A stretch of DNA of 64,000 nt from Gemmatimonadales bacterium. GTDB taxonomy: Bacteria; Gemmatimonadota; Gemmatimonadetes; Gemmatimonadales; GWC2-71-9. Location of the stretch: assembly GCA_050183505.1 (NCBI GenBank), contig JBFXBG010000003.1, positions 13,823-77,822 of the forward strand. The letters run 5' to 3'. Below are positions 1 to 64,000 of this stretch, one piece after another. The first letter of the stretch is position 1. Every line of letters starts with the position of its first letter. The notes under the pieces are model-generated. The model was not told the DNA's origin. It saw only the letters and a list, made by a program, of their open reading frames with translations, and searched no databases. The position numbers and the translations under genes are program-made.

Positions 1-201
1 GCAGGCTCCGGGTGGCGTGGCGGATTTCGTGTCCCAGCGACGTCGGCATTCGGGGCGCTCCATGGCTCGGGGTCGGGGGTTAGACAGAGCGGCGGGCGTG
101 ATGGTTGCTATACCGGCTACGGGCGGCGGCCGGTCGTGCACTCTCGAAGTCCGAATAGCACGACAGGGTATCCCCGACCGTCGGTGACCTTCGGTCCTCC
201 G

Positions 202-549
202 TCAGAGACTCCGCCCGATCACCGCTCCCAGAACCAATCCCCCCGCGCCGAATATGGCGTACCCCTTCGAGGTGCAGGTGGAGATGCCGGTGGTCGATTC
301 GTTCTGCAGGTTGGAGATCAGGGTACAGACACCGAGTCCCGCCACCAGACCGATGATCCCGCCGATGGCGGCGTTGGTCCCCCGGTCCTTCCCGGCCATG
401 GTGGACAGGGCAGTCCCGCGCATCGGGGACGCGGAATGCTCCCAGGCCAGGTTGGCCGCGAGGTGGCCGGGCACCGCCGGACCCTGGGCCGCGGCAACGG
501 CGGGCCACACCAGAAGACCGGCGCACAGACCGATCAGGCAAACGCGCAT
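202..549 (-). CDS. small secreted glycine-zipper protein
   Basis: ORF 202..636 trimmed to the ATG at 549, which is preceded by GGGAGG. N-terminus MRVCLIGLCAGLLVWPAVAAAQG looks like a signal peptide. Two G/A/I/L-rich glycine-zipper stretches (AAIGGIIGLVAGLG, FGAGGLVLGAVIG). Confidence 0.55.
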   Translation of the reverse strand: MRVCLIGLCAGLLVWPAVAAAQGPAVPGHLAANLAWEHSASPMRGTALSTMAGKDRGTNAAIGGIIGLVAGLGVCTLISNLQNESTTGISTCTSKGYAIFGAGGLVLGAVIGRSL

Positions 550-717
550 CGTTTCCTCCCGTTGTCTGACCTGTGGAAGCCTGGGTGGACGCCGTCCCCT
601 GAGTGACGCACGGGCGAATCTCCACCGGCTCTCCACGCCGGGCGACCGGTCACCCCGGATGTCCCGCCCGCTCCGGGAGCCGACCTCTCGCGAGTCGGCA
701 ACGCCTCGGACGCCGTT

Positions 718-762
718 CTTCCGTCCGTCCTTCCGTCCTTCCGTCTTTCCGCCTTTCCACCC
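718..762. repeat. tandem 8-mer array CTTCCGTC/TTTCCGCC (complement of GGAAAGAC family), single arm
   Basis: Read directly: cttccgtc-cgtc-cttccgtc-cttccgtc-tttccgcc-tttccacc, upstream of the EamA gene. Confidence 0.8.
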
Positions 763-773
763 AGATTGTCCCC

Positions 774-1625
774 GTGTCCCAGTCGCGCGCGCGCACCCTC
801 GTCCTCACGACCATCACGATGGTCGCCTTCGCGGCCAATTCGGTGCTCACCCGGCTGGCGCTCGGTCCCAGGTCGGTGGACGCCGCGAGCTTCGCCACGA
901 TCCGGCTGGGCTCCGGGGCCGTCACCCTGCTGCTCATCGCCACGGCGAGCCGGACCGCCCGCCCGCCGGAGAGCCGGGCGGGCTGGGTTTCGGCGGCCCT
1001 CCTGTTCAGCTACGCCGCCGCGTTCTCGTTCGCCTATCTCACGCTCGGCACCGGCACCGGGGCCCTGATCCTGTTCGGGGCGGTCCAGGCCACGATGATC
1101 ATCGCCGCCCTGCGGGGAGGTGAACGCCCGCACGCGAGCGAATGGGTCGGTCTCGTGCTCGCGCTGGGCGGGCTCACCGCCCTGGTCGCCCCGGGACTGA
1201 CCGCCCCTGCCCCGATCGGATCGGCCCTCATGGCGGTGGCCGGGATCTCGTGGGGTGTGTATTCCCTGCGCGGGCGGGGCGCGGCCAACCCGCTGCAGGA
1301 CACCACGGCCAACTTCATCCGGGCAGCGCCGATGGCCCTGGTGTTGAGTCTCATTCTGCTGAGCCGGGTTCACCTCACGACCCGCGGGATCATTCTGGCG
1401 GTCTGTTCCGGTGCCGTCGCCTCCGGAATGGGATACGTCGTCTGGTATGCCGCGCTGCGCGGACTCTCGGCGACCCGGGCGGCCATCGTGCAGCTTTCGG
1501 TCCCGGTCCTCGCCGCCCTGGGTGGCGTGCTGTTTCTGGCTGAGACGGTGTCGGTGCGGCTGATCATCTCCGGAGCCCTGATCCTCGGGGGCGTGGCGAT
1601 GGCGGTGGCCGGGCGCGCGAGGTAG
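774..1625 (+). CDS. EamA/DMT-family transporter
   Basis: Polytopic membrane protein with two EamA-like halves (VAFAANSVLTRLAL..., ...ISWGVYSLRGR...YVVWYAALRGLSATRAAIVQLSVPVLAAL). Start uncertain: GTG at 774 or ATG at 819. Confidence 0.8.
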   Translation: MSQSRARTLVLTTITMVAFAANSVLTRLALGPRSVDAASFATIRLGSGAVTLLLIATASRTARPPESRAGWVSAALLFSYAAAFSFAYLTLGTGTGALILFGAVQATMIIAALRGGERPHASEWVGLVLALGGLTALVAPGLTAPAPIGSALMAVAGISWGVYSLRGRGAANPLQDTTANFIRAAPMALVLSLILLSRVHLTTRGIILAVCSGAVASGMGYVVWYAALRGLSATRAAIVQLSVPVLAALGGVLFLAETVSVRLIISGALILGGVAMAVAGRAR

Positions 1626-1680
1626 GCGGGCGGGCCTGAACGTCTCAACCCGCTGAAGATCGCCAAGCCACCTGCCCGTT

Positions 1681-1787
1681 CACCGGTCACCGGTCACCCG
1701 TCTCCCGTCTCCCGTCTCCCGTCTCCCGTCTCCCGTCTCCCTTCTCCCTTCTCCCTTCTCACTTCTCACTCTTTCTACTCTCTCCCC
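1681..1787. repeat. 15-unit phase-preserved heptamer array (CACCGGT x2, CACCCGT, CTCCCGT x5, CTCCCTT x3, CTCACTT, CTCACTC ...), single arm
   Basis: Read directly. Runs without a phase break up to the ATG at 1788. Confidence 0.95.
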
Positions 1788-2342
1788 ATGGCCTTCATCC
1801 CCTACCTCCCGACGGACGCGATTCCCGAAGCCGACCGCGTCCCCGACAACGACCACATCCTGCGGATCCACGGGGTGCATTCGCGCGTCATGCGGCAGCA
1901 CTACGATCTGTATGTCGAGCTGATGCACCGGCCCGGGCCGTTGAGCCGGCTGGAACGGGAACTGGTGGGGGCCGCGGTCTCCCAGGCCAACGCGTGCCAC
2001 TACTGACTGGTCCACCACGGAGCGACGCTCCGGACGCTCCTCCGGGCGAGGGGCACCGAGGAAGACCTGCTGGACGGCCTCATCGGGAACCTGGCGGACG
2101 AGACGCCGCCGGCGGGGTTGAGCCCGCGGGAAACCGCCATTCTGGGTTACGCCCTCAAGCTCACGCGCACGCCGGGACGGATGACGGAAAACGACCTCGT
2201 CCCCTTGCGCCGGGCGGGCCTGGATGACCGTGCCATCCACGACCTGTGCGGGGTGACGGCCTACTTCGCCTTCGTCAATCGCATTGCCGATGGACTGGGC
2301 GTGGAACTGGAGGAGAGGTGGAGCGACGGCGGTGGGCGGTGA
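1788..2342 (+). CDS. AhpD/carboxymuconolactone-decarboxylase-family peroxidase-related protein with in-frame TGA at 2004..2006 (Sec candidate or nonsense)
   Basis: ORFs 1788..2006 and 2118..2342 are in the same frame, and no other stop lies between 2007 and 2117. Read-through gives ...SQANACHY-[TGA]-LVHHGATL...AYFAFVNRIADGLGVELE. This is the CxxC..H core and C-terminal signature of the CMD/AhpD-like family. Confidence 0.6.
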
Positions 2343-2346
2343 GCGT

Positions 2347-5073
2347 CTAGCTCACCGGCAGCCAGTAACTCACCTTCACCGCCAGGAAGTTGTCGCCGGA
2401 GGTCGAGAGGGAGCGGCCCAGGCCGCCCACTCCGGCGCGCCGGAACGGATCCTCCCGGCCGGACCGGTCCTGCTGCCAGACGAAGAAGAAGGTGCTGCCC
2501 GCCCGCCATTCCCACCGCAGAACCACGTTGCTCCTGAAGGACACGATGTTGAAATTCGGGTCGATCTGGAACGTGTCGGGGCCGTCGGTCACGGTGAGCG
2601 TCCCCGAGGCATCCTGACTGATGGTGCTCCCGCCGGTACCATAGCGGCGGAGCCGGTCCGTGCCGGCCGCGGTGAGTTCTCCCAGATGGTAGTACTGTCC
2701 GCTCGCCGCAAACGGCTCGGCGTAGGCCTCCAGCGAGAGATCCGGGGAAAGCGCGTAGTTCATCCGGATCCGGGCCGCGATCGTGGTGCGGCCGATGGTC
2801 CCGAACACATATCGGGTCCCGTAGGTCGAGGCGGGTCCGTTGGCTTCCTGGGAGACATACTGGCGGCGTTCCACCTCGCGCTCGAGCGAGGGCCGGATCG
2901 ACAGTTCCCAGCGGCTGCTGGGACGCACCGAGAGCTGGGCCCCGAGGTCGTAGGCCCAGCTGCCGAGTCCGTCCCACTCGTAGGCGGCATCGAGCTCCCA
3001 GCGGGTACTGGCGCTGAAGGGACTCGAGATTTCGGCGTCGACTCCGGCACTCGGCGCGCGCCGCATCAGCGGCCCACCTCGCGTGAGCCCGTCACTCAGG
3101 GCCGCCGCGCGCACCTCGAATCCCAGGCTCGCCTGCACGAAGTTGTGAAACGTGGCATTGGCGTCCATCCCGATCTCGCTGTACTGCCGGGTGCCGCCGA
3201 AGTTCCAGCCGCTGCTGCCGCCCAGGCGCACGTTGTATTCCCGAAAGAGCGGGCCGGGGGTGTTTTCCCGATAGCGCAGACTGGCATAGGTGTCGATGTC
3301 GTCCGCTCCGCCGAGCCGGCCGGCGTCGTTGATCTCGAACGCGGGCGATTCCGCCGAGCCCCCGAACTCGTACAGCCAGTGGCGGCCGGCGTTCTTGCTG
3401 AAATTCAGGGAACCGACCCAGCCGAGCAGCGATTCCCGGGTTGGATCATAGGTGGCGTAGTCCTGGTCGGGCCGCTGGAAGTAGTGCGCCGAAGAACGCT
3501 GGACCCGGGCAATGGCGCCGGTATCGCCGCGGATGTAGCTGAAACCCAGCGCACCCTGCAGGATGTAGTCCCCGCCGTTGAACCGGAGGTTCCAGTCGAG
3601 GCCGCCGCCGAAGGCCTGACGGCTGAACAGCCCGGCCAGCGGGGAGTCCCGCTCGAGACTGCGTTCGACCGCGGTCATGGTCAGCCCGACGGTCGAGGCC
3701 GAGGCGCCGACCTCCTGCTGCAACCGCACCACCCCGTACCCGGCAACGGGCGCCACCTTGGTGTCGGAGAAAACCGAGCCGGTGGTGTCATAGGTCCGGG
3801 CGAAGGCCTGGTCCGTCACCGCGGCCAGCGCCCCGACCGAAAGCCCGGATGGGAGCCGTCCGGTCAGTTTGGCGGCGCCCAGGATGGTCGCCGCCTTGGG
3901 CTGGTCCACGAAATCGCCGTCCGCGCTCCCCCGTGGCGGGGCGCCGATGCGCCGGGAGTAGAACCAGTTGGCCCCACCCCCGCGGAGCAGATTCGCCCCT
4001 TCGGTAAAGAACGGGCGGCGCTCGTCGAAGAACGTTTCGACCGCGCTCAGGTTCACCACCGCCGGGTCGGCCTCCACCTGGCCGAAGTCGGGATTCACCG
4101 TCCCGTCCAGCGTCAGGCTGGGGCCGAGCCCCATCTTGAGGTCCAGGCCGGCCCGGGCCTCGAGGTTGACTCCGTTGTCGAAGGGATCCCGGGGGTTGCG
4201 ATCCCCGGTGATGGTCGAGTTGGCGGCGGTATAGGGGAGCAACTCGATCCGTCGGCTGGATCGGATGCCCCGGATGCCGTCCAGCTGCGCGAACCGGGAC
4301 GCCCAGCCTGTCTCGTTCTTCGGGATCAGGACCCAGTAGTCATCCTCGTTCCGGCTCGGGATATACCGGTTGATGTTGATTCCCCAGGTCTGGGTCTCAC
4401 CGGCGTTGAAGCGCAGCTGGGAGAATGGGATTCTGATCTCCGCGGTCCAGCCGGCCGAGTCCTCGGCCGCCTTCGCCTGCCAGACGGGATCGAACGAGTA
4501 GTCCCGGCCGTGCTCGCTGTCGCCCGGATGGTAGTAATCCACCCTGACGCCGGTCGCGGTGACGCCGAAACTGTAGGCCGTCCGGCGATCGCGGTAGGTA
4601 TCGAAGGAGAAGATGATGCGCTCGGAATTCGCCGGGTTGTCCCGGCGGGTCACCTGCGCCAGGATCTCCGGGTTCTCCATCCGGGCGCCGATGTAGACGG
4701 CTTCCTTGTCGTACAGAATGGCAAAGCGGGTGGCGAGCGTCGCCGGTTCTCCCTCGCGCGGGTCCCTCTGGGTAAAGCCGGTGAACCACTCCGCGTGCGC
4801 CCAGGCGGAATCATCCAGTCTGCCGTCGACGTGGATCGGGGCCCCGGCCGGCTGGGCCTCGACTTCCTGGCCCGATATGGCCTGAGGCACGGCGACCGTC
4901 CCGGCGGCCTGAGCGGACAGGGACGCCGGCCCGAGCAGGCCGAGACAGAGCAGGACCGCCCGGCCGGACCGGGCTGGAAGTACTGTTCGAAGAATCAATG
5001 AAATCACCGCCAGAACTCGTAGGACAAACCGGACGTCCGGAGCGACCACGGCCATCCGCGCCGCCGGTTTCAT
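2347..5073 (-). CDS. DUF5916 / CBM9-like domain outer-membrane-associated protein
   Basis: 908-aa ORF. N-terminal signal-like LLCLGLLGPASLSAQAAG, then IHVDGRLDDSAWAHAEWFTGFTQRDPREGEP (CBM9-like) and a long beta-rich C-terminal region. The true start is probably internal (ATG at 5055 or TTG at 4998). Confidence 0.8.
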   Translation of the reverse strand: MKPAARMAVVAPDVRFVLRVLAVISLILRTVLPARSGRAVLLCLGLLGPASLSAQAAGTVAVPQAISGQEVEAQPAGAPIHVDGRLDDSAWAHAEWFTGFTQRDPREGEPATLATRFAILYDKEAVYIGARMENPEILAQVTRRDNPANSERIIFSFDTYRDRRTAYSFGVTATGVRVDYYHPGDSEHGRDYSFDPVWQAKAAEDSAGWTAEIRIPFSQLRFNAGETQTWGININRYIPSRNEDDYWVLIPKNETGWASRFAQLDGIRGIRSSRRIELLPYTAANSTITGDRNPRDPFDNGVNLEARAGLDLKMGLGPSLTLDGTVNPDFGQVEADPAVVNLSAVETFFDERRPFFTEGANLLRGGGANWFYSRRIGAPPRGSADGDFVDQPKAATILGAAKLTGRLPSGLSVGALAAVTDQAFARTYDTTGSVFSDTKVAPVAGYGVVRLQQEVGASASTVGLTMTAVERSLERDSPLAGLFSRQAFGGGLDWNLRFNGGDYILQGALGFSYIRGDTGAIARVQRSSAHYFQRPDQDYATYDPTRESLLGWVGSLNFSKNAGRHWLYEFGGSAESPAFEINDAGRLGGADDIDTYASLRYRENTPGPLFREYNVRLGGSSGWNFGGTRQYSEIGMDANATFHNFVQASLGFEVRAAALSDGLTRGGPLMRRAPSAGVDAEISSPFSASTRWELDAAYEWDGLGSWAYDLGAQLSVRPSSRWELSIRPSLEREVERRQYVSQEANGPASTYGTRYVFGTIGRTTIAARIRMNYALSPDLSLEAYAEPFAASGQYYHLGELTAAGTDRLRRYGTGGSTISQDASGTLTVTDGPDTFQIDPNFNIVSFRSNVVLRWEWRAGSTFFFVWQQDRSGREDPFRRAGVGGLGRSLSTSGDNFLAVKVSYWLPVS

Positions 5074-5296
5074 ACAGCTTGGACGCTCCCAGCCTGGCGT
5101 CCGTTTACTCCGCTGGGGGCAACGGCTTATCCCGCACGTTAGCAGGATGCCGGCCGGGATCCAACCCGGATGGCGGAGGTCGGAATGGTGGCGTATTGTG
5201 CACGGACGGTCAGAGAGTTGTCAGAGTTTCGCCATCCGAGCGGGGGTCGTTCATCATGTCTTCGTGCAGTCCCGCCGCCGCGGGCGCGGATCCGCC

Positions 5297-5878
5297 ATGA
5301 GCCCGCCTCTTCCCGGACAGCCGGGGCTGATGGCGGACATGCGCACGTGGAGCCGGGGCCGCTGGTGGTCCTGGCGCGCGCTGCTGCTCGCCTGGCTGGC
5401 CTGGACCGGCTGGCACTACCTGCGGGACCCGGAGTACGCCAGCGTTTTCCAGGGAATCGATTTCGGGGTCCACGAACTGGGGCACCTGGTCTTCGGCTTC
5501 GGAGGGGAATGGATCGGCGTCGCCGGCGGGAGCCTGGCCCAGGTGCTGCTCCCGCTCGCCGCCGGCGCCCTGTTCTGGTCGCAGCGCGACTACTTCGGCG
5601 CCGCCGTCTGCGGCGCCTGGGAGGCGTTCAGCCTGTTCGAGCTGTCGCGTTACGTGGCCGATGCCCGGGCCCAGGAGCTGGACCTGGTCAGCTTCAGCGA
5701 GACCGCGATCCACGACTGGAACTACCTCCTGTCCAGCGTGGGCCTGCTGCGGCAGGACGTGGCCATCGCCCACGGGATGCGCATCCTGGCGCTGCTCCTG
5801 CTGGCGGGGAGTCTGTGGTGGGGCGGGTGGCTGTGCCGGGAGATGAGGCGTGGAAGGACCGTGAACGGTGAACGGTGA
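5297..5878 (+). CDS. membrane protein with HExxH motif (putative metalloprotease-like)
   Basis: ATG at 5297 within ORF 5147..5878. Several hydrophobic segments and FGVHELGHLVFGF. The C-terminus (GRTVNGER) and the stop codon are encoded by the GTGAACG repeat array. Confidence 0.55.
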   Translation: MSPPLPGQPGLMADMRTWSRGRWWSWRALLLAWLAWTGWHYLRDPEYASVFQGIDFGVHELGHLVFGFGGEWIGVAGGSLAQVLLPLAAGALFWSQRDYFGAAVCGAWEAFSLFELSRYVADARAQELDLVSFSETAIHDWNYLLSSVGLLRQDVAIAHGMRILALLLLAGSLWWGGWLCREMRRGRTVNGER

Positions 5879-5953
5879 ACGGTGAACGGGACCGGGTCGT
5901 CCTCCGAGACATGGATGCTGGGCCCGTTCACTGTTTACCGTTTACCGTTCACG
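5861..5953. repeat. inverted heptamer arrays (GTGAACG)n ... (CGTTTAC/CGTTCAC)n
   Basis: Left arm gtgaacggtgaacggtgaacggtgaacggg, right arm cccgttcactgtttaccgtttaccgttcacgg, spacer about 31 nt. Lies between convergent genes and supplies both stop codons. Confidence 0.9.
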
Positions 5954-7589
5954 GTTCCCCGCTTTCGATCTTCAGCAGCTCCCGGTAGGCCGGCAGCGTC
6001 AGAAACTCCTCGAACTCCTTCGAGGTGATGAGCCGGTCGAAGATCTGCCGCGCCAGGTCGAACCGTCCGCCCCGATAGCGTTCGTCACCCACCAGACCCC
6101 GGATCCGTTCCAGTTCTTCGGCGGTGACGGCGTGATACAGTTCGGGCGTCACCACCCGGCCGTCGTCCAGCGTGGCCCCGTGCCGCACCCATTGCCAGAC
6201 CTGGCTGCGGGAAATCTCGGCGGTGGCCGCGTCTTCCATCAGGTTGAAGATGGGGACGCAGCCGATGCCGTTGAGCCACGACTCCAGGTACAGGAGCCCG
6301 ACGGTGATGTTATGCCGCAGGCCCTCCTCGGTGATCTTTCCTTCCGGCACCGTCAGCAGGTCGTCGGCGGTGACCTTTACGTCTTCCCGCATGACGCCGA
6401 GCTGATTGGGGCCGGGCATGCCGGCATCGAAGACCTTCCGGGCGATCTCGACCAGGGCGGGATGAGCGACCCAGGTTCCGTCGTGCCCGTCTTTCACTTC
6501 CCGCTCCTTGTCGGCGATCACCTTGCCGATGGCGGTGTCGTTGGCCGCCGGGTCGTTCTTGATCGGAATCTGGGCCGCCATGCCTCCCATCGCGTGCGCA
6601 CCCCGGCGGTGGCACGTCTTGATGACCAGCTGGGTATAGGACCGCAGGAAGTGCCGGTCCATGCCCACGGTGCCCCGGTCCGGAAGCGTGAACTGCGGAT
6701 GGTTCCGGAATTTCTTGATGAAGCTGAAGATGTAGTCCCACCGGCCGCAGTTGAGTCCGACGATGTGCTCTTTCAGCTCGAAGAGGATCTCGTCGAGTTC
6801 GAAGGTCGCCAGGATCGTCTCGATCAGGACCGTGGCCCGGATGGTGCCGACGGGCAGCTTGAGGGCGTCCTGGGCCGCGAGGAAGACGTCATTCCACAGG
6901 CGGGCCTCGAGATGGCTCTCCAGCTTGGGCAGGTAGTAGTACGGGCCGGTCCCCCGCGCCAGCAGTTGCCTGACGTTGTGGAAGAAGTAGAGGCCGAAAT
7001 CGAACAGACTGCCTGCGATCGGCTCGCCGTCGATATGCAGGTGTTCCTCGGACAGGTGCCAGCCGCGGGGACGGGCCATCAGCACGGCGACGGTGTCGTT
7101 CAACCGGTAGGATTTCCCTTCAGGCGAGACGAAGTCGATGGTCCCCGCGATGGCATCGCGCAGGTTGATCTGCCCCTGGACCTGGTTGTCCCAGGTCGGG
7201 GCGTTGGCATCCTCGAAATCGGCCATGAAGACGTTGGCGCCGCTGTTGAGCGCGTTGATGACCATCTTCCGGTCGACCGGGCCGGTGATCTCCACCCGCC
7301 GGTCCTGCAGATCGGCCGGCGCGGGCCGGACTTTCCACTCGGCCCGCCGGATGCCCGCCGTCTCGGGCAGGAAGTCGGGCCGCCAGGTTCCGTCGAGCTG
7401 GCGCTGGAGATCGTGCCGGCGGGCAAGCAGCGCGCGGCGGGTGGGTTCGAACCGCCGGTGCAGTGTGGCAAGAAAATGCAGCGCATCGGGTGTCAGAATA
7501 TCCGAGAAACCCGGCTGCAGCGGCCCCAGGATGTCGATGCCGCTCGCGGGTCTGGTCCTGGCTTTGGTTTTCGCTTTGGATGCTGCCAT
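5949..7589 (-). CDS. aceB: malate synthase A
   Basis: Strong family resemblance along the whole length ([61 protein letters not shown]). Start taken at the ATG at 7589 (MAASKAKTK...). Confidence 0.93.
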
Positions 7590-7622
7590 GGGAGCACTCC
7601 GGGAGAGAGACGCTGGAGAAGC

Positions 7623-7756
7623 GTAAAGTAAACGGTTAACGGTAAACGGTGAACAGCACGGGGCCGCAGGTCGATCGGGATGGCGGGCGGCGGATTCGGG
7701 TTCACCGCTCACCGCGCGCCGTCCACTCCGCGCGGTTGTCGCCCGCCGTTTACTGG
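7623..7756. repeat. inverted heptamer arrays (NAACGGT)n ... degenerate (TTCACCG/CTCACCG)n
   Basis: gtaaagt aaacggt taacggt aaacggt gaacagc, then ttcaccg ctcaccg cgcgccg tccactc ... In the divergent aceB/sodC gap. Confidence 0.7.
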
Positions 7757-7798
7757 CCGCCCCCTCCCCCCTATCTTCCGGCCACCGTCACCCTCTGG

Positions 7799-8347
7799 AT
7801 GTCCTCGATGAAGCTCCGCTCCCAGGCCGCCGTCCTCACCGCCCTGCTCCTCGCGACGGCATGTTTCAGTCTGCCATCGGCGCCCCTTGCGGTCCGTCTC
7901 TTCGATGCCGAAGGCAGATTCGTGGGCTTCGTGGACATCACCGAACGGGATCCGGGGGTCCGGCTCAGGGTTCACACCATCGATCTCGATGGTGGCGTCC
8001 ACGGGTTCCACATTCATGAGAATCCCGTCTGCGAGCCCCCGGATTTCGCCACGGCGGGGCCGCACTTCAACCCGGCAGGCAAGGAACACGGATCGAAGAA
8101 TCCCAACGGGCACCACGCCGGAGACCTGCCCAACATCACCGTCGGCACCAGCGGCAACTGGGCGGATACCACGATCGACTGGCCCGACGTGGAGCTCAAC
8201 GACGGAGAGCGCGGCCTGTTCCACAATGGCGGGACCTCGCTCATCATTCATCAGAATCCCGACGATCAGTTGACCGATCCCAACGGCAACGCCGGTCCCC
8301 GGATTGCCTGCGGTGTCATCAAGAAGCTGCCGGAGGAGAGATTCTGA
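7799..8347 (+). CDS. sodC: Cu/Zn superoxide dismutase (periplasmic)
   Basis: Signal peptide MSSMKLRSQAAVLTALLLATAC, then HGFHIHE, GPHFNP, GHHAGDLPN and GPRIACGVI motifs. Confidence 0.92.
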   Translation: MSSMKLRSQAAVLTALLLATACFSLPSAPLAVRLFDAEGRFVGFVDITERDPGVRLRVHTIDLDGGVHGFHIHENPVCEPPDFATAGPHFNPAGKEHGSKNPNGHHAGDLPNITVGTSGNWADTTIDWPDVELNDGERGLFHNGGTSLIIHQNPDDQLTDPNGNAGPRIACGVIKKLPEERF

Positions 8348-8350
8348 CCC

Positions 8351-8440
8351 TGTGAACGGTGAGCCGTAGACGCTGACCGGGCCCGGGCGTTCGGGCCCGG
8401 GGGCGGCCCTCTCTCCATCTCCCGTTCACCGCCACTGCCG
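8351..8440. repeat. inverted degenerate heptamer arrays around a GC palindrome
   Basis: tgtgaac ggtgagc cgtagac gctgacc / cccgggc..gcccggg core / ccctctc tccatct cccgttc accgcca. Downstream of sodC. Confidence 0.7.
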
Positions 8441-8462
8441 CCCGGCCCCGGGCTCATCCGCC

Positions 8463-9782
8463 ATGTCCGACCTGCTCGCAGCCCGATCCCAGATGGCCCT
8501 CAGCCTGGCATTCCACATCGTCTTCGCGATGATTGGCATCGCCATGCCGGTTCTGATGGTCGTTGCCGAACGGCGGTGGCGCCGGACCGGCAACCCGATC
8601 GACCTCGAGCTGGCGAAGCGCTGGTCCCGCGGGACCGCGATTCTCTTTGCCGTCGGCGCCGTCTCCGGCACGGTGCTCTCGTTCGAGCTGGGCCTGCTCT
8701 GGCCCCGGTTCATGGAGTTTGCCGGCCCGCTCATCGGCCTGCCGTTCTCTCTGGAAGGCTTCGCCTTCTTCACCGAAGCCATCTTCCTGGGCATCTACCT
8801 GTACGGCTGGGAGCGGGTGAGCCCCCGGGCCCATCTGGCCGCCGGGATCGTGGTCGCGATCGCCGGCACCACCTCCGGCATCTTCGTCGTCATCGCCAAT
8901 GCCTGGATGAACACGCCCGCCGGGCTCACCATGGCGGGCGGAGAGGTGGTTCAGTTCAGCCCGCTTGCGGCCATGGCCAACCCGGCCGCGTTGAGCCAGA
9001 CCGTTCACATGACCCTGGCGGCTTTTGCCGCGACCGGTCTGGGCGTGGCCGGCATTCATGCCTTCGTCCTGCTGCGCCACCCGGCCGACGCCTTTCACCG
9101 CCGGGCCCTGACCATCGCGCTCCTGGTCGGCGCGCCGGCTGCCCTGCTCCAGCCCCTCTCGGGAGACCTGAGCGCCCGGCACATCGCCCGGTATCAGCCG
9201 ATGAAGCTGGCCGCCGCCGAAGCCCTGTTCGAGACCCGGACGGAGGCGCCGCTCCTGATCGGCGGCTGGCCGGATGCCGGCTCGCGCACGGTCCGGTTCG
9301 GAATCGAAATCCCCGCGGGCCTCTCGCTGCTCGCGTTTCATGATCCGCATGCGGAGGTGGCGGGCCTGGACCAGGTGCCGGAGCGTGACTGGCCGCCGGT
9401 GGCGGTGGTCCATCTGGCGTTTCAGGCCATGGTCGGGCTGGGCAGTTACATGGCCCTGGTCTCGCTGGCCTCGCTCTGGCTCATGTTCCGGCGGCGGGAT
9501 CTCCCGTCGCGGCGCTGGCTGCTCCGGGCTCTGGTCCTGGCCGCGCCCATGGGCTTCATCGCCGCCGAGGCGGGCTGGGTCGTGACCGAAGTGGGGCGCC
9601 AGCCGTGGGTGATTCAGGGCATCATGCGCACCGCCGACGCGGTCACTCCGATGCCGGGGCTCATCGTCCCGATGCTTGGCTTCCTCGCCCTCTATCTGGG
9701 GCTCGCGGCCGCGGTGATCTGGCTCATCTCCCGCCAGGTCATGTCGACCGCGCCCGCGCCCGGCGTCACGGAGCCCGCCTGA
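8463..9782 (+). CDS. cydA: cytochrome bd-type ubiquinol oxidase subunit I
   Basis: N-terminus LAARSQMALSLAFHIVFAMIGIAMP and polytopic CydA-like sequence (short Q-loop type). The stop overlaps the cydB start (TGATG). Confidence 0.9.
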   Translation: MSDLLAARSQMALSLAFHIVFAMIGIAMPVLMVVAERRWRRTGNPIDLELAKRWSRGTAILFAVGAVSGTVLSFELGLLWPRFMEFAGPLIGLPFSLEGFAFFTEAIFLGIYLYGWERVSPRAHLAAGIVVAIAGTTSGIFVVIANAWMNTPAGLTMAGGEVVQFSPLAAMANPAALSQTVHMTLAAFAATGLGVAGIHAFVLLRHPADAFHRRALTIALLVGAPAALLQPLSGDLSARHIARYQPMKLAAAEALFETRTEAPLLIGGWPDAGSRTVRFGIEIPAGLSLLAFHDPHAEVAGLDQVPERDWPPVAVVHLAFQAMVGLGSYMALVSLASLWLMFRRRDLPSRRWLLRALVLAAPMGFIAAEAGWVVTEVGRQPWVIQGIMRTADAVTPMPGLIVPMLGFLALYLGLAAAVIWLISRQVMSTAPAPGVTEPA

Positions 9783-10828
9783 TGCCGGCGTTCGATCTGG
9801 CGGATCTGGTTGCGGGCATCCTGCTGCTCTCGCTCAACATCTACGTGCTGTTCGGCGGGGCGGATTTCGGCGGCGGTGTCTGGGATCTGCTGGCCCGCGG
9901 CCCCCGCGGCCCGCGCCAGCGGGACGTCATCGCCCATGCCATCGGGCCGGTCTGGGAAGCCAACCACGTCTGGCTCATCCTCGTGGTCGTCCTGCTGTTC
10001 ACCTGTTTCTCCCCCGCCTTTGCCCGGCTCGCGATCGTGCTTCACGTGCCGCTGACCCTCATGCTGGTCGGGGTGGTGCTCCGCGGCTCGGCATTCACCT
10101 TCCGGAGTTATGGCCAGATGGACGACGCCGCGGCGGCGCGCTGGGGACGGGTGTTCGCCATGGCGAGCCTGGTGACCCCGCTGCTGCTGGGTGTGGCGGT
10201 GGGCACGGTGGCGGCGGGGCGGGTTCGCGCGCCCGAGCCGGCGGCGGGGTTCGTGGCCGGCTACGTGACCCCGTGGCTCACGCCGTTCGCCTTCGCCACC
10301 GGCATCCTGGCGGTCGTACTCTTCGCGTTCCTGGCCGCGGTCTACCTGACGCTGGAGACCGCCGACACCGAGCTGCGCGAAGACTTCCGGACCCGCGCGC
10401 TCGGGTCCGGTCTCGCCGTATTCGCCGCCGCCGCGCTGGCATTGCTCCTGGCGCACGACAGCGGCGGGGCACCGCTCATGGCGTTCGGCCTTCTCCGGGC
10501 CCGGTGGGCCCTGCCGCTCCAGCTCGGCATCGCCCTGGCCGCGATCACCGCCCTGCTGGCGCTCTGGTACCGCCGCTACGTCCTGGCCCGGGTCGCCGCG
10601 GCGGTGCAGGTCTCGCTCATCCTCTGGGGCTGGGGCCTGGCGCAATACCCCTATCTCATCCCCCCGGACCTGACCATCGAACAGACCGCGGCGCCCGCCG
10701 CCACCATCCGGCTGGTGCTCATCGCCCTCGCGGCCGGCGCCGTGATCCTGCTGCCTTCGCTCTGGTACCTCTTCCGGATCTTCAAGGCGGCCCCCGGCGC
10801 CAACCGGGCCAGCCCTGCGGCCCGATAG
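9782..10828 (+). CDS. cydB: cytochrome bd-type ubiquinol oxidase subunit II
   Basis: ATG at 9782 inside ORF 9605..10828. LFGGADFGGGVWDLLA and GPVWEANHVWLI are CydB-like. Confidence 0.88.
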   Translation: MPAFDLADLVAGILLLSLNIYVLFGGADFGGGVWDLLARGPRGPRQRDVIAHAIGPVWEANHVWLILVVVLLFTCFSPAFARLAIVLHVPLTLMLVGVVLRGSAFTFRSYGQMDDAAAARWGRVFAMASLVTPLLLGVAVGTVAAGRVRAPEPAAGFVAGYVTPWLTPFAFATGILAVVLFAFLAAVYLTLETADTELREDFRTRALGSGLAVFAAAALALLLAHDSGGAPLMAFGLLRARWALPLQLGIALAAITALLALWYRRYVLARVAAAVQVSLILWGWGLAQYPYLIPPDLTIEQTAAPAATIRLVLIALAAGAVILLPSLWYLFRIFKAAPGANRASPAAR

Positions 10829-10836
10829 CGCAGAAC

Positions 10837-10865
10837 GCGGGCGCCCCCTCGAAGGGAACGCCCGC
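10837..10865. terminator. bidirectional GC hairpin between convergent cydB and the POT transporter
   Basis: gcgggcg ccccctcgaagggaa cgcccgc (7-bp outer stem plus inner ccc/ggg pairs). Confidence 0.5.
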
Positions 10866-10929
10866 GCTCTCGCGTGATGGCAGCGAACTCCGGCTCCCGC
10901 TCCGGTCGGTTCGTCTGCCCGCCTGCCCG

Positions 10930-12468
<1,539 letters not shown>

Positions 12469-12519
12469 GCGAGTCCTTTTGCTGGGTTTTCTAGAGGAGA
12501 CGAACCAACCGCGAAACGC

Positions 12520-13431
12520 TCACGGCCGGTGCTTGCGGAGGATGTCCGCCAGCACGACCGAGTCGATCCTGCCGTCCATTCTCACCCGGACGTCGTAGTT
12601 CTCCCAGTACATGAAGTCACGCAGTGCCTCGAGGAACGTCCGATTGGCCGCGCCCTGCGGCGCCCGGAGCCACTTCTCCGGCTGATTCACCGGCTCCCGC
12701 AGCAGGATGGGCTCCAGCTGGCGGATAATCGCCGGAGTGATCTCGACCAGATCGGCCGGATCACTGGGGAAGAAATGCAGCTTGTGCAGCGCGAGCAGAC
12801 GATCCAGTTCGGCAAGCGGGTCGGCCGCGTCGTAGACCCGGATATCGATGAAGCGATCGTTGGCGCCAAGGTACCCGCCGTTCTGCCGGACCACAAGCAA
12901 GGCCGCCGACTGCATCCCCCGCTTGTCCCCACCCCCGGCCTGGCCGGCGTGCAGGGCCGCCACCAGCCGGTCCGCCAGCGGTCCGGTACTCTGCTCGAAT
13001 GCCCGGGCCATGTTCTTCACCGTCTGGTCGGAGACCATGATGTTGGCCTGCGCCGCATAACCGTGCCCGCTGATCACCTTACCCTTGCCGCCGGGCGCGG
13101 ACCCGGCCTTCTCCGGCAGCCCGACCCGGCCCCCGGCCCAGTCAAAGGTGTTCCGGCCGGTGAAACTGGCCGCGTTTCCCCGCGCGTCGACCATGCCGAC
13201 CTGGCGGTCCTGCAGCATGGTGTCGGTTCGCATCACGATCCGCAGGGCCTCCAGCGCGGTCGCTCCCAGCGCCATGAGGCGGAGGCCTTCCTCACCGTAC
13301 GCGGTGTTGGCGAGGCTCTGGGTCGCCACCGCGCCGACTCCCGCCCGGGCCCAGGGGACGATCCCGCCGACGTTGGGGAACTTGGACTGGACCGCGATCC
13401 CGAGATCGCCGGTCGCCGAATCCCAGGCCAC
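12520..13431 (-). CDS. DUF1028 (Ntn-hydrolase-like) protein with C-terminal PG-binding-like domain; N-terminal part is out of frame (see findings)
   Basis: (H)TYSIVAWDSATGDLGIAVQSKF matches the DUF1028 N-terminus. No in-frame start lies upstream of the GTG at 13431. A signal-peptide ORF (13592 downwards) is offset by one frame. Confidence 0.75.
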   Translation of the reverse strand: MAWDSATGDLGIAVQSKFPNVGGIVPWARAGVGAVATQSLANTAYGEEGLRLMALGATALEALRIVMRTDTMLQDRQVGMVDARGNAASFTGRNTFDWAGGRVGLPEKAGSAPGGKGKVISGHGYAAQANIMVSDQTVKNMARAFEQSTGPLADRLVAALHAGQAGGGDKRGMQSAALLVVRQNGGYLGANDRFIDIRVYDAADPLAELDRLLALHKLHFFPSDPADLVEITPAIIRQLEPILLREPVNQPEKWLRAPQGAANRTFLEALRDFMYWENYDVRVRMDGRIDSVVLADILRKHRP

Positions 13432-13588
13432 AATGCTGTAGGTGTGCGCCAGCTTGCGGCCGTGGGCGGGTGCCGCCGGGCGCTGCGCGGCAGGACCGCC
13501 GGCATCAGGCCCAGCGCCATAACGGCACCGCAGGCGAACAACCAGGATCCCGGCCCCGGACGGCGCGGGGAACCTGCCGGCTCACGGA

Positions 13589-14164
13589 TCACGGCTTGGA
13601 CTGGTCCTTTCCGAGTTTCTTCTTGAGGTAGGCGAGTTGCTGCTCCACCGCGGCCTGCCGGGCGGACTGATCCAGATCGCGTCCCAGCAGTTCTTCGGCC
13701 GGATCGACCCCCGGCCGATTGCCGCCGGCGGCCTGGATATCCCGCCAGGCTGCCTCGGTGGATGCGCCGGCCGGGCCCAGACCCTGTCGTGCCTGGCGGA
13801 ACCGGGACCGCAGCTCCTCGAACTCCCGCATGGCCAGGGCCAGTTCCTCCCGCTGCACGGCCAGCTTCCGCTCCAGCACGGCACTCCGCTCGGTATGCCG
13901 GTCGACGAAAGTCCGGGCCAGGTCGGCGGTCTCCTGGTCCTGGATGTCCGAAGCCAGCCGCCCGCGGCGGATGGCATCGTCCAGGTGTTTCCGTTCCACG
14001 GTCAGTTCACGCTCGGTAGCCGCGAGGTCTTCCTGCATCTTCGACACGGCGACCTTGGCTTCCACCACGGCGTCCTGCAGCTGCGACGCGTAGGCCCGGG
14101 CGTCCGCCGGGGCAGTGTGCTCGGCGAGAAACTGCTCCAGGCGGGCGCGCAGGCTTTCGAACAC
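13589..14164 (-). CDS. coiled-coil protein (hypothetical)
   Basis: 191-aa ORF, GTG start at 14164 directly after the stop of the upstream zinc-ribbon ORF. Heptad-rich Glu/Arg/Leu/Ala sequence. Resemblance to PspA is weak and I do not assert it. Confidence 0.6.
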   Translation of the reverse strand: MFESLRARLEQFLAEHTAPADARAYASQLQDAVVEAKVAVSKMQEDLAATERELTVERKHLDDAIRRGRLASDIQDQETADLARTFVDRHTERSAVLERKLAVQREELALAMREFEELRSRFRQARQGLGPAGASTEAAWRDIQAAGGNRPGVDPAEELLGRDLDQSARQAAVEQQLAYLKKKLGKDQSKP

Positions 14165-14329
14165 TCAGGATTTCCGGGTGGTCTTGGCGAAGAACGCGGA
14201 GAACACCTGCTCGACCTTGGCGCTCTTGCACTTGGGACAGGTCACCCGGCCCCGGCCGTGCTGTGACACCGATTCGGAGCGGGAGAACCCGTGGCCGCAA
14301 TCGGAGCAGAGATATTCGTAAATGGGCAT
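14165..14329 (-). CDS. FmdB-family zinc-ribbon protein (54 aa, absent from the ORF track)
   Basis: Manual translation: MPIYEYLCSDCGHGFSRSESVSQHGRGRVTCPKCKSAKVEQVFSAFFAKTTRKS. It has the MPIYEY..C..C...CP.C pattern typical of FmdB/CxxC_CxxC_SSSS proteins. Confidence 0.7.
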   Translation of the reverse strand: MPIYEYLCSDCGHGFSRSESVSQHGRGRVTCPKCKSAKVEQVFSAFFAKTTRKS

Positions 14330-14463
14330 GTTGGGTCTCGGCGTAAAAGTCTCAGCGAGACAAGGTTACGGCGGCGGCATGGGCCCCGTCAACCGGTGTG
14401 GCCCCGGTCCTTCCACCGGCCTCTTATCTTTCCCCGGGACTGTCAAGAGGCGAGGCGATTCCA

Positions 14464-14976
14464 ATGGTGCATACCCCTGGGTCCCGGCGACCGGTGCCCC
14501 TGCTCGCCGGGCTGGCGCTCATGGCCGGGCTGGCCGGATGCGGCGGATCCGATTCCGCGCCTTCCTGCGGCATTACCGCGCTGGCCGGCGCGACCATGTT
14601 GCTCAATGAATTCTCGGTCCCCCGGCAGACGCTCTCGGTCCCTCCGGACCGGCTGCCCGACCACCTGACGGCCCGCCTCGCCGCCGGTCCCGCCTACCCC
14701 GCGATCGTGGGACGGACCGAGGACGGCCAGTGGGCCATCGGCGTGAACGGCGCGCTTCCGCCCAGGTCTCTGGTCCGGTTCGGCGTCCTGGTGGTGGATT
14801 CCACCGGCGCGGCGATGGGGGTCATGCTGTACGAGGCGACTCCCGTCCAGGGGGCGCCCCGGATCGGCTCGCTGTCGGTGGCGGATACGATCGTGCCACT
14901 GCTCGCCATCCAGGTTGCCCGCAACAAGATCGAAGACCCCCGCTGCCCCCTGTTCCCCGATTCCCTCGCCCCATGA
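14464..14976 (+). CDS. hypothetical lipoprotein
   Basis: ATG at 14464. Signal peptide plus lipobox LAGLALMAGLAGC. The stop overlaps the next start (ATGA). Confidence 0.6.
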   Translation: MVHTPGSRRPVPLLAGLALMAGLAGCGGSDSAPSCGITALAGATMLLNEFSVPRQTLSVPPDRLPDHLTARLAAGPAYPAIVGRTEDGQWAIGVNGALPPRSLVRFGVLVVDSTGAAMGVMLYEATPVQGAPRIGSLSVADTIVPLLAIQVARNKIEDPRCPLFPDSLAP

Positions 14977-15701
14977 CCCGTCCACTGATCGGTGTCACGG
15001 GGACGATCCGTCGGTTCGAGTCGGCCGACCGGGCCAGCGTGAACGCGGCGTACCTGCGGGCCCTCGCGGCCGCGGGGGCGAACCCGGTCCTGCTGACCCC
15101 GGTCATCCCCACCAGTGACGCGGGCTCGGTGCTGCAGCGGATGCAGGGCCTGGTCATCACCGGCGGACACGACGTCGACCCGTGCTGGTACAACGCCCGG
15201 CCCTCACCCGCGCTGGGAGCGGTGGATCGGGCCCGGGACGCGTTTGATCTGGCGCTGTTCCGCACCGCCCGTTCACTCGGGCTCCCGGTCCTGGGGATTT
15301 GCCGGGGGTTGCAGGTCATCAACGTGGCCCTGGGCGGCACCCTCTGGCAGGACCTCCCCAGCGAAATGCCGGGGCCGGTCAAGCATGATCCGCCGGATAC
15401 CCCCCGGAACACCCGGGTTCACGGCATCCGGGTGGATCCCGCCAGCCGGCTCGCGGCGGCCCTGGGAAGCACCCGGTTCCGGACCAACTCCTTCCACCAC
15501 CAGGCCGTCCGGGAACTGGCCCCGGGCCTCATGGCCACGGCCTGGGCGGACGATGGTGTCATCGAAGGCGTCGAAGGACCCGCGAGCGACCCCTGGCTGC
15601 TCGCGGTTCAGTGGCATCCGGAAGAGTTCGTGGGGGAGCCGGAGTCGGAGGACCAGAGACTGTTTGTCGCTTTGGTGGAGGCAAGTGAACGAATTGGATG
15701 A
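14973..15701 (+). CDS. class I glutamine amidotransferase, gamma-glutamyl-GABA hydrolase (PuuD/peptidase C26)-like
   Basis: GLVITGGHDVDP, PVLGICRGLQVINVALGG and AVQWHPE motifs. The stop TGA lies in the first GGATGATTGG repeat unit. Confidence 0.85.
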   Translation: MTRPLIGVTGTIRRFESADRASVNAAYLRALAAAGANPVLLTPVIPTSDAGSVLQRMQGLVITGGHDVDPCWYNARPSPALGAVDRARDAFDLALFRTARSLGLPVLGICRGLQVINVALGGTLWQDLPSEMPGPVKHDPPDTPRNTRVHGIRVDPASRLAAALGSTRFRTNSFHHQAVRELAPGLMATAWADDGVIEGVEGPASDPWLLAVQWHPEEFVGEPESEDQRLFVALVEASERIG

Positions 15702-15807
15702 TTGGAGGATTTGTGATTGGATGATTGGGTGTAACCTCTGATACGCTTGAGGGTGACCAACCATCCGGGGCCCGACGGGCCCAATCATCCAATCACAAAT
15801 CATCCAA
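15691..15807. repeat. inverted GGATGATTGG-type arrays
   Basis: Left arm ttggatgattggaggatttgtgattggatgattggg. The reverse complement of the right arm is ttggatgatttgtgattggatgattggg, identical except for one 7-nt unit (TGGAGGA). Confidence 0.9.
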
Positions 15808-15810
15808 GCA

Positions 15811-16509
15811 CTAATGTCTGGGGAACCACATCCGTCCGCTCATCGCGTTGAGCCCCTGGCGGAGGGTGCCGAACTGGTCGGCGGCCAGGCGGAACACCTG
15901 ATCCAGCCCGTAGTGGTCGGCCAGGGCGTGGTCGGAGGCCTCGCCGAAGCCCTGCCGGCCGAGGGTATCGTAATAGCTCACGTCGGGCCCGCCCCGGCGG
16001 AGGCGCCGGGCGGCGATGTATTCGGGGTACAGCCCCGCCAGCCAGAGCGAGTAGTTGCCCAGGTGGGCGAGGACCTTGAACCGGCGATCGCCGGAGGTGG
16101 CGGCGAGGTCGGCCAGCAGGTCCACCAGGTAGCGGTGGTACTGGTCATCGTTCCAGTCCACCCGCCAGGCCCGGTCCCGCTTGCCGAAGTTGGCGACGAC
16201 CGCGGCCAGGTAGTAGGCCAGTTCCCGGTCGTCACACCCCAGTTCCAGCAGGGTGTGCCGGACGACGACATAGAAAAACAACGCCTCGGACGGCACCAGC
16301 ATGGAGCGCACCGCCAGCAGCCGTTCCATCAGATCCGGCTCGTCCAGCAACCCGTCCGGACCTTCCGTGGCGAGGCGGTGCTCCGCGGCCCGCCGGCGGG
16401 AGGCGGAGCCTCGGCTCAGCAGCAGGATGACCAGGTGCAGGTCATTGGCATTCAATCGACCACGGGTATCCGCGAGGATCATTGACGACACCTCCACGAA
16501 GTTCGACAC
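15811..16509 (-). CDS. conserved hypothetical protein
   Basis: 232-aa ORF with non-repetitive, balanced composition. No family recognised. The start may be M10 (16482). Confidence 0.55.
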   Translation of the reverse strand: MSNFVEVSSMILADTRGRLNANDLHLVILLLSRGSASRRRAAEHRLATEGPDGLLDEPDLMERLLAVRSMLVPSEALFFYVVVRHTLLELGCDDRELAYYLAAVVANFGKRDRAWRVDWNDDQYHRYLVDLLADLAATSGDRRFKVLAHLGNYSLWLAGLYPEYIAARRLRRGGPDVSYYDTLGRQGFGEASDHALADHYGLDQVFRLAADQFGTLRQGLNAMSGRMWFPRH

Positions 16510-18449
16510 CAGTCCCGGATGATCCCGGCCGTTCCGGATCCGCCGACCTCCTGGCCGTCACGCGGTTCGGCCAGGATCTGGCCGGCATGCTGCGTCCACC
16601 GACGATCGTCCAGCATCTGGCCCGGACGCTGGAGACGACCCTGCACCCCACCGTCCTGGGAATTGCCCTGCTGGAACCGAACGCCGGCGGCCTGCGCGTC
16701 ATGCACCAGACGCCCCCGGACGCCGGCTACATCCCGGCGTTGCTGGACCAGGCGCTCCGGCGCGGGCCGCAACTGATCGACCGGGCTTCCCCCGGGGCCG
16801 CGGGCGTCCCGGCCGAGGCACCTCCCTGCTGGCTGACGGTCCCGATCCTGGCCCGCCATGTCGTGACCGGCGCCGTCGTGCTGGGCGGTCCGCTGCATCG
16901 GTATAATACCGAGGACCTTGCCCGTCTCGAAGCCTGTGCCGCGGTCGCCGCCGTGGCCCTCGAAAGCGCCTACCTCCTGGACCAGGTCGATACCGGCAAG
17001 CGGACCTGGGCCGACACGGTCGACGCCATCGCGCTCGCCCTCTGCATCGTCGACGTTCCGGGCCGGGTCCGCCGGACCAACCGGGCCTTTGCCGAGCTGG
17101 CCCGGACTGCGCCGGCCGCCGTGATCGGTCGTCCCTGGCAGGGAATGGTGCCTCCCGGCTGGGTCGAGGGGATTCAAGCCGCCATCGACACGGCGGGGAG
17201 CGGCCAGGAGGTAGACCTGGTCGCCCAGGACCGCTGGTACGCGGTCTCGGCCTTCCCCACGAGCGAAGGCGACCTGCCCCTCACGGTCCTGATCTTCAAC
17301 GACCGGACCGAGCGCCGCCGACTGCAGGAGCAGCTGATCCAGTCGGAGAAGATGTCGGCCATCGGCCAGCTGGTAGCCGGCGTCGCGCACGACCTCAACA
17401 ATCCGCTGGCTTCGGTGCTCGGCTTCGCCGACTTCCTGGTCGAAAACGCCGAGATTCCGCCGCACCTGCGCGAGCCGATCCGGGTCATTCAGCAGGAGTC
17501 CCTGCGGGCCGCAACGATCGTCCGCAACCTGCTGAGCTTTGCCCGGAAGCAGGAGAACCGGCGGCGCAACCTGCAGGTTCCCGCGCTGATCGAGGCGACC
17601 CTGCTGCTGCTCCGCAACCAGCTCATGGCCCAGCATATCGACGTGCAGGTGAGTTGCGAGGCCGATCTGCCGGAGATTCACGCGGATCCCAATCAGCTGC
17701 AGCAGGTCCTCGTCAACCTGATCACCAATGCCTCCCAGGCCACGGCTCAGGCCGGCCGCCCGGGCGAGATCCGGATCCTCGCCCGGCACTGGGTTCACGG
17801 AGTCGCGATCGACATCCGGGACAACGGGCCCGGCATGAGCGATGAAATCGCCCGTCAGGTGTTCGAGCCGTTCTTTACCACCAAGCCCGAGGGCGCCGGC
17901 ACGGGGCTCGGCCTCAGCATCTGCCAGGGCATCATGAAAGAGCACGGCGGCCGCATCACCCTGGAGACCAGTCCCGGTGCCGGCGCCACGTTTACCATCG
18001 AGATTCCGGCGTCCACCGAGGCGGACGCCGGCACCGAGCCGGTCGATCCCGGCCTCTGGACCGGCACCCGGCTCGGGGTCCTGCTGATCGACGATGAACC
18101 CCACATCGTGCACTACCTCCGAACCACCCTGGAGGCCTGGGGCCATGCGGTCACCGCCGCGTCGGACGGCGCCGCCGGCCTGGCCCTCGCGACCGGCCGC
18201 GACTTCGACCTGATCATCTGCGACCTGCGGATGCCGCGGCTCGGCGGACGGGAGTTCTTTGATGAACTTTCCAGCAAAAAACCGGCCATGGCCCGGCGAG
18301 TGATCTTCATTACCGGCGACACGGTGCGGGACGACACCCTGGAGTTCCTGGACCGGGTCCAGCGCCCGGTTCTGAACAAACCGTTCAGCCTGTCGGAACT
18401 CCGGGCGGCGATGGCGGCGGCGCGACCGCGGAAAGACCCGGACAGTTGA
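16482..18449 (+). CDS. hybrid sensor histidine kinase / response regulator (GAF-PAS-HisKA-HATPase-REC)
   Basis: H-box AHDLNNPLASVLGF, N/G boxes (LVNLITNA, DNGPGM, GTGLGLSI), and a C-terminal receiver LLIDDEPHI...DLIICDLRMP. TTG start at 16482 is uncertain (alternative ATG at 16587). Confidence 0.9.
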   Translation: MTTPPRSSTPVPDDPGRSGSADLLAVTRFGQDLAGMLRPPTIVQHLARTLETTLHPTVLGIALLEPNAGGLRVMHQTPPDAGYIPALLDQALRRGPQLIDRASPGAAGVPAEAPPCWLTVPILARHVVTGAVVLGGPLHRYNTEDLARLEACAAVAAVALESAYLLDQVDTGKRTWADTVDAIALALCIVDVPGRVRRTNRAFAELARTAPAAVIGRPWQGMVPPGWVEGIQAAIDTAGSGQEVDLVAQDRWYAVSAFPTSEGDLPLTVLIFNDRTERRRLQEQLIQSEKMSAIGQLVAGVAHDLNNPLASVLGFADFLVENAEIPPHLREPIRVIQQESLRAATIVRNLLSFARKQENRRRNLQVPALIEATLLLLRNQLMAQHIDVQVSCEADLPEIHADPNQLQQVLVNLITNASQATAQAGRPGEIRILARHWVHGVAIDIRDNGPGMSDEIARQVFEPFFTTKPEGAGTGLGLSICQGIMKEHGGRITLETSPGAGATFTIEIPASTEADAGTEPVDPGLWTGTRLGVLLIDDEPHIVHYLRTTLEAWGHAVTAASDGAAGLALATGRDFDLIICDLRMPRLGGREFFDELSSKKPAMARRVIFITGDTVRDDTLEFLDRVQRPVLNKPFSLSELRAAMAAARPRKDPDS

Positions 18450-19510
18450 TGGGCCCGCGCCTGATTCATGTCGCCTCCGGGCGGGAGTGGCGCGGGGGAC
18501 AGAACCAGGTCCGGCTGCTGGCCCGGGCGCTGAGCCGGATGCCCGGGGTGAGCCAACTGGTCATTACCGGCCGCGGCAGCGAGCTGGCCCGTCGCCTGCG
18601 GGACGCCGAGGTTCCGGTGCATGAGGTCTCCTGGACCGCCGCTCTCGATCCACGCGCGCTCATCTCCGCCGTCACCGCGGCCGTACCCGGTGTCATCCTG
18701 CACGCCCACGATGCGCACGCCCTGGTGCTGGCCGGGATCGCGAGCCGGTTCAGGCGCTGCCCCCTGGTGGTGACCCGGCGAGTGGACTTCCACCTCCGCC
18801 GGCCGGGATTCTGGCGGCGGGCCGACCGGGTCGTGGCCATCTCCGAGGCGGTCCGGGCTGTGCTCCTGGCCGACGGCATCGAGCCCGGCAGAATCCGCGT
18901 GGTGCATTCCGGGATCGATCCACAGGAACCCAGGTCGGCGCCGGCCTTCGGCATCCGGGAACGGCTGGGACTGGCACCGAACCTGCCCCTGGTAGTCAAC
19001 GTGGCCGCCCTGGTGGGACACAAGGACCAGGCAACCCTGATCCGGGCGGCGCAGTACCTGGCGCCGCAAGTGCCGGAGCTGCAGTGGGTCATCGCGGGTG
19101 AAGGACCCCTGCGGCCGGCGCTGGAGCGGCAGATTGCGGCCGCCGGGCTGGGGACATGCGTCCACCTCATGGGTCAGGTATCCAACCCCTGGGGGCTTAT
19201 TCGTGAGGCCGGCGTCTTCGTGATGAGTTCGCGGGAAGAGGGACTGGGGACATCCATCCTGGACGCGATGGCGCTCGGAACCCCGGTCGTCGCGACCCGG
19301 GCCGGCGGGATTCCCGAGATGCTGGACGGTGGGGCCGGACTGCTGGTGAATCCGGAAGATCCGACAGCCTTGGCCGATGCCGTGCTCCGGATCATCGGTT
19401 CCCCGGAGACGGCGGGGGCATTGCGGGACCAGGCCACGGCGCGGCTGGAGCAGTTCACCGACCGGCGGATGGCAGAGGGGATGCTGGCGGTTTATCGTTC
19501 GGTGGGTTGA
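18449..19510 (+). CDS. glycosyltransferase family 4 (GT-B)
   Basis: GT1/GT4 C-terminal motif FVMSSREEGLGTSILDAMALGTPVVATRAGGIPEM. The ATG at 18449 overlaps the kinase stop (TGATG). Confidence 0.85.
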   Translation: MGPRLIHVASGREWRGGQNQVRLLARALSRMPGVSQLVITGRGSELARRLRDAEVPVHEVSWTAALDPRALISAVTAAVPGVILHAHDAHALVLAGIASRFRRCPLVVTRRVDFHLRRPGFWRRADRVVAISEAVRAVLLADGIEPGRIRVVHSGIDPQEPRSAPAFGIRERLGLAPNLPLVVNVAALVGHKDQATLIRAAQYLAPQVPELQWVIAGEGPLRPALERQIAAAGLGTCVHLMGQVSNPWGLIREAGVFVMSSREEGLGTSILDAMALGTPVVATRAGGIPEMLDGGAGLLVNPEDPTALADAVLRIIGSPETAGALRDQATARLEQFTDRRMAEGMLAVYRSVG

Positions 19511-19583
19511 ATCGCGCAGCGTACGTCGTGCCGGATCCGCCGGACATCATCGGGCGTCGAGACGCCCGGAGGCTTTGCTCGCC

Positions 19584-20369
19584 ATGATCTATATCTGTAT
19601 TCCGAGCTTTGACGAGGCCCCGACGATCGGGCTTCTGCTCTGGAAAATCCGGCAGACCTTTCTCGAGTTCCCCCGGGAGTATCAGCTCCTGGTGGCGAAC
19701 GACGGGTCGACCGATCAAACCGGCGAAGTGCTGGAGCCTTACCAGAAGGTCCTGCCCCTGACGGTGGTGACCCACGAGTCGCGTCAGGGATATGCCGCCA
19801 CCATCGAAGCGCTGCTGCGGATCGCCGTCGAGCGGACGGACCGGCCCAAACGGGATTGTGCCGTGATCATGCACGCGGATTTCACGCACGACCCCGACTA
19901 TCTCCCGGAACTGGTCAAACGGATCGAAGGCGGGGCGGATCTCGTCGTGGCGCAGGCCCGGATGGAAGGCGAACCGTCGCGGGCGTTGCGCTGGGTCCGC
20001 CGGCTGGCTCCCTGGCTGCTGCGGGGCAGCGCGCGGATCCCCGGCGTGCGTGATGTTACCTCGGGGTTCGCGGCCATGCGGCTCATCACCCTCCGGAATG
20101 CCTTCCGCGGCCACCCCGGCCCGCTGCTCAGCTGCGGTGGGTGGGCGGCCAACGCGGAACTCTACTCCCGGGCGGCCCTGACGGCCCGGCGGGTCGATAC
20201 CATCGATGTGATCGAGCGCCGGGATCGGCGGGAACGGCCCACCCGGCATCAACCCTGGCCCACGGCCCGGGCGCTCTGGCAGGCGGGAACCACGCTGCGC
20301 ACAAGCCTCCGCCGGCCCCAGGCGCCTCCGGAGGCCTCCCGGCCTGAACCGGCGGAGGCGGCGCGATGA
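19584..20369 (+). CDS. glycosyltransferase family 2
   Basis: MIYICIPSFDEAPTIG...LLVANDGSTDQT...IMHADFTHDP (GT-A DxD-type). Confidence 0.8.
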   Translation: MIYICIPSFDEAPTIGLLLWKIRQTFLEFPREYQLLVANDGSTDQTGEVLEPYQKVLPLTVVTHESRQGYAATIEALLRIAVERTDRPKRDCAVIMHADFTHDPDYLPELVKRIEGGADLVVAQARMEGEPSRALRWVRRLAPWLLRGSARIPGVRDVTSGFAAMRLITLRNAFRGHPGPLLSCGGWAANAELYSRAALTARRVDTIDVIERRDRRERPTRHQPWPTARALWQAGTTLRTSLRRPQAPPEASRPEPAEAAR

Positions 20370-21145
20370 ACCTCACCGCTCTGGGCCTCCTGCTGCTCCA
20401 GGCGCCGAGCGCCGGGGCGGCGCCGCCGGACTCGGTGGCGCGCCCGGCGGTGCAGCACCCGTTCGCCGTGGGTGAGACCTTCGAATACGACGGCAAGCTG
20501 GGCATTCTGAAACTGGGCAATGCCTCGATCTCGGTCGCCCGGATCGACACGGTGCAGGGGCGGCCGGCGTATGTCTTCCGCTTCCAGCTCACCGCCAACA
20601 CGATCGTCTTCGACATGGACGACGTGATGTACTCCTGGACCGGCATGGAGGATCTCGTGTCCTACCGCTTCAGCCAGGATTTCAACGAAGACGGAAAGAT
20701 CCGGGAGCGCACTTACGAGATCTTCCCCGACTCGGGCGTCTACCGGGAAACCGAGCGGGGGGAGCGCGGGCCGACCGTGACCGCCCCGCTGGACGACGCG
20801 GCGTTCTTCTATTTCATCCGGGTGACGCCGCTGGAAGTCGGGAAGACCTACACCTACAACCGCTATTTCAAGCGGGACAAGAACCCGGTCACCATCCGGG
20901 TGGAGAAGCGCGAGAGCTGCGAGCTGCCGGACGGAGTCAAGACCACCTGCCTGCTGTTGCGGCCGCTGCTGGAGGCGGAGCGGAACGGCATGTTCTCCAA
21001 GCGGGCCGATGCCCGCATCTGGCTCACCGACGACGAGCGGCGCATCCCGGTCCAGATCCGCTCCCGGCTTGCGTTCGGAACGGTCACCCTCAAGATCCGG
21101 TCGATCCAGCTGGGAGACGCGGGCGCTCCGGCGCCGGCGAACTGA
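20366..21145 (+). CDS. DUF3108 domain protein
   Basis: FAVGETFEYDGKLGILKLGNASISV...YVFRFQ resembles DUF3108. The start overlaps the GT2 stop (ATGA). Confidence 0.7.
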   Translation: MNLTALGLLLLQAPSAGAAPPDSVARPAVQHPFAVGETFEYDGKLGILKLGNASISVARIDTVQGRPAYVFRFQLTANTIVFDMDDVMYSWTGMEDLVSYRFSQDFNEDGKIRERTYEIFPDSGVYRETERGERGPTVTAPLDDAAFFYFIRVTPLEVGKTYTYNRYFKRDKNPVTIRVEKRESCELPDGVKTTCLLLRPLLEAERNGMFSKRADARIWLTDDERRIPVQIRSRLAFGTVTLKIRSIQLGDAGAPAPAN

Positions 21146-22101
21146 TGCCCTACCGCGAAGCGGATCTCTCCAGGCTCCGGACGGTTCCGATCGACAGTCG
21201 GGGCAACAAGGTCGAGCCCCGCCTGCTGGCCCGGACCCCGGGCGAGGACCGGTCGTTCCAGGAATTCCTGAATTCCCTTCCCGACATCCTGGCGGCGCGG
21301 GATCTCCACCTGGTGATCGATCACGTCGCCAAGGCGGCCGGCCGGCGTGGCGTGGTCCTGCTCCTCGGCGGGCACGTGGTCAAGGTTGGTCTGGGCCCGC
21401 TCGTCCGGGAGTGGCTCCGGGCCGGAGTCGTCACTCATGTCGCCATGAACGGGGCCGCCGCCATTCACGACTTCGAGCTCGCGGCATACGGGGGGACCAG
21501 CGAGGACGTCGAGGCCGGCCTGGAGGACGGCAGCTTCGGGATGGCGGAAGAGACCGGCGCGGACATGAACGCGGCCATCCGCCGGGCGGCGGCAGCCGAC
21601 CAGGGCATGGGAGAAGGACTGGCCCGCTACCTCGCCGCCCGGGCCGGCAACGCGGATCCCGGCGTCAGCATTCTCCTGGCCTGCCAGGAGCGGGATGTCC
21701 CGGTGACGGTCCACGCCGCCATCGGCGCCGAGATCATTCACCAGCACCCCGCGGCAGACGGCGCCAGCCTGGGCGCCACCAGCCATCGCGATTTCCGGCG
21801 GCTCGCGGGCAGTCTCCCCGACCTGCACGAGGGCGGAGCGGTGCTGAACTGGGGCAGCGCCGTCCTGATGCCCGAGGTTTTCCTCAAGGCGCTCACCATC
21901 TCCCGCAATCTCGAACAGGGGCGGCCGACCCACTTTCTGGCCGCGGACTTCGACATGCAGCGGCACTACCGGCCGCGGGTGAACGTGGTGCAACGCCCGA
22001 CCCGGAACGGAGGCGTCGGCATTCAGATCACCGGCCATCATGAACTGATGATCCCGCTGCTGGTATGGGGAGTGCTGGAGAGAATGCGAAGCGAGACGTG
22101 A
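21145..22101 (+). CDS. conserved hypothetical protein (Rossmann-like; function unknown)
   Basis: 318-aa ORF translationally coupled to DUF3108 (TGATG). GGHVVKVGLGP...THVAMNGAAAIHDFE pattern. Family not confidently recognised. Confidence 0.65.
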   Translation: MPYREADLSRLRTVPIDSRGNKVEPRLLARTPGEDRSFQEFLNSLPDILAARDLHLVIDHVAKAAGRRGVVLLLGGHVVKVGLGPLVREWLRAGVVTHVAMNGAAAIHDFELAAYGGTSEDVEAGLEDGSFGMAEETGADMNAAIRRAAAADQGMGEGLARYLAARAGNADPGVSILLACQERDVPVTVHAAIGAEIIHQHPAADGASLGATSHRDFRRLAGSLPDLHEGGAVLNWGSAVLMPEVFLKALTISRNLEQGRPTHFLAADFDMQRHYRPRVNVVQRPTRNGGVGIQITGHHELMIPLLVWGVLERMRSET

Positions 22102-22244
22102 GACGTCGAAGGAACGGAGACGGACAGGCTTGCGGCGCTCCCACGGGCCGCACCATACTCTGGATCGCTCCCGGCAGCGCGGTTCGCGGGTGCCGCCTCG
22201 ACGCGCTTCACCACTCGCGCCTCACCTCCTGCCGGCCGCCTTCC
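22091..22244. repeat. inverted heptamer arrays (GCGAGAC GTGAGAC GTCGAAG GAACGGA GACGGAC) ... (GCTTCAC CACTCGC GCCTCAC CTCCTGC ...)
   Basis: Read directly. The stop of gene 21145..22101 lies in unit 2. The ATG at 22245 abuts the right arm. Confidence 0.7.
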
Positions 22245-22688
22245 ATGCACCCCCGCCCCCGTCTCCTCCTGGCGCTCCTGGCGGTTGTGGCCTGCGGCGG
22301 TGGCCGCACCGCCCCCGGGGTAGTCACGACCAATGTCTCGGTGAGTGACGATGAAGCCGCGGTGACGGCCGTCATCGGGGAGGCACTCCAGGCGGAAGCC
22401 CAGGGCAGACGGTCCGACTCGCTCTACGCCGCCTCGGCGGTGGTGGTGGTAAACGGGCGCAATCAGTTCACGTCGCCCCGGTTCGCCGGCATCGCGCCGG
22501 GCGGTACCGTGGCCGTGACGTCCAGCCAGCTGCAGATCCGGTCCGGGCTCGCCTGGGGCCTGGTGAACTACCGATGGGCTTCCGCCGACAACTCTCTGGT
22601 GCGGGAGGGCCGGGCGACCCTGGTGCTGGCGGTCCAGCGCGGGGGCGTCTGGCGGATCATCCACGCGCACAGCTCGTCGCCCAGATAG
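22245..22688 (+). CDS. SnoaL/DUF4440-like (NTF2-fold) lipoprotein
   Basis: ATG at 22245. Lipobox LLAVVACGG. C-terminus ...GGVWRIIHAHSS is typical of NTF2-like proteins. Confidence 0.6.
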   Translation: MHPRPRLLLALLAVVACGGGRTAPGVVTTNVSVSDDEAAVTAVIGEALQAEAQGRRSDSLYAASAVVVVNGRNQFTSPRFAGIAPGGTVAVTSSQLQIRSGLAWGLVNYRWASADNSLVREGRATLVLAVQRGGVWRIIHAHSSSPR

Positions 22689-22699
22689 ACCGGACACGA

Positions 22700-22722
22700 C
22701 GGCGGGCCAACGACGCCCGCCG
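22700..22722. terminator. GC hairpin between convergent genes
   Basis: cggcgggc caacgac gcccgccg (8-bp stem, 7-nt loop). Confidence 0.5.
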
Positions 22723-22747
22723 CCGGCCCGCCTGCCGGTCCCTCCGC

Positions 22748-22960
22748 CTACTCGGACTTGCCCGTAACCGTTTCCTTCACCTTCGACGCCGTGCTCGGGC
22801 TGAACATCTTGATCACCAGGTAGATTCCAAAGCCGATCACGGCCCAGATCAGAATCTTCACCGCCAGCCCGACGATGATGCCGAAGAAGGAGAAGATCAG
22901 GTTCAAGCCGAAGAAGGCGAGAACCGCGAGGATGGCGAAACCGAGAATGCTGCGAAGCAT
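22748..22960 (-). CDS. small membrane protein (70 aa)
   Basis: Two clear TM helices (ILGFAILAVLAFFGLNLIFSFFGIIVGLAVKILIWAVIGFGIYLVI). GGAGGAAAA precedes the ATG. Confidence 0.6.
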   Translation of the reverse strand: MLRSILGFAILAVLAFFGLNLIFSFFGIIVGLAVKILIWAVIGFGIYLVIKMFSPSTASKVKETVTGKSE

Positions 22961-23033
22961 GCTATTTTCCTCCGAAGTAGGCGGCTGGGGACTCTACGCC
23001 CGGATGTTTCAAAAAGTTTCATAGGCATCTCAA

Positions 23034-24137
23034 TTGACTGCCAGTCAAGAAGTTATCATCGTCGGCGGCGGCGCGATAGGTGCCGCCTGCGCCCGGGAGC
23101 TGGCCCTGCGCGGCTGGAAGGTGACCCTGCTCGATGATGCCGGCGTCCCCGGTATCGCCTGGCGGGCGGCGGCCGGCATGCTGGCGCCCCAGATCGAAGC
23201 CGCCGCGGAGGATCCCGGCTTCGAACTGGCCCTCGCCGGACGGGAGCGGTACCGGGAGATCGTCGGCCCCCTCGAGGAGGCGACCGGCATCAGCCTCGGC
23301 TTCTGGCAGGAGGGGATCGCCCGGCTGGCCATGGACGAGGAGGACGTGGCCGAATTGAAGCAGCGGGTCGCCTGGCAGCGGCAGCAGGGACACGTGTGCG
23401 ACTGGTTCGACGAGGAAGAAGCCCGCAACCGGTGGCCCTGGGCCGGGAAGAACTTCGGCGTACTCTGGGCGCCCCATGAGGCGGCGCTGGAACCGGTTCA
23501 ACTGGTGGAGGCCCTGCTGGAGGACGCCCGCCGCCACGGGGCCCGGGTGGTCAACGACAAGGTCTACGCCCTGCAACGCCGGGGCGACCGGGTCACCGGG
23601 GTGGTGGGCGGGGAACGCTACGAGGCGGATCACACGATCATCGCGGCGGGAGCGTGGTCCCCGGCCATCGGCGGACTGCCGCGGCCGCTGCCGGTAGTAC
23701 CGATCCGGGGCCAGATGGCGGCGCTCCCCTGGCCGGAAGGCGTCGACCGCGGCATCGTCTACGGTAAACACAGCTACATCGTCGCGCGCGGCACCGAAGC
23801 GATCGCCGGATCCACCATGGAGCACGCCGGATACAGCGCCGACGTCACTCCGGCCGGGCTGGCCCACATCTTCACTTCGGTTTCGGCGGTCTGCCCCGCG
23901 CTGGCGAAACTGGATGTGATCCGCACCTGGGCCGGGCTGCGTCCGGTGACGCCGGACGGTCTGCCCATCATCGGACGGGAGCCCTCCACCGAAGGTCTCT
24001 GGTACGCGACCGGACACGGCCGCAACGGGATCCTCCTGGCGGCAATCACCGGATTCATCCTGAGCCAGCTGCTGGCCGGTGAACAACCGGACGAGGATCT
24101 GACACCCTTCCGTCCCGAGCGCTTCTTCGACTGGTGA
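23034..24137 (+). CDS. thiO: glycine oxidase / FAD-dependent oxidoreductase
   Basis: VIIVGGGAIGAACARELA dinucleotide-binding motif and DAO-family C-terminus GHGRNGILLAAITG. TTG start. Confidence 0.8.
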   Translation: MTASQEVIIVGGGAIGAACARELALRGWKVTLLDDAGVPGIAWRAAAGMLAPQIEAAAEDPGFELALAGRERYREIVGPLEEATGISLGFWQEGIARLAMDEEDVAELKQRVAWQRQQGHVCDWFDEEEARNRWPWAGKNFGVLWAPHEAALEPVQLVEALLEDARRHGARVVNDKVYALQRRGDRVTGVVGGERYEADHTIIAAGAWSPAIGGLPRPLPVVPIRGQMAALPWPEGVDRGIVYGKHSYIVARGTEAIAGSTMEHAGYSADVTPAGLAHIFTSVSAVCPALAKLDVIRTWAGLRPVTPDGLPIIGREPSTEGLWYATGHGRNGILLAAITGFILSQLLAGEQPDEDLTPFRPERFFDW

Positions 24138-24511
24138 GGAGCCCGCCCCCGAAGCCGCGGCGCCGTGGTACGGCCCGGGGGGACTCGACCTACCAGCGGA
24201 TCTACGCGGTGGTCCGCCGGATCCCCCGGGGCCGGGTGTCCACCTACGGCCGCGTGGCGGAGGCGGCCGGCCTCGCGGGCGCCGCCCGGCAGGTCGGCTA
24301 CGCTCTGAGCGCACTGCCAGCCGGCAGCCGGATCCCCTGGCACCGGGTGGTCAACGCGCTGGGCGGTATCAGCCTTCGCGCCACCCCCGGCCACGAGTTG
24401 ACGCAACGCCTGCTGCTGGAACGGGAAGGAATCCGCTTCGATGGCCGCGGCCGCATTCCGCTGCAGCGCTACGGATGGCCCGCCGCCCGCCCACGCCCCC
24501 GGAAGAAATGA
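24134..24511 (+). CDS. alkyltransferase-like (ATL) MGMT-family DNA-binding protein
   Basis: YQRIYAVVRRIPRGRVSTYGRVA...IPWHRVV: the MGMT fold with Trp in place of the acceptor Cys (PWHRV instead of PCHRV). The GTG start overlaps the thiO stop (GTGA). Confidence 0.8.
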   Translation: MRSPPPKPRRRGTARGDSTYQRIYAVVRRIPRGRVSTYGRVAEAAGLAGAARQVGYALSALPAGSRIPWHRVVNALGGISLRATPGHELTQRLLLEREGIRFDGRGRIPLQRYGWPAARPRPRKK

Positions 24512-25452
24512 CCACCGCCAGCACCCGCACCGCCGCTTTCCTCCTCCTTGCCGCCGGCGCGGCCTGCCGCCCGGCGGAGCCGCCCCGCTCTGCCGCCGCC
24601 GTGGATTCCGCCCGGGTTGAGGCCGTCCGGTTCGCCGATTCGAGCGTCGCCCGGCTGGCCCGGGGGGATTACGACGGCTGGACTCGCACCATGGCACGGG
24701 AGGTCCTCGTCTTTCCGGCGAATCCCGCCGATGCCCTGCTGGGCCCGGCCATGGTGAGGGCCCGGCTGGAGCAAAGCACCCGGGCCGCCGCCCAGGCCGG
24801 CGTGGAGCTGGGCATCGATCCCGGCACGACGACGGTAGGCCTGGACCCGGCCCTCGCTTCCGCCTGGACGACTACCCGCCTCGACTACCGGCTCACCGTG
24901 GCGGGAGACACGATCCGGTTCCCGGTGCGGATGACGACGCTGCTGGCCCGGGGGGACTCGGGCTGGCGGCTGCAGGCCGCGCAGTTCTCCCGCCCGGTGG
25001 CTCCCGACGCGCTCGCCCAGGCCGCGCGGACGAAGGCGGCCGGTGCGCCGGCGCAGCTGTCCGGTGCCGTCTCGCCCGGTGCCGATGCCCTGGTCCAGCG
25101 ATTTCGCGCGGATCTCAATGAACCGGAGAAGGCCGTGGTCGATACGGCCGCCGACGGGATCGGTCCCGGCGCGGACGACACCGCCCGGGGCCCCGCAGCG
25201 GTCCGCGCCCTCATCCGGGAGTGGAATCGGCGTCAGCGCGGCATCCGGGTCCGCCCGGATCGAATCCGGGCAATCCTCGCCCCGGGCGGAGCGTCCGGCT
25301 GGGTCGCGGCCACGTTCGAAGGCGACCTCATCGCCGGTGAGAGCTCGGTCACGGTGCCGTACCGGGCGCTCTTCGGCTACCGGCGGGACGGCAAGAGCTG
25401 GATCCTCACGCAGGCACACATCGGGGCGGCGGTCATGCCCCCGGGGAGATGA
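24508..25452 (+). CDS. tandem NTF2-like (DUF4440-like) domain protein, secreted
   Basis: ATG at 24508 (ATGA overlap). Signal-like TAAFLLLAAGAAC. Two repeats ending in ...GWRLQAAQFS and ...KSWILTQAHIG. Confidence 0.55.
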   Translation: MTTASTRTAAFLLLAAGAACRPAEPPRSAAAVDSARVEAVRFADSSVARLARGDYDGWTRTMAREVLVFPANPADALLGPAMVRARLEQSTRAAAQAGVELGIDPGTTTVGLDPALASAWTTTRLDYRLTVAGDTIRFPVRMTTLLARGDSGWRLQAAQFSRPVAPDALAQAARTKAAGAPAQLSGAVSPGADALVQRFRADLNEPEKAVVDTAADGIGPGADDTARGPAAVRALIREWNRRQRGIRVRPDRIRAILAPGGASGWVAATFEGDLIAGESSVTVPYRALFGYRRDGKSWILTQAHIGAAVMPPGR

Positions 25453-25458
25453 TGTCCG

Positions 25459-26454
25459 ATGCTGGCCATGGTGCATGAACCCGGAAAACCGCTGGAAGCG
25501 CGCGACGTCCCGGTCCCGCGCCCAGGGGAGGGTCAGGTCCTGATCGACGTGGCGGCCTGCGCGGTCTGCCGGACCGACCTGCATGTGATCGACGGTGACC
25601 TGCCTGATCCCAGGGTGCCGCTCATTCCCGGGCACGAGATCGTCGGCACCGTGGTCGGTTGCGGCCCCGGCGTGACACGCTGGCGGCAGGGAGACCGGGT
25701 GGGTGTCCCCTGGCTGGGCTGGACCTGCGGCGTCTGCGAGTATTGCCGGAGCGGACGGGAGAACCTCTGCGACCAGGCCCGGTTCACCGGCTATCAGATC
25801 GACGGCGGCTACGCCGAGTACACCGTGGCGGACGAGCGTTTCTGCCTGCCGCTTCCGCCGGAGATGACGGCCGAGCATCTGGCGCCGCTCCTCTGCGCGG
25901 GGCTCATCGGCTACCGGTGCCTCCGGATGGTGGAGCACGCCTCCCGGATCGGCAACTACGGCTTCGGCGCGGCCGCGCACATCGTGACCCAGGTGGCCGC
26001 CCACCGGAACCAGACGATCTATGCCTTTACCCGGCCGGGAGACACCGCCGCCCAGGCCTTCGCGCGGCAGCTCGGCGCCGGCTGGGCGGGCGCCTCGGGG
26101 GATACGCCACCGGAAATCCTGGACGCCGCGATCATCTTCGCGCCGGTGGGGGAACTGGTCCCGGTGGCCCTTCAGGCGGTGCGCAAAGGGGGCACGGTGG
26201 TCTGCGGCGGAATCCACATGACGGACATTCCCGCATTCCCCTACTCCGTCCTCTGGGGCGAACGCGTCCTGCGGTCCGTAGCCAACCTGACCCGGCGGGA
26301 CGGCGAGGAGTTCCTCGAACTGGCCCCGAAGATCCCGATCCACACGGCGGTACGGCCCTATCCTCTGACCCGGGCGGACCAGGCCCTGAGCGACCTGCGG
26401 GAAGGACGGCTCCAGGGCGCCGCGGTGCTGGATTGCCGGGCCGGCGTGGCCTGA
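25459..26454 (+). CDS. zinc-dependent alcohol dehydrogenase family protein
   Basis: CAVCRTDLH, GHEIVG and CGVCEYCRSGRENLC structural-zinc motifs. Confidence 0.9.
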   Translation: MLAMVHEPGKPLEARDVPVPRPGEGQVLIDVAACAVCRTDLHVIDGDLPDPRVPLIPGHEIVGTVVGCGPGVTRWRQGDRVGVPWLGWTCGVCEYCRSGRENLCDQARFTGYQIDGGYAEYTVADERFCLPLPPEMTAEHLAPLLCAGLIGYRCLRMVEHASRIGNYGFGAAAHIVTQVAAHRNQTIYAFTRPGDTAAQAFARQLGAGWAGASGDTPPEILDAAIIFAPVGELVPVALQAVRKGGTVVCGGIHMTDIPAFPYSVLWGERVLRSVANLTRRDGEEFLELAPKIPIHTAVRPYPLTRADQALSDLREGRLQGAAVLDCRAGVA

Positions 26455-26524
26455 GCGCCGGCGGTTGCCCGGAACGATCCGTCGTCCCTATGCTTGGAGC
26501 CGATGCCACTCTGGAGGGAAGCGC

Positions 26525-26953
26525 ATGCGACCGACAGCCCTGGCCACTCTGCTCGCCGCCGTCCTGGCGCTTCCCGGCGGGGGCGTCGTGGCTCAGGCCG
26601 ACAGCGGCAGCCGGCAGCAGGCGGAGACCGCGGCCACCGAATGGCTCCGGCTGGTGGATGCCGGCAAATATGCCGCCAGCTGGGAGGCCGCCGCGTCCGC
26701 CTTCCGGAGCGCGGTCACGCCGGCCGACTGGGAACGTTCGGTGACCCGCGCCCGCGCCGGGTTCGTGCCGATCTCCTCCCGTACGCTCCTCTCGGCGACC
26801 TACGCCGAGCGCCTCCCGGGGGCGCCGGCGGGCCAGTACTACGTCCTGCGGTTCCGGGTCCACGGCACCGAGGACGGAATCGAGACGGTGGTCCCCATGA
26901 AGGACGCAGGTACCTGGAAGGTCTCGGGGTACTTCATCCGCCCGGCCGACTGA
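26525..26953 (+). CDS. DUF4019 domain protein (secreted)
   Basis: ATG at 26525. Signal peptide MRPTALATLLAAVLALPGGGVVAQA. WLRLVDAGKYAASWEAAASAFR is typical of DUF4019. Confidence 0.7.
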   Translation: MRPTALATLLAAVLALPGGGVVAQADSGSRQQAETAATEWLRLVDAGKYAASWEAAASAFRSAVTPADWERSVTRARAGFVPISSRTLLSATYAERLPGAPAGQYYVLRFRVHGTEDGIETVVPMKDAGTWKVSGYFIRPAD

Positions 26954-26963
26954 AGGCAATGCC

Positions 26964-27374
26964 GTGAAGATCGAGTTTCCGTCCGCCAACAGGGGTCAGT
27001 TCAAGCCCGTCCGGGTGAAACCGCTCATCCCGGAACTGATCGAACGCCGCCTGCCGGTGGCCCGCTGGCTGCCGCTGGCGCTGCCGATCGTGTTTCAGCT
27101 GCTGCACGCGCTGACGTCGCTCACGATTGCGCCGCTCGGGTTTGCGCTGACCGGCATCGCGCTGGTCTACTCGGCCCGGATCTTCTCTCTCAACGGCCGG
27201 GGGCTGGGAATTCTCATTCCCCTGCAGCTGCTCAGCAGTCTCACCGCCGCGGTTCTGTTTTCGGCCAACTTCCTCCACCCGCAGGAGTGGCTCCGGCTGA
27301 GCGGAGAGACCGCGCTCATGACCGCCGGCGTCAGCTGGGTGTTCAACGTCGTGGGAAGCTATCTGCCGAGGTGA
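26964..27374 (+). CDS. hypothetical membrane protein
   Basis: 136-aa ORF with 3-4 hydrophobic helices. GTG start. Confidence 0.5.
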   Translation: MKIEFPSANRGQFKPVRVKPLIPELIERRLPVARWLPLALPIVFQLLHALTSLTIAPLGFALTGIALVYSARIFSLNGRGLGILIPLQLLSSLTAAVLFSANFLHPQEWLRLSGETALMTAGVSWVFNVVGSYLPR

Positions 27375-27459
27375 CCAGCCAACCGGCGGGAACCAGGGCC
27401 CACCCTGCGGGGTTCACCTGGTAGCCCGGCCTGCCTTTTCCATTTCGATCCCGTTGCCG

Positions 27460-28278
27460 ATGCCGTCACGATCCCTCCAGGCGCTCGCGCTCGCTCTCTT
27501 TCTTGCTCCACCAGCTCTCGCGGCCCAGCAGCCGCTGGTGCAGCGCGAGCGCGCCGCCTTCGCTCGCTGGCTGCTGGCATCGGCCAATTCACCCTACGCG
27601 GCGATTGCCCTGGCCCGGGTTGGTGACGGCATTGCGCTGGGCCCGGCCGATGCCGATGTCCCGCTGGCGGCCGCCGGTCCCTGGCGGATCGCCGAGGCGC
27701 CGGGCGGCCTGATCCTGGAAGGGCGGTCCCTGCGGCGGACATTGCCGCGCTACCGGCTCACGACGGTTGGAGCCTACTCGTTCTTTCCCAGCGGCGAACG
27801 CGGGCGGACCAAGGTCACCGTATTCGGCCCGGTTCACGACGCGCACGAACCGGTCTATTTCGAATACGACAGCTCATTCGTGTTCATCGGGCCGCTCCTG
27901 CGGGACGATGCACCCGAACCGGTGCGGATCCTGGCGCTGGACGGGCTGGAGGTCGAAGCCACCCGCGTGGGCAGCGTCCTGGTGCCCGACGGGACCGCCG
28001 GCACCCGGCTCCGGGTCTACCGGGTTCCGGATCCCGGCACCGAAGAGTCCGAGCTCACCATCTACTTTCAGGATGCGACCAACGACGCGGGGACCTATCC
28101 GGCCGGCCGTTTCGTGAGCCTGATCCCGCTGCCCGACGGTCGCTACCGACTGGACTTCAACCGGGCCAGGAATCCGTTCTGCGCCTACAGCACAGTGTAT
28201 CCCTGCCCCGCCCCCTGGCCCGGCAACCGGCTCCAGCGGGGGATCGCGGTGGGGGAGAAGTATGAGGAGAAGGGCTGA
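27460..28278 (+). CDS. DUF1684 domain protein
   Basis: C-terminus FNRARNPFCAYSTVYPCPAPWPGNRL is the DUF1684 signature. Signal peptide MPSRSLQALALALFLAPPALAA. The stop TGA lies in the first CTGAGGA unit. Confidence 0.8.
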   Translation: MPSRSLQALALALFLAPPALAAQQPLVQRERAAFARWLLASANSPYAAIALARVGDGIALGPADADVPLAAAGPWRIAEAPGGLILEGRSLRRTLPRYRLTTVGAYSFFPSGERGRTKVTVFGPVHDAHEPVYFEYDSSFVFIGPLLRDDAPEPVRILALDGLEVEATRVGSVLVPDGTAGTRLRVYRVPDPGTEESELTIYFQDATNDAGTYPAGRFVSLIPLPDGRYRLDFNRARNPFCAYSTVYPCPAPWPGNRLQRGIAVGEKYEEKG

Positions 28279-28364
28279 GGACTGAGGACTGAGGACTGAG
28301 GACTGAGGACTGAGGGCTGAGGGCTGAGGACTGAGAGGTGAGACGTGAGAGGCAAGACGTGAGA
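28274..28364. repeat. 13-unit heptamer array (GCTGAGG, ACTGAGG x5, GCTGAGG x2, ACTGAGA, GGTGAGA, CGTGAGA, GGCAAGA, CGTGAGA), single arm
   Basis: Read directly. Spans from the DUF1684 stop to the TlpA-like start. Confidence 0.95.
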
Positions 28365-29567
28365 AGGCCGGTCGGGTGGTGGTTCGTCGTGGCGGGTGTG
28401 TTCCTGCTGCCCCCCGCCCCGCTGACGGGCCAGTCCGCCCTTGCGGGCCCCTGGCGCGCCGTGCTGGACCTGGCCGGCGGCCCACTGCAATTCTCCCTGC
28501 AGGTGCGGCAGGAAAACGGGCAGTACCGCGGGCGGCTGTGTAACGGGTCGCAGTGCGACGAACTGTCCCGGGTCGCCGTGCTGGGAGACTCGGTCCTGTT
28601 TGATATCGCGGACTACGATGCCCGCATCATGGCTCGCCGGAAGGGGGATTCCCTCGAGGGCGAGTACCGGAACGTCGGCAACCGGGGTCCCCGGGTGATT
28701 CCCTTCCGGGCGGCGCGGGGCCGCTGGCCGGTTGTCCCGGCACCCGGCTGGCTCGCCGGACGATGGGACGGCTGGATGCTGCTGGACGGCCAGACCAGCC
28801 CGCGGGTCTTCGAATTCCGCCGGACCGATGACGGACTGGAAGGCACCATGATTTCCAACACCGGAGACTACGGCAATTTCCGGGGCCACGCCGCGGCCGA
28901 CAGCTTTTCGATGGGCCACTTCGATGGGTCGTTCGTCTACATGGTGACCGGGCGGCTCGACGGCGACACCTTGCGCGGCATCTTCCACGCCGGCCTCCGG
29001 ACGCAGACCCGGTGGATCGCCGTCCGGAGCAGTGGAGCGCCGCATCTGAAGAACCCGGCCGAGATCACCCAGGCGGACACGACCGATGTCTTCCGGTTCA
29101 GCTTCCCCGACCTGAACGGCAACCTGGTGTCCGAGTCCGATCCACGGTTCAAGGGCAAGGTGGTGCTGGTGGATGTCTTCGGTTCCTGGTGCCCGACCTG
29201 CCACGACGCGGCGCCGGCCCTGGTGGATCTCTGGAACAAATTCCACGGGCGGGGACTGGAGATTGTGGGTCTGGCCTACGAGGTCACCGGCGACAGCGCG
29301 GTCGACGCCCGCCAGGTGCGCCGGTATCGTGACAAGTTCGGGATCCGGTTTCCCCTGCTCCTCGCCGGGATCAACGACACCGAAGCCGCCGCGGCCACCT
29401 TGCCGCAACTGGCCGGATTCACGTCGTTCCCCACGACCATCTTCATCGGACGGGACGGCAAGGTGAAACGGATCCACGCCGGTTTCTACGGTCCCGCCAC
29501 CGGAGCCCAGCACGAACGGCTGGTGAGGCAGATGGAGGATGAGGTGGAACGGCTGCTGGTGGAGTGA
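28338..29567 (+). CDS. TlpA/redoxin-family thiol:disulfide oxidoreductase with N-terminal extra domain
   Basis: VVLVDVFGSWCPTCHDAAP thioredoxin-fold motif. The start (GTG at 28338 or 28359) lies inside the heptamer array. Signal-like WWFVVAGVFLLPPAPLTG. Confidence 0.8.
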   Translation: MRRERQDVRRPVGWWFVVAGVFLLPPAPLTGQSALAGPWRAVLDLAGGPLQFSLQVRQENGQYRGRLCNGSQCDELSRVAVLGDSVLFDIADYDARIMARRKGDSLEGEYRNVGNRGPRVIPFRAARGRWPVVPAPGWLAGRWDGWMLLDGQTSPRVFEFRRTDDGLEGTMISNTGDYGNFRGHAAADSFSMGHFDGSFVYMVTGRLDGDTLRGIFHAGLRTQTRWIAVRSSGAPHLKNPAEITQADTTDVFRFSFPDLNGNLVSESDPRFKGKVVLVDVFGSWCPTCHDAAPALVDLWNKFHGRGLEIVGLAYEVTGDSAVDARQVRRYRDKFGIRFPLLLAGINDTEAAAATLPQLAGFTSFPTTIFIGRDGKVKRIHAGFYGPATGAQHERLVRQMEDEVERLLVE

Positions 29568-29576
29568 GGCGACTAG

Positions 29577-29715
29577 AAGACTGGATGATTGGGGATTGGA
29601 TGATTGGGGGGTGGTTTGAGGATCACCGGGCCTCGCCGGCCGCTGCCGAAGCCCTGGGCCACGGCCAATCATCCAATCTTCAAATCATCCAGTCCTCCAA
29701 TCCCCAATCATCCCA
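29577..29715. repeat. GATTGG-family hairpin element, copy A (arms plus conserved core)
   Basis: Left arm ctggatgattggggattggatgattgggggg. Core tttgaggatcaccgggcc...gccgctgccg.agccc. Right arm ccaatcatccaatcttcaaatcatccagtcctccaatccccaatcatcc. Confidence 0.9.
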
Positions 29716-29825
29716 TGGAACGCCTGCTCGCTCCCATCCCACCCGTTCCATATCTCCTTCCCCGCGGCTAATTTACCGGGCTGGGGTGAGTAACCCCGAC
29801 ATCCAGGATCGGAAGGACGGCCTTC

Positions 29826-30776
29826 ATGGCTTTGCCACTCATACAGTTGACCCGGGGTGCGGCGCCCTCGCGCCCCGGACCCCTGCCTGCGGTTACCCCG
29901 CCAGCGGTGCGCAAGCCCGGCTGGCTCAAGGTGAAGGCGCCGGGCGGCCCCAACTACGTCCGGCTCAAGGCACTGATGCGGGAACTCGACCTGCATACGG
30001 TCTGCGAAGAGGCCCACTGCCCCAATATCGGCGAGTGCTGGGACCACAAGGCCGCCACGTTCATGATCCTGGGCGACGTCTGCACCAGGAACTGCGCCTA
30101 CTGCGCCGTGGCGCACGGCACCCCCGCGCCGTTCGACCCGGTGGAGCCGGTCCGGCTGGCGGAAGCGGTGGCCGAGATGGGCCTGCAGCATGTCGTCATC
30201 ACCTCGGTTGACCGGGACGACCTCCCCAACGGGGGCGCCGAGGCGTTTGCCGGCTGCATCACGGAAATCCGCCGGCGGCTGCCCCAGACCTCGGTCGAGG
30301 TGCTGATCCCCGACTTCAAGGGATCGGAGCGGGCGCTGCAGATCGTGATGGATGCCCGCCCGGACATTCTGAACCACAACCTGGAAACGGCGGAGCGGCT
30401 GTACCGGCTGGCGCGGCCCGGCGGCCGGTACGATCGGGCGCTTCGAGTCCTGGCCAATGCCCGGCGGATGGTCCCCGACGGCCTGACCAAGTCCGGTGTC
30501 ATCCTTGGCATGGGCGAGGAATGGGATGAAGTGCTCACCTGCCTGCGGGACCTGCGCGCCAGCGACGTGGATATCGTGACGCTGGGCCAGTATCTGCGGC
30601 CCTCGGACGGGCACCTGCCGGTGGTCCGCTACTACACGCCGGATGAGTTCAACGAACTCCAGGATATCGGCCTGCGCATGGGATTCCGCCATGTCGAGGC
30701 CAGCCCGCTCACGCGCTCCTCGTATCATGCCTGGGAGCAGGTCGAGCAGGCCAAAGCCAACAGCACGGAGACGTAA
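29826..30776 (+). CDS. lipA: lipoyl synthase
   Basis: CEEAHCPNIGECW and CTRNCAYCAV radical-SAM/auxiliary cluster motifs. Confidence 0.95.
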   Translation: MALPLIQLTRGAAPSRPGPLPAVTPPAVRKPGWLKVKAPGGPNYVRLKALMRELDLHTVCEEAHCPNIGECWDHKAATFMILGDVCTRNCAYCAVAHGTPAPFDPVEPVRLAEAVAEMGLQHVVITSVDRDDLPNGGAEAFAGCITEIRRRLPQTSVEVLIPDFKGSERALQIVMDARPDILNHNLETAERLYRLARPGGRYDRALRVLANARRMVPDGLTKSGVILGMGEEWDEVLTCLRDLRASDVDIVTLGQYLRPSDGHLPVVRYYTPDEFNELQDIGLRMGFRHVEASPLTRSSYHAWEQVEQAKANSTET

Positions 30777-31783
30777 TGGCAACCGCGACCGGTCGGCGGA
30801 AATCCGTCGATAAGAAGACGGCCGAGCAGTACCGGAACTTCCTCCGGGAAATGATGCTCATCCGCCGGTTCGAAGAGAAGGCGGGGGAAGCCTACAGCCT
30901 CGGTAAGATCGGCGGGTTCTGCCACCTCTACATCGGCCAGGAAGCCGTGGCGGTCGGGGCCCTGGCCCCGTTGCGCACGGACGACTACGTGGTCAGCTCA
31001 TACCGGGAACACGGCCAGGCGCTGGCCCGCGGGATCAGCGCCCGGGCCGTCATGGCCGAGTTGTTCGGCAAGGCCGCCGGCTGTTCGTCGGGCAAGGGTG
31101 GCAGCATGCACCTGTTCGATGCCTCGGTCGGCTTCCTCGGCGGGCACGGGATCGTCGGCGGCCAGATCCCGCTGGCAACCGGGATGGCCTTTGCGGCCAA
31201 GTACCGGGAGACCGATCAGGTGGCCGTCGGGTTCTTCGGTGAAGCGGCGGTGAACCAGGGCGCCTTCCACGAAGCCCTCAACATGGCGGCGCTCTGGAAG
31301 CTGCCCGCGATCTACGTGTGCGAGAACAACCGGTACGGCATGGGCACCGCGCTGGAGCGGGCCAGCGCGATCTACGACATCTCCGAGCGGGCCTGCTCCT
31401 ACGACATGGCCAACGAGGTAGTGGACGGGCAGGACATCCTGGCCGTGAAGGGGGCGATGGAACGAGCCGTCGACCGGGCCCGGACCGAGCGCCTGCCGAC
31501 CCTGCTGGAGGTCCGGACCTACCGTTTCATGGGGCACTCGATGTCGGACCCGATCCACGGCCACTACCGCACCCGGGAAGAGGTGGAGGAACATCGCAAG
31601 CGGGATCCGATCGCCCTCTGGTCGAAGCACCTGATGGACGAAGGCCTGATGGACGAGGATGCCGTTCGCGCCCTCGACGCCGAAGTCATCGCCGAGGTGG
31701 AGAACGCCTACAAGTTCGCCGAAGAGGCGCCGGATCCGGAGCCCGGAGAGCTCTACACCGATGTCTACGCGGAGCTCGGCTGA
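30776..31783 (+). CDS. pdhA: pyruvate/2-oxoacid dehydrogenase E1 alpha subunit
   Basis: GFCHLYIGQEA, GKGGSMH and YRFMGHSMSDP motifs. TAATG overlap with lipA. Confidence 0.92.
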   Translation: MATATGRRKSVDKKTAEQYRNFLREMMLIRRFEEKAGEAYSLGKIGGFCHLYIGQEAVAVGALAPLRTDDYVVSSYREHGQALARGISARAVMAELFGKAAGCSSGKGGSMHLFDASVGFLGGHGIVGGQIPLATGMAFAAKYRETDQVAVGFFGEAAVNQGAFHEALNMAALWKLPAIYVCENNRYGMGTALERASAIYDISERACSYDMANEVVDGQDILAVKGAMERAVDRARTERLPTLLEVRTYRFMGHSMSDPIHGHYRTREEVEEHRKRDPIALWSKHLMDEGLMDEDAVRALDAEVIAEVENAYKFAEEAPDPEPGELYTDVYAELG

Positions 31784-31785
31784 TC

Positions 31786-32769
31786 ATGGCGACGCTGACC
31801 TATCGTGACGCCCTCAATCAGGCCCTCCGCGAGGAAATGGCGCGGGACGACCGCGTCTTCCTCATGGGTGAGGAAGTCGGCGTCTACCAGGGAGCCTACA
31901 AGGTGAGCCGGGGCCTGCTGGAGGAATTCGGCGCCAGACGGGTGGTGGACACGCCGATTACCGAACTCGGGTTCGCCGGGCTGGGTGTGGGCGCCGCCAT
32001 GACCGGGCTCCGGCCGATCATCGAGATGATGACGTTCAACTTCGCCCTGCTCGCGCTGGACCAGATCGTGAATTCGGCCGCCAAGATGCGGTACATGTCG
32101 GGAGGGCAGATCGGCTGCCCCATCGTCTTCCGCGGGCCGGGCGGCGCGGCCCTGCAGCTCGCGGCCCAGCACTCCCAGTCGTTCGAAGCCTGGTACGCGC
32201 ACATCCCGGGCCTCAAGGTGGTCATGCCGGCCACGCCGGCCGACGCCAAGGGGCTGCTCAAGGCGGCGATCCGGGACGATGACCCGGTGATCTTCATCGA
32301 AGGCGAGATGCTGTACAACACCAAGGGCGAAGTCCCGGAGGAGGACGACTACACCGTCCCGATCGGGCAGGCCGACGTGAAGCGCGAGGGCCGCGACGTC
32401 ACGATCATCTGCCACAGCAAGACGGTATCGGTTGCCCTGAAGGCGGCCGACCAGCTGGCCGGGGAGGATATTTCCGCCGAGGTCGTCGACCTCCGGACGA
32501 TCCGCCCCCTGGATACCGGAACGGTGCTCAATTCGGTTGCCCGGACGCATCGCTGCGTGGTGGCCGAGGAAGGCTGGCCCTTCGCCGGCGTGGGCGCCCA
32601 GGTGGTGGACACGATTCAGCTGAACGTGTTCGATGAACTCGATGCCCCGATCGTGCGGGTGACCGGCGCCGACGTCCCCATGCCCTACAACAAGCACCTG
32701 GAGAAAGCCGCCAAGGTCGACCCCGAGAAGCTGGTCGCGGCGGTGAAGAAGGTCCTGTATCTGGAGTAG
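31786..32769 (+). CDS. pdhB: pyruvate/2-oxoacid dehydrogenase E1 beta subunit
   Basis: MATLTYRDALNQALREEM...VFLMGEEVG...VVDTPITE. The ATG at 31786 is in frame within ORF 31318..32769. Confidence 0.92.
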   Translation: MATLTYRDALNQALREEMARDDRVFLMGEEVGVYQGAYKVSRGLLEEFGARRVVDTPITELGFAGLGVGAAMTGLRPIIEMMTFNFALLALDQIVNSAAKMRYMSGGQIGCPIVFRGPGGAALQLAAQHSQSFEAWYAHIPGLKVVMPATPADAKGLLKAAIRDDDPVIFIEGEMLYNTKGEVPEEDDYTVPIGQADVKREGRDVTIICHSKTVSVALKAADQLAGEDISAEVVDLRTIRPLDTGTVLNSVARTHRCVVAEEGWPFAGVGAQVVDTIQLNVFDELDAPIVRVTGADVPMPYNKHLEKAAKVDPEKLVAAVKKVLYLE

Positions 32770-32838
32770 GCCGAGGAGTCGAGACGTCGCGGTACCGCGA
32801 CCGGCCGAACCCGCAATCCGAGCCTGAACCCCGAGCCA

Positions 32839-34107
32839 ATGGCCACCAAAGTCGTCATGGAGGCGCTCTCGCCCACTATGGAAGAAGGGCGTCTCGTCGA
32901 ATGGAAGAAAAAGGAAGGCGACAAGGTCGCCGCCGGTGACGTGCTGGCCGAGGTCGAAACCGACAAGGCCGTCATGGAGCTGGTCGCCCGTGCCGACGGC
33001 ACCATGCTGAAGCAGCTCATCGGAGAGGGCACCACGGTCCCGGTGTCCAGCCTGGTGGCGGTGCTGGGGGAGCCGGGGGAGGACATCTCAGGGCTGGTCG
33101 AGGCGACGGCGAAGACGGCGAAGGCGGACAAGACGGAGAAGGCGGCCAAGGCGGCCGGGGCGGCCACGACGGCCACGACGGCCAAGGCGGCCACGACGGC
33201 GACGACGGCCAAGGCGGCCGGGACGGGCAGGCCGGCCGAGGTGGTTCCGGCGGCGGATGGCCGGGTGAAGGCCTCTCCGCTGGCGCGGAAGATCGCCGCC
33301 GAGCGGGGACTGGACCTGCGAAGCGTCCACGGCTCCGGCCCCGAAGGCCGGGTCATCCGGCGGGACCTGGAGACCCTGGCGTCGATTCCGTCCACGGGCG
33401 CTTCGATGGTGGCGCCGTCCGCCCGCGGGTTCACCGATGTGCCGCTTACCCAGATCCGCAAGACGATCGCCCGTCGTCTGGCGCAGTCCATCGGCCCGAT
33501 CCCGACGTTCTACCTGACGGCCGAGTACGACATGGAACGGGCCTGGGACGCGCGGCAGGCGCTGAAGGCGCTGGGCCCCGAAGGCGACATCTCGTTCAAC
33601 GACATCATCATCAAGGCGGTGGCGACCGCGCTGCGGCAGCATCCCCAGTGCAACGCCTGGTGGCAGGACGACCATATCCGGGTCTGGCATGAGGTCCATG
33701 TCGGCATGGCGGTCGCCATCGAGGACGGGCTCATCACGCCGGTCATCCGCGACGCCGACCTGAAATCGCTGCGGCAGATTTCCACCGAGGCGAAGGACCT
33801 GGCCGCCCGCGGCCGGGAACGGCGGCTGGCCCCGGAGGAATACACCGGCAGCACGTTCTCGGTCTCGAACCTCGGCATGTTCGGGATCGACGACTTCACG
33901 GCGGTCATCAATCCGCCGGAGGCGGGAATCCTGGCCATCGGCCAGATCATCCCCAAGCCGGTCGTCGTGGACGGCGCTGCGGTGGTGCGGCGCCGGATGC
34001 GGGTCACCATGTCGTGCGACCACCGGGTGATCGACGGCGCCACCGGGGCCCAGTTCCTGAAGACGCTGCGGACGCTGCTGGAGAATCCGTTGGCGATGGT
34101 CTGGTAG
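32839..34107 (+). CDS. pdhC: dihydrolipoamide acyltransferase (E2)
   Basis: Lipoyl domain EVETDKAVMEL, E3-binding ASPLARKIAAERGLDL, catalytic SCDHRVIDGA. The linker contains a 27-nt tandem duplication. Confidence 0.92.
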   Translation: MATKVVMEALSPTMEEGRLVEWKKKEGDKVAAGDVLAEVETDKAVMELVARADGTMLKQLIGEGTTVPVSSLVAVLGEPGEDISGLVEATAKTAKADKTEKAAKAAGAATTATTAKAATTATTAKAAGTGRPAEVVPAADGRVKASPLARKIAAERGLDLRSVHGSGPEGRVIRRDLETLASIPSTGASMVAPSARGFTDVPLTQIRKTIARRLAQSIGPIPTFYLTAEYDMERAWDARQALKALGPEGDISFNDIIIKAVATALRQHPQCNAWWQDDHIRVWHEVHVGMAVAIEDGLITPVIRDADLKSLRQISTEAKDLAARGRERRLAPEEYTGSTFSVSNLGMFGIDDFTAVINPPEAGILAIGQIIPKPVVVDGAAVVRRRMRVTMSCDHRVIDGATGAQFLKTLRTLLENPLAMVW

Positions 34108-34138
34108 GGCGGAAAGACGGAAAGACGGAAAGACTCCG
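34108..34138. repeat. tandem 8-mer array GGAAAGAC x3, single arm
   Basis: gggc ggaaagac ggaaagac ggaaagac tccgggg, directly after the E2 stop. Confidence 0.85.
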
Positions 34139-34164
34139 GGGACATCTACAATCAGGGGAATCCT

Positions 34165-35562
34165 GTGGCGAATCAATTCGACGTGATCGTACTGGGTGGC
34201 GGGCCGGCCGGATATGTCTGCGCGATCCGCGCGGCCCAGCTCGGGCTCGCGACCGCGGTCGTCGAGAAGGACAAGCTCGGCGGCGTCTGTGTCAACATCG
34301 GCTGCATCCCGACCAAGGCCCTGCTGACCAGTGCCCTGATCGCGAACCAGGTGAAACATCAGGCGGCGGAATTCGGGATCACGGTCGGGGAGGTGAAGAC
34401 CGACTACGGCGTCGCCATGAAGCGCTCCCGCAAGGTGGCCGAGCAGAACTCGAAGGGCGTCGAGTTCCTGATGAAGAAGCACAAGATCACGGTCATCCGG
34501 GGCACCGGCGTGCTGCAGCCGGGCCGCAAGGTGAAGGTCGGGAATGACGTGTACAGCGCCGCGAAGGCGGTGGTGATCGCCACCGGATCACGGGTGAAGG
34601 GGATTCCCCAGATCGGGCTGGAGCTGAACGGCAAGACGGTCATCAGCTCCGATGAGGCGCTCTTCCTGGAGAAGGCCCCCGCCACCCTGGCCGTCGTAGG
34701 TGCGGGCGCGGTCGGCTGCGAGTTCGCCGACGTCTTCAATGCCTTCGGCAGCAAGGTGACCCTGATCGAGGCCCTGCCCCGGATCCTCCCGATCGAGGAT
34801 GCCGAGGCGAGCGATACCCTGACCAAGAGTTACCGGAAGCGCGGCATCGCCGTCCTGGCCGGCGCCACCGTCAAGCAGGCGAAGGTGGACGCCGACAAGG
34901 TGACGCTCGACGTCGAGTCGGGCGGCAAGACCGAGACCGTCGCGGTCGAGAAGGTGCTCATGGCCGCCGGCCGGGCGGTCAACACCGAGAGCATGGGCTT
35001 CAAGGAGAGCGGGGTGGAGGTCACCGACCGCGGGTTCGTCAAGGTGAACCCCGCCACGCTCGAGACCACCGCCAAGGGGGTGTATTGCATCGGCGACGTT
35101 GCCGGCCCCCCGATGCTGGCCCACAAGGGCAGCCGGGAAGGCGTCCTGGTCGCCGAACTCATCGCCGGTCACAAGCCGCACCCGATCAAGTACGACAACA
35201 TCCCCAGCGTCACCTACTGCCATCCGGAAGTGGCGAGCATCGGGATGACCGAAGACCAGGTCAAGGACAGGAAAATCGACTACCGGGTCGGCCGGTTCCC
35301 CTTCAGCGCCAACGGCCGGGCCCGTACCGCCGGCGAGACGGAAGGGTTCGTCAAGATCATCACCGACAAGAAGTACGGCGAAATCCTCGGCGCCCACATC
35401 GTCGGCAGCCATGCCTCGGAGATGATCCACGAACTCGCGGTGGCGCGGGAGAACGAGTACACGGTGGAGGAGGTCGACCTCGCCGTCCATGCCCACCCCA
35501 CGTTGTCCGAGGCCACCGCGGAAGCCTGCCTGGATGCGATGGGACGGGTGATACACATCTGA
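34165..35562 (+). CDS. lpdA: dihydrolipoyl dehydrogenase (E3)
   Basis: GGGPAGY, redox disulfide GGVCVNIGCIPTK, C-terminal HAHPTLSE. GTG start. Confidence 0.93.
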   Translation: MANQFDVIVLGGGPAGYVCAIRAAQLGLATAVVEKDKLGGVCVNIGCIPTKALLTSALIANQVKHQAAEFGITVGEVKTDYGVAMKRSRKVAEQNSKGVEFLMKKHKITVIRGTGVLQPGRKVKVGNDVYSAAKAVVIATGSRVKGIPQIGLELNGKTVISSDEALFLEKAPATLAVVGAGAVGCEFADVFNAFGSKVTLIEALPRILPIEDAEASDTLTKSYRKRGIAVLAGATVKQAKVDADKVTLDVESGGKTETVAVEKVLMAAGRAVNTESMGFKESGVEVTDRGFVKVNPATLETTAKGVYCIGDVAGPPMLAHKGSREGVLVAELIAGHKPHPIKYDNIPSVTYCHPEVASIGMTEDQVKDRKIDYRVGRFPFSANGRARTAGETEGFVKIITDKKYGEILGAHIVGSHASEMIHELAVARENEYTVEEVDLAVHAHPTLSEATAEACLDAMGRVIHI

Positions 35563-35738
35563 GGATTGGAGGATTGGTGTTGGTGATTGGAGATTGGATG
35601 ATTGGTGATTGGATGATTGGGGGTGTTTTGAGGATCACCGGGCCCTGCCAGCCGCTGCCGTAGCCCAGGGGCGCGGCCAATCATCCAATCATCCAATCCC
35701 CAATCATCCAATCCTTCAATCCTCCAATCCTCCCTCTC
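35562..35738. repeat. GATTGG-family hairpin element, copy B
   Basis: Left arm has about 9 GGNGATT units, a core about 89 percent identical to copy A, and a right arm of CCAATCATCC/CCAATCC units. Fills the lpdA-stop to next-ATG gap exactly. Confidence 0.9.
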
Positions 35739-36149
35739 ATGCCCGACCGCATCACCCTCGCCTTCCGCACTCTGGGCTTCACCCTGCTGCTCGGCGCGGC
35801 GGTCATGACCGGCTTCCTGCTGGCCAACCGGCTCCTGCTCCACGACCTGGAGCCGGGCGGCACACCCGATGTGAATCAACCCGCGGCGTTGATGCTGGTC
35901 CTGGGGGTCACCTTCACGCTCATGGTTCCGGCGACCCTGGCCTGGGGACTGCTGGCGCCCCTGGAATCCGCTTTCCGGCGCGGAGGACTGGCCATGGTGA
36001 GCGGACTCGGGTCGCTGGCGCTTTCGATGCTCGCCATTCCCGCCAACCAGTTCTTCGGAATCACCGGGCTCGTCGTGATGCTCGCCCTCACCGGGGCCGG
36101 GGCCGCGGTCATGGGGCGCAAGGTGGCGCTCTGGAGCCGGGGACGATGA
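35739..36149 (+). CDS. hypothetical membrane protein
   Basis: 136 aa, 4 hydrophobic helices. The ATG directly abuts the end of the repeat element. ATGA overlap with lipB. Confidence 0.55.
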   Translation: MPDRITLAFRTLGFTLLLGAAVMTGFLLANRLLLHDLEPGGTPDVNQPAALMLVLGVTFTLMVPATLAWGLLAPLESAFRRGGLAMVSGLGSLALSMLAIPANQFFGITGLVVMLALTGAGAAVMGRKVALWSRGR

Positions 36150-36856
36150 GCGGCCTGCCGCTGCGGGTCGTCGACCTGGGCCGCCGCCGCTACGGCGAGG
36201 TCCTGGAACTGCAACGGGAGCTCTGCCGCCGCCGGGGGAGCGGTGAGATCGCCGACGATCTGCTGCTCCTGGTGGAACACGACCCGGTGATCACCCTGGG
36301 CCGAAGCACCCGGACCTCCAGCCTCCTCACCCCACCCGGCGAACTGTCGCGCACGGGAGTGGAGCTGTTTGAGGTCGAGCGGGGCGGCGACGTGACCTGG
36401 CACGGGCCGGGACAGCTGGTGGGGTATCCGATCTTCGACCTGCAGGGGCACCGGCCGGATCTTCACTGGTATCTGCGGGAGCTGGAAGCGGTGCTGATCG
36501 ATGCGCTGGGTCACCTCGGCATACCCGCGGAACGGAACCCCGGGCTGACGGGCGTCTGGACCCGCGGACGGAAGATCGCCAGCATCGGCATTCACGTGAA
36601 GCAGTGGGTGACCTTTCACGGATTCGCGCTGAACGTGGTCAACGATCTGTCGGGCTTCGGGCTCATCGTCCCCTGCGGCATCGACAACGTGGTGATGACG
36701 TCGGTGGCCCGGGAGCTGGCGGGGCGGTCCGGGACGACGGACCTCCCGATCCGGACGCGCGCGGCCGTCATCGACCAGTTCGCCCGCCATTTCACCCGTC
36801 TCCCGGTCCCGGCCGGACTGGACACCCTCCTGGGCCAGCCCTCGCGTCAGGCCTGA
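36146..36856 (+). CDS. lipB: lipoyl(octanoyl) transferase
   Basis: LLLVEHDPVITLGR, ERGGDVTWHGPGQLVGYP and KIASIGIHV motifs. Confidence 0.92.
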   Translation: MSGLPLRVVDLGRRRYGEVLELQRELCRRRGSGEIADDLLLLVEHDPVITLGRSTRTSSLLTPPGELSRTGVELFEVERGGDVTWHGPGQLVGYPIFDLQGHRPDLHWYLRELEAVLIDALGHLGIPAERNPGLTGVWTRGRKIASIGIHVKQWVTFHGFALNVVNDLSGFGLIVPCGIDNVVMTSVARELAGRSGTTDLPIRTRAAVIDQFARHFTRLPVPAGLDTLLGQPSRQA

Positions 36857-36871
36857 GGGGGCCGCACGGAA

Positions 36872-36886
36872 CCGCCGGACCGGCGG
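36872..36886 (+). terminator. short GC hairpin after lipB
   Basis: ccgccgg a ccggcgg, 16 nt after the lipB stop. No U-tract. Confidence 0.3.
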
Positions 36887-36919
36887 CCGCGTTACCCACC
36901 TGTCTCTTTCCCCGATCTC

Positions 36920-37546
36920 ATGCCAGACAGCATCGACGTTCGCACGGCCGACGACCAGCGTCTGCCTCCAGGCCAGGTCCTCACCCGGAAATGGCCGGTG
37001 CTGCACTACGGCACCGTCCCGCGGATCGACCCTGCCCGATGGCGCCTGACCATCCAGGGCGCGGTCGAGTCCCCCACGACCCTCTCCTGGACCGACCTCC
37101 AGGCTTTGCCGCGGCGGACGGTGCAGTGTGACATGCATTGCGTCACCCGGTGGAGCCGATACGACAACGTTTTCGAAGGTGTGGCGGTGGAAGCGGTCGT
37201 CGCCCGCGCGCGCCCCCGCCCTGACGCCCGGGCAGTGCTGATTCATGCCGAGCAGGGCTATACCACCAATCTGCGGATCGACGACTTCCTGCGGCCGGCC
37301 AACCTGCTGGCCCTGGCCTTCGGCGGAGAGCCGCTCACCCCGGAGCACGGCGGCCCGGTGCGGCTCCTGGTCCCCCATCTCTATCTCTGGAAAAGCGCCA
37401 AATGGGTGACCGGCTTCGAATTTCTGGAAGAGGACGAACCCGGCTTCTGGGAGCAGAACGGATACCACATGCGGGGCGATCCCTGGCGGGAAGAGCGCTT
37501 CGGCCGGCCGGATCCGGTCCGGATGAGGCGGGGAGGGAGAAGGTGA
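36920..37546 (+). CDS. sulfite-oxidase-like molybdopterin-dependent oxidoreductase
   Basis: VQCDMHCVTRWSRYDNVFEGV and GGPVRLLVPHLYLWKSAKWV are typical of the small SO-family Moco domain. Confidence 0.8.
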   Translation: MPDSIDVRTADDQRLPPGQVLTRKWPVLHYGTVPRIDPARWRLTIQGAVESPTTLSWTDLQALPRRTVQCDMHCVTRWSRYDNVFEGVAVEAVVARARPRPDARAVLIHAEQGYTTNLRIDDFLRPANLLALAFGGEPLTPEHGGPVRLLVPHLYLWKSAKWVTGFEFLEEDEPGFWEQNGYHMRGDPWREERFGRPDPVRMRRGGRR

Positions 37547-37710
37547 TGTGGTCCGTGGTGTGACGGCCACGAATACCCGGCGCCGGGGTGCCGGGTGATT
37601 CCCGGTCGAGGGTTGAAACGGAGTCCGTTTCGGAACGCAAGTCCTCCACGCCTCCGGGGTCGGAAGGCCTCCCCTTGAAAATTCCTCTCCCCCCGGCGTT
37701 TTTCCGTACC

Positions 37711-38301
37711 ATGTCCGAGACGTCGCAGGGCCACTCCCGTGAGCAGGTGATCGCCGAACGGGTCGATCTGGTGCTCCGGGCAGCGGCGAGTTGGGCCCGG
37801 GAAGCGCCGGCCCCGCTGCATGCACCAGTCAAGGCGGTCTGTATCCGGCTCGCGGAGATGGTCGCCGATCAACGGCACTACCTGACCCCGCTCCCTGAGC
37901 CGCAGGATTCGGAGCGTCAGGCGGTGCTGGCCGGCGTGGCGGGCCGCCTCACCTCGGCGCCCGTGACCAAGGGCGTGGAGCAGGAGCTGGCGGCGCTCAC
38001 CGACCTGGAACTCAAGTCCACCGGCTCCTGGGCGGCGGTGCCCGCGGCCCAGTCGGAATGGGTCAGTACGGCGATCCGGTATCTGGAGGATTGCGCCGGC
38101 CGGGTGGCGGAGGCGGACCGGCCTGACAGCTACTGGGCGGATGACGTGGTGGCCGGGGTCATTGCGTCGGTTCGGGCCCTGCTCGGGGTCGAGGAACTGC
38201 ACGCCCGGGCCGACGCCGCCAACCCGATCGCTACCGCCAACCGGGACACCCCGGCCCAGGGGCTGGAAGCGATCGACCCGATGGACGAGCCGGAAGAGTG
38301 A
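37711..38301 (+). CDS. hypothetical protein
   Basis: ATG at 37711 within ORF 37588..38301. Acidic/Ala-rich. No family recognised. Confidence 0.45.
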   Translation: MSETSQGHSREQVIAERVDLVLRAAASWAREAPAPLHAPVKAVCIRLAEMVADQRHYLTPLPEPQDSERQAVLAGVAGRLTSAPVTKGVEQELAALTDLELKSTGSWAAVPAAQSEWVSTAIRYLEDCAGRVAEADRPDSYWADDVVAGVIASVRALLGVEELHARADAANPIATANRDTPAQGLEAIDPMDEPEE

Positions 38302-38308
38302 TGCCGCT

Positions 38309-38385
38309 GGAGATCAGATGATCGGAAACGGAGGGGGGTGCGCGCACCGCCCCCTGCCGCACCCCCGGGACAATCATCCAATCCC
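38309..38385. repeat. degenerate GATTGG-type element around a GC palindrome
   Basis: ggagatcagatgatcgg ... ggggggtgcg/cgcaccgccccc ... caatcatccaatcccc. Lies between convergent genes. Confidence 0.55.
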
Positions 38386-38411
38386 CGACCATTCACTCAC
38401 TCGATAACGCC

Positions 38412-39770
38412 TTACTCCCCCATCATTTCGAAGAACCGCCCGAAGACCTGGATCCCCTCCCACAACTGGTGCAGGTCGAGCTTTTCGTTGGGGGCGTGGA
38501 GCCGGTCGTCCGGCAGGCCGATCCCGGTGAGCAGGACCGGGCTCCCACCCGCCGACAGCTCGGTCACCACGGGGATCGATCCCCCTGCCCGGACCCGCAC
38601 GGCGGGCTTCCCGACGACTTCCTCAAATGCCCGGTCCAGAACCTCGAAGACCGGGGCGTCGAGATCCATGTGGACCGGCTCGCCGCCGTGGAGGAAGCGC
38701 ACTTCGACGTCGGCGTATTTGGGAGCCAGGCGTTCCACTTCCCGGCGCAGCTGGCGCTCCACCTTCTCCACGGACTGGCCCGGCACCAGACGGAGGCTCA
38801 CCTTGGCGGTCGCTTCCGCCGGAATGACCGTCTTGGCGCCGTCACCGGTGAAGCCGCCGCGGATCCCGTGGATCTCGAAGGTCGGCAGCGCCCAGGTCCG
38901 CTCCAGGACGGAATACTCCTTGAGCCCGGTGAGCGCCTTCGCCGTCACTTCCTCTTCCAGAAACTGTTTCTTCTTGAAGGGCAGCTTCTTCCAGGACTTG
39001 AGTTCCGCCTTGGCCGGCGGCTCAACGTCCTTGTAGAGCCCCTTGATGTGGATCCGGCCGGTTTCGTCCTTGAGCTCGCTCAGCAGGCGGATCAGGGTCT
39101 CGATGGCGTTGGGAGCCACGCCGCCGTAGGTCCCCGAATGCAGATCGCTCTTCAGGGTGCGCACGCTGATTTCGCAGTAGCACATCCCGCGCAGGCCGGT
39201 ATACACCGCCGGAATCCCCGGTGCGTAGTAGGACATGTCGCAGACCAGGATCGCGTCCACCTGGGTCCGTTCCGGCTCGCTCTGGAGCAGCTCGAAAATG
39301 GCCCGCCCACCGCACTCCTCCTCTCCCTCGATGATGAACCGGACGTTGATGGGCGGTTTCCTGTCAGGCCCGCAGACGGCTTCATAGGCCTTGAGGAGGC
39401 AGTAGACCTGGCCCTTGTCGTCCGCGGCGCCGCGGGCAAAGAGCTTGCCGTCCCGCACGGTGGCCTCGAACGGCGGGCTGTCCCACAGTTCGAGCGGATC
39501 GGGAGGCTGGACGTCGTAATGGCCGTAGATGAGGAGTGTCGGCTTGCCCGGCACCTCGGGGCTCTCACCCCAGACCACCGGATGACCGTTGCCTTCGATC
39601 AGCTTCACCGTGGGGCAGCCGAGCTTCTTCAGGTGGTCCACCACCCAGTCGGCCGCGCGGAGGGTGTCCGGCGTCCGTTCGGGCAGGGTGCTGACGGAAG
39701 GAATGGCGAGGAATTCAGTCAGCTCCCGCAGCATGCGGTCGCGCTCGCGTTCGATAAAGGAAGTGTCCAT
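38412..39770 (-). CDS. M20-family dipeptidase
   Basis: LLIYGHYDVQPPDP...FARGAADDKGQ and EGEEECGG metal-binding motifs. Confidence 0.9.
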   Translation of the reverse strand: MDTSFIERERDRMLRELTEFLAIPSVSTLPERTPDTLRAADWVVDHLKKLGCPTVKLIEGNGHPVVWGESPEVPGKPTLLIYGHYDVQPPDPLELWDSPPFEATVRDGKLFARGAADDKGQVYCLLKAYEAVCGPDRKPPINVRFIIEGEEECGGRAIFELLQSEPERTQVDAILVCDMSYYAPGIPAVYTGLRGMCYCEISVRTLKSDLHSGTYGGVAPNAIETLIRLLSELKDETGRIHIKGLYKDVEPPAKAELKSWKKLPFKKKQFLEEEVTAKALTGLKEYSVLERTWALPTFEIHGIRGGFTGDGAKTVIPAEATAKVSLRLVPGQSVEKVERQLRREVERLAPKYADVEVRFLHGGEPVHMDLDAPVFEVLDRAFEEVVGKPAVRVRAGGSIPVVTELSAGGSPVLLTGIGLPDDRLHAPNEKLDLHQLWEGIQVFGRFFEMMGE

Positions 39771-39951
39771 GAGAGAAGTGAGAGGTGAGAAGTGAGAAGT
39801 GAGAGGGATACCGGGTATTGATCGCAGGTATGGAATTCTGCCATCTCACGCATACCACGCATACAAGGGGAATCTACCCCGTCCGGCCCGGGTGGCCATA
39901 CCCCCGGGCCTCCTAACTTCTCGCTTCTCGCTTCCTCACTTGCCCTCCCCC
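39771..39951. repeat. inverted heptamer arrays (GAGAGAA GTGAGAG GTGAGAA GTGAGAA GTGAGAG) ... (ACTTCTC GCTTCTC GCTTCCT CACTTGC CCTCCCC)
   Basis: Read directly. About 100-nt spacer. In the divergent gap between the M20 peptidase and the TPR gene. Confidence 0.85.
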
Positions 39952-39986
39952 TAGCGCCCCCCGGTTTGGCGGATACATTGGCCCCA

Positions 39987-41072
39987 ATGTTCACCACCGC
40001 GCAGTTCCGGGTCTTCACGACCGAGCCGGAGGAGCGGGCGCTGGCACGGCCGCGGCATCTGCTGCGCGAGGGCCAGCGGACTGAAGCAGAATCGTCCTAC
40101 CGCGGCGTCCTGGCGGAGTATCCCGGGCTCAAGGCCGCCTGGGCCGAGTACTTCCAACTGCTGCGGGCCGAGGGCCGGTTCGATGATGCCCTGGCCCTGG
40201 CGGCGCGGGCGTCGATGCAGTTCGGAGACGATGCCTTTCCCTTTGCTCTGCGCGGAGCCGCCCTGATCGAGATGGGACGGCTGCCGGAGGCGCTCGGGAA
40301 TCTCGAGGAATCCGCCCGCCGGGATCCGAACTTCGGCATGGTCTGGCACGAGATGGGGTACGCGGCGTACCGGCTGGGCCAGTCGGCACCCGCCCTGCTG
40401 GCGCTGGACCGCGCCTTTGCGCTGGACCCCAAGAGCGGCACTCTGCATCTCCGTGGCAAGATCCTGCGGACCGCGGGCCGCTATCTCGCCGCCGAGGTGG
40501 CCTTCAGCGGGGCCGCGGAAGCGGCGGAGTTTCCGGAACAGCGGGTTGAAGCCGAGAAGCAGATCGCCATCACCCGCCGCTATGCCGGATTCAGCGGCAG
40601 GCCGGCGGACCTTCCGCCGCACCAGCGCTGGTTTGCCGAGACCGGGGCCGCGCTCCTCACCTCGACCGGTGAAGGCGAGGCCACGGACCTCGAGCTCCTG
40701 GCCGCCTTCGGCGCCCTCGCCGCCTCCCAGGCCTGGAGCTTCAGCGTGCTCGTGAGTCTGGACGACTGGGATGGCTGGGATCGCCTGGCCGAAACGCTCG
40801 GCATTCCGCGGGCGGGGAAGCTCGAACCCGGCTTCGGCATGGAGCCGCTCGTGGTCATGCGCTGCCCGACCAGCGACCCGGGGGTCTGGTACGCGGCCCT
40901 GCGCGACCTCCACGCCGCCGGCCGCGGCACCACCTTCGCACTCGACCAGCCGGACGACCTCCCCGGCGCCGATGTCGTCGGCCGGCTCAGCAGCATGCCC
41001 GGCAGCCGGGTGGACGCAGAGTTTGCGAGGACGTGTGTGGAACACCCGGAGTCACGGTGGAAGAAGGACTGA
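39987..41072 (+). CDS. tetratricopeptide-repeat protein with uncharacterised C-terminal half
   Basis: Several TPR-like units (AEYPGLKAAWAEYFQLLRAEGRFDDALALA..., NFGMVWHEMGYAAYRLGQSAPALLALDRAFALDP). Alternative TTG start at 39966. Confidence 0.65.
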   Translation: MFTTAQFRVFTTEPEERALARPRHLLREGQRTEAESSYRGVLAEYPGLKAAWAEYFQLLRAEGRFDDALALAARASMQFGDDAFPFALRGAALIEMGRLPEALGNLEESARRDPNFGMVWHEMGYAAYRLGQSAPALLALDRAFALDPKSGTLHLRGKILRTAGRYLAAEVAFSGAAEAAEFPEQRVEAEKQIAITRRYAGFSGRPADLPPHQRWFAETGAALLTSTGEGEATDLELLAAFGALAASQAWSFSVLVSLDDWDGWDRLAETLGIPRAGKLEPGFGMEPLVVMRCPTSDPGVWYAALRDLHAAGRGTTFALDQPDDLPGADVVGRLSSMPGSRVDAEFARTCVEHPESRWKKD

Positions 41073-41102
41073 CGGCGGCGCGACCGCCGGGTCGTGATTC
41101 AC

Positions 41103-41615
41103 ATGATCGAAGTCACCCTCTCCGACATCACTCTCCAGCCCCTCGATGCGATCGTCAACGCGGCCAACACCACGCTGCTTGGCGGCGGCGGGGTTGATGG
41201 CGCGATTCACCGCGCGGCCGGCCCCGAACTGCTTGAGGAGTGCCGCGGGCTCGGCGGCTGCCCGACCGGCGAAGCCCGCATCACCCGGGGCTACCGGCTT
41301 CCGGCCCGCTATGTGATCCACACCGTCGGGCCGGTCTGGAACGGCGGCCGGCGCGGCGAGGCCGGGTTGCTGGCCTCCTGCTACCGCAACTCCCTCGCTC
41401 TCGCCATCGGACACGGCCTCCGCTCCATCGCGTTCCCTTCCATCAGCACCGGCGCGTACCGCTACCCGCTGGAGCAGGCCGTGGAGATCGCGGTTGGCAC
41501 GGTGAACGATATGCTCCGAAGCCCGGGGACGATCGAACTGGTGCGGTTTGTGTGCTTCGCGGAGCGGGATCGGGAAGTGTATGAGAGGGAGTTGAGGGGT
41601 CGGGGACGGCCATGA
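41103..41615 (+). CDS. macro-domain O-acetyl-ADP-ribose deacetylase (YmdB-like)
   Basis: [26 protein letters not shown] and [15 protein letters not shown]. Alternative GTG start at 41094. Confidence 0.88.
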
Positions 41616-41638
41616 CGGCCGGGGCGGCCACGACGGCC
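41603..41638. repeat. tandem 9-mer array NNGACGGCC x4
   Basis: gggacggcc atgacggcc ggggcggcc acgacggcc. Contains the macro-domain gene stop. Confidence 0.75.
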
Positions 41639-41721
41639 GGGATCCCCATTCCAACCTTCCGGCCGGACTCGCTATCTCACCCGTATCCGCGATTCCCTCA
41701 ACGCGTTACGGAGATGATCCC

Positions 41722-42771
41722 ATGAAGACCAGTTTTCTCGGGGCAGCGTTGCTGCTGGCCGTGGCCGTTCCCTCGCTCCAGGCCCAGGAGTCCTACACGG
41801 TCTCCGGCAGCCGGGTCGCGATCTACAACCTGGCCGGTCAGGTCACGGTCGAGCCCGGCAGCGGCAGCGGCGTGCAGGTCATGGTGACGACCGGGGGCGG
41901 CGACCGGGCCCGGCTCAAGGTGGAGACCGGTTCGATCGGAGACCGGGAGACGCTCCGGGTGATCTACCCGGATGACCGGATCGTGTACAACGCCCGCCGC
42001 TGTGAAGGCCGGTCCGACATGTACGTCCGGGACGACGGCACCTTCGGCAACGGCTGGGACCGGGGCCGGGGCCGGGGCCATCGGGTGACCGTCGCCTGCA
42101 GCGGCGGCGGCACTGAAGCCTGGGCCGATCTCCGGATCCGGGTACCGTCCGGCCAGCGGGTGTCGATCAACCTGGGTGTGGGCCGGATCGAGGCGTCCAA
42201 TCTGAATGGCGACATCGACCTCGACACCGCTTCGGGCGACATCACGGCGAGATCGGTCCGCGGCAGCCTGAGCCTGGACACCGGATCAGGTAACGCGGAG
42301 GCCAGCGACGTCGACGGCGACCTCAGCATCGACACCGGCTCGGGAGACGTCCGGGTGACCGGCATGAAGAACGGCGAGCTCAGCATCGACACCGGCTCCG
42401 GCAGCGTCACCGCGTCGGCAATCGAAGCCACCGAAGTCAGCGTCGACACCGGCTCGGGAGACGTCAACCTGGACGGGGTGAGCGCGCGATCGATCTCGCT
42501 CGACACCGGCAGCGGTGAGATCACGGTCGGCCTCCGGAGCGTCGCCGTCGACCTCAACGCCGATACCGGCTCCGGCGACGTCACCCTCTTCGTCCCCGAC
42601 GGTTTCGGGGCCGAACTCAGGATCGAGACCTCCAGCGGGGACATCGACACCGAGGTCCCCATTCAGTTGCGGCGGAAGGACCGGGACGAACTCAGCGGCC
42701 GGATCGGCGACGGCCGCGGGCGGGTGGAGATCGAGACCGGGAGCGGGGACGTGAAGATCAGAAAGCAGTGA
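41722..42771 (+). CDS. DUF4097 beta-strand-repeat (adhesin-like) protein
   Basis: Signal peptide, then about 8 repeats of the DTGSGD(V/I) unit. The stop TGA lies in the first GTGAGCA unit. Confidence 0.8.
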   Translation: MKTSFLGAALLLAVAVPSLQAQESYTVSGSRVAIYNLAGQVTVEPGSGSGVQVMVTTGGGDRARLKVETGSIGDRETLRVIYPDDRIVYNARRCEGRSDMYVRDDGTFGNGWDRGRGRGHRVTVACSGGGTEAWADLRIRVPSGQRVSINLGVGRIEASNLNGDIDLDTASGDITARSVRGSLSLDTGSGNAEASDVDGDLSIDTGSGDVRVTGMKNGELSIDTGSGSVTASAIEATEVSVDTGSGDVNLDGVSARSISLDTGSGEITVGLRSVAVDLNADTGSGDVTLFVPDGFGAELRIETSSGDIDTEVPIQLRRKDRDELSGRIGDGRGRVEIETGSGDVKIRKQ

Positions 42772-42925
42772 GCAGTAAGAAGTGAGAAGTAAGAAGGGGG
42801 TGGCAGTCCGCTCAGGCGGTATCTGCCGCCCCCTTCTCACTTCTCACTTCTCACTGCTCACTGCTCCCTGCTCACTTCTCACTGCTCACTGCTCACCGCT
42901 CCCATCCTCTCTCCCATCTTCTCAA
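42761..42925. repeat. inverted heptamer arrays (GTGAGCA GTAAGAA GTGAGAA GTAAGAA) ... 13 x (CTCACTT/CTCACTG/...) with nested GC hairpin
   Basis: Left arm 5 units, right arm about 13 units. Centre gggggtggcagtccgctcaggcggtatctgccgccccc is a nested stem-loop. Confidence 0.92.
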
Positions 42926-43967
42926 ACGCCTCCTCCCCTTGCACCCCTTCCATCAGCTGCTTCAGTGCGGCCACGCTCGAGTCCACCCGGGCCCCGTGCT
43001 GCTGGTACCACTCCTCGAACAGATCCAGATGAGACCGGTAGATCCTCGCGGCAATGATCCGGGCGTTGTTGACGGGGCGGGCGGACATCGGGCCGATCCG
43101 GTAGGTCCGGAACTCAGGCGCCAGCTCCTGCAGCCGGTCCCGGGCCCAGGCACCGGCCTCGGCACGCCCCGAATCCACCGCAGCGCTGTCCGGCGCGGCC
43201 CGGTAGAGTGAATCCAGCCGATCGGCGAGCCGGGTATAGAACGCTCCCAGCAACACCTCGTCCAGCCACCGGCCGGCGGCCCGGCCGGCGTTGGCGGTGT
43301 CCCCCCGCTGCCGGAAGAACGCCTCCGCACCCCGGTAGCCCACCAGCTGCGCATAGCTCTCATTGAAGGGAATGGCACTCTTCACCCACAGGGTGTTGTG
43401 GGCGATCTCATGCAGGACCAGCGCCACCAGTTCCATCGAGTCCCGGCTCATGGCGGTGGAGAGCAGCGGATCGTTGAACCAGCCCAGCGTGGAGAACGCG
43501 GCCGAGGGACGGAGGTAGACGTCGTAACCCTGCCGCTCCATCCGGGCGGCGGTACGCCGGGCCATCTTCGTGTCGAAGAATCCCTTGTAGGGAATCCGGC
43601 CGACGATGGGATATTTCCAGGTATAGGCGCAGAGGCAGTTTCTGGGCGAAGCCGAGAGCACCAGCAGCAGGGTGTCCCGGCCGACATCGGTGTACATGGT
43701 GTAGGTGTCCTTCGCCTCCAGGCCCAGGTCCGCGGCGAAGTTCCGGGCATCCAGGACGAGGCGGAGATACCCGCGGGTCCCGGGGTCGACCTTTTCGTCC
43801 CGCACCATTCTGTCGATCGGGCGCCGGTGGGTGAGGATCCAGGTTTCCTCCATTCCGGCTCGGCTCAGGTAGCGTACGTCCTCGCTCGCGACGTACGCCG
43901 TACCGTAGCCGAGGATTAGGGCGCCGACGATGATCAGGAACATCTTCAGGACCTTGCCTTTTTTCAT
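42879..43967 (-). CDS. putative aminopeptidase (DUF2265/Aminopep family, HExxH)
   Basis: ATG at 43967 (MKKGKVLKMFLIIVGALILG). LVLHEIAHNTLW...FNESYA. The last codons (AVSSEQ) and the stop are encoded by the repeat array. Confidence 0.75.
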   Translation of the reverse strand: MKKGKVLKMFLIIVGALILGYGTAYVASEDVRYLSRAGMEETWILTHRRPIDRMVRDEKVDPGTRGYLRLVLDARNFAADLGLEAKDTYTMYTDVGRDTLLLVLSASPRNCLCAYTWKYPIVGRIPYKGFFDTKMARRTAARMERQGYDVYLRPSAAFSTLGWFNDPLLSTAMSRDSMELVALVLHEIAHNTLWVKSAIPFNESYAQLVGYRGAEAFFRQRGDTANAGRAAGRWLDEVLLGAFYTRLADRLDSLYRAAPDSAAVDSGRAEAGAWARDRLQELAPEFRTYRIGPMSARPVNNARIIAARIYRSHLDLFEEWYQQHGARVDSSVAALKQLMEGVQGEEAFEKMGERMGAVSSEQ

Positions 43968-43999
43968 GGTGTCTCTGGTGATTGATCCGGCGGGAGGCT

Positions 44000-44938
44000 T
44001 CAGATCCTGAACCGGACACCGACCCGGTGGACCTGCCCGCCCAGCCCGGTGCGTTTCTGAAAGGCGTAATCGATGCCGACCCCGCCGAGGACCACGCCCC
44101 CCCCCCAGCTCCATTCGGACTGCTCGGTGAAGGGGGGCTGCCCGCCATGGCCGGCCCGGACCACGACCCCGACACCGCTCACCACCGCGCCGGCCTCGAG
44201 CCCACCGACCGTGCGCCGGTCCTGCCCCTCGGTCCAGATCACCTCCACGGTGCCCAGCAGCCGTGCCGTGGTCTGCGGATCCACGAGATTGAGCATGTAC
44301 CCGAACCGGTATCGGGTGGGCAGGGTGAGCCGCCCGCCGGTGATCCGCTGGTTGTTGATGTTCTGTACGCTGAACGCGATCGAGGTGATGTCGAACAGCG
44401 CGATGGCCAGCCCCAGGTCGCTCGTGGTGGCACGGTTCACCTTGCCCGTCGTGTCCTCGGTCGACACGTACTTGAGCGAGAAACCGAGCGAGAAGATCCC
44501 CCGGCGCACGCCGCCGGTCCCGACCCAGAGCAGATTGTCCCGGACGGCGGAGCTGTCGCTGAACTTCAGGTAGTTGCCCCCGACGCCAAGGTTGAAGGGC
44601 CCGAGCCGGGTGCCAAGCGCGGCCGTGGCGTGGAACGTGTTGTCCGGATAGGAGTGGTAGGAGGCCTCGAGGCTGGCGTATCGGAGCGTGGCCAGGCCGG
44701 CGGGATTGCGGAACACGGCGCCGGCGTCTCCCAGGAGCGCCACCCCGGCGCCGGCAAGGCCCGCGCTCCGGACCGAGGCGGGCAGAAGCAGTATCAGCGG
44801 AGGATCGGGCTGCTGGGCCGCGAGTGGTCGACTCGGCGCAGCGCTGCCGGCAAGAAGGCAGAGCCCCAGGACAAAGAACTTGGCCGCCGGCCCTTCGATC
44901 CGCCGGCCCCCCAGCCCGTCAGCCCGGCAGCGCCTCAC
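44000..44938 (-). CDS. PorV/PorQ-like outer-membrane beta-barrel
   Basis: GTG at 44938 overlaps the upstream stop (GTGA). Signal-like FFVLGLCLLAGSAAP. SAGLAGAGVALLGDAGAVFRNPAGLA motif, and an alternating beta-strand pattern that ends in F/I. Confidence 0.65.
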   Translation of the reverse strand: MRRCRADGLGGRRIEGPAAKFFVLGLCLLAGSAAPSRPLAAQQPDPPLILLLPASVRSAGLAGAGVALLGDAGAVFRNPAGLATLRYASLEASYHSYPDNTFHATAALGTRLGPFNLGVGGNYLKFSDSSAVRDNLLWVGTGGVRRGIFSLGFSLKYVSTEDTTGKVNRATTSDLGLAIALFDITSIAFSVQNINNQRITGGRLTLPTRYRFGYMLNLVDPQTTARLLGTVEVIWTEGQDRRTVGGLEAGAVVSGVGVVVRAGHGGQPPFTEQSEWSWGGGVVLGGVGIDYAFQKRTGLGGQVHRVGVRFRI

Positions 44939-46578
44939 CGGATTCTCGCCACCGCCAGCCGGGGCACCAGCCCGGCGAAGCCGCTCCCGCCCTGCAGCCT
45001 GAGTCGAACCGCGTCGCTGTTTGCCGCCTGCGTCACCAGGGCGTGGTGGCCTGATCCTGCCCGGAGAACGCCGGTCCGGGAGTACGTCCCGTTGACGATG
45101 CCATCGGGGGTCAGCGGATAGGTCGGCGAGTACACCTGGGCCAGGTTCCAGCTCCGATAGGTGAGCCGGCCCGACGTGTTCGGGAAGCCGGGAACCCCTT
45201 CGAGATAGTTCGCCATCTGCCATTGGCCTACCAGGGTCGCGAACGTCTCTCCCGTCACCGCCTCGAGGTTGGCAGCGCCGGTCCGGTTGGTCTGCAGCAT
45301 GGCCCTGGTGAAGCCCGTCCCCAGGATGCTGTCGGTGGCGAAGTGGTCGGCCAGCCACCGGATAAAGAGCCAGCTCGCCCCGCGCTCGGCGATGGTCCCG
45401 AGGGAGCTTCCCGGATAGACCAGGAAACTCGCCTCCGTATTGGTCAGGTAGTCCTGGGCGTTCGCCAGATCTCCCAGTCCGGCGAACTGGGCGAGGCAGC
45501 TGGAGAACAGCGGGCACTCCGCATCGGGCAGCTGCCGTCCGCCGAGTTCCTCCGCAAAGTGCGAAAAGCCCTCATTCAGCCAGGTCTGTTCGGTTGCCCC
45601 GTTCCGGATCAGCACATGCTGGTTGAAACTGATCATGTGCTGGAACTCATGAATGAACGTCGGCGGGAGGAACCCCAGCGCGAAGTTGCGGGAAATGGTG
45701 CAGGTGGTGTTGTTCGGGTCCGGCACCAGCCCGTAGAAGATCTCACCCTGGTTCGAGTTCGGGTCGTTCACCAGGTCGAGGCCGAAGAAGTACCCCAGAA
45801 TGGCCGTCTGGGTCTGGTTGCAGCTGCCGCTCAGCAGATTCACCCGCGGCGTCAGCAGGATGATGACGACCCCATTGGCATCGAGATCGGATTCGCGCCC
45901 GAACGCGGTCGTGTCGATCTCGTACATGTTGGGCGATGCGCCGTCGAACAGCGCCCCGATCTGGTCGATCTCACCCTGCGTGTAGCCCGCCCCGGTGGGC
46001 AGGGTGTTGTCCTGGTAGATCGCTCCGCGGGCGCCGACGTATTGGGCCGTGGCCGTAACGTTCACGAACGAGTTGCAGGTCGTGCTCGAACAGACCTTGA
46101 AGGTCCGGACATCACCGATCTGTGGCGGAGCGGGAGGCACCAGCTGGGGCCGGGCGGGTATCCGCCGGGCGGGATCGGCCGCCAACGCCCGCTCGCGCGC
46201 CCGCAACATGAAATGGAACCCGGTGGCCGGGTCCGGCTTCGGCGCGGCCCCGGCGGACGGGCCGGGGCCCGGCGGGGCCGGTGTCGTTACGCTGCCGCTG
46301 GTCAGGGTGTACGACCCGGAGATGCCGTTCTGCACGACCTGAGGCGCGGCGGAGACCGCGGCCACCAGATACTGCGCACCCGCCGGTCCTGCGGCCGGGA
46401 TCTGGACACACCCCCCGTTGACCGTCGCATCGAGGATGACCGAGCCACCGGCGGCAAGGGTGATCGGGGTACTGGAGGTGCAGCCGGCCTGGCTGGTATC
46501 CGGCTTGGTTCCGCCGTCACAGGCCAGGAAGGCCGGGAGGGCAAGACCGATCAGGACTGCGGGACGGAACTGATGCAC
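44935..46578 (-). CDS. lipoprotein zinc metalloprotease (gluzincin-like HEFQH...NEG)
   Basis: GTG at 46578. Lipobox LPAFLAC. PTFIHEFQHMISF plus WLNEGFSHFAEE 20-odd residues downstream. Confidence 0.7.
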   Translation of the reverse strand: MHQFRPAVLIGLALPAFLACDGGTKPDTSQAGCTSSTPITLAAGGSVILDATVNGGCVQIPAAGPAGAQYLVAAVSAAPQVVQNGISGSYTLTSGSVTTPAPPGPGPSAGAAPKPDPATGFHFMLRARERALAADPARRIPARPQLVPPAPPQIGDVRTFKVCSSTTCNSFVNVTATAQYVGARGAIYQDNTLPTGAGYTQGEIDQIGALFDGASPNMYEIDTTAFGRESDLDANGVVIILLTPRVNLLSGSCNQTQTAILGYFFGLDLVNDPNSNQGEIFYGLVPDPNNTTCTISRNFALGFLPPTFIHEFQHMISFNQHVLIRNGATEQTWLNEGFSHFAEELGGRQLPDAECPLFSSCLAQFAGLGDLANAQDYLTNTEASFLVYPGSSLGTIAERGASWLFIRWLADHFATDSILGTGFTRAMLQTNRTGAANLEAVTGETFATLVGQWQMANYLEGVPGFPNTSGRLTYRSWNLAQVYSPTYPLTPDGIVNGTYSRTGVLRAGSGHHALVTQAANSDAVRLRLQGGSGFAGLVPRLAVARIR

Positions 46579-46637
46579 GGATGCCTCGGCTTGGGCAGGA
46601 AGGTCAGATGACGTAAGATAAGGCGTAGCAACAGGTT

Positions 46638-46666
46638 TTGACAATTGGAGACGCCGCGGGTAGCTT
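46638..46666 (+). promoter_or_regulatory. sigma-70-like promoter candidate upstream of hisIE
   Basis: TTGACA (46638..46643), 17-nt spacer, TAGCTT (46661..46666). Only about 6 nt before the GTG at 46673, which would imply a near-leaderless transcript. Confidence 0.2.
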
Positions 46667-46672
46667 CCCTCG

Positions 46673-47296
46673 GTGTCTTTGGAAACCTGGCTCGACTCGG
46701 TGCGATTCAGCCCGGATGGACTGGTCCCGGTGGTGACCCAGGACAGCCGGTCCGGCGACGTGCTCACGCTGGCCTGGGCCGACCGGAGGGCGCTGGAGCA
46801 GACCCTGGCCAGCGGGCTGGCCCATTATGCGGCCGCCCCGATCCAGCAGACCTCCGAGCCCGGCCCCGAGGTCACCGAGGTCCGCCTGGACTGTGACGGC
46901 GATGCCGTGCTCTACCGGGTCCGCCAGACCGGAGCCGCCTGTCACAGCGGGGAGCGGACCTGTTTTCATTCCCGGGTGGACAGCGAGGGCTCGCTGGTCG
47001 CCGAGCCGGACCCGGGCGGCCACCTGCTCCATCGGCTGAACGATATCATCCGGCGCCGCGCGGAGCGACGGCCCACCGGGTCCTACACGGTGTCGCTCCT
47101 CGACCGGGGGGTGCCCAAGGCGGCGCAGAAGGTCGGAGAAGAAGCGGTGGAAGTGGCGATCGCCGCGACGGCAGAATCGGAGGAACGGGTGGCGTCCGAG
47201 GCGGCCGACCTGCTCTATCACCTGCTGGTGCTGCTCAAGACCCGGGATGTGGACCTGGATGCCGTGTGGACGGAACTGGAAACGAGGTTCCGCTGA
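46673..47296 (+). CDS. hisIE: bifunctional phosphoribosyl-AMP cyclohydrolase / phosphoribosyl-ATP pyrophosphatase
   Basis: GLVPVVTQDSRSGDVLTLAW, RLDCDGDAVL...ACHSGERTCF (HisI) and SYTVSLLDRG..KAAQKVGEEAVEVAIAA...EAADLLYHLLVLL (HisE). The central HisI motif is aberrant (see findings). Confidence 0.8.
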   Translation: MSLETWLDSVRFSPDGLVPVVTQDSRSGDVLTLAWADRRALEQTLASGLAHYAAAPIQQTSEPGPEVTEVRLDCDGDAVLYRVRQTGAACHSGERTCFHSRVDSEGSLVAEPDPGGHLLHRLNDIIRRRAERRPTGSYTVSLLDRGVPKAAQKVGEEAVEVAIAATAESEERVASEAADLLYHLLVLLKTRDVDLDAVWTELETRFR

Positions 47297-47323
47297 CAGG
47301 CAGACGATACGGAAATCAGCGCA

Positions 47324-47381
47324 CGCGGACGGCGCTGAGGCAGGCAGATCGCGCTCTCCTCCGCGCCTCCGCGTCTCCGCG
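47324..47381. repeat. degenerate inverted purine/pyrimidine heptamer-like arms
   Basis: gcggacggcgctgaggcaggcaga versus tctcctccgcgcctccgcgtctccgc, between hisIE and dnaE. Weak. Confidence 0.35.
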
Positions 47382-47420
47382 GTGAGAGCCTGACGCACCG
47401 CCCTCGCAGAATAGACGGTC

Positions 47421-50400
47421 ATGGCGTTCGTTCATCTCCATACGCATTCCGAGTTCTCCCTGCTCGACGGAGCCAACCGGATTCAGGACCTGGTGGCCCA
47501 TGTCAGGAAACTCGGCATGGACAGCCTGGCCGTTACCGACCACGGCAACATGTACGCCGCCTGGGCGTTCTACGAACAGGCCCGGAAGCAGGGAATCCGC
47601 CCGATTCTGGGATTCGAGGCCTATCTGGCCTTCGGTCCCCGGACCAGCCAGGCCAAACCGCCCGGCGCGCCGTCGCAGTACAGCCACCTGGTCCTGCTGG
47701 CGAAAAACCGGGAAGGCTACCGGAACCTGGTGCGGCTCACGTCGATCGGGTTTACCGAGGGGTTCTACCGCCGGCCCCGGATCGACCGGGAAGTACTGGA
47801 GAAGTACTCCGACGGTATCGTCTGCCTGGCCGCGTGTCTTTCGGGTGAAGTCGCGCTCTGGCTCCGGCAGGGGAACTACGAGGAAGCGAAGAAGACCGCG
47901 CAGTACTTCGCCGGCCTGTTCGGGCCGGGCGGCTTCTGGCTCGAAATCCAGAAACACGGCATCCCGGAAGAAGACCTGGTCACCGAAGGCATGCTGCGCC
48001 TCGGCCGGGAACTTGGCATCGGCGTGGTCGCCACCAACGACGCCCACTACCTGCGCCGGGAGGATGCCGAGGCGCATGACGTGCTGCTGGCCATCGGCAC
48101 GGGCGCCGATCTGGACGACCCCAAACGGTTCCGGTTCGTGGGACAGGAGTCCTACGTCAAGACCGAACAGGAGATGCAGGCGCTGTTTCCGGAGCATCCG
48201 GAGGCCCTGGAAAACACCCAGACCGTCGCCAACGCCTGCGAGTTCAGTTTCGACAAGCAGTACTTCGTTCCGCAGTTCCCCCGCCCGGAAGCCTACACCA
48301 GCGATGAAGCCCTGCTCGAGTCCCTGGCGCGCAAGGGCGCGGAGGCGCGCTACGGCACGCCCCTCCCCGGAAACGTGCGGGAGCGGCTGGATTACGAGCT
48401 GGGTGTCATCAACAAGGCGGGATACGCGGGCTATTTTCTCATCGTCCAGGATTTCATCTCGGCGGCGCGGGCCCGCGGCATTCCGGTGGGTCCGGGCCGC
48501 GGTTCGGCCGCCGGGTCGCTGGTCGCCTACGGGCTCGGCATCACCAACGTCGACCCCTTGCGGTTCGATCTGCTGTTCGAGCGGTTTCTGAACCCCGAAC
48601 GCGTGTCCATGCCGGACATCGACGTGGACTTCTGTTTCGAGCGCCGGGGCGAGGTGATCGAGTATGTCCGGGAGCGGTACGGCCGGAGCAGCGTGGGCCA
48701 GATCATCACCTTCGGGACCATGAAAGCCCGCGCCGCCGTGAAGGACGTGGCGCGGGTGCTCAAGATCCCGCCGGCGGAAGCGGACAAGATCACCAAGCTC
48801 ATCCCTTCCGGCCCGGCCTACAGCCTGACGATTCCCGAGGCGGTGAACCGGATCGACGAGCTGAAGGACCTGACCCGGCAGGACCAGGTGTACCAGCGGC
48901 TGGTCAACCTGAGTTCCCGGATCGAGGGCATTTCACGGCACGCCTCGGTGCACGCCGCGGGAGTCGTGATCGCGCCCGGGCCGCTCTCCGAGTATGTCCC
49001 GGTCTGTACCGCGCCGACCAAGGGCGCCGGACAGGCGGCCGACGGCGAGGACGCCATCATCACCCAGTTCGACATGGTGGCGCTCGAGAAGGTCGGCATG
49101 CTCAAGATGGACATGCTGGGCCTCAAGACGCTCACCGTGATTCACGACGCCGTGCGGATGATCCACGACCGGCACGGGAGCGCGCCGGACATGGACGCGC
49201 TGCCGTTCGACGACCCCGAAGTGTACGCGCTGCTCCGGAAGGGCCGGACCGCCGGCGTCTTCCAGTTCGAATCGGCGCTGGCGACCGAAACCCTCCGGTC
49301 CATGAAGTGCGACCGGTTCGACGACCTGGTCGCGTCCAATGCCCTGCTCCGCCCCGGCCCGCTGGACGCCGGCATGCACACGGTGTTCATCCGGCGGAAG
49401 CTGGGCCAGGAAGCGGTGAGCTACCCGCATCCGGACCTGAAGGAAGTCCTGGAACCGACGTACGGCGTCATCACCTATCAGGAACAGGTGATGCGGATCG
49501 CCAACGTGCTGGCCGGGTTCAGCCTGGCCGAAGCCGACGTGCTGCGGAAGGCGGTCGGCAAGAAGGACCCCGAACTCATCCGGCAGCAGCTGGACCAGTT
49601 CATCGAGCGGGCCGTCGCGCTGGGCCACCAGCGCCGGGTGATCGAGGACATCGCGGCCCAGATCGAGACCTTCGGCCGCTACGGCTTCAACAAGTCCCAC
49701 TCGGTCGCCTATTCCGTCCTGTCGTACCAGACGGCCTGGCTCAAGGCGCACTATCCGGCCGAGTTCATGGCGGCTCTCCTGTCCTCGGAAATCGGCAGTA
49801 CCGACAAGGTGGTCCAGTACATCAACGAGGCGCGCGAGCTGGGCCTCGAGGTGCTGCCGCCCAGCGTGAACGAATCGGGATTCAAGTTCACCGTCGTGGG
49901 AGACCGCCGGATCCGCTTCGGGCTCGGAGCCGTGCGCAACGTGGGGTACGGTGCCATCGAATCGATCATCGACGCGCGGCACTCGGCGCCCTTCACCACG
50001 CTGGACGATTTCGTCGGGCGGATCGACCTCCGGCTCTGCAACAAGCGGGTGCTGGAATCGCTCATCGCCGCCGGCGCGTGCGACAACCTGGGCGGCCACC
50101 GGGCCCAGCTCATCGCCGCGCTGGACAGCACCCTGGCCGAGGCACAGCTGCAGCAGCAGGACCGGGAAGCCGGCCAGGCCTCCCTGTTCGGTGAAGCAGC
50201 ACCGGACGAGAATCCGCCGCAGCGGGCTCTGCCCGACCTGCCCCAGTGGACCGAGGCCGAGCGGCTGGCCCGGGAGAAGGAAGTGATCGGGTTCTTCATT
50301 TCCGGCCACCCTCTGGCGCGATTCCGTCATGAGGTGGAACTTTTCGGAACCCGGACGACCGCCACGCTGGCCGAATGGAGCGAGCACCAGGTGACGGTCG

Positions 50401-50903
50401 CGGCGGTGGTGACCGCCATCAAGCGACAGACCTCCCGGAAGACCGGCAAGGAATACGCCCGGCTCACTCTGGAGGACTTTCACGGCACGGCCGAAGGCCT
50501 GGTGTTTCCCGACGCCTGGTCGCGCCTGAACCAGACGATCCAGGTGGACGCGGCGTTGCTGCTCACCGGGGGCTTCAGCCTGCGGGACCGGGGAGAAGAG
50601 CGGGCCCCCTTCGTCGTGGAGGGCGCCCAGCCCCTGGAAGAACTCAAGCAGAACGGCTCCATCGGGTTGAGCCTCCGCTGGAAGGGGCCGGCGGCGCCGC
50701 CGCCGGAGCAGGTCCGGGCCGCGGTGGCCCTCTGCAGCAGCCACCCGGGACCCGTCCCCCTCTATATTGAATGGAGTGACGGCAACGGCGAGTCCCTCCG
50801 GCTGCGTTCCCGCAGCGTGCGCGTGGCCGCCGACGAAGATCTGCTCCAGGGGCTCCGGGATCTGCTGGGCTCCACCGCGGTCTCCTACGTCAAGGCAGGC
50901 TGA
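47421..50903 (+). CDS. dnaE: DNA polymerase III alpha subunit
   Basis: PHP N-terminus [16 protein letters not shown], polymerase core [12 protein letters not shown]..., 1160 aa. Confidence 0.96.
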
Positions 50904-50907
50904 AACG

Positions 50908-51870
50908 ATGGCAACCGCCCATACGCTGGAGTTCGAAAAGCCCCTCCTCGAGCTGGAGAAGCAGATCGAGGAGCTCAAGCGGATCGGGGCCGAGCGCCAG
51001 ATCGACGTGAGCCAGGAGCTGGAATCGCTGGAGAAGCGGCTGGGCACGCACCGCGCCGAGATCTACCGCACCCTCACGCCGATGCAGCGGGTGATGGTGG
51101 CGCGGCACCCCCGGCGCCCGTACACGCTGGATTATCTGAGTACGATCTTCACCGACTTCATCGAACTGCACGGAGACCGGCTCTATCGGGACGATCCGGC
51201 GATCGTCGGCGGCTGGGCCCGGCTCGACGGTCAGTCGGTCATGGTGATCGGTCATCAGAAGGGGCGCGACACCAAGGACAACCTGAAGCGCAATTTCGGC
51301 ATGGCCCATCCGGAGGGATACCGGAAGGCGCTCCGCCTGATGCACCTGGCCGCCAAGTTCAATGCCCCGGTCATTACCCTGATCGATACTCCCGGCGCCT
51401 ACCCCGGGCTGGGTGCGGAGGAACGGGGGCAGTCCGAGGCCTTGGCCCGCAACATCCTCGAGATGGCGTCCCTGCCCACGCCGATCGTGGCGGTCGTCAT
51501 CGGCGAAGGCGGATCGGGCGGCGCCCTCGCCCTGGGCGTGGCCGACCGGATCCTGATGCTGGAGAACTCGGTCTACAGCGTCATCTCTCCCGAAGGCTGC
51601 GCCGCCATCCTGTGGAAGGACGCCGCCCAGCGGGAACGGGCGGCCGAGGCCCTGAAACTCACCGCCCAGGACCTGATCGATCTCAAGGTGATCGACGAGA
51701 TCATTCCCGAGCCCGTGGGCGGTGCCCACGTGGATCCCGACGCCACCGGTGAGGCGGTCCGCACGGCGCTGATCACCCACATGAACGACCTGCGCAAGGT
51801 CAAGGCCGAGAAACTGGTCCGGCGCCGGGCGGAGAAGTTCGCCGGGATGGGGATGGTGCAGGAAGTGTGA
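50908..51870 (+). CDS. accA: acetyl-CoA carboxylase carboxyltransferase alpha subunit
   Basis: [44 protein letters not shown] at 50908, 4 nt after the dnaE stop. Confidence 0.93.
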
Positions 51871-51940
51871 GAGAAGTGAGAAGTGAGAAGTGAGAAGGGA
51901 GAAGGGAGAAGGGAGAAGTGAGAAGTGAGAAGGAGGGGGG
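51869..51940. repeat. 10-unit heptamer array (GAGAGAA, GTGAGAA x3, GGGAGAA x3, GTGAGAA x2, GGAGGGG)
   Basis: Read directly. Starts in the accA stop codon. A degenerate complementary arm lies at about 52048..52091, abutting the PSP1 ATG. Confidence 0.92.
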
Positions 51941-52091
51941 AGTGGCAGGTGAGGATCGGTGGTGAGGGGCTGGGTCACTGGGATGAGTTCCCGACGATAA
52001 GGCGTTGGAGAACGTGAGCAGCGGAGCGGCGGAGATGCCCGAGCGGCATTTCTCTCACTCCTTGCTGCGTTACGTCTCCCTGCTTCTTTTC

Positions 52092-53129
52092 ATGCAGACT
52101 ATCGAAGTTCGGTTCAAGGGCAACCGGAAAGCCCTGCATAAATGGTCCCATGAGGACGAGCCCCTGCGGATGCAGGAGGCCGTCATCGTGGAGACCGATC
52201 GCGGGCTGGATCTGGGCCGGGTGAGCGCGGTGGGCGACGCCGCCGCGAAGAAATGCGGCTCCTGCGCCACGGGATGCGGCGTGCCGGATACGCCTCCGCC
52301 GCCGATGCGAATCGTGGTGCGCCGCGCCAGCCAGGAGGAGATCCGGACCTCCAACGAACTCCGCAAATCCGAAGAAGACGTCCGGCGCAAGGTGATCGAA
52401 AAGGTGCGCCAGCACCAGCTCACCATGAAGGTGAGCGACGCCGAGTGGCAGTGGGACCGGAACAAGCTCACCGTCTATTTCACCGCCGAGAAGCGGGTCG
52501 ACTTCCGGTCCCTGGTCCGGGATCTGGCCGGCCTGTTCCGGACCCGGATCGAACTGCGTCAGATCGGGGTCCGGGATGAAGCCGCCCGGCTCTCCGGGAT
52601 CGGCCGATGCGGCCGCGAGTACTGCTGCTCGACCTGGCTCACCGAGCTGTCCCCCGTGAGCCTGAGCCTCGCCAAGGACCAGCACCTCTCCCTCAATCCG
52701 CAGCAGATCAGCGGCGGCTGCGGCCGGCTGCTCTGCTGCCTCAAGTACGAGCACGATTTCTACGTCGCGGCGCGGAAGCGGTTTCCCAAGGAAGGGCGTG
52801 CCCTGCAGACCGCCCTGGGGCAGGAACGCGTCGTGGCCGTGGATATCTTCCGGGAGCGGGTCTTTCTCCGGAGCGAGGAACACGGCCCCCGGATCATCTC
52901 GCTGGTCCAGCTGCGGGAGGAAGTCGAACCCCTCCCGGGTGTCCGCCCGGCCGTCGAGACCCGACCGGCCGAACCCGCGCGGCCCGTCCCCGAATCCGCG
53001 GCGCCGGCGCCGGACGCGCCCCGGACCGACCGGCCGCCTCGTTCCCGCCGGCGCCGGGGTCGCCGCCGCCGCGGGGGCGGGGGTCTGGGCGGCAACCTGG
53101 GCGGGCCGGATGACGAGAAGAAGGACTAG
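52092..53129 (+). CDS. PSP1 C-terminal domain protein (RicT/YaaT-like)
   Basis: KLTVYFTAEKRVDFRSLVRDLAGLFRTRIELRQIG...GRCGREYCCSTWL...GGCGRLLCCLKYE. Confidence 0.85.
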   Translation: MQTIEVRFKGNRKALHKWSHEDEPLRMQEAVIVETDRGLDLGRVSAVGDAAAKKCGSCATGCGVPDTPPPPMRIVVRRASQEEIRTSNELRKSEEDVRRKVIEKVRQHQLTMKVSDAEWQWDRNKLTVYFTAEKRVDFRSLVRDLAGLFRTRIELRQIGVRDEAARLSGIGRCGREYCCSTWLTELSPVSLSLAKDQHLSLNPQQISGGCGRLLCCLKYEHDFYVAARKRFPKEGRALQTALGQERVVAVDIFRERVFLRSEEHGPRIISLVQLREEVEPLPGVRPAVETRPAEPARPVPESAAPAPDAPRTDRPPRSRRRRGRRRRGGGGLGGNLGGPDDEKKD

Positions 53130-53142
53130 AACCACGACCGAC

Positions 53143-53212
53143 GAGGGCCGAGGACTGAGCCGCCACGCGTAACGAGTGAAGGACGGAGGTGGGGACTCGG
53201 TCCTCAGCCCTC
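53143..53212. repeat. short inverted CTGAGGA-family hairpin
   Basis: gagggccgaggactgag ... ctcggtcctcagccctc (reverse complement gagggctgaggaccgag). Between PSP1 and metG. Confidence 0.75.
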
Positions 53213-53242
53213 GGTCCCGGGTCGTTCTTTCTCCCGAGAACC

Positions 53243-54769
53243 ATGTCGAAATACTACCTGACCACCGCCATCGACTATGCCAACGGCGACCCCCACCTGG
53301 GGCATGCCCTGGAAAAGGTCGGGGCAGACTGCATCGCCCGCTACCGCCGGTTCCGGGGTGACCAGGTGCATTTCGTCATGGGGATGGATGAGCACAGCCA
53401 GTCGGTGATGCAGGCCGCCGAGAAGGCGGGCGTCAGTCCGCAGGAGTGGGTGGACCGCATGTCCGCCACCTTCGCCGATTTCTGGCGCAGGCTCGACTGC
53501 ACCCACGACGACTGGATCCGGACCACCGAGCCGCGCCACGCGGCCGCGGTAACCGCCCTGCTGACCCGGATCCGGGAACGTGCGCCCGACGATCTCTTCG
53601 TGGCCGAGTACGAGGGCCTGTACTGCACCGGATGCGAGGAGTTCAAGCAGGAAGCCCAGATCGCGGACGGCCGGTGCATCGAGCACCCGACCCTCGAGCT
53701 GGTGCGCAAGCGGGAGCGCAACCACTTCTTCCGGCTCAGCCGCTACGGCGAACGGTTGCTTCAGCTCATCGGCGGCGGGGAGCTGAGCGTGGAGCCGGGC
53801 TTCCGGCGCAACGAGGTGCTGCGGCTGCTGGAAGGCGGGCTGGAGGACATTTCGATCTCCCGCCAGCGGCTGCCCTGGGGGATTCCGTTCCCCGATGACC
53901 CGGGCCAGACGGTCTATGTCTGGTTCGATGCCCTGATCAACTATCTCTCCGCGACCGGGTTCCCCGAGCCGGGTTACGACCGGCTGTGGCCGGCGGACCT
54001 GCATATCGTCGGGAAGGGGATCACCCGTTTCCACTGCGTGGTGTGGCCCGCCATGCTGCTGGGGGCCGGCCTGGCGCTGCCCCGGAAGGTCTGGGCTCAC
54101 GGGTACGTCCAGTGGCAGGGGGCCAAGATGTCCAAGACCGCCGGTACCGCGGTCGATCTGGCCGGCGCCATGGCCCGCCACGGGCCGGACGCCCTGCGTT
54201 ACTTCCTGCTGCGGGAGGTCGGGTTTACCAACGACGGCGACTTCACCTGGGAGCGCTTCGACGAGCGCTATACCGCGGAACTGGCGGACGGATTCGGCAA
54301 CCTTGCCTCCCGTTCCCTCGCGATGATCGAGAAATACCGGGCCGGGAAAGTGCCCGAGGGGGGGCAGAGCAGCGGCCTGGAAACCGCCGGGCTGGCGGCT
54401 GCCGAAGGCTATGCCCAGGCCATGGACCGGCTGGACCTCCGGGGCGGGGCGGAGGCGGCCTGGGGGCTCATTACTGCAGCCAACCAGTATATCGTGCAGA
54501 ATGCACCGTGGTCCCTGGCCAAACAGGGCAAGGACAAGGAGTTGGATGAGGTCCTGGCGAGCCTGGGACGGTGCCTCGCCCGCCTGGCGGTGCTGACGAG
54601 TCCCTTCATCCCCGGCAAGGCGGCGGCTCTCTGGGACGCCCTGGGGGCCGCGGCCGGGCTTGCGTCCACTTCCTGGGAAACTGTGCAGTCCCCTGCAGTG
54701 GCGGGCCAAGTCGTGCAGAAGCCGGAGGGTCTGTTTCCCAAGCCTGCCGCGGGCCAATCAACTACTTGA
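53243..54769 (+). CDS. metG: methionine--tRNA ligase
   Basis: YANGDPHLGHALE (HIGH-type) and GAKMSKTAG (KMSKS) class I motifs. Confidence 0.93.
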   Translation: MSKYYLTTAIDYANGDPHLGHALEKVGADCIARYRRFRGDQVHFVMGMDEHSQSVMQAAEKAGVSPQEWVDRMSATFADFWRRLDCTHDDWIRTTEPRHAAAVTALLTRIRERAPDDLFVAEYEGLYCTGCEEFKQEAQIADGRCIEHPTLELVRKRERNHFFRLSRYGERLLQLIGGGELSVEPGFRRNEVLRLLEGGLEDISISRQRLPWGIPFPDDPGQTVYVWFDALINYLSATGFPEPGYDRLWPADLHIVGKGITRFHCVVWPAMLLGAGLALPRKVWAHGYVQWQGAKMSKTAGTAVDLAGAMARHGPDALRYFLLREVGFTNDGDFTWERFDERYTAELADGFGNLASRSLAMIEKYRAGKVPEGGQSSGLETAGLAAAEGYAQAMDRLDLRGGAEAAWGLITAANQYIVQNAPWSLAKQGKDKELDEVLASLGRCLARLAVLTSPFIPGKAAALWDALGAAAGLASTSWETVQSPAVAGQVVQKPEGLFPKPAAGQSTT

Positions 54770-54800
54770 CAGTCAAGTACTTGGACGTGTCCTTCCGGCC

Positions 54801-54829
54801 TTGACATCGCTCCGGACGGGGATCATACT
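54801..54829 (+). promoter_or_regulatory. sigma-70-like promoter candidate upstream of the M23 peptidase
   Basis: TTGACA (54801..54806), 17-nt spacer, CATACT (54824..54829). Would give a leader of about 140 nt. Confidence 0.25.
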
Positions 54830-54972
54830 CACCCCGCCGCTTTCCGGTCTCCAGGATCCGGCCGGCTTTCCGGGCCCGGTCCGGCAGCAGATTTGCTTTG
54901 GAACAGGGTTGTCCCTGGTCAACTTGCAGCCGGTGCGCCCCGAAGGCGCGCCCAGAATCCGTGAATTGGGTC

Positions 54973-55890
54973 ATGTCCAAACGCCGCTGGACTTTCGTCA
55001 TCGTGCCCCCGGGCTCCGAAGCCTCGCGTGTCGTCGAGGTGTCGCAGACCGTGCTCAAGGCGGTCGGGGCCGCGGCCCTGGTGTTTGCCCTGCTCGCCAC
55101 CGGGCTGGGTTACTCCACCTATTCCCGCTCGCTGCACCTCAGCCATACCGACCAGCTCGAACGCGAGAATCAGCAGATCAACGCCGCCCTGCTCCAGATG
55201 AGCGGCCGGCTGGATACTCTGACCGACACCCTGTCGGTCATCGCGCAGCGTGACAGCCGGGTCCGCCTGCTGGCCAATCTCGAACCGGTGGATCCGCAGG
55301 TGCTCGAAGCCGGTATCGGCGGCCCGGCCCGCGGCCCGGCTGACGTGCCCCGGAGCCAGGCCGAACGCAAGGCCGCCAGCCTGCGGGTGGATTTGAACGC
55401 GCTGCTCCGGAAGGCCAACATCCTGGCCGCCTCCTTCAAGGAGACGGCGGACAGTCTGGAGCAGCACTCCAGGCGGCTGGCGTCGATTCCGTCGATCATG
55501 CCGACCCAGGGCTGGCTCTCCAGCGCCTTTTCCTCGATGCGGCAGCATCCGATCCTGCACATTGCGCGGCCCCATGAAGGCATCGACGTCACCGCCGACA
55601 TGGGCGCCCCGATCGAAGCGCCGGCCGCCGGTGTGGTCATCGCCGCCCGCTGGGAAAACGGCTACGGCAACACGCTCGAGATCGACCACGGCTACGGTAT
55701 CGTGACCCGCTTTGCCCACGCCTCCAAGCTGCTGGTCCACAAGGGCGAGCGCGTCACCCGGGGGCAGAAGATCGCCCTGGTGGGCAACACCGGGCTCGCC
55801 ACCGGCCCGCACCTGCACTATGAGGTGCACGTCAACGGCCGCCCGGTGGATCCGCTCAAGTACGTGCTGCCGGATGCGATCGTGGACTGA
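54973..55890 (+). CDS. M23-family peptidoglycan metallo-endopeptidase
   Basis: N-terminal TM, coiled-coil, then HEGIDV...GNTGLATGPHLHYEVHVNG. Confidence 0.9.
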   Translation: MSKRRWTFVIVPPGSEASRVVEVSQTVLKAVGAAALVFALLATGLGYSTYSRSLHLSHTDQLERENQQINAALLQMSGRLDTLTDTLSVIAQRDSRVRLLANLEPVDPQVLEAGIGGPARGPADVPRSQAERKAASLRVDLNALLRKANILAASFKETADSLEQHSRRLASIPSIMPTQGWLSSAFSSMRQHPILHIARPHEGIDVTADMGAPIEAPAAGVVIAARWENGYGNTLEIDHGYGIVTRFAHASKLLVHKGERVTRGQKIALVGNTGLATGPHLHYEVHVNGRPVDPLKYVLPDAIVD

Positions 55891-55985
55891 ACGGCGGTGA
55901 GCGGGAAGCAGTGAACGGTGAACGGGGCCGGTGTCCACATCCCGATGGACAAACCGGCCCCGTTTACCGTTCACCGTTCACTGTG
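55887..55985. repeat. GTGAACG-family hairpin element with GGGGCCGG/GTCCA inner clamp
   Basis: ctgaacg..cagtgaa cggtgaa cgggg ccgg t gtcca catcccga tggac aaa ccgg ccccg tttaccg ttcaccg ttcactg. Confidence 0.9.
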
Positions 55986-55987
55986 CT

Positions 55988-56557
55988 TCAGAACTGCACC
56001 TTCGGCACCTCCTCCGCTCCGGCGGTGGTCTCGAAGTAGTTCCTGGGTTTGCTCATCCCGAACATCTTGGCGGTGAGGTTGTAGGGAAATTTCCGGATGA
56101 ACGCGTTGTACTGTTCCACGGCGCCGTTGTAGTCCTGCCGGGCCACCGAAATGCGATTCTCCGTCCCGGTCAGTTCGTCCTGCAATTGCAGGAAGTTCTG
56201 GTTGGACTTGAGTTCCGGGTAGTTCTCCGAGATTGCCAGCAGGCGGGAGAGGGGCGCCGTGAGCGCCGCGTTCGCCTCGGCCATCTGGCCCACATCCCCG
56301 CTCTGCACCGCGCCGGCGAGTCTGGCCCGAGCCTCGGCGACCCGGATGAACACCGTGGTTTCCTGCTGGGCGAATCCCTTGACCGTATTGACCAGGTTGG
56401 GGATGAGATCGGCCCGGCGCTGCAGCTGCGCCTTGATGTTGCCCTCGGCCTTGTTGACCGTCTCGTCCATGGTCTGCATCCGGTTATAGCCGCACCCGGT
56501 GGTAGCCAGCATCAGGACCGCCGCCACCGCCCACTGCCGGCTCAAGCCTCGCGTCAT
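55988..56557 (-). CDS. lemA: LemA family protein
   Basis: Lipobox/TM LMLATTGC, QLQRRADLIPNLV, YPELKSNQNFLQLQDEL, YNAFIRKFP. Confidence 0.9.
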   Translation of the reverse strand: MTRGLSRQWAVAAVLMLATTGCGYNRMQTMDETVNKAEGNIKAQLQRRADLIPNLVNTVKGFAQQETTVFIRVAEARARLAGAVQSGDVGQMAEANAALTAPLSRLLAISENYPELKSNQNFLQLQDELTGTENRISVARQDYNGAVEQYNAFIRKFPYNLTAKMFGMSKPRNYFETTAGAEEVPKVQF

Positions 56558-57273
56558 GTTGCGTCTCCGAGCTGAAGTTCATCCACGTAACTGACCGCTT
56601 TCTCCACCGCGGTCATGTACCCCTCGAACAGGCTGCGCGAGCAGGCCCACCGCTTGTCGCCCCGGTGTTCCAGGGATTCCAGCAGGGGGGCCGCGGTGAA
56701 TCCCACCATCGCCCCCGCCATGGTCAGCACCCGCCGGGCATCGGCGACGCCCTCCCGGCCCGCCAGCTTGAGGAGACAGCGCATCAGCACGATGATGGTG
56801 CCGATGCTCTGCTGGGCCAGGCTGCCCAGACCCTCGGGATGACTGCCGGCCGGGAGATACCCCTGGCGCAGCCGGGTGAGCTTGCCCCTGAACTCCCGCT
56901 CCAGCGACCGGCGCAGCTCCGGCCGGCTCACCTCGGCATCCTCGAGGGGATCCCGCCCCCGAAGGACCTTGTAGGCGATCGTCATGTCGGTGATTTCGAT
57001 CGGGAACACGTCGGCGGCGCGGTCCCACTCCGCCCGGCTCAGCAGCAGCGGCGGGAACTGGCCATGGCCGACCCAGAAGCGATAGGGTTCCACCAGCACC
57101 GCCAGCACGTCGAAATCCAGATGGTCGAGCACCAGCATCAGATTGATGTCCGACCGGCCTTCGAGGTAATCCCCCCGGGCCAGGGAGCCGTACAGCACCG
57201 CGCTGTAGTCGGCCGCCAGGGCCTGATCGACCCGGTCGAGGAAGGGCTCGACGACCTTTCTCATCTGACTCAT
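56554..57273 (-). CDS. nucleotidyltransferase-domain protein (KNTase/MNT-like, two-domain)
   Basis: ATG at 57273 with GGGAGG upstream. YGSLARGDYLEGRSDINLMLVL (G-S...D-x-N in place of the usual D-x-D). Helical C-terminal half. Overlaps both neighbours (TGATG, ATGA). Confidence 0.7.
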   Translation of the reverse strand: MSQMRKVVEPFLDRVDQALAADYSAVLYGSLARGDYLEGRSDINLMLVLDHLDFDVLAVLVEPYRFWVGHGQFPPLLLSRAEWDRAADVFPIEITDMTIAYKVLRGRDPLEDAEVSRPELRRSLEREFRGKLTRLRQGYLPAGSHPEGLGSLAQQSIGTIIVLMRCLLKLAGREGVADARRVLTMAGAMVGFTAAPLLESLEHRGDKRWACSRSLFEGYMTAVEKAVSYVDELQLGDAT

Positions 57274-58082
57274 CAGAACCTCCCGCCTGCGCCGCCGCCG
57301 CTGAAACCGCCGCCGCCGCCGAATCCACCGAAGCCCCCGCCCCCGAACCCGCCGCCGCCACCGAATCCGCCCCCGCCCCAGCCTCCACCCCAATATATCC
57401 GGGGTCCGCCACGCCGGCCGCCGCGACCGCCCCGGCCGCCGCCGCTCATCACCAGCAGCATGATGATCACAAAGACGATGAGCGGCAGGTACTGGAGGAA
57501 TCCGGGGGGTTGGGTGACAGTCTCCCCCGGCACCGCGGCGGTCAGGGCGGAATCGGTGACCCCATACCCCCGGGCGATGAGTCCCACCAGCGCGCCGACG
57601 CCGGTCATCAGGGCCGGTCCGTACTCTTCCCGGCTCAGCTGGGGGCGCATGAGTTCCCGGACCTGGCCGGCCCGGGCATCGGTGATCATCCCCTCGATGC
57701 CCTGCCCGGTGGCGATGAAAATGGCTCCGGTCCCGGGCCGGTGATCCTGACGCGGCACCAGCAGCAGGACGACGCCGTTGTTCCGCCTCGGGTCTCCGAT
57801 GTCGGCCTTGGCCCCGACGCCCCACGCGCGTCCGATCTGCAGCGCCACATCGCTCTCGGCGTAATCGCCGATCGTCGGCAGGGTAACCACGGCGATCTCC
57901 GCCGTGGTCGCGGCGCGCAGCCGCTCGATGAGCCGGGTCATGCTGTCCCGGGCCGCCGGATCGACCACGCCGGCAACATCGGTGACCCAGCCGGTCGGAG
58001 CCCGGGGAAAGAGGGATTGAATCCCGCCTTGCGCGGCGCCCGCCTGCCAGGCTCCGAGTTGAAGCAGAAGCAGCACCGCCAT
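57273..58082 (-). CDS. TPM-domain protein (YgcG-like) with Gly-rich tail
   Basis: WVTDVAGVVDPAARDSMTRLIERL...EIAVVTL...NNGVVLLLV, a TM segment, then the GGGFGGGG tail. Start taken at ATG 58082 (alternative 58160). Confidence 0.8.
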   Translation of the reverse strand: MAVLLLLQLGAWQAGAAQGGIQSLFPRAPTGWVTDVAGVVDPAARDSMTRLIERLRAATTAEIAVVTLPTIGDYAESDVALQIGRAWGVGAKADIGDPRRNNGVVLLLVPRQDHRPGTGAIFIATGQGIEGMITDARAGQVRELMRPQLSREEYGPALMTGVGALVGLIARGYGVTDSALTAAVPGETVTQPPGFLQYLPLIVFVIIMLLVMSGGGRGGRGGRRGGPRIYWGGGWGGGGFGGGGGFGGGGFGGFGGGGGFSGGGAGGRF

Positions 58083-58134
58083 AGCTTTGGCGGTCCCCGC
58101 GGTCCAGTGTCGCTTTCCCGATCCAGGAATCGTC

Positions 58135-58881
58135 GTGTTCCGGTCTCTCCTCGTTGCCATCGGTCTCCTCGTGCTTGCCGCCTGCGAGCCGGCGCCGGTT
58201 CGGATCCGGGTACAGGTTCCGGATGCGGAGGGTCGGGACGTGCCCGCGGCGGGCCAGCCCATCGTTGCCCTGCCCTACGATCGGGACAGCGTCATCCGGG
58301 CCCTGGAAGCGACCGCCGCCACTCCGCGTCCCCACACCGCGGAACTCGACAGTCTCTTCGCCCGGTTCCGGTCACCATTCACCGCCTATGCCGGACTGGG
58401 CTGGCGTGCCCGGAGCGTTCGCGACTCCCTGAACCGGCTTCGCGATCGCCTCGATTCGCTTCCCCGCGGCGAAGCCGAGTATGCCCGGCTCTACCAGGAC
58501 TTCACCATCCTCTCGGACACGCTGGCCGCGCTGGAGCGGGCCTCCACCCCGGCGCGGCAGGCGCTGGATCGCGCTCGCAGCCATGTCCTTCCGCGAATCG
58601 ACAGCCTGCGTCGCGTCGTGGCCTTGTGGGAAGATAGCACGTTCCGGCAGTACGACAGCCTGGTCACCGCACTGGCCGGCACCCGCCATCCCGTCGCCGA
58701 CACCACCGATGCCGACGGCCGCGCCACTCTGCACTTCGGCTCCGGGACGTGGTGGATCTACACCCATGCGTGGGACGTCACCGACCCCTATGCGGAATGG
58801 TACTGGAATGTCCGGGTCGAGGGGGACAGCGTGACCCTGAACCGGCAGAACGGCAGGCGGAGACCGAGATACGGGAACTGA
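58135..58881 (+). CDS. hypothetical lipoprotein
   Basis: GTG at 58135. Lipobox LLVLAAC. No family recognised. Confidence 0.55.
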   Translation: MFRSLLVAIGLLVLAACEPAPVRIRVQVPDAEGRDVPAAGQPIVALPYDRDSVIRALEATAATPRPHTAELDSLFARFRSPFTAYAGLGWRARSVRDSLNRLRDRLDSLPRGEAEYARLYQDFTILSDTLAALERASTPARQALDRARSHVLPRIDSLRRVVALWEDSTFRQYDSLVTALAGTRHPVADTTDADGRATLHFGSGTWWIYTHAWDVTDPYAEWYWNVRVEGDSVTLNRQNGRRRPRYGN

Positions 58882-58888
58882 TGGAAGG

Positions 58889-58945
58889 GCTGAGGACTGA
58901 GGACTGAGGACTGAGGGCTGAGCGGCTGAGGACTGAGGGCTGAGC
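58889..58945. repeat. 8-unit heptamer array (GCTGAGG, ACTGAGG x3, GCTGAGC, GCTGAGG, ACTGAGG, GCTGAGC)
   Basis: Read directly. One 1-nt phase slip at 58924. Confidence 0.9.
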
Positions 58946-58979
58946 GGCTTTCCGAAGTCTGGCCCCTCCCTTCCCACCG

Positions 58980-59678
58980 ATGTACCATTCCTGTATGCCC
59001 AACTACCGCGTACTGGTTCCCGCCTTTGTCCTGGTTGCCGGGGGGGCGTTCCTGCTGGGCCGCCGGGCCACGCCGGGGACATCGGTTGCCGCATCGCCCG
59101 CGGCGGTGGCTCCGGCCGCAAAGGACTCGATCGACTACATGATCAACCAGCGCTCCCTGGGCTCGCCCGAAGCGCCGGTGACCGTATTCGAGATGTCCGA
59201 TTTCCAGTGTCCCTACTGCCGGCGGCACGCGCTCGAGACCTTCCCCGAGTTGAAGCAGCGGTTCATCGACACCGGCAAGGTGCAGTGGATCTTCATCAAC
59301 TTCCCGCTCACCCAGCTCCATCCCAATGCGGCGGCGGCCGCGGAGTTCGGGCTCTGCTCCGCCAAGGCGGACCGGTTCTGGCCCATCCACGACCTGCTCT
59401 ACCGCAACCAGGACACCTGGGCGCCCATGGAAGACCCGGCCCCGTACTTCATGGGGCTGGCCGACTCCATCGGCCTCCCGCGGAAGGCCATCGCGCCGTG
59501 CCTCGAGTCGGGGGAGATGCGTATCCTGGTCCAGTACGATGCCGAGGGAGCCTCCCGCGCGGGCGCCCACAGCACGCCCAGTTTCTTCATCGAGGGCGGC
59601 ATGCTCCGCGGTGCCGTACCGGCCGAGCCGTTCGGGGCGATACTGGATTCGATCTACGCGGCGAAGGCTGGGGGTTAG
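58980..59678 (+). CDS. DsbA-family thioredoxin-fold protein
   Basis: VTVFEMSDFQCPYCRRH and STPSFFIEG. Alternative start at ATG 58995. Confidence 0.85.
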   Translation: MYHSCMPNYRVLVPAFVLVAGGAFLLGRRATPGTSVAASPAAVAPAAKDSIDYMINQRSLGSPEAPVTVFEMSDFQCPYCRRHALETFPELKQRFIDTGKVQWIFINFPLTQLHPNAAAAAEFGLCSAKADRFWPIHDLLYRNQDTWAPMEDPAPYFMGLADSIGLPRKAIAPCLESGEMRILVQYDAEGASRAGAHSTPSFFIEGGMLRGAVPAEPFGAILDSIYAAKAGG

Positions 59679-59913
59679 GGGAGAGGTTGAGAGGTTGAAG
59701 AGTCGAGAAGGCGAGAAGTCGAGAAGTCGAGAAGGCCAGAAGTCGAGTGGTCACGGAATCCCGGTCCGGCTCCTTCACTCGCAAGAGGGAGCCGCTGACC
59801 GTCGGACTGCTCGACTCCTCGACCTCTCGACTTCTCGACCTCTCGACTTCACTACCTCCCGACTTCTCGACTTCTCTGCCTCCCGACTTCTCGACCTCTC
59901 GACCTCTCGACTC
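59678..59913. repeat. inverted 8-mer arrays (GAAGTCGA-type x8) ... (CTTCTCGA/CCTCTCGA-type x13)
   Basis: gaggttga gaggttga agagtcga gaaggcga gaagtcga gaagtcga ..., then tcctcgac ctctcgac ttctcgac ... Lies between convergent dsbA-like and CPBP genes. Confidence 0.92.
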
Positions 59914-60637
59914 ATATGGCCAAAAACACATCATACAGCGCATGAGTCCAGGCCGTGATGCCGAAGCCCCGGAGCAGGTAGAGTCCGCTGAACATCACGC
60001 CGGCCACGGCCCGGAAGGTGAATGAGGCCGCTTCCAGCCGGTCGCCGTAGGGGCCGATGTAGTGGAACGCGGAAAAGATCAGCGCTCCCACCAGGGTGGC
60101 AAACACCCCCGCGGCAACCTCCGACCATCCCATCCGCCGTCCCAGCCAGGCCAGTCCCGAGACCAGCAGGACCCGGAACAGCAGTTCCTCGTACAGGCCG
60201 GCCCCGAGCGAGATCATGAGCTGGGTGGGCAGGTCGAAGGATGCCAGGCCGCCGACCGCCAGCGCGATCCCGCCGTTCAGGATGAGCCCGGTCAGGATGC
60301 TGGCCACGCTGCCGAACAGCAGGGCATACACCACCGATTCCGCCGCCATACCGAGGAAGATCCGGCCCTGGAGCTTCCCGCCGGCCCGGCGCCAGTCGCG
60401 CCAGACCAGGGCGGCGCCGGTCCCCACCAGCAGGAAGCCGAACACAATCAGTCCATTCCGCCCGCCCAGCGCCACGAATACGCTCTTGAGCATCACGTCC
60501 GCCCCGTTTCGAACCCCGGCGAACGCGTCGTGGGACAGGGCAAACGCCAGCAGCTCGTAGAGCACCAGCAACGGAAAGACGAAAAGCAGGCTGTAGCGCG
60601 GGGCGCGTGAAGTGCGCCAGTAGGCGGAGGTAAACAT
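59912..60637 (-). CDS. CPBP-family intramembrane glutamic endopeptidase (CAAX protease-like)
   Basis: ATG at 60637. GLYEELLFRVLL...FSAFHY...THALYD motifs. Confidence 0.8.
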   Translation of the reverse strand: MFTSAYWRTSRAPRYSLLFVFPLLVLYELLAFALSHDAFAGVRNGADVMLKSVFVALGGRNGLIVFGFLLVGTGAALVWRDWRRAGGKLQGRIFLGMAAESVVYALLFGSVASILTGLILNGGIALAVGGLASFDLPTQLMISLGAGLYEELLFRVLLVSGLAWLGRRMGWSEVAAGVFATLVGALIFSAFHYIGPYGDRLEAASFTFRAVAGVMFSGLYLLRGFGITAWTHALYDVFLAI

Positions 60638-60655
60638 GGTAAGGGAAAATAGCGA

Positions 60656-60697
60656 GGGACGGCCGAGGCCGAGACGGCCAGGACGGCCGGGACGGCC
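60656..60697. repeat. tandem 9-mer array NNGACGGCC
   Basis: gggacggcc gaggcc gagacggcc aggacggcc gggacggcc, in the divergent CPBP/waaA gap. Confidence 0.7.
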
Positions 60698-60736
60698 ACC
60701 TTGCCAGCCGCCGCCTCTCCCCTGACATTCCCGCCC

Positions 60737-62035
60737 ATGCCCCGCACGTCCCTGCTGTACCGGATCGGCCTGGGGATGAGCCTGCCGCTTGTCCCCGTGG
60801 CCGGTCTGTTCGACGCCAAGATCAGGCGGAGCCACCCGGCCCGCCGTCGCGCGCTGCGGGAGTTCCAGCAGTGGGGTGCCACCAGCCGGGACCCGGCCAG
60901 GCCGCTCATCTGGTTCCACGCCCCGTCGGTAGGGGAGGGCCTGCAGGCTCGTCCGGTACTGGCCCGGCTCCGGGCCCGGCACCCGGACTGGCAGTTCGCC
61001 TACACCTTTTTCAGCCCGTCCGCCGAGGGGTTTGCCCGGAAGTCCGGGGCCGACGTGTCGGGCTACATCCCGTACGACACCGCCCGGATGGCCAAACTGC
61101 TGCTGGATGCGCTCCGGCCGTCGGCGCTTGTTTTCGCCAAGCTGGACCTGTGGCCGGAACTGGCCACCCGGGCGGCGGCCCGCGGTATCCCCCCGGGACT
61201 CATCGCCGGAACGGTCCGTCCCCGCAGCAGCCGGCTCCGATGGCCGGCGCGGCAGCTGCTCCGCCCGGGCTACGCTGCCCTGTCCCTCGCCGGTGCCATC
61301 TCGGACGCCGATCGGGCCCGGCTGAGCGAACTCGGCTGCCGGCCGGAGACGCTTCGTGTCCTGGGCGACCCGCGCTTCGACAGCGTGATAGACGTGGTCC
61401 GCGCCGCCCCCGAGGACGATCCCCTGAAGGCATTCGGCCACGGTGCCCCGACGATGGTCGCCGGTTCAACCTGGCCGGGGGATGAGGCCGTCCTGCTGGA
61501 AGCGTTCGCCCGGCTGCATGTGCGCCGGCCCACGGCGCGACTGATCCTGGTGCCGCACGAACCGACCCCGGCCCATCTGGCGCAGATCGACCGCCTGGCG
61601 GCCCGGTTCGGCCTGTCGGCCCCGGTGCGGTCCAGTGCGGCCGGGGGCCCCGTTCCCCTGCTGGTGGTGGATCAGATCGGGATACTGGCCCGCCTGTACG
61701 GAGCCGGCACCATGGCCTTCGTGGGCGGCGGGTTCCACGGCCGGGGCCTGCATTCGGTGCTGGAACCGGCGGCCTGGGGCATCCCCAGCGTGTTCGGGCC
61801 CCGCTGGGAAGAGAGCCGGGACGCGTCGCTGCTGCTGGAGGCCGGCGGAGCCGAAGCGCTGGCCGAACTCGGCGCGGTCGAGGCGGCCGGTGTGCTGGAG
61901 AATCTCTGGGAGGACTGGATCGTCAACGAGATCCGGCGGAAGGCGCAGGGCCGCAAGGCGTACGGGGTGGTGCAGCAGGGCCTGGGTGCGGCGGACCGCA
62001 CGGCCGATGCGGTGGAGACGCTGGTGATCGGGTGA
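60737..62035 (+). CDS. waaA: 3-deoxy-D-manno-octulosonic acid (Kdo) transferase
   Basis: IWFHAPSVGEG...FSPSAE...GGGFHGRGLHSVLEPAAWG. The stop TGA lies in the first repeat unit. Confidence 0.88.
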   Translation: MPRTSLLYRIGLGMSLPLVPVAGLFDAKIRRSHPARRRALREFQQWGATSRDPARPLIWFHAPSVGEGLQARPVLARLRARHPDWQFAYTFFSPSAEGFARKSGADVSGYIPYDTARMAKLLLDALRPSALVFAKLDLWPELATRAAARGIPPGLIAGTVRPRSSRLRWPARQLLRPGYAALSLAGAISDADRARLSELGCRPETLRVLGDPRFDSVIDVVRAAPEDDPLKAFGHGAPTMVAGSTWPGDEAVLLEAFARLHVRRPTARLILVPHEPTPAHLAQIDRLAARFGLSAPVRSSAAGGPVPLLVVDQIGILARLYGAGTMAFVGGGFHGRGLHSVLEPAAWGIPSVFGPRWEESRDASLLLEAGGAEALAELGAVEAAGVLENLWEDWIVNEIRRKAQGRKAYGVVQQGLGAADRTADAVETLVIG

Positions 62036-62117
62036 GCAGTAAACGGTGCACGGTAAACGGGGCCGGTCTGTCCATTGAGATGAGGACGCCGGCCCCGTTT
62101 ACCGTCACCGCTCAACG
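62031..62117. repeat. GTGAACG-family hairpin element with GGGGCCGG/GTCC inner clamp
   Basis: ggtgagc agtaaac ggtgcac ggtaaac gggg ccgg tct gtcc attgagatga ggac g ccgg cccc gtttacc gtcaccg. Confidence 0.9.
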
Positions 62118-62125
62118 TCTGCAGC

Positions 62126-62506
62126 CTACTCCGCCACCACGCCCTCGACCGTCACCGACCGCGGCACCACCAGCCCGGCGGTGAGGACGGTCACCAGCAG
62201 ATCCGTCCATCGGGTGCGGGCCCTGATCCTGATATCGGAGATCGACTTCCCGCCGGCGAGCTCGGTGGCGAGGACCTTCTGGATCGACGGCCGTTTGAGC
62301 TTGAAGAGCCCCCACAGCCCGAAGACCGCGTGGGTGGTGACTTCGAAGCGCGCTCCGGCCGGATGCTGGCCGGCTTGAGTGGACAGCGTTGCGGGAACGC
62401 CCAGGGTCGTGGCGTCGTAGGTCACCGAACAGCCGGCGGCGGTCACCAGCACCGCCGCCAGCAGTCCCGCACGGAGAAGACCTGGAATTCTGAATGGAGC
62501 GCGCAT
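62126..62506 (-). CDS. small lipoprotein (Bor/Iss-like, weak)
   Basis: ATG at 62506. Lipobox VTAAGCS. Overall layout is reminiscent of Bor-family lipoproteins. Confidence 0.5.
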   Translation of the reverse strand: MRAPFRIPGLLRAGLLAAVLVTAAGCSVTYDATTLGVPATLSTQAGQHPAGARFEVTTHAVFGLWGLFKLKRPSIQKVLATELAGGKSISDIRIRARTRWTDLLVTVLTAGLVVPRSVTVEGVVAE

Positions 62507-62522
62507 GCAGGGTTCGCCGGGC

Positions 62523-63161
62523 TCAGAGCCCGGGGACCTTGATGGCATAGTGCACCCCGACGCCGATCACGGCCGGGCTCGCCCCGTCCACGGTCACCCG
62601 GTCGTAGGCCACGCTGAATCCCAGCCCGCTCAGCAGGTTGAAATCGATCCCGCCGCTGATGCCGAAGTTCGAATCGGTGTTGCTGCTTCCGTTGGAGATC
62701 CGGACCACATCCAGCCGGGGCGCGATCCAGGGATGGATGGCCACGACGGTGGTCGGGATCGTGGCGGTGAGGCCGACGCCCACGGGGAAACGCCACATGG
62801 TGAAGGTGCCCAGATCGGTATGGGCCGCGCCGCCCTGCAGGGTGATCGCGAACGGGATCAGCGGCCCGCCGAAGACCTTGAAGTTCACCGTCCCGCCGAA
62901 CGAGGTATGGGAGCTGCCGTTCTTCGGGTCGTAGTTCGACACGGTGGCGCTCACGCCGAGCGGTCCGAGGCCAAGCTCACCGGTGAGGCCGTAGGCCGTG
63001 CCCTTCCCCGCATCGGTGTTGGGAAACCCGGCTTCGGCCTGCAGCTGGATGCCGGTACCGACACCGTTGTTGTAGACCGGCAGTCCGGGGTTCTGCGCGG
63101 CCGCGACGGCCGTCACACCCAGCGACATCGCCAACGCGAGGAGCAGTGGTCTGCGACGCAT
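62523..63161 (-). CDS. outer-membrane beta-barrel protein
   Basis: ATG at 63161 with GGAGG upstream. Signal peptide MRRRPLLLALAMSLGVTAVAAAQ. Alternating Gly/aromatic beta-strand pattern. Confidence 0.7.
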   Translation of the reverse strand: MRRRPLLLALAMSLGVTAVAAAQNPGLPVYNNGVGTGIQLQAEAGFPNTDAGKGTAYGLTGELGLGPLGVSATVSNYDPKNGSSHTSFGGTVNFKVFGGPLIPFAITLQGGAAHTDLGTFTMWRFPVGVGLTATIPTTVVAIHPWIAPRLDVVRISNGSSNTDSNFGISGGIDFNLLSGLGFSVAYDRVTVDGASPAVIGVGVHYAIKVPGL

Positions 63162-63240
63162 GGATCCTCCAGATGAGGTAATGAAGCAAGCGGCTGGCAA
63201 GCTAAGGGAGCGGCGGGACAGGGTCAACGAGGGGAAGAGG

Positions 63241-63275
63241 GGTGCCGGGGTGCCGGGTGCCCGGCCGCCGGCACC
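63241..63275. terminator. GGTGCCGG 8-mer repeats forming a GC hairpin (terminator candidate for the minus-strand barrel gene)
   Basis: ggtgccgg ggtgccgg gtgcccgg ccg ccggcacc, 6 nt beyond the stop at 63282..63284. No U-tract. Confidence 0.45.
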
Positions 63276-63281
63276 GCTCGC

Positions 63282-63923
63282 CTACCGCAGCACCGCGATC
63301 CCGAGGCTGATGCCGTCGTAGTCCCCCAGGGCTCCGGCGACCCGCAGCTCGAAGGAGCGGGTGAAGCGGATGTCGACACCGAGGCCGATGGTGAACAGGA
63401 CGTCGTCGCTCCCGTCACCGAAGGTGGGGACGAAGACCGGGTGGAAGTAGGGCACAAAGCTGGTCTCGGTGCCCTCCAGGTCGACTTCCCGGCCCAGAGA
63501 CAGCCCGATGGGAATGAACCCGGTGGAGAAGCCGTCCCCGAACTGCCCGCCGAGGCCGACGGTCAACGCGCCGTCGAGGGGGAACCCCTCGCTGCTCCGG
63601 ATGACCCGCTGCCGGAAATCGATGCCGCCGAGAAAGTAGGTATCGCTCCGGCCCTGAAAGAAGGGGCCGCCGCCGTTGTTGCTGTCTCCCACGCCGAGCC
63701 GGATGCCGACGTCGGACGTTCCCCGGCCCCAGCGATAGGAACCCTCCAGCGTAAACCCGCTGCCGGGATCGCTGAAGTACCCGCCCCACTCGTGGGCGCG
63801 GAACGCGTGATAGGGTGCCAGAAAGACCGGCGAGCCGGTGGTCTGGGCGGCGGCGGGTGCGGGGACGGCGATGAGAACCAGCAGGAACCCGGCCAGGGCC
63901 GGGAGGGCATTTCTAATGGGCAT
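63282..63923 (-). CDS. outer-membrane beta-barrel protein
   Basis: Signal peptide ALAGFLLVLIAVPAPAAAQ. Gly-rich alternating strands. Ends ...GISLGIAVLR. Confidence 0.7.
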   Translation of the reverse strand: MPIRNALPALAGFLLVLIAVPAPAAAQTTGSPVFLAPYHAFRAHEWGGYFSDPGSGFTLEGSYRWGRGTSDVGIRLGVGDSNNGGGPFFQGRSDTYFLGGIDFRQRVIRSSEGFPLDGALTVGLGGQFGDGFSTGFIPIGLSLGREVDLEGTETSFVPYFHPVFVPTFGDGSDDVLFTIGLGVDIRFTRSFELRVAGALGDYDGISLGIAVLR

Positions 63924-64000
63924 TGGCGGTTTCTCCCCGAACCTGCTCGGCCACCACCCGCACGGTGTTGTTCACCACCTGCAGGAAGCCGCCGCTCACC
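63913..64000 (-). CDS. 3' end of an ATP synthase epsilon-like gene (partial, runs off the window)
   Basis: Manual translation ...VSGGFLQVVNNTVRVVAEQVRGETANAH* resembles the SGGF.EV..N.V.(I/V)LA. strand of F1 epsilon. Only 28 codons are visible. Confidence 0.35.
   Translation of the reverse strand, partial: VSGGFLQVVNNTVRVVAEQVRGETANAH

Follow-up and report, generated by a model that had tools for sequence, protein, structure and literature searches.

Why do the gene gaps of a soil-dwelling Gemmatimonadales bacterium carry head-to-tail arrays of 7- and 8-nt units, and do these arrays serve any function? The window, that is, the whole stretch of 64 kb analysed here, contains approximately 22 array-bearing loci (see table), in keeping with the at least 20 claimed in a preliminary description, and Tandem Repeats Finder recovered as head-to-tail arrays nearly all of those listed there (718, 1681, 5861, 7623, 15691, 28274, 29577, 34111, 35562, 39771, 41603, 42761, 51869, 55887, 58889, 59678, 60656, 62031 and 63241). 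Copy number ranges from 3 up to 14, the longest arrays reaching 9-13.5 units, and at least six unrelated unit families occur within this one genome. The weak loci are 22091, with just two units, and 8351, 38309 and 53143, with about three degenerate units apiece. Units of 7, 8 and 9 nt had been treated as one family; all are real repeats, but the membership of the 9-nt and GC-rich 8-nt arrays (41603, 60656 and 63241) is less certain because 9-nt arrays are also present intragenically (33105-33237). The expected intergenic enrichment is strong: 24 of the 27 period-7/8 arrays are mostly non-coding, non-coding DNA being approximately 10% of the window, and they cover 1028 of its 6372 non-coding bases, about a sixth. 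Block-shuffling the window 20 times produced 0-3 arrays per shuffle (mean approximately 0.5), compared with 22 intergenic arrays observed. As neither 7 nor 8 is a multiple of 3, survival of such arrays would be limited to non-coding DNA.

An assembly or chimera artefact, the first concern with repeats of this kind, is effectively refuted. Two contigs of the MAG GCA_050248135.1 and a contig of the Logan assembly of SRR27751815, which represent the same organism, match the window at 99.97-100% and carry identical arrays, with no gaps across seven array loci. Arrays of the same kind are also found on megabase-scale contigs of the MFD MAGs of relatives (L009, L012, L025, L027 and L045), which are probably long-read assemblies, and in the isolate genome of Rubrivirga litoralis. 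The one observation that favours an artefact comes from a relative, L059, in which a contig ends in a palindrome running back into a gene end, probably by fold-back.

Table. Arrays and hairpin elements of the window, with strand, units, context and fold score (z, relative to shuffles)
Class	Position	Strand	Units	Context	Fold
Solo array	713..755	-	(TCCTTCCG)x4.6 on plus strand	18 nt 5' of EamA gene start; pyrimidine-rich in gene's sense	
Solo array	1676..1767	-	CCGGTCA x3 then (GTCTCCC)x9.7, plus strand	27 nt 5' of ATG	
Paired	5861..5961		(GTGAACG)x4.1 + 34-nt spacer + (CCGTTCA)x5.4	Convergent genes; left array covers upstream gene's final 18 nt, third TGA is its stop	RNA -76.3 kcal/mol, z -9.3, 0/200 shuffles as good
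Solo array	7628..7654	+	(GTAAACG)x3.9	Divergent gap, malate synthase / Cu/Zn-SOD genes	
Degenerate	8351..8437		GTGAACG-like units round GC stem-loop	5' of cydA	z -0.2, chance level
Paired	15693..15807		GGATGATT-type 8-mers x4.6 + CCAATCAT x3.5	Convergent genes; Peptidase_C26 gene's stop TGA inside unit	z -5.45
Solo array	28271..28364	+	(CTGAGGA)x9.3, decaying into GTGAGAC units	Starts inside DUF1684 stop codon; occupies entire 80-nt gap to next gene	
Paired	29582..29713		TGGATGAT x3.4 + CCAATCAT x6.2	5' of lipA / 2-oxoacid dehydrogenase operon	z -5.0
Solo array	34110..34134	+	(CGGAAAGA)x3.1	2 nt past E2 stop codon, within dehydrogenase operon	
Paired	35564..35733		GATTGGAT x7.8 + CCAATCAT x7.2	Starts +1 from E3 (lpd) stop codon; stops 5 nt short of next ATG	z -8.3
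Degenerate	38309..38400		GATGAT / CAATCATCCAATC remnants	Convergent junction	z -1.0, chance level
Paired	39773..39945		(GAGAAGT)x4.6 + CTTCTCG units	Divergent gap; GAGAAGT array adjoins ATG of minus-strand M20 peptidase gene, pyrimidine-rich in its sense; CTTCTCG units 5' of TPR gene promoter region	z -4.0
9-nt array	41601..41641	+	(GACGGCCNN)	Across Macro-domain gene's stop codon; membership uncertain	
Paired	42759..42903		GCAGTGA/GAAGTGA x4.3 + CTCACTG x9.4	Convergent genes; right array codes last 6-7 codons + stop of minus-strand aminopeptidase gene	z -12.8
Short solo array	47358..47381	-	(CCTCCGCG)x3	5' of dnaE	
Solo array	51871..51932	+	(GAGAAGT)x8.9	From accA stop codon; within 134-nt insertion	
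Moderate hairpin	53143..53226		Three CCGAGGR/CTGAG units + complement	PSP1-domain gene / metG gap	z -2.5, 3/200 shuffles as good
Paired	55895..55981		GTGAACG units round GGGGCCGG core stem	Convergent M23 peptidase / LemA genes; M23 stop TGA within unit	z -8.6
Solo array	58886..58949	+	(CTGAGGA/CTGAGGG)x8.3	4 nt past stop codon	
Paired, largest	59681..59912		GAGGTTGA/GAAGTCGA 8-mers, ~8 units, vs GACTTCTC x13.5	Convergent genes; right arm reaches TGA of Rce1-like gene	DNA z -7.35; RNA z -10.4
9-nt array	60656..60698	+	(GACGGCCRG)	Divergent gap; membership uncertain	
Paired	62039..62105		GTAAACG/GTGCACG units	Convergent genes	z -7.4
GC-rich 8-nt array	63239..63271	+	(GGGGTGCC)x3	Within ordinary GC stem-loop at gene end; membership uncertain	

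The arrays appear to advance as far as the upstream gene can tolerate, up to its first dispensable base; many begin in or a few bases from its stop codon, and some provide the stop codon together with the last few codons. The aminopeptidase tail AVSSEQ* is the product of array units, and the C-terminus of the Rce1-like protein is 2-4 residues shorter than in 7/7 relatives compared. On the sense strand of the gene, the rule is a purine-rich array past the stop and a pyrimidine-rich one ahead of the start: 32 stop-abutting arrays have the purine strand as sense, with 1 opposite, and arrays 5' of starts are pyrimidine-rich in sense in 12 cases vs 4. The purine-first polarity of paired arms held in a larger sample including relatives, with 14/14 strand-biased pairs (6 from the window and 8 from relatives; p = 1.2e-4). 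In the window, 6/6 strictly detected pairs (12 when judged by eye) have the purine-rich arm 5', as do 8/9 pairs in relatives, the remaining one being neutral and none pyrimidine-first. A rationale may lie in reading frames, as T-bearing purine-rich units would carry TGA, TAA or TAG; with a period of 7 or 8, stop-bearing units would close all three frames within approximately 21-24 nt, so that unit gain or loss beside a gene would never lengthen the protein. Stop codons occur in 33/57 units on the purine strand (24.9 expected) and in just 2/57 on the pyrimidine strand. Units that contain a stop are associated only weakly with arrays that adjoin one (23/32 vs 13/28, p = 0.065). Frame closure is not the whole reason for the polarity, because the stop-less units GAAGTCGA, GGAAAGAC, GGAAGGAC and GGGGCAGC have the same polarity and also adjoin stop codons.

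These features place the arrays in a known class, the long simple-sequence repeats of 7-8-nt units described from Xanthomonas, Nostoc and other bacteria, here in an unusually array-rich Gemmatimonadales genome. The STRR repeats of heterocystous cyanobacteria had been suggested as the closest analogue, but the heptamers of Xanthomonas (GGGAATC) and Nostoc are closer (PMC4692102). They are approximately 90% intergenic (Rehm 2015), with coding-strand arrays 0-50 bp past or overlapping the stop codon, non-coding-strand arrays 5' of ORFs and, in each genome, 70-75 inverted pairs (PMC4692102); the present arrays resemble them in being mainly intergenic, in overlapping stop codons, in following the strand rule and in forming inverted pairs. 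The repeat class and its placement rule also have a precedent in PMC4679880. The polarity, which had been presented as a non-trivial feature, is therefore real but not new, as the strand rule was already published (PMC4692102).

About half of the array loci are paired elements, imperfect long palindromes of 70-230 nt, and solo arrays occupy approximately 10-12 loci. Nine elements (5858, 15685, 29575, 35542, 39750, 42755, 55880, 59675 and 62030) are folded much more stably than their shuffles (z between -4 and -12.8), with 0/200 shuffles as good for those run against 200. One further hairpin, at 53125, is moderate (z -2.5), and the folds at 8345 and 38302 show no gain over shuffles. A reverse-complement arm 'at most loci' was thus an overstatement, as approximately 10 of approximately 22 loci form significant hairpins. 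Hairpins are present at 6/10 convergent junctions vs 4/52 others (p = 5.5e-4, 18-fold odds ratio); this enrichment could simply reflect gaps that are promoter-free and tolerant of junk. Two paralogous hairpins, at 29582..29713 and 35564..35733, flank the dehydrogenase operon, which has only a solo array at its internal junction. The described lack of U-tracts was borne out, both by reading the sequence and by the number of T-run terminators in the window (11 found vs 9.5 expected, no excess). As described, the elements are not classical terminators, because they have no U-tract and solo arrays lie within operons. Against a role at transcript 3' ends, a terminator would make no sense at the strong palindrome between the divergent genes at 39773..39945. 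At tandem junctions, sense RNA folds no better than antisense RNA, and selection on a single transcript is thus not apparent.

We favour, with a probability of approximately 0.5, the view that the arrays are slippage-grown 7-8-nt repeats at gene edges whose paired forms are 3'-end hairpins free of a U-tract. The arrays appear to arise and turn over in place, through unit gain and loss by replication slippage. The paired elements most likely derive from ordinary GC stem-loops at gene ends and, judging from their position, probably still work as U-tract-free hairpins at transcript 3' ends; they would serve transcripts from both directions, in termination and/or in protection from 3' exonucleases. 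The weak RNA:DNA hybrid that assists termination normally comes from the U-tract, and the pyrimidine-rich 3' arm may provide it here instead. Solo arrays within operons probably arose as by-products and have no separate function.

Comparison with relatives supports the earlier proposal of lineage-specific growth by slippage. DnaE, with a best identity of 80%, places the window in Gemmatimonadales. Per 100 kb, the window contains 34 arrays, relatives at 74-80% DnaE identity contain 9.3, and more distant Gemmatimonadota contain 0.9 and 1.7, in order of increasing distance. Orthologous junctions, compared across approximately 25 relatives, revealed fast turnover. In approximately 25 relatives, the accA stop codon adjoins the next gene, PSP1, usually as TGATG, and the (GAGAAGT)x9 insertion exists solely in the window; some relatives have a related terminal sequence, GAGAAGTGAG, at accA. 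Relatives differ at two convergent junctions, where arrays built from other units, palindromes that are not arrays and small GC stem-loops all occur and some genomes lack a gap; several relatives have gaps of 10-30 nt without a hairpin where the window has one, which implies that the structure is dispensable.

Such turnover suits a different explanation, possible but in our judgement rather unlikely: that the arrays are neutral or slightly harmful mutational by-products, functionless repeats prone to slippage in a lineage whose replication or repair is permissive. Purifying selection alone would then set placement and polarity, removing frameshifting units from genes and open frames running out of them and sparing promoters, and hairpins would grow from complementary slippage seeds in both arms of a pre-existing stem. 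The complete absence of arrays at orthologous junctions of some relatives, the solo arrays inserted between formerly coupled genes, the difference in copy number between the two arms of an element (for example, 5.9 vs 13.5 and 4.3 vs 9.4), the lack of strand bias in RNA folding and the variation of unit sequences between species are all in its favour, and Rehm et al. saw no regulatory effect of the Xanthomonas repeats (PMC4692102). However, it does not readily account for the hairpin enrichment at convergent ends or for a 32:1 polarity that extends to stop-less units, the background purine fraction beside genes (0.50-0.57 after stops and 0.44-0.47 before starts) being too weak to seed a polarity of 100%. 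Nor does it account for arms that remain complementary as the unit sequence drifts. The hairpin at the M23/LemA site has orthologues built from GTGAAGG in L027, where the GGGGCCGG core at 55891 is also present, and from GTGAAAG in L045. Across GTGAAnG arms, 89.9% of cells are paired, both sides have changed in 8/20 pairs, and the covariation score is 0.352 vs 0.193 for shuffled arms, a value reached by 0/500 shuffles. Covarying arms require either selection for pairing or copying from arm to arm.

Pure local slippage is also insufficient, because a given unit family turns up at 3-5 loci of a genome, as it does within the 64 kb of the window, and spacers or cores are common to two pairs of elements. 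The element at 35564..35733 is a paralogue of that at 29582..29713, their spacers being approximately 88% identical; a AACGGGGCCGG core is common to 62039..62105 and 55895..55981. Each genome has its own base at the variable position of GTGAAnG and uses it at two or more loci (C for the window, A for L045 and G for L027), which resembles concerted evolution. All of this would be expected of non-autonomous mobile elements of the MITE or REPIN kind, with tandem arrays as inverted ends whose length alone is later altered by slippage, spreading to new gene ends via recombination or a transposase encoded elsewhere. We consider this improbable. No target-site duplications surround the nine strong elements, no transposase or Y1/RAYT domain was detected in the scanned window proteins or in the Pfam annotations of the MAG contigs covering the remaining genes, and the copies vary in both length and sequence rather than being near-identical. 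The accA array arose where some relatives already have GAGAAGTGAG, the M23/LemA hairpin is orthologous across three genomes, and the spacer motif common to 29582 and 35564 was found in no relative locus.

A role as periodic protein-binding sites is more doubtful still. HutP reads UAG triplets spaced by 4 nt, and a ring- or filament-forming regulator that binds RNA or DNA might similarly recognize one U-R-R triplet per 7-8 nt, or the arrays might form G-quadruplexes or i-motifs, either of which would let them control termination or translation where genes meet. The units repeat with strict periodicity, many share a TGA/TAA/TAG core with a 4-5-nt spacer, array positions coincide exactly with stop and start codons, and both GTGAAnG and GTGAGnn units reappear in species with 75-80% DnaE identity. 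However, a single regulator is hard to reconcile with six or more unrelated families in one genome, with a copy number as variable as that noted above or with the approximately 40% of units that have no U-R-R triplet; SD-like motifs are not enriched in units (22 observed vs 27.4 expected), and no candidate protein was found. For the Xanthomonas repeats, G-quadruplex or i-motif formation has been proposed, whereas here canonical G-quadruplex potential is confined to one array, the minus-strand GGGAGAC units at 1676..1767.

The tandem arrays in the gene gaps of the window are real and strongly non-random, and they follow a placement rule. Tandem Repeats Finder recovered head-to-tail arrays at nearly all of the coordinates claimed in the preliminary description and detected 27 arrays of period 7 or 8 (3-13.5 copies), compared with 0-3 such arrays (mean ~0.5) per copy of a block-shuffled window. 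On a gene map drawn with a third-position GC content (GC3) caller and corrected by the annotation of the matching MAG, 24 of these 27 arrays lie mostly in non-coding DNA, although such DNA makes up only ~10% of the window; the proposed intergenic enrichment is thus confirmed for the window, where 1028 of 6372 non-coding bases are inside period-7/8 arrays. Arrays of period 6 or 9 are mostly within genes, and the exclusion of 7- and 8-nt units from genes is predicted by frame conservation. One 693-nt "gap" of the GC3 caller (57273-58082, minus strand) is a 269-aa gene in the MAG annotation.

The possibility that the arrays are assembly artefacts is countered by matching sequences. Two contigs of MAG GCA_050248135.1 align with window 27776-34527 and 53070-61557 at 99.97-99.99% identity, a Logan contig of SRR27751815 aligns with 55492-57475 at 100% identity, and the same arrays are present, identical and with zero gaps, at the seven array loci that these contigs cover. 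Arrays also occur on megabase-scale contigs of relatives, probably long-read MAGs (L009, L012, L025, L027 and L045; L numbers denote relatives' loci around dnaE). A metagenome scan for the same organism returned only relatives, with protein identity of at most 59%, and exact-protein look-ups gave no match. Over the ~15 kb compared, MAG GCA_050248135.1 differs from the window solely at 53128, 53134, 57463 and 32734. At 53128, which is at most 65 nt from the MAG contig end, the PSP1-gene stop TAG reads TCG in the MAG; the difference at 32734 is a 1-bp indel within the E1-beta coding sequence, and one of the two assemblies therefore carries a frameshift error. The arrays are also a practical hazard for metagenome assembly, because contigs break at them and fold-back artefacts result. 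At L059 6795-7004 (DASSMN010000015.1, contig end), a palindrome reaches past the GGAAGGAC arrays to include the final codons and the stop of an M23 peptidase gene; ACGGACTAGAGGAAGGCGG stands at both of its ends, directly where the contig terminates, and this extension is probably a fold-back assembly artefact set off by inverted arrays.

The orientation of the arrays is strongly biased. The purine-rich arm had been described as lying 5', and this polarity persists in a larger sample: it was found in the 6 strand-biased inverted pairs of the window under strict detection and in 8 of 9 pairs of relatives, the one exception being neutral and none pyrimidine-first (binomial p = 1.2e-4), with the reservation that the right arm of one counted relatives' pair, that of L059, is doubtful and may partly be a fold-back artefact. 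By eye, 12 window pairs are purine-first. Among 60 strand-biased intergenic arrays (inverted pairs enter some array counts as two arrays each), those beginning near a stop codon (-26 to +25 nt) have the purine strand as the sense strand of the gene in 32 cases and the pyrimidine strand in 1. Within 30 nt upstream of starts, 12 arrays are pyrimidine-rich in sense versus 4 purine-rich, these distances being approximate, as the gene starts were placed by a crude caller. Many arrays contain the stop codon itself (see the table). TGA, TAA or TAG is present in 33 of 57 purine-strand units, against 24.9 expected from permuted units, and in 2 of 57 pyrimidine-strand units; a stop-bearing unit repeated at period 7 or 8 closes all three frames within ~21-24 nt. 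Units lacking a stop (GAAGTCGA, GGAAAGAC, GGAAGGAC and GGGGCAGC) still adjoin stop codons and follow the polarity.

Several candidate explanations were considered and set aside. The specificity of stop-containing units for stop-adjacent arrays is only a trend (p = 0.065). The background purine/pyrimidine asymmetry next to genes, taken as a seed of the polarity, has the right direction but is small (purine fraction 0.50-0.57 after stops and 0.44-0.47 before starts). Shine-Dalgarno-like motifs in purine units, which could serve as ribosome parking sites, are not enriched (22 versus 27.4 expected). A G-quadruplex (G4) is not a common property, as a single array qualifies: the only match to four runs of at least three G is array 1693-1760, with GGGAGAC on the minus strand. 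Since at least six unrelated units obey the rule without being able to form G4, the rule depends on purine/pyrimidine asymmetry or stop codons and not on G4.

The hairpins themselves proved less general than the arrays. Folding was compared first with mononucleotide shuffles, and key elements were then refolded with dinucleotide shuffles. Nine elements are strong (z -4 to -12.8); for those refolded against dinucleotide shuffles, 0 of 200 shuffles folded as well, and the RNA hairpins at gene ends reach -54 to -150 kcal/mol; the elements at 8345 and 38302 fold no better than chance. A reverse-complement arm had been claimed at most loci; this was an overstatement. There are 10 significant paired elements among ~22 loci, and hairpins constitute about half of the array loci. 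A search of the whole window with Rfam 15 at the gathering score gave 0 matches.

Hairpins, arrays, convergent junctions and coding repeats of the window
Feature	Window coordinates	Remark
Strong hairpins (n = 9)	5858, 15685, 29575, 35542, 39750, 42755, 55880, 59675, 62030	Fold far better than shuffles
Moderate hairpin	53125	z -2.5
Solo (unpaired) arrays, ~10-12 loci	713, 1676, 7628, 28271, 34110, 41601, 47358, 51871, 58886, 60656, 63239	
Arrays containing the stop codon itself	5878, 15701, 28278, 42771, 42879, 51870, 55890, 62035	
Other convergent junctions	10829, 22689	Ordinary GC stem-loops
Other convergent junction	38302	Degenerate array remnant
Other convergent junction	2342/2347	Almost no gap
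Coding repeats	57283-57445	GC-rich, proline/glycine-type, period 3-42
Coding 9-nt array	33105-33237	(GACGGCCAA)x14.8, Ala/Thr/Lys-rich lipoyl-linker of E2 acyltransferase (..TAKAATTATTAKAA..); unit similar to intergenic 9-mers at 41601 and 60656
Coding 57-nt repeat (x2.7)	42313-42466	Inside DUF4097 'toastrack' gene; unrelated to intergenic arrays

We consider it highly probable (roughly 85%) that the window arrays are slippage-generated simple-sequence arrays of the class found in Xanthomonas and Nostoc. The unit is GGGAATC in Xanthomonas campestris and X. citri and GGGGA(C/T)T in Nostoc PCC 7120; in these arrays, reported by Rehm et al. 2015 (PMC4692102), 7-nt units stand head-to-tail in 2-26 copies and are ~90% intergenic. 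Arrays that overlap a stop codon or follow it by 0-50 bp have their purine/G-rich strand as the coding strand, and those immediately before ORFs have it as the non-coding strand; Xanthomonas has 70-75 convergent (inverted) pairs per genome that are potential stem-loops, the repeats are under-represented between divergent genes, and the same junctions are filled in related species with highly variable length and sequence (PMC4692102). No function and no link to mobile elements or phase-variable genes was found for them (PMC4692102). Thus, both this kind of element and its placement rule are already published (PMC4692102), and the window shares with these repeats the intergenic bias, the strand rule at stop and start codons, the inverted pairs, the scarcity between divergent genes and the variability of orthologous junctions. 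However, the window holds at least six unit families, including 8-mers, in one genome, whereas the Xanthomonas and Nostoc repeats each have one consensus unit; it belongs to another phylum (Gemmatimonadota), has a high share of hairpins, and has only one array with G-quadruplex potential, the formation of which was the focus of Rehm et al. 2015 (PMC4692102). The present analysis also documents covarying arms and arrays that encroach on protein C-termini. Because only array 1693-1760 is G4-capable, the window is outside the GGGAATC/GGGGAYT sequence family and within the wider class; GGGAATC, GGGGAYT and TAACTGA do not occur in tandem in the window.

The same assignment fits the survey of long simple-sequence repeats (LSSR, 5-11 nt units) by Mrazek et al. 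2007, which, as summarised in PMC4679880 and PMC4692102, found LSSR scattered across phylogeny and units that are not multiples of 3 excluded from genes; heptanucleotides were the commonest unit, and slippage was proposed as the origin (PMC4679880). In the features given in these summaries, the window is similar, with non-multiple-of-3 units outside genes, prominent heptamers and slippage as the proposed origin. The ten most repeat-rich genomes of that survey, as relayed in PMC4679880, include no Gemmatimonadota, and we found no description in the literature of such repeats in this phylum. The direct repeats with the unit TAACTGA that MacGregor 2015 (PMC4679880) described from marine Beggiatoaceae, some Cyanobacteria and Bacteroidetes are likewise intergenic heptamers of scattered phylogeny whose forward orientation has stop codons in all frames, for which reason their overlap with a gene end is at most ~18 nt (PMC4679880). 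In contrast to the window arrays, they lie mostly just upstream of starts, have 2-6 copies of one unit only and are hardly ever arranged as inverted pairs.

The STRR repeats of heterocystous cyanobacteria (Calothrix/Nostoc) consist of heptamer units such as CCCCAGT, TTGGTCA and CAACAGT. They resemble the window arrays as tandem intergenic heptamers with several unit families per genome; however, hairpin pairing is not a defining feature of STRR and the phylum differs. No tandem dimer of these three units was found on either strand of the window, and by DnaE the host belongs to the Gemmatimonadales, not to the heterocystous cyanobacteria. STRR had been suggested as the closest analogue, a position that passes to the Xanthomonas/Nostoc heptamers (PMC4692102). 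The placement rule also appears outside Gemmatimonadota in a cultured strain usable for experiments, as the isolate Rubrivirga litoralis F394 (L076) has a (CGGGCAG)x9 array that begins 10 nt after the dnaE stop (12493-12556) and a GGTAC.../CCGTACC inverted pair (22250-22340). The rule is now seen in Gemmatimonadales, Xanthomonas, Nostoc and this one Rubrivirga array and inverted pair, and holds without G-quadruplex potential.

Comparison with relatives indicates rapid turnover at gene junctions. The closest DnaE relatives (query, window 47421-50903) are Gemmatimonadales MAGs of up to 80% identity in which gene order near dnaE is conserved. In samples of 5-23 kb around this one gene, intergenic period-7/8 arrays reach a density of 9.3 per 100 kb at 27 loci of 74-80% DnaE identity (14 of 27 with at least one array), 0.9 at 65-71% and 1.7 at 52-62%, compared with 34 per 100 kb in the window. 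In the ~25 Gemmatimonadales loci compared, orthologous junctions are occupied in relatives too, with variation in length and sequence. At the accA/PSP1-domain junction, the genes abut in ~25 relatives, typically as ...TGATG..., and the window alone has a 134-nt insert, which opens with (GAGAAGT)x9 at the stop codon; in some distant relatives accA ends with GAGAAGTGAG, which by its sequence is a natural 7-nt slippage seed. The convergent M23/LemA junction carries GTGAAnG-family hairpins around a GGGGCC-type core in the window, L027 and L045, GGGGCAGC arms in L009, a 12-unit CTGCTCA array in L013, a compact GC stem-loop flanked by runs of A and T in L007, and empty gaps of 17-28 nt in L006, L020 and L030. 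The same variety is seen among relatives at the thioredoxin/Rce1 junction, where the Rce1-like protein of the window lacks a 2-4 residue tail present in all relatives compared. The aminopeptidase C-terminus AVSSEQ* is encoded by array units that replace a variable tail, and, judging from these ends, the arrays extend as far as the proteins can tolerate.

The two arms of an element change together. In a small set of seven GTGAAnG-family hairpins from three genomes, paralogues included, 89.9% of cells are paired and changes on both sides occur in 8 of 20 pairs, giving a covariation score of 0.352 versus 0.193 for shuffles (reached by 0 of 500), and pairing falls to 36-54% in slid controls. The variable base of GTGAAnG is C in the window, A in L045 and G in L027. 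These results show that arm complementarity is maintained while the unit drifts, which requires either selection for pairing or arm-to-arm copying. Each unit family occurs at several loci per genome, the elements at 29582 and 35564 have spacers that are ~88% identical, and those at 55895 and 62039 have a common core; such recurrence is the best evidence, from sequence comparison, for spread between loci.

Dispersed intergenic palindromes at gene ends in genome-specific families also recall REP, BIME, REPIN and MITE elements, which can serve as 3'-end stabilisers or terminators. Unlike the window elements, however, REP elements and MITEs have copies of constant length that are almost identical, and tandem short units are not their building blocks; the distinction drawn initially between the two is borne out here, as the window copies share units yet differ in number and sequence. 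Only two element pairs share spacers or cores, which argues against REP/REPIN sequences (many near-identical imperfect palindromes of 20-40 nt, often in inverted doublets). The arms are variable-length arrays, and the 12 nt on either side of each of the 9 strong elements show no target-site duplication, which argues against MITEs. No transposase or RAYT (Y1 transposase) gene was detected among the window proteins scanned, and the spacer motif common to 29582 and 35564 is absent from all relative loci. Long non-array palindromes of ~110-130 nt (for example GCTGTCATTGCGAGG...CCTCGCAATGACAG) lie at L009 21840-21972 and L017 ~5230-5370, at convergent junctions that hold array hairpins in the window; from their sequence, these look like REP- or MITE-like elements.

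The placement of the paired forms bears on their function. Strong hairpins are present at 6 of 10 convergent junctions versus 4 of 52 others (Fisher p = 5.5e-4). This enrichment, together with the stem-loops of relatives at the same sites, points to bidirectional transcript 3'-end hairpins, and we regard such a function of the paired forms as possible, at somewhat less than even odds on the present sequence comparisons; the combined proposal of a slippage-generated class whose paired forms act as 3'-end hairpins stands at about even odds. Termination in both directions between convergent genes is a well-known concept (for example bioRxiv 10.1101/2022.10.23.513370). The window elements resemble bidirectional intrinsic terminators in placing a strong hairpin between convergent gene ends, and at the same convergent junctions relatives have compact GC stem-loops, one of them (L007) with flanking A/T runs. 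In contrast to intrinsic terminators, the window elements lack a U-tract or A-tract, have stems of 30-85 bp that are far longer than needed and are in some cases at tandem or divergent junctions; the stable GC-containing hairpin is present and the U-tract after the 3' arm is absent. The lack of U-tracts, which had been noted at the outset, is reinforced by a direct reading in which no T-runs follow the elements, and by a scan for hairpin-plus-T-run terminators in the window that gave 11 matches versus 9.5 expected, not above chance, the sole match inside an element being a weak one at 53212.

The purine-first polarity would leave a pyrimidine-RNA:purine-DNA hybrid behind the completed hairpin. 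Such hybrids are the weakest RNA:DNA class, and this weakness might replace the absent U-tract in both directions. Several findings weigh against a necessary function: in some relatives the corresponding junction lacks a hairpin, the palindrome 39773-39945 sits between divergent genes, solo arrays occur inside operons, and sense and antisense RNAs of tandem junctions fold equally well; the last result also speaks against selection on one transcript strand. A broader proposal, that slippage-grown hairpins constitute a general, undescribed transcript-end mechanism of high-GC bacteria in place of hairpin plus U-tract, appears unlikely. Under it, the pyrimidine-rich 3' arm would provide the weak RNA:DNA hybrid, many pairing registers would make termination robust both ways, ribosomes would be parked or released at the hairpin base by the stop codons that the 5' arm has in all frames, complementarity of the arms would be actively maintained through arm-to-arm template switching or selection, and the elements would fix the exact ends of neighbouring proteins.

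What the window adds to the published class is a new phylum and a genome with ~1/6 of its non-coding DNA in such arrays, together with a rule that operates without G-quadruplexes, arm covariation across genomes and, from orthologous comparison, array birth at stop codons, trimming of protein tails and replacement of ordinary gene-end stem-loops. If the paired elements terminate transcription in both directions without needing a U-tract, the way in which terminators are predicted in high-GC genomes needs revision; if they are neutral, they are a clear example of mutation pressure strongly shaping intergenic DNA.

Some further features of the gene starts and operons were observed. C/T-rich leaders without a Shine-Dalgarno-like sequence precede the starts at 1788, 22245, 35739, 36920, 53243, 58980 and 60737, as is true of many start codons; the purine fraction at -10 to -1 of starts is only 0.44-0.47 in the window and the closest clade, and the genes 5949-7589, 10930-12468 and 22748-22960 have clear GGAG/AAGGA boxes. 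At 39960-39995, the ATG of a TPR-repeat gene is preceded at a distance of 7-10 nt by a TAcATT/TAtATT box that is conserved at orthologous sites of L005, L009, L010, L020, L030, L047, L054 and L075; its sequence and position suggest a -10 element adjoining the start and a leaderless or near-leaderless mRNA of the TPR gene. A CTAGCCAGCG motif conserved in the 65-71% clade is located farther upstream of the same gene. Finally, the hairpins 29582-29713 and 35564-35733 are paralogous and flank the lipA-E1alpha-E1beta-E2-E3 operon on either side; if transcription began beyond the first spacer, the RNA would have CCAAUCAU repeats at the 5' end and their complement, GAUUGGAU repeats, at the 3' end, and the two ends of one dehydrogenase-operon transcript could then pair with each other.

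What the first reader, a model, noticed from the sequence alone, without database searches (positions are those of the whole stretch)
1788..2342. In-frame TGA replaces the second Cys of the CxxC motif in an AhpD/CMD-family gene: selenocysteine candidate
Seen in sequence: the ORFs 1788..2006 and 2118..2342 share one frame, and the only stop between them is the TGA at 2004..2006. Read-through gives SQANACHY-[TGA]-LVHHGATLRTLL...AYFAFVNRIADGLGVELE. In the carboxymuconolactone-decarboxylase/AhpD-like peroxidase-related family the redox centre is CxxC followed closely by His, so the TGA sits exactly at the resolving/peroxidatic Cys position. The 112 codons after the TGA are stop-free and keep family-typical residues, which argues against an old pseudogene. 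A stem-loop starts 11 nt after the TGA. It can be drawn as cggag-cgacg-ctccg (2018..2032) or alternatively as ggagcg-N10-cgctcc (2020..2040). That is the spacing expected for a bacterial SECIS element. Established knowledge: redox-motif Cys/Sec pairs are the standard signature of bacterial selenoproteins. To my recollection AhpD-like proteins are among the described prokaryotic selenoprotein families. Inference: this is either a genuine Sec codon or a very recent TGC-to-TGA nonsense mutation.
Basis: partly seen in the sequence, partly recalled or inferred. Interest (0 to 1): 0.7.

Follow-up and report, generated by a model that had tools for sequence, protein, structure and literature searches.

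The report
AhpD-like selenoprotein gene, split by annotation

Summary
Window 1788..2342 (+) is one 184-codon gene with a single in-frame TGA at 2004-2006. With Cys in place of the TGA, it scores above the curated cutoff of TIGR01926 (peroxidase-related enzyme). Recent reviews list that model as the "AhpD-like, CxxU" selenoprotein family, known since 2005.

All 101 homologues fetched (21 species genomes, 80 metagenome contigs, at least five phyla) carry TGA at exactly this codon. More distant homologues carry Cys. The frame after the TGA is under purifying selection (median dN/dS 0.21).

A hairpin 11 nt after the TGA is kept in 96 % of stem positions. It shows strong synonymous-site constraint and a few compensatory changes. 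Its position matches that of the E. coli fdhF SECIS.

A 91.5 %-identical relative from independent sequencing runs has the same TGA and an identical hairpin. Its dN/dS is equal on both sides of the TGA (0.30 and 0.26). This excludes a sequencing error or a recent nonsense mutation.

Caveats: no selA/B/C/D gene lies in the 64 kb, which is uninformative. The window's hairpin loop (CGACG) is atypical for the family.

Verdict: a real but unremarkable selenoprotein gene, a new member of a known kind. NCBI annotates it as two hypothetical proteins.

The parts
1788..2342 (+). Complete AhpD-like (TIGR01926) selenoprotein gene: 184 codons including one Sec codon, plus terminal TGA at 2340-2342
   Evidence: Single frame, one internal TGA. 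TIGR01926 116.1 bits vs cutoff 81.8 and PF02627 42 bits vs 23. Homologues start MAF(I) at the same ATG. NCBI splits it into 72-aa and 74-aa hypothetical proteins.
1995..2006 (+). Redox motif C70-H71-Y72-U73 (TGC CAC TAC TGA)
   Evidence: Aligns with C-x-Y-C of PDB 3C1L, 6K40 and 2OYO and of the Cys forms P0006, P0009, P0010 and P0012. C70, Y72 and position 73 are invariant in A2.
2004..2006 (+). In-frame TGA read as selenocysteine (U73)
   Evidence: TGA, never TAA or TAG, at this aligned codon in 101 of 101 homologous loci, in 99 distinct contexts. The same TGA is in the 91.5 %-identical relatives L111 and L112 from independent runs.
1959..1961 (+). Glu58, proton-relay glutamate 12 residues before the first Cys
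   Evidence: The spacing E58-C70-Y72-U73-H77 equals Glu36-Cys48-Tyr50-Cys51-His55 of PA0269 and Glu118-Cys130-His132-Cys133-His137 of MtAhpD. Invariant in A2.
2016..2018 (+). His77, proton-relay histidine (CxxUxxxH); its codon CAC also forms the base of the hairpin
   Evidence: for the relay. CAC in 22 of 22 in the first set. Invariant in A2.
2018..2032 (+). SECIS-like hairpin in the family register: stem C2018-G2032 to G2022-C2028, plus C2023-G2027, with apical G2024-A2025-C2026. It starts 11 nt after the TGA.
   Evidence: RNAalifold finds this stem independently. 96.4 % of cells are paired in 96 sequences vs 29-52 % when slid, with 3 compensatory cells. Synonymous-site constraint is strong. 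Same distance from UGA as the E. coli fdhF SECIS apex. -9.8 kcal/mol. Identical in L111 and L112. The window keeps 5 of 6 family pairs and the invariant G (col 30 = G2024), but its loop CGACG is unique among 99.
2019..2040 (+). Alternative, mutually exclusive hairpin GGAGCG (2019-2024) / CGCUCC (2035-2040) with a 10-nt loop, specific to this lineage
   Evidence: -9.6 kcal/mol, nearly isoenergetic with the family-register hairpin. Which one dominates depends on the flanks folded. Its 3' arm is absent from other family members but identical in L111.

Best explanation
Window 1788..2342 encodes one 184-residue AhpD-like thiol/selenol oxidoreductase of the TIGR01926 (COG2128) family. Its active-site motif is Cys70-His-Tyr-Sec73.

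The TGA at 2004-2006 is decoded as selenocysteine. The ribosome reaches the UGA, and the hairpin that begins 11 nt downstream (2018-2032) acts as a bacterial SECIS. This hairpin lies inside the codons for H-G-A-T-L-R. It recruits SelB-GTP-Sec-tRNA(Sec), Sec is inserted, and translation continues to the ordinary TGA stop at 2340-2342.

In the protein, Sec73 occupies the place of the second, solvent-exposed Cys of the AhpD CxxC (Cys133 of M. tuberculosis AhpD). That position is served by the Glu58/Tyr72/His77 proton relay. Sec73 would be the nucleophile that attacks an oxidised partner, such as a peroxiredoxin sulfenate or disulfide, or possibly a peroxide directly. Cys70 would resolve the resulting selenenylsulfide.

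Shown: gene unity, family membership, conservation of the TGA, purifying selection downstream of it, conservation of the hairpin, and the active-site alignment.

Inferred: SelB-dependent Sec insertion (machinery not seen), the identity of the redox partner, and which of two competing hairpins is the functional one in this lineage.
For: (1) One frame with a single internal TGA.

(2) TIGR01926 scores 116.1 bits against a cutoff of 81.8, and Pfam CMD is above threshold. The 2026 review lists 'AhpD-like protein, TIGR01926, CxxU' as a selenoprotein family. It was first reported in 2005 (27 sequences, CXXU), and 299 sequences were found in GOS.

(3) TGA sits at the same aligned codon in 21 of 21 species genomes (Gemmatimonadota, Acidobacteriota, Desulfobacterales, Fimbriimonadia, Multivoradales) and in 80 of 80 metagenome loci. 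That is 101 of 101, never TAA or TAG. More than 60 database homologues are 102-125-aa C-terminal pieces, which is the truncation artefact of gene callers. Five are translated with W at the position.

(4) Cys forms (C-x-Y-C) exist and branch outside the TGA clade in which the window protein nests.

(5) The frame after the TGA is under purifying selection. Median dN/dS is 0.21 in 29 close pairs. Within the window's own lineage (window vs L111) it is 0.26 downstream and 0.30 upstream. All 30 post-TGA invariant columns of A2 are kept in the window protein.

(6) The hairpin is 96.4 % paired in 96 distinct sequences against 29-52 % in slid registers. Pair 26-36 shows GC, GU, AU and CG. RNAalifold finds the same stem.

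(7) Stem codons show synonymous constraint, while the loop Gly codon uses all four third bases:
- Arg is CGT in 20 of 22, against a 7 % background.
- Leu is CTC or CTT in 22 of 22, against 38 %.
- Gly is GGA or GGG in 21 of 21, against 44 %.
- Ala is GCG in 18 of 18, against 37 %.

(8) L085 and L106 carry GCAGGUCUGC at nt 19-28 from the U of UGA. This is the same 10-mer at the same distance as in the E. coli fdhF SECIS.

(9) L111 and L112, from independent runs DRR333436 and DRR333437, differ from the window at 47 of 555 nt. They have the same TGA and no change in 1994-2055.

(10) TGA is the normal stop of 19 of 26 supported genes in the window and of this gene itself, so the genetic code is standard.

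(11) The E58-C70-Y72-U73-H77 spacing equals the AhpD proton relay. In MtAhpD the second Cys is the one that cross-links to AhpC.
Against: No tRNA-Sec, SelA, SelB or SelD was found in the 64-kb window or in 424 kb of fetched loci. This is expected for so small a sample, but it means the Sec machinery of this genome is unverified.

No Rfam family matches the element, even at E <= 10. Folding energy is not better than shuffled sequence.

The hairpin is supported mainly by conservation. Only one of six pairs shows changes on both sides, and it overlaps a conserved peptide.

Two of three Cys-form controls (L025, L026) still have a similar hairpin, so the hairpin alone does not discriminate Sec from Cys forms.

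The window's apical loop CGACG is unique among 99 distinct sequences. It lacks the GG found in 98 of them, and the bottom A-U pair is lost.

The substitution-free stretch shared with L111 is significant only as an a-priori block (P = 0.0036). A run that long somewhere in the gene arises in 14 % of permutations.

No redox partner gene is conserved next to the gene.
Confidence: 0.9

Rival explanations
1. Relic gene. The lineage inherited a TGA-containing AhpD-like gene, but the SECIS has degenerated or the Sec machinery has been lost. Translation would then stop at 2006 and yield a useless 72-residue peptide, making this an incipient pseudogene.
For: The window's loop CGACG is the only one of 99 without the conserved GG, and the basal A-U pair is lost. 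No Sec machinery is seen in the window. The first Gly of the loop is replaced by Thr, a residue no other TGA form has.
Against: Between the window and L111 (8.5 % nucleotide divergence), the post-TGA part has dN/dS 0.26, the same as the pre-TGA part at 0.30. There is no frameshift or stop. The variant hairpin is identical in both and thermodynamically at least as stable as the family consensus, at -9.8 vs -9.3...: -9.8 vs -7.3 kcal/mol. The invariant loop G (col 30) is kept. L045, another TGA form, has the same C-GNC-G architecture.
Confidence: 0.05
2. Recent nonsense mutation (TGC to TGA) or sequencing/assembly error in a Cys-type gene.
For: A single base distinguishes TGA from TGC. Cys forms of the family exist. 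L110, the second assembly with the identical sequence, is probably built from the same reads and is not independent.
Against: TGA is present in 101 of 101 homologues. The window protein nests inside the TGA clade. L111 and L112, from independent runs and diverged at 47 sites, have the same TGA.
Confidence: 0.01
3. Two separate small genes, as in the NCBI annotation (72 aa at 1788-2006 and 74 aa at 2118-2342).
For: This is how the source MAG is annotated.
Against: The 'intergenic' stretch 2007-2117 encodes the family's catalytic His77 and helix. It is conserved in frame across all homologues and has coding-type substitution patterns. Full-length Cys homologues and crystal structures span both halves.
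Confidence: 0.01
4. UGA is read through without selenocysteine, for example by near-cognate insertion of Cys or Trp, or by a reassigned TGA as in genetic codes 4 and 25.
For: Some public gene calls translate the codon as W (P0001-P0005). Sec insertion itself was not observed.
Against: TGA terminates 19 of 26 supported genes in the window, including this one. The aligned residue in non-TGA homologues is Cys, not Trp or Gly. A conserved hairpin at the fdhF-SECIS distance with RNA-level constraint is what SelB-dependent decoding requires and what simple leakiness does not. The family is an accepted selenoprotein family.
Confidence: 0.03

Closest known systems
AhpD-like selenoprotein family (COG2128 / TIGR01926 'peroxidase-related enzyme', CxxU). 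Zhang, Fomenko & Gladyshev 2005 (PMC1088965). 'AhpD-like 1' in the GOS analysis (PMC2398784). Listed in the 2022 and 2026 reviews (PMC9312934, PMC13188914).
   Same: Same HMM family, above cutoff. Same CxxU motif with Sec at the second Cys. A hairpin with a G in the apical loop a few nt after the UGA. Cys homologues are widespread.
   Different: Nothing essential. This copy is from a soil/groundwater-type Gemmatimonadales MAG rather than marine plankton. It is unannotated (split in two), and its apical loop is CGACG instead of the clade's CGGGN.
Mycobacterium tuberculosis AhpD (TIGR00777; Cys130-Ser-His-Cys133, Glu118/His137 proton relay)
   Same: Same two-helix active-site motif and residue spacing (E58, C70, U73, H77). 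Sec sits at the position of Cys133, the exposed nucleophile that cross-links to AhpC Cys61.
   Different: Not an orthologue: TIGR00777 scores 18 bits against a cutoff of 192. The motif lies in the N-terminal half rather than the C-terminal. Position x2 is Tyr, not His. There is no adjacent ahpC. It has Sec instead of Cys.
Solved Cys-form homologues: 3C1L (Mlr4105), 6K40 (Deinococcus radiodurans AhpD), 2OYO, 2PFX, 2PRR
   Same: E-values 1e-25 to 1e-17 over nearly the full length. C-x-Y-C aligns with C-H-Y-U.
   Different: All have Cys, none Sec. No selenoprotein member of the family has a solved structure among the hits.
Escherichia coli fdhF SECIS (hairpin after UGA140, apical GGUC loop)
   Same: The hairpin lies inside the coding sequence immediately after the UGA. 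The family's apex is at nt 20-25 from the U of UGA, as in fdhF. L085 and L106 have the identical GCAGGUCUGC at nt 19-28.
   Different: The family stem is shorter (6 bp). The window's loop has A-C where fdhF and the family have G-G. No bulged U is evident. SelB binding is untested.
NF041238 AhpD-related CFYUT (seleno)protein ('hypothetical protein 1' of the Sargasso Sea)
   Same: CMD/AhpD-type domain with a CxxU motif.
   Different: Different family: 48 bits against a cutoff of 175. Only the C-terminal domain of that 357-position model is matched.

Membership tests
AhpD-like selenoprotein family (TIGR01926 / COG2128, CxxU) | Protein matches the TIGR01926 model above its curated cutoff | tested here: met
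   116.1 bits vs 81.8, covering residues 25-173 of 184
AhpD-like selenoprotein family (TIGR01926 / COG2128, CxxU) | In-frame TGA aligned with the second Cys of the CxxC of Cys-containing homologues (CxxU) | tested here: met
   C70-H-Y-TGA. Cys in P0006, P0009, P0010 and P0012 and in PDB 3C1L, 6K40 and 2OYO. TGA in 101 of 101 close homologues.
AhpD-like selenoprotein family (TIGR01926 / COG2128, CxxU) | Sequence downstream of the TGA is conserved as protein-coding | tested here: met
   Median dN/dS 0.21 in 29 pairs. 0.26 for window vs L111.
AhpD-like selenoprotein family (TIGR01926 / COG2128, CxxU) | Bacterial SECIS-type stem-loop shortly after the UGA with a G in the apical loop | tested here: met
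   Stem 2018-2032, 11 nt after the UGA. Loop G2024 corresponds to an invariant column. 96.4 % paired across 96 sequences with RNA-level codon constraint. The window's loop is atypical (CGACG).
AhpD-like selenoprotein family (TIGR01926 / COG2128, CxxU) | Genome encodes the Sec-decoding machinery (selA, selB, selC, selD) | not testable with these tools
   None in the 64-kb window or in 424 kb of fetched loci. The rest of the MAG could not be reached.
AhpD-like selenoprotein family (TIGR01926 / COG2128, CxxU) | Selenium actually incorporated at the UGA | not testable with these tools
   Needs 75Se labelling or mass spectrometry
AhpD sensu stricto (M. tuberculosis type, TIGR00777) | Matches the TIGR00777 model above cutoff | tested here: not met
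   18.4 bits vs 191.95
AhpD sensu stricto (M. tuberculosis type, TIGR00777) | Proton-relay residues Glu...Cys-x-x-Cys-x3-His | tested here: met
   E58, C70, U73 and H77 with the same spacing as PA0269 and MtAhpD. Invariant in A2.
AhpD sensu stricto (M. tuberculosis type, TIGR00777) | Genetic linkage to ahpC, or demonstrated AhpC reduction | tested here: not met
   No peroxiredoxin next to the gene in the window. No conserved neighbour in about 100 loci. Activity was not testable.
Carboxymuconolactone decarboxylase superfamily (Pfam PF02627 CMD) | Pfam model above gathering score | tested here: met
   42 bits vs 23
NF041238 AhpD-related CFYUT selenoprotein | Model above cutoff | tested here: not met
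   48.4 bits vs 175
E. coli fdhF-type SECIS | Stem-loop within the ORF, with the apex about 19-28 nt from the U of UGA | tested here: met
   The fdhF apex and the family apex coincide. L085 and L106 have the identical 10-mer.
E. coli fdhF-type SECIS | Apical loop G-G-U-C (G23/U24 contacts with SelB; from established knowledge) | tested here: not met
   The window has A-C-G-C at nt 22-25. The family consensus has G-G-N-C.
Rfam-curated RNA families | Covariance-model match | tested here: not met
   No hit at gathering score over the window, or at E <= 10 over 1700-2400

The most novel reading that the evidence does not exclude
This Gemmatimonadales lineage decodes UGA-Sec with a SECIS whose apical loop (C-GAC-G) lacks the GG(U) that 98 of 99 family members share and that E. 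coli fdhF also has. Alternatively it uses a lineage-specific second hairpin (2019-2024 / 2035-2040) created by substitutions. Either would point to a shifted SelB-SECIS recognition rule in this lineage. Because the family's SECIS lies inside the codons for the catalytic helix (HHGAGLR), it would also be a clean natural case of RNA and protein constraints co-evolving.
Probability: 0.25. Interest if true: 0.35.

Novelty: new member of a known kind. Interest (0 to 1): 0.2.

Why it matters
There are three practical consequences.

First, the gene should be annotated as one selenoprotein with transl_except Sec at 2004-2006. It is currently two 'hypothetical proteins'. The same error affects many of its homologues in public collections, which appear as roughly 105-aa fragments or with W at the Sec position.

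Second, a TGA kept at this codon in at least 14 Gemmatimonadota species genomes implies that Sec decoding is active in that phylum. I found no mention of this in the literature I could search.

Third, the roughly 100 aligned TGA contexts give a well-defined, family-specific SECIS. It has coding-embedded constraint, a few compensatory changes and natural loop variants. It could be used to improve bacterial SECIS models. It does not change how selenoproteins or AhpD enzymes are understood.

Tried and rejected
- Rfam scans at gathering score and at E <= 10 gave no hit.
- Single-sequence folding z-scores are uninformative in this GC-rich sequence.
- Cys-form homologues were tried as a negative control for the hairpin, with a mixed result. 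P0009 lost it, while P0006 and P0012 keep it. They are probably recent Sec-to-Cys conversions, because Sec forms with the P0012-type N-terminus exist. I therefore relied on synonymous-site statistics instead.
- The search for Sec machinery found nothing. It used ARAGORN on the window, NCBIfam scans of 40 window ORFs, and tblastn of E. coli SelA, SelB and SelD against the window and all loci. This says nothing about the whole genome.
- A scan for a second selenoprotein gene in the window (coding-like frames on both sides of a TGA) found only this gene plus two ordinary gene ends.
- A search for conserved neighbours as a clue to the redox partner gave only antisense shadow ORFs and small groups of 7 loci or fewer.
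- A literature search for Sec use in Gemmatimonadota/Gemmatimonadetes found nothing specific.
- L110 was considered as independent confirmation and rejected, because it is 100 % identical over 5 kb and probably built from the same reads.
- The 62-nt substitution-free run shared with L111 was considered as proof of selection on the variant SECIS. It is only suggestive, since the permutation P for the longest run is 0.14.
- The promoter/terminator scan of 1550-2450 found nothing.

Full report
**Observation**

The sequence is as described. An ATG at 1788 opens a frame that runs to a TGA at 2340-2342. It has a single internal stop, the TGA at 2004-2006. The translation reads ...VSQANACHY-TGA-LVHHGATLRTLL...AYFAFVNRIADGLGVELEERWSDGGGR.

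There are 111 sense codons after the internal TGA.

The hairpin CGGAG-CGACG-CUCCG at 2018-2032 starts 11 nt after the TGA. The two hairpins are nearly isoenergetic, at -9.8 and -9.6 kcal/mol.

A 111-codon open stretch is common in 68 % GC DNA. The region also does not fold better than shuffled sequence (z = -0.3, +0.8 and -0.2).

**Family**

With Cys substituted for the TGA, the protein scores 116.1 bits on TIGR01926 'peroxidase-related enzyme' (cutoff 81.8). It scores 42 bits on Pfam CMD (cutoff 23). It falls far below the cutoffs of AhpD proper (TIGR00777) and of NF041238.

The nearest solved structures are 3C1L, 6K40 (Deinococcus radiodurans AhpD), 2OYO, 2PFX and 2PRR. All have C-x-Y-C aligned with C70-H-Y-TGA.

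The spacing E58-C70-Y72-U73-H77 reproduces the AhpD proton relay. That relay is Glu36-Cys48-Tyr50-Cys51-His55 in PA0269 and Glu118-Cys130-His132-Cys133-His137 in M. tuberculosis AhpD (PMC3141380). In MtAhpD the second Cys (Cys133) is exposed and forms the cross-link with AhpC Cys61 (PMC6626918). Sec therefore sits at the attacking-nucleophile position.

**Is the TGA a Sec codon?**

The decisive evidence is comparative.

- A scan of one genome per species returned 21 homologous loci at 51-61 % identity. They come from Gemmatimonadota (the majority), Acidobacteriota, Desulfobacterales, Fimbriimonadia and Multivoradales. All 21 have TGA at the aligned codon.
- A metagenome scan added 80 loci, and all 80 have TGA there. 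In total that is 101 of 101, in 99 distinct sequence contexts. None has TAA or TAG.
- In the protein collection, more than 60 of the best 120 hits are 102-125-aa fragments that cover only the part after the TGA. Five 'full-length' entries carry W at the position, meaning a gene caller read TGA as Trp.
- True Cys forms exist (P0006, P0009, P0010, P0012 and more distant ones). In a distance tree they branch outside the clade in which TGA is the rule, and the window protein nests inside that clade.
- The frame downstream of the TGA is under purifying selection, with median dN/dS 0.21 over 29 closely related pairs.
- TGA is the ordinary terminator of 19 of 26 family-supported genes in the window and of this gene itself. 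The genetic code is therefore standard.

**The window's own lineage**

The exact 72-aa N-terminal product is found in an NCBI MAG named 'Gemmatimonadales bacterium'. There the gene is annotated as two hypothetical proteins, AB7I33_06345 (72 aa) and AB7I33_06340 (74 aa). That contig (L110) is 100 % identical to the window and so is not independent.

The 90 % clusters, however, contained Logan members from two other sequencing runs, DRR333436 and DRR333437. Their contigs (L111, L112) carry a relative that differs at 47 of 555 nt. It has the same TGA. dN/dS is 0.30 before the TGA and 0.26 after it. There is no substitution at all in window 1994-2055. That stretch holds the motif, the hairpin with its unusual loop, and the 3' arm of the alternative hairpin.

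As an a-priori block, this stretch has P = 0.0036. A run of that length somewhere in the gene occurs in 14 % of permutations, so I treat it as supportive only. Together these results exclude a sequencing error and a recent nonsense mutation. They make a decaying relic unlikely.

**The RNA element**

In 96 distinct sequences, a 6-bp stem (alignment columns 23-28 / 34-39) starts 10-11 nt after the TGA. Its consensus is ACGGAG-CGGGN-CUCCGU. It is paired in 96.4 % of cells against 29-52 % in slid registers. Pair 26-36 shows GC (87), GU (4), AU (2) and CG (1), and no shuffle reaches the observed covariation. RNAalifold predicts the same stem.

The stem overlaps the conserved peptide HHGAGLR, so I tested synonymous sites:

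- Arg +9 is CGT in 20 of 22, against a background of 7 % in the same genes.
- Leu +8 is CTC or CTT in 22 of 22, against 38 %.
- Gly +5 is GGA or GGG in 21 of 21, against 44 %.
- Ala +6 is GCG in 18 of 18, against 37 %.
- The loop Gly +7 uses all four third bases.

The sequences are related, so the nominal P-values overstate independence. Even so, the pattern holds in the 42-43 % GC Desulfobacterales genomes.

Structural variants keep a hairpin in other ways:

- L038: G-C changed to C-G.
- L066 and L067: G-C changed to A-U.
- L021 and L091: a register-shifted stem.
- L085, L094 and L106: an 8-bp stem with a GGUC loop.

The last type carries GCAGGUCUGC at nt 19-28 from the U of UGA. This is the same 10-mer at the same distance as in the E. 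coli fdhF SECIS, which I read from NC_000913.3.

There are caveats. Covariation is thin, with one pair of six showing changes on both sides. Rfam has no match. Two of three Cys-form controls still carry a similar hairpin. That is most simply explained by recent Sec-to-Cys replacement, because TGA forms with the same N-terminal architecture as P0012 exist.

The window deviates from the family. It keeps five of the six pairs and the invariant loop G (G2024). But its loop is CGACG, unique among 99, where 98 have GG at the next two positions. The basal A-U pair is also lost. L045 (CGGCG) shares the same 'extra C-G pair plus G-N-C triloop' architecture.

**What could not be shown**

No tRNA, SelA, SelB or SelD is encoded in the 64-kb window or in the 424 kb of fetched loci. 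The rest of the genome was out of reach.

No other selenoprotein candidate is in the window. No neighbour gene is conserved that would name the redox partner. The window gene lies between an EamA-type transporter and a convergent DUF5916 gene whose stop is 4 nt from its own.

**Comparison and verdict**

'AhpD-like protein' with a CxxU motif was reported as a new selenoprotein family from the Sargasso Sea in 2005 (27 sequences, COG2128; PMC1088965). It was one of the most abundant families in GOS (299 sequences; PMC2398784). Recent reviews list it as TIGR01926 / CxxU (PMC9312934 and PMC13188914).

The window gene meets every sequence-level criterion of that family. It is a new, mis-annotated member of a known kind, from a Gemmatimonadales MAG.

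The only mildly novel aspect is the lineage-specific SECIS loop variant. Interest is low (0.2).

Noticed in passing
window 720-755, 1676-1767, 5861-5889, 5924-5961, 7628-7654, 15693-15728, 15781-15807, 28271-28335, 29665-29713, 35564-35620, 35677-35733, 39773-39804, 42836-42901, 51871-51932, 58886-58944, 59701-59747, 59805-59912: Almost every intergenic region of the window carries a tandem array of a 7-8-nt unit, such as GTCTCCC, GTGAACG, AGGACTG, GAGAAGT or CCAATCAT, with up to 13 copies. There are 18 arrays, or 2.8 per 10 kb. In 127 kb of related genome loci the rate is 0.16 per 10 kb. Several occur as inverted pairs of arrays about 30-60 nt apart (5861/5924, 15693/15781, 35564/35677, 59701/59805). 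The array (GTCTCCC)x9.7 ends 28 nt before the ATG of the selenoprotein gene. The 91.5 %-identical relative L111 has a different unit (CTTCTCA-like) at the same place, so the arrays evolve fast. Their function is unknown.
   Followed up: partly
L026 1501-2046 and flanks (Planctomycetota MAG GCA_043813895.1): The Cys-form homologue P0012 still carries the SECIS-like hairpin (ACGGAGCGUCGCUCCGU) after its TGC. It lies next to a PF11823 Se/S-carrier gene and a class-V aminotransferase (cysteine desulfurase or selenocysteine lyase type). This looks like a recent Sec-to-Cys conversion in a selenium-handling neighbourhood.
   Followed up: partly
P0001-P0005 and more than 60 fragments among P0013-P0120 (public protein collection): Homologues of this selenoprotein are systematically mis-predicted in public collections. 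Many appear as 102-125-aa C-terminal fragments. Five are full length with Trp at the Sec position, because TGA was read with an alternative code. The source MAG's NCBI annotation splits the window gene into AB7I33_06345 and AB7I33_06340.
   Followed up: partly
P0007, P0008, P0011, P0021 (homologues nested in or next to the TGA clade): Some close homologues have a degenerate redox motif: SxxC, CxxS or CxxL instead of CxxU/CxxC. This suggests single-thiol or non-redox derivatives of the family.
   Followed up: no
L085, L106 (and L094) just after their TGA: These metagenomic members have an extended 8-bp hairpin. Its apex, GCAGGUCUGC, is identical in sequence and in distance from the UGA to the E. 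coli fdhF SECIS apex, although the protein families are unrelated.
   Followed up: yes
window 28335-29567 (+): A 410-aa ResA/TlpA-like thiol:disulfide oxidoreductase has a weak match (27.5 bits, cutoff 300) to the WAxxUGC selenoprotein family. Here it is an uninterrupted Cys form with the motif W-C-P-T-C.
   Followed up: yes
window 2340-2349: The selenoprotein gene and the convergent 908-aa DUF5916 gene (2347-5073, minus strand) end only 4 nt apart. No terminator-like hairpin lies between them.
   Followed up: no

Follow-up and report, generated by a model that had tools for sequence, protein, structure and literature searches.

Tandem arrays of 7–8-nt units lie at the 3′ ends of genes in a 64,000-nucleotide stretch of DNA from a Gemmatimonadales bacterium (the window; positions are counted from its first letter), and the donation of stop codons by these arrays to adjoining genes is real. 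About 20 to 23 such short-period arrays were detected in the window by TRF, and in approximately 16 of its 62 genes the stop codon lies inside an array or no more than 10 nt from one. The arrays are probably lineage-wide hypervariable intergenic repeats of gene 3′ ends, for which the donation of stops and starts is a condition of persistence. A preliminary description had proposed that heptamer arrays present stops in all three frames and lend stop and start codons to flanking genes; its observation of arrays at gene ends is confirmed and its interpretation is partly supported.

The array at the DUF1684/Redoxin junction

The array at 28271–28364 lies between a DUF1684 gene (27460–28278, plus strand) and a Redoxin/AhpC-TSA (TlpA-like) gene (28359–29567, plus strand). 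Sequence inspection and TRF showed nine CTGAGGA units followed by four degenerate units of GTGAGAN type. TRF reports the one-armed array as AGGACTG, equivalent to CTGAGGA, in 9.3 copies with 94% matches (28271–28335, plus strand), and the degenerate tail (28332–28364, plus strand) reads GTGAGAC, GTGAGAG, GCAAGAC and GTGAGAA. The purine-rich strand is the sense strand for both flanking genes. The DUF1684 stop (TGA, 28276–28278) coincides with the first TGA that the array offers, and the final codons, AAG GGC, fall within the first unit, the last of them being a unit variant that reads GGC in the window and GAC in relatives. The TGAs at 28276, 28283 and 28290 occupy three different frames, in agreement with the three-frame arithmetic proposed earlier. 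Folded alone, the array gave a structure of −25 kcal/mol, a ladder of 2-bp helices, which is both weak and implausible, and the array was therefore treated as unstructured.

The degenerate tail contains an SD-like GAGAGG together with both candidate GTG starts of the Redoxin gene, at 28338 and 28359, both in frame; the claim that this one array holds the DUF1684 stop and both GTGs was thus borne out. The annotated start is GTG 28359 in the last unit, which is also the start in the public annotation for a contig of 99.985% identity; GAGAGG stands 6 nt ahead of it and the resulting N-terminus is signal-peptide-like. An independent second case was found in L025, where a GTGAACG array occupies the DUF1684/Redoxin junction and the GTG of its last unit is the only plausible start. 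Judged from these sequences, the focal array probably supplies the start codon of the TlpA-like gene, and start donation by arrays is plausible.

At about 50 orthologous loci there is zero spacer, taken to be the ancestral state, the Redoxin gene overlapping or abutting the DUF1684 stop (TGATG) or being fused to the DUF1684 gene. The junction carries different arrays in three lineages, and the array of the window recurs at this DUF1684 stop in the relatives L064 and L065. Among DUF1684 orthologues the tail following GERY varies by 0–15 amino acids, and the C-terminal tails of both DUF1684 and the aminopeptidase described below vary in length in array-free relatives, leaving no fixed ancestral stop position by which the TGA could be dated relative to the array.

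Paired and one-armed arrays in the window

Most arrays are inverted pairs that form the arms of predicted hairpins of −55 to −100 kcal/mol between convergent genes, with fold z-scores of −6 to −13, and pure purine arrays are predicted to be unstructured. A palindrome of four GTGAACG units, a core and five CCGTTCA units (5861–5961) separates the convergent gene 5147–5878 from the malate synthase gene, and both flanking stops lie inside its arms (−80.5 kcal/mol, z −11.3). A further GTGAACG palindrome, with core GGGGCCGG...CCGGCCCC, lies at 55888–55981 between convergent Peptidase M23 and LemA genes (−69 kcal/mol, z −7.9). Palindromes of GATTGGAT type are found at 15693–15807, between the convergent Peptidase C26 gene (stop 15699) and gene 15811–16509 (z −6.3); at 29582–29713, with a conserved core, 14 nt downstream of the Redoxin stop; and at 35564–35733, filling the gap from the lipoamide dehydrogenase stop (35560) to the ATG at 35739. 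A GTGAGAA/GTGAGCA palindrome (42759–42903) between convergent DUF4097 (stop 42769) and aminopeptidase (stop 42879) genes gave −91 and −101 kcal/mol with z about −13, and a GTGAGCA/GTAAACG palindrome (62033–62112) lies between the convergent Kdo transferase gene (stop 62033) and gene 62126–62548 (z −6.6). A stop-free 8-mer palindrome, AGTCGAGA in 6 copies and GACTTCTC in 13.5, occupies 59681–59912 between a thioredoxin-like gene and the CPBP gene (stop 59912; −141 kcal/mol). Two more were detected, a short palindrome of GAGGACT units of the same family as the focal array (53140–53220) and, by TRF, a GAGAAGT/CTTCTCG palindrome in a divergent intergenic region (39773–39934). The pairing of arrays into hairpins between convergent genes had been overlooked in the preliminary description.

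One-armed arrays on the plus strand, besides the focal one, comprise three copies of the stop-free, purine-rich CGGAAAGA (34110–34134), located within a 2-oxoacid dehydrogenase operon, 2 nt past the TAG that ends the E2 gene; 8.9 copies of GAGAAGT (51871–51932), beginning at the AccA stop (51868) and unstructured at 0 kcal/mol; and eight copies of AGGACTG (58886–58949), 4 nt past the TGA at 58879–58881. The stops at 34107 and 58881 associated with the first and last of these had not been listed before. The pyrimidine-rich array at 1676–1767 (CCGGTCA, GTCTCCC, 9.7 copies by TRF, plus strand), upstream of the ATG at 1788, belongs to the opposite orientation class, being C-rich on the 5′ side of the mRNA.

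At least nine plus-strand genes had been said to take the first TGA of an array as their stop. This was found for 15699, 28276, 42769, 55888 (where the first unit is degenerate) and 62033, but at 35560 and 51868 the TGA abuts the array and is not within a clean unit, that at 22099 sits in a two-unit mini-array only, and that at 5876 is the third TGA of its array, although the tail TVNGER of this gene is indeed repeat-encoded. The minus-strand stops were correctly placed, that of malate synthase (5949–5951) in the outermost unit, that of CPBP (59912–59914) at the edge of the 8-mer array and that of the aminopeptidase at 42879–42881, with its repeat-encoded tail AVSSEQ. As for ATGs reported to abut arrays, 35739 is close to one (5 nt), but 1788 is approximately 20 nt beyond its array and no array adjoins 22245. 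The 8-mers AGTCGAGA and CGGAAAGA lack stops as described, but the 7/8-mer GATTGGAT carries TGA (and ATGA).

The whole window gave no matches to Rfam 15 at the gathering threshold, and a scan for canonical T-run terminators returned 11 terminator-like sites against 9.0 expected, none of them at array hairpins. The hairpins have the GC-rich stem-loop of an intrinsic terminator, and no T/U run follows the stem. If they do terminate transcription, termination would be atypical.

Position of arrays relative to gene ends

Across 879 kb of Gemmatimonadales sequence, a stop stands no more than 5 nt from 34 of 59 elements, compared with 19.4±2.3 when each element was placed at random within its own intergenic region (5000 simulations, maximum 28), where gene calls outside the window are codon-usage calls made for this analysis and not curated annotation. 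The preference of arrays for stops that had been suggested from the window therefore holds. The median distance of arrays was 1.5 nt to a stop as against 33.5 nt to a start, and the gene end closest to the array was a 3′ end in 72 cases and a 5′ end in 16. Of 104 arrays, 88 are intergenic or at gene ends, with the other 16 deep within predicted ORFs. Between co-directional genes, 28 elements are nearer the stop and 7 nearer the start. By gene orientation, elements were present in 24 of 71 intergenic regions between convergent genes, 35 of 326 between co-directional genes and 5 of 102 between divergent genes. Pfam domains reach to 0–11 residues from the stop in most array-flanking genes (approximately 20 for Peptidase C26), and the upstream ORF ends no more than six codons into the array. 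Stop-free units, among them CGGAAAGA, AAGGCGA and GACGCAAA, likewise begin 0–5 nt past stops, a feature that had also been overlooked.

Variation between strains and recurrence of units

Unit number was seen to change between close strains. The 42759–42903 palindrome, compared with that of L062 (97% amino acid identity), differs by +36 nt in one arm and −28 nt in the other, the L062 element having approximately five units fewer on one arm and four more on the other. Inversion of the whole element was considered for these 9/4 versus 4/9 arm lengths and rejected, because the alignment shows a co-linear central core. The aminopeptidase ends in MGE in L062 and in MGAVSSEQ in the window, so that the suggestion that ORF ends are reshaped by arrays is upheld for this gene, but truncation or extension is limited to at most six residues. 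The arrays lie at or after the stop and their observed effect is confined to those few C-terminal residues, unlike what phase variation would call for, namely a repeat within an ORF or promoter whose changes turn the gene on or off. They do have the tandem copies, many non-coding loci, strand polarity and copy-number polymorphism of heptanucleotide repeats of SSR/STRR type. Short-read contigs often break inside arrays.

Unit families recur at 3–6 loci within the window. Two GATTGGAT elements, those at 29.6 kb and 35564–35733, share a 57-nt non-repeat core with 89% identity; the cores of other family members are unrelated, and this 57-nt core was absent from the other Gemmatimonadales loci searched. 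The GTGAACG elements likewise have their core in common. The recurrence of identical unit families with conserved cores indicates copying or mobility and not local slippage alone. The unit of the focal array is found beyond this lineage too: (CTGAGGA)4 was present in at least 120 metagenome contigs of 36–71% GC, one of them probably from a member of the Chloroflexota, and (CTGAGGA)n behaves alike in these contigs.

Such recurrence, together with the three different arrays at one orthologous junction and the wide GC range of (CTGAGGA)n contigs, would fit elements of MITE, REP or REPIN type that move or are copied and pasted with a preference for sites beside stops, the units being the arms of the element and local slippage having no part in making them. 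Neither a transposase or RAYT gene nor a target-site duplication was identified, and a Pfam scan of approximately 20 array-flanking ORFs of the window gave no transposase; one-armed arrays lack inverted ends, close strains differ in arm length by whole units in a slippage-like manner, and units at orthologous sites drift in concert (e.g. CGAGTCA versus AGTCGCC in L004 and L005). We regard mobility of this kind as a rather unlikely explanation of the arrays as a whole.

Strand polarity, stop content and reading frame

Of the elements that follow stops, 39 have a purine-rich and 6 a pyrimidine-rich sense strand, and a stop trinucleotide is confined to the sense strand in 27 elements and to the antisense strand in 3 (p=8e-6). 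Purine-rich sense-strand polarity after the stop is also a property of stop-free units. Where the closest gene end is a 5′ end, the sense strand of the array is mostly pyrimidine-rich (purine-rich in 4 of 16). Among stop-hugging heptamers 29 of 38 contain a stop, where 16.3 would be expected from letter-shuffled units (P<5e-5). Stop-bearing units make up 25 of 33 heptamers as against 4 of 14 octamers, and since octamers hug stops with no enrichment for stop codons, part of the heptamer enrichment may be the property of a single GTGAR-type unit superfamily. Such a difference is not what a general filter for stops would lead one to expect. The stops within units are TGA in 24 cases, TAG in 6 and TAA in 4, mirroring genomic stop usage, and GTGA is present in 33 of 54 TGA-bearing units. 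As unit length is not a multiple of three and most heptamers carry a stop, a stop recurs in every frame every 21 nt. That genes end on the first TGA does not hold as a general rule, the gene stop being the first, second or third in-array stop in 8, 8 and 7 cases in the Gemmatimonadales set; a preference for the first was seen only among the metagenome contigs with perfect CTGAGGA arrays (16:5:3, p=0.002).

Sense-strand stops in excess of base composition, the 27:3 polarity, the use of all frames and the position of TGA as main stop of this genome (48 of 62), with an in-frame backup TGA seven codons later, could all follow if arrays had been selected to halt ribosomes in three frames, catching TGA read-through or frameshifts before a hairpin is unwound or the next gene is reached. 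However, approximately a third of stop-hugging elements (15 of 47) have no stop in the unit and octamers are not enriched, arrays also occur in divergent regions and, oppositely oriented, upstream of starts, and an array of 60–100 nt far exceeds the need for a backup stop. A tolerance filter or an origin at the stop explains the enrichment equally well, and selection for such a fail-safe seems unlikely.

Relation to known repeats

This class of array has already been described in other bacteria, and the closest described relatives are the short tandemly repeated repetitive (STRR) heptamers of cyanobacteria together with the heptamers of Xanthomonas and Nostoc. STRR heptamers are intergenic, with several unit types per genome. 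REP/BIME and REPIN sequences are dispersed extragenic palindromes of proteobacteria that lie just past genes, often between convergent ones; they act as mRNA 3′ stabilisers or terminators and are associated with RAYT transposases. Each REP arm is a unique sequence, whereas the arms here are tandem 7–8-mers and no conserved REP head was seen in the 64-kb window. Intrinsic bidirectional terminators, including the U-tract-less ones of high-GC bacteria, place a GC-rich stem-loop directly past the stop, and the array hairpins resemble them in being stem-loops symmetric between convergent genes. Unlike ordinary terminators they have no T-run, and their repeat-built stems of 30–60 bp are far longer. 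In the literature on Gemmatimonadota nothing specific on such repeats was found.

Both three-frame stops and stop-proximal, sense-strand G-rich heptamers have been published. In Xanthomonas (GGGAATC) and Nostoc (GGGGA(T/C)T), intergenic heptamer repeats are enriched where neighbouring ORFs run in the same direction and under-represented where they diverge; at up to 50 bp from a stop, or overlapping it, the sense strand is the G-rich one, the C-rich strand is found upstream of ORFs, inverted pairs exist, and transcripts tend to start or end at the repeats (Rehm et al. 2015, PMC4692102). The arrays described here share with them the many intergenic loci, the sense polarity at the stop and the inverted pairs. 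Their units lack a stop codon and were studied as G-quadruplex formers (PMC4692102), whereas most heptamers here carry TGA, TAA or TAG. The hosts here are Gemmatimonadota, each genome has many unit families, and most elements form long hairpins where genes converge.

TAACTGA direct repeats of marine Beggiatoaceae, cyanobacteria and Bacteroidetes also give stops in all forward frames, overlap ORF ends by at most approximately 18 nt, and overlap the upstream stop in 13 cases; between cistrons a recognisable SD is often missing, and a translational role was proposed (MacGregor 2015, PMC4679880). All-frame forward stops are thus common to both systems. TAACTGA is a single unit in 2–6 copies, mostly directly upstream of starts, and does not form hairpin arms, with one indirect repeat among 170 sets (PMC4679880), whereas units here include CTGAGGA, GTGAACG, GTGAGAA, GATTGGAT and others, and the arrays hug stops. 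An excess of heptanucleotides among long prokaryotic SSRs, for which slippage and a 7-nt polymerase footprint were proposed, is attributed to Mrazek et al. 2007 in both of these papers (PMC4679880, PMC4692102). STRR and long-SSR heptamers are, as here, intergenic tandem heptamers, and the summaries of that work report no analysis of stop codons or hairpin arms.

Discussion

The data are best accommodated if an array begins at, or a few nucleotides past, a stop with its purine-rich strand as the sense strand of the upstream gene. Between convergent genes the array is mirrored by its complement across a GC-rich core, so that a transcript from either side is predicted to fold into a 30–60-bp hairpin, which may act as a U-tract-less terminator or shield the 3′ end of the RNA; operon junctions, the focal one among them, have the purine-rich arm alone. 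The stop is usually carried within GTGA, and GTGA units also provide GTG in every frame, so that the final units could occasionally furnish a downstream ORF with its GTG start or an SD-like motif. The rapid change in unit number between strains may be caused by slippage. Arrays may persist through a filter of purifying selection, may originate from junction motifs (GTGA, ATGA, TGAGGA), or both. Most likely, stop and start donation is the condition that lets an array persist against coding sequence; it is unlikely to be the reason for the existence of arrays. As read from the sequence, a terminator role for the hairpins and a TlpA-like start within the array may be proposed.

A bolder version would have the arrays as 'junction-safe' microsatellites, actively seeded at stops by the translation/transcription boundary or a dedicated recombinase and working as orientation-specific 3′-end modules that combine a three-frame stop, a GTG/SD re-initiation pad, a paired hairpin terminator and a C-rich antisense Rho-loading tract, with CTGAGGA spread or reinvented across phyla for its junction signals; we consider this improbable.

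The one-armed sense arrays at the operon junctions 28271, 34110, 51871 and 58886, the SD-like motifs properly spaced ahead of GTG 28359, the unstructured nature of pure purine arrays and the translational role suggested for TAACTGA repeats (PMC4679880) are also consistent with RNA regulatory sites, in which purine-rich SD-like units (GAGGA, GGTGA, GGGAG) would hold a 30S subunit or an RNA-binding protein and tune re-initiation, or the C-rich complement would load Rho and silence antisense transcription. However, units vary too much from locus to locus and from genome to genome to be recognised with a single binding specificity, and most arrays are paired between convergent genes with no downstream cistron, leaving a regulatory function of this kind quite doubtful. 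Finally, despite the breakage of short-read contigs inside arrays, an artefact in which spurious ORFs are cut by a three-frame stop or the arrays are assembly errors is so improbable as to be effectively refuted, as flanking ORFs are real genes with Pfam domains reaching their C-termini, arrays are reproduced in independent assemblies and samples, and stop-free arrays hug stops too.

The stop, and sometimes the last 1–6 residues, of approximately a quarter of the genes in the window is set by a hypervariable repeat. Gene ends and starts beside arrays are strain-specific and easily miscalled in annotation, and the arrays themselves break short-read assemblies. Paired arrays are candidate terminators for a little-studied high-GC phylum in which the canonical T-run type is missing. 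The rules that apply to (CTGAGGA)n hold in many environmental bacteria, so that the result of a census or a simple reporter experiment would be widely transferable. For genome architecture, these arrays suggest that a simple repeat can sit flush against coding sequence if its unit carries junction signals.

A heptamer array at the junction of DUF1684 and Redoxin genes

The plus-strand tract at 28271-28364 was resolved by TRF and sequence inspection as AGGACTG (equivalent to CTGAGGA) x9.3 with 94% matches, followed at its 3' end by four degenerate units (GTGAGAC, GTGAGAG, GCAAGAC and GTGAGAA). TGA triplets at 28276, 28283 and 28290 occupy all three frames, and the first of these (28276-28278) is the stop codon of the DUF1684 gene. 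The degenerate tail contains two in-frame GTG codons, at 28338 and 28359, of the downstream Redoxin/AhpC-TSA ('TlpA-like') gene. A contig of GCA_050248135.1 that is 99.985% identical to part of the window is annotated with DUF1684 at 27460..28278 and a Redoxin start at GTG 28359. This codon is preceded at 6 nt by GAGAGG, gives a predicted N-terminus of MRRPVGWWFVVAGVFLL... and is probably the true start. The array lies in a co-directional setting and belongs to a one-armed minority (28271, 34110, 51871 and 58886) in which the sense strand is purine-rich and predicted by folding to be essentially unstructured.

Arrays at stop codons within the window

A codon-usage gene call identified 62 genes in the window. 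The preliminary description held that heptamer arrays are three-frame TGA cassettes donating stops and starts to flanking genes, and the stops it listed proved real and situated at arrays when checked against the sequence and this gene call. The stop at 5876 is the third rather than the first TGA of its array, those at 35560 and 51868 directly adjoin their arrays and do not fall inside clean units, and that at 22099 does lie in a repeat, but one of merely two units. Two further stop-hugging arrays were present (stop/array start 34107/34110 and 58881/58886). Across the Gemmatimonadales loci as a whole, stops in all three frames are indeed used, the gene's stop being the first, second or third in-array stop in 8, 8 and 7 cases, so that no first-TGA rule operates in this lineage. 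In most array-flanking genes the Pfam domain ends 0-11 residues short of the stop, as in LemA (domain end/protein length 185/185), DUF4097 (347/349), CPBP (238/241), AccA (362/367) and malate synthase (579/587), the outlier being peptidase C26, where this distance is approximately 20 residues. These ORFs are thus genuine genes, and since their domains run near the stops the arrays begin at natural C-termini. Stop donation is real but extends to at most 6 residues. For starts, donation is plausible at the focal gene alone. Neither the ATG at 1788 nor that at 22245 abuts an array as proposed, and the ATG at 35739 is near one yet 5 nt away.

Other repeats were also noted. At 1676-1767, before ATG 1788, GTCTCCC x9.7 is followed by CTTCTCC/CTTCTCA units; this is the sole array in the window with a pyrimidine-rich sense strand, and has no SD-like motif. 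A 9-mer family, GACGGCCAN/GGCGGCCAN, occurs at 33105-33237, 41601-41641 and 60656-60698; it is read in-frame as TAKAATTATTAK... in the linker of an E2 acyltransferase, recurs where gene 41094-41615 ends, and is present between divergent genes as well, so that one unit is found in coding and non-coding settings. Two low-complexity coding repeats have no relation to the intergenic arrays: a CCGCCC-rich tract of period 6/18/42 (57283-57445) in gene 57273-57968 on the minus strand, and a repeat of 57-nt period in 2.7 copies within the DUF4097 gene (42313-42466).

Position and polarity of arrays in Gemmatimonadota DNA

Genes and period-7/8 arrays of at least 3 copies were called in 879 kb comprising the window and 56 Gemmatimonadota loci, giving 104 arrays. 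The nearest gene end was a 3' end for 72 arrays (median distance 1.5 nt) and a 5' end for 16 (median 33.5 nt), and 16 of the 104 lay deep in predicted ORFs. At the level of repeat elements, 34 of 59 lay within 5 nt of a stop, compared with 19.4±2.3 when placed at random in their own intergenic region (maximum 28 in 5000 runs). Occupancy was 24/71 for convergent, 35/326 for co-directional and 5/102 for divergent gaps, and in co-directional gaps 28 elements were nearer the stop and 7 nearer the start. The sense strand 3' of the stop was purine-rich in 39 and pyrimidine-rich in 6 of 47 elements (p=5e-7). A stop trinucleotide was present in the sense strand only in 27 elements and antisense only in 3 (p=8e-6); at array level outside the window these counts were 20 and 3.

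Stop-hugging heptamers contained a stop in 29 of 38 cases versus 16.3 for letter-shuffled units (P<5e-5), and octamers in 5 of 14 arrays versus 3.3 expected; at element level the figures were 25/33 for heptamers and 4/14 for octamers (Fisher p=0.004). Unit stops comprised TGA (24), TAG (6) and TAA (4), resembling genomic stop usage, even though TGA and TAG are equal in base composition. GTGA context was found in 33 of 54 TGA-bearing units against a background of approximately 35%. GTGA and ATGA, the latter present in GATTGGAT, are classic start/stop overlap motifs, and TGAGGA in units combines a stop with an SD-like motif. Fifteen stop-hugging elements had no stop in their unit and still began 0-5 nt past the stop, so three-frame stops alone do not account for stop-hugging. 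These data demonstrate the positions, polarity and sense-strand stop enrichment of the arrays, and place the preliminary observation on a solid statistical footing well beyond the window.

Paired arrays and predicted hairpins

Most arrays are inverted pairs, a layout overlooked in the preliminary description, in which a GC-rich core separates a purine-rich left arm from its reverse complement, the left-arm units being GTGAACG, GATTGGAT, GTGAGAA, AGTCGAGA and others. Folding predictions demonstrated the hairpin potential of these pairs, at -55 to -100 kcal/mol and z -6 to -13 versus dinucleotide shuffles. Strong predicted hairpins are present in all nine convergent gaps of the window, 6 or 7 of them made of tandem units. 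The purine-rich, TGA-bearing arm is the 5' arm in 9/9 pairs, so that the sense sequence encountered is identical for genes running in from the left and from the right. Paired arrays may act as terminators or protect RNA 3' ends. A scan for hairpins followed by T-runs found no enrichment of canonical terminators and none at array hairpins (11 versus 9.0 in shuffled sequence for window positions 42600-62500), and the genome seems to be without classical intrinsic terminators. An Rfam search of the window matched 0 families. A 57-nt core outside the repeats is common to two palindromes with GATTGGAT arms, at 89% identity (29609-29665 and 35621-35677; GGGTGTTTTGAGGATCACCGGGCC...GCCGCTGCCG.AGCCC); this dispersed element had no Rfam match and is missing from the other fetched Gemmatimonadales loci.

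Independent arrays at one ancestral junction

The DUF1684 protein assigns the window to the Gemmatimonadales, its best orthologues in the genome collection being 50-56% identical. The TlpA-like start adjoins or overlaps the DUF1684 stop (TGATG) in approximately 50 orthologous loci and the two genes form one fused ORF in three, indicating an ancestral junction without a spacer. These fusions (L015, L034 and L053, from approximately 10001 onward, in Gemmatimonadales genomes; approximately 380 extra codons) suggest that DUF1684 and the TlpA-like redoxin work together. In the window lineage an 80-nt array lies precisely at this junction, and different arrays occupy it in two other lineages: GTGAACG units beginning at the DUF1684 stop in locus L025, and an AGGTGAG/CCTCTCA palindrome with units encoding the tail ...KVRGER in loci L054 and L019. 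A single ancestral junction lacking a spacer carries independent arrays in these lineages. In L025 the GTG of the last unit is the only plausible TlpA start, giving a signal-peptide-like N-terminus (VIAINRRALGLGVVLL...), and would parallel GTG 28359 independently. The same array at the same DUF1684 stop is carried by L064 and L065, close relatives that come from two other samples. Their DUF1684 ends ...EKD TGA GGGCTGAGGG, differing from the window's end, so the last codon varies with the unit. The array is also where both of these contigs break off.

Strain-level change in arm length and ORF end

Locus L062 encodes an aminopeptidase 97% identical to that of the window and shares the palindrome that lies between these convergent genes (window 42759-42903). 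In L062 the arm next to the aminopeptidase is shorter by 36 nt and the distal one longer by 28 nt. The aminopeptidase ends MGE* at the first TGA in L062 and MGAVSSEQ* at the third in the window, whilst the DUF4097 partner stops at the first TGA in both. Unit number thus changes between strains, presumably by slippage, with the C-terminal tail changing to match, which shows directly that ORF ends are reshaped by arrays. Past the conserved region, orthologue tails differ in length, and a fixed ancestral stop is therefore not definable. Arm units number approximately 9 and 4 in the window and 4 and 9 in L062 (2500-2640); the core is co-linear and total length roughly kept, with arm distribution swapped.

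(CTGAGGA)n arrays in other bacteria

Exact (CTGAGGA)4 was found in at least 120 metagenome contigs. GC content ranged from 36 to 71% across the 80 such loci read among the matches listed (L066-L145), and one contig, L082, is probably from a Chloroflexota, as hinted by the names of 58-63% identical homologues, one of them labelled Burkholderiales; CTGAGGA is thus common to very different bacteria. Among the matches listed, approximately 22-25 of 88 arrays had a same-strand gene stop at most 13 nt upstream and 7 of 88 the antisense arrangement. For TRF period-7/8 arrays in the metagenome loci listed, the in-frame stop was the first, second or third TGA in 16, 5 and 3 cases, and a gene stop lay just upstream of the array in 16. 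TAA or TAG stops also precede metagenome arrays, 2-13 nt before the array start. Five upstream ORFs scanned by Pfam (glutamine synthetase, aminotransferase, FolB, histidine-kinase ATPase and T2SSE ATPase) were all real genes ending at domain boundaries. Other units often occur beside (CTGAGGA)n, such as GTGATGA in L141 and GTAAAAC in L124. In L132 a small gene is preceded by a TCCTCAG array (174-201) and followed, past the stop, by one of CTGAGGA (413-447), so that its mRNA ends would be complementary. Short-read contigs frequently end within arrays or hairpin loops, as at L064 2498-2514, L065 1465-1487 and the end of L063, and also in L084, L085, L086, L097 and L129; because arrays interrupt assembly, MAGs will contain too few of them.

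Discussion

Comparable repeats have been described elsewhere. Forward TAACTGA heptamers give stops in all three frames and are able to overlap ORF ends by up to approximately 18 nt, such overlap being reported in 13 cases (MacGregor 2015, PMC4679880). The GGGAATC repeats of Xanthomonas and GGGGA(T/C)T repeats of Nostoc show a preference for stop codons, which they overlap or lie no more than 50 bp from, with the G-rich strand in sense there and the C-rich strand upstream of ORFs; inverted pairs occur, and the repeats tend to coincide with transcript starts or ends (Rehm et al. 2015, PMC4692102). For the finding that heptanucleotide SSRs are generally in excess among prokaryotes, both papers cite Mrazek 2007. 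No description of such repeats in Gemmatimonadota was found in the literature searched.

The interpretation offered in the preliminary description is supported in part: stops are donated, starts plausibly so at the focal gene, and the 'cassette' function is putative. Possible but less likely readings are a stop cassette selected as an adaptive fail-safe, a mobile element targeting stops, and an RNA regulatory site recognised by its sequence. Each of these readings is weakened by one or another of the stop-free stop-hugging arrays, the contrast between octamers and heptamers, the diversity of units and the fact that no recombinase was identified. On balance the arrays are rather more likely to be hypervariable gene-3'-end repeats of the STRR/LSSR type, in which a stop in the unit, together at operon junctions with GTG or motifs resembling an SD, would make an array harmless flush with a coding sequence. 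Stop-bearing or GTG units would then be either survivors among units or derivatives of junction motifs. The element is thus of a kind already known rather than a new category; what is new is its Gemmatimonadota setting, the multi-family hairpin architecture, the enrichment of stops and GTGA, and a documented strain-level shift of a stop codon.
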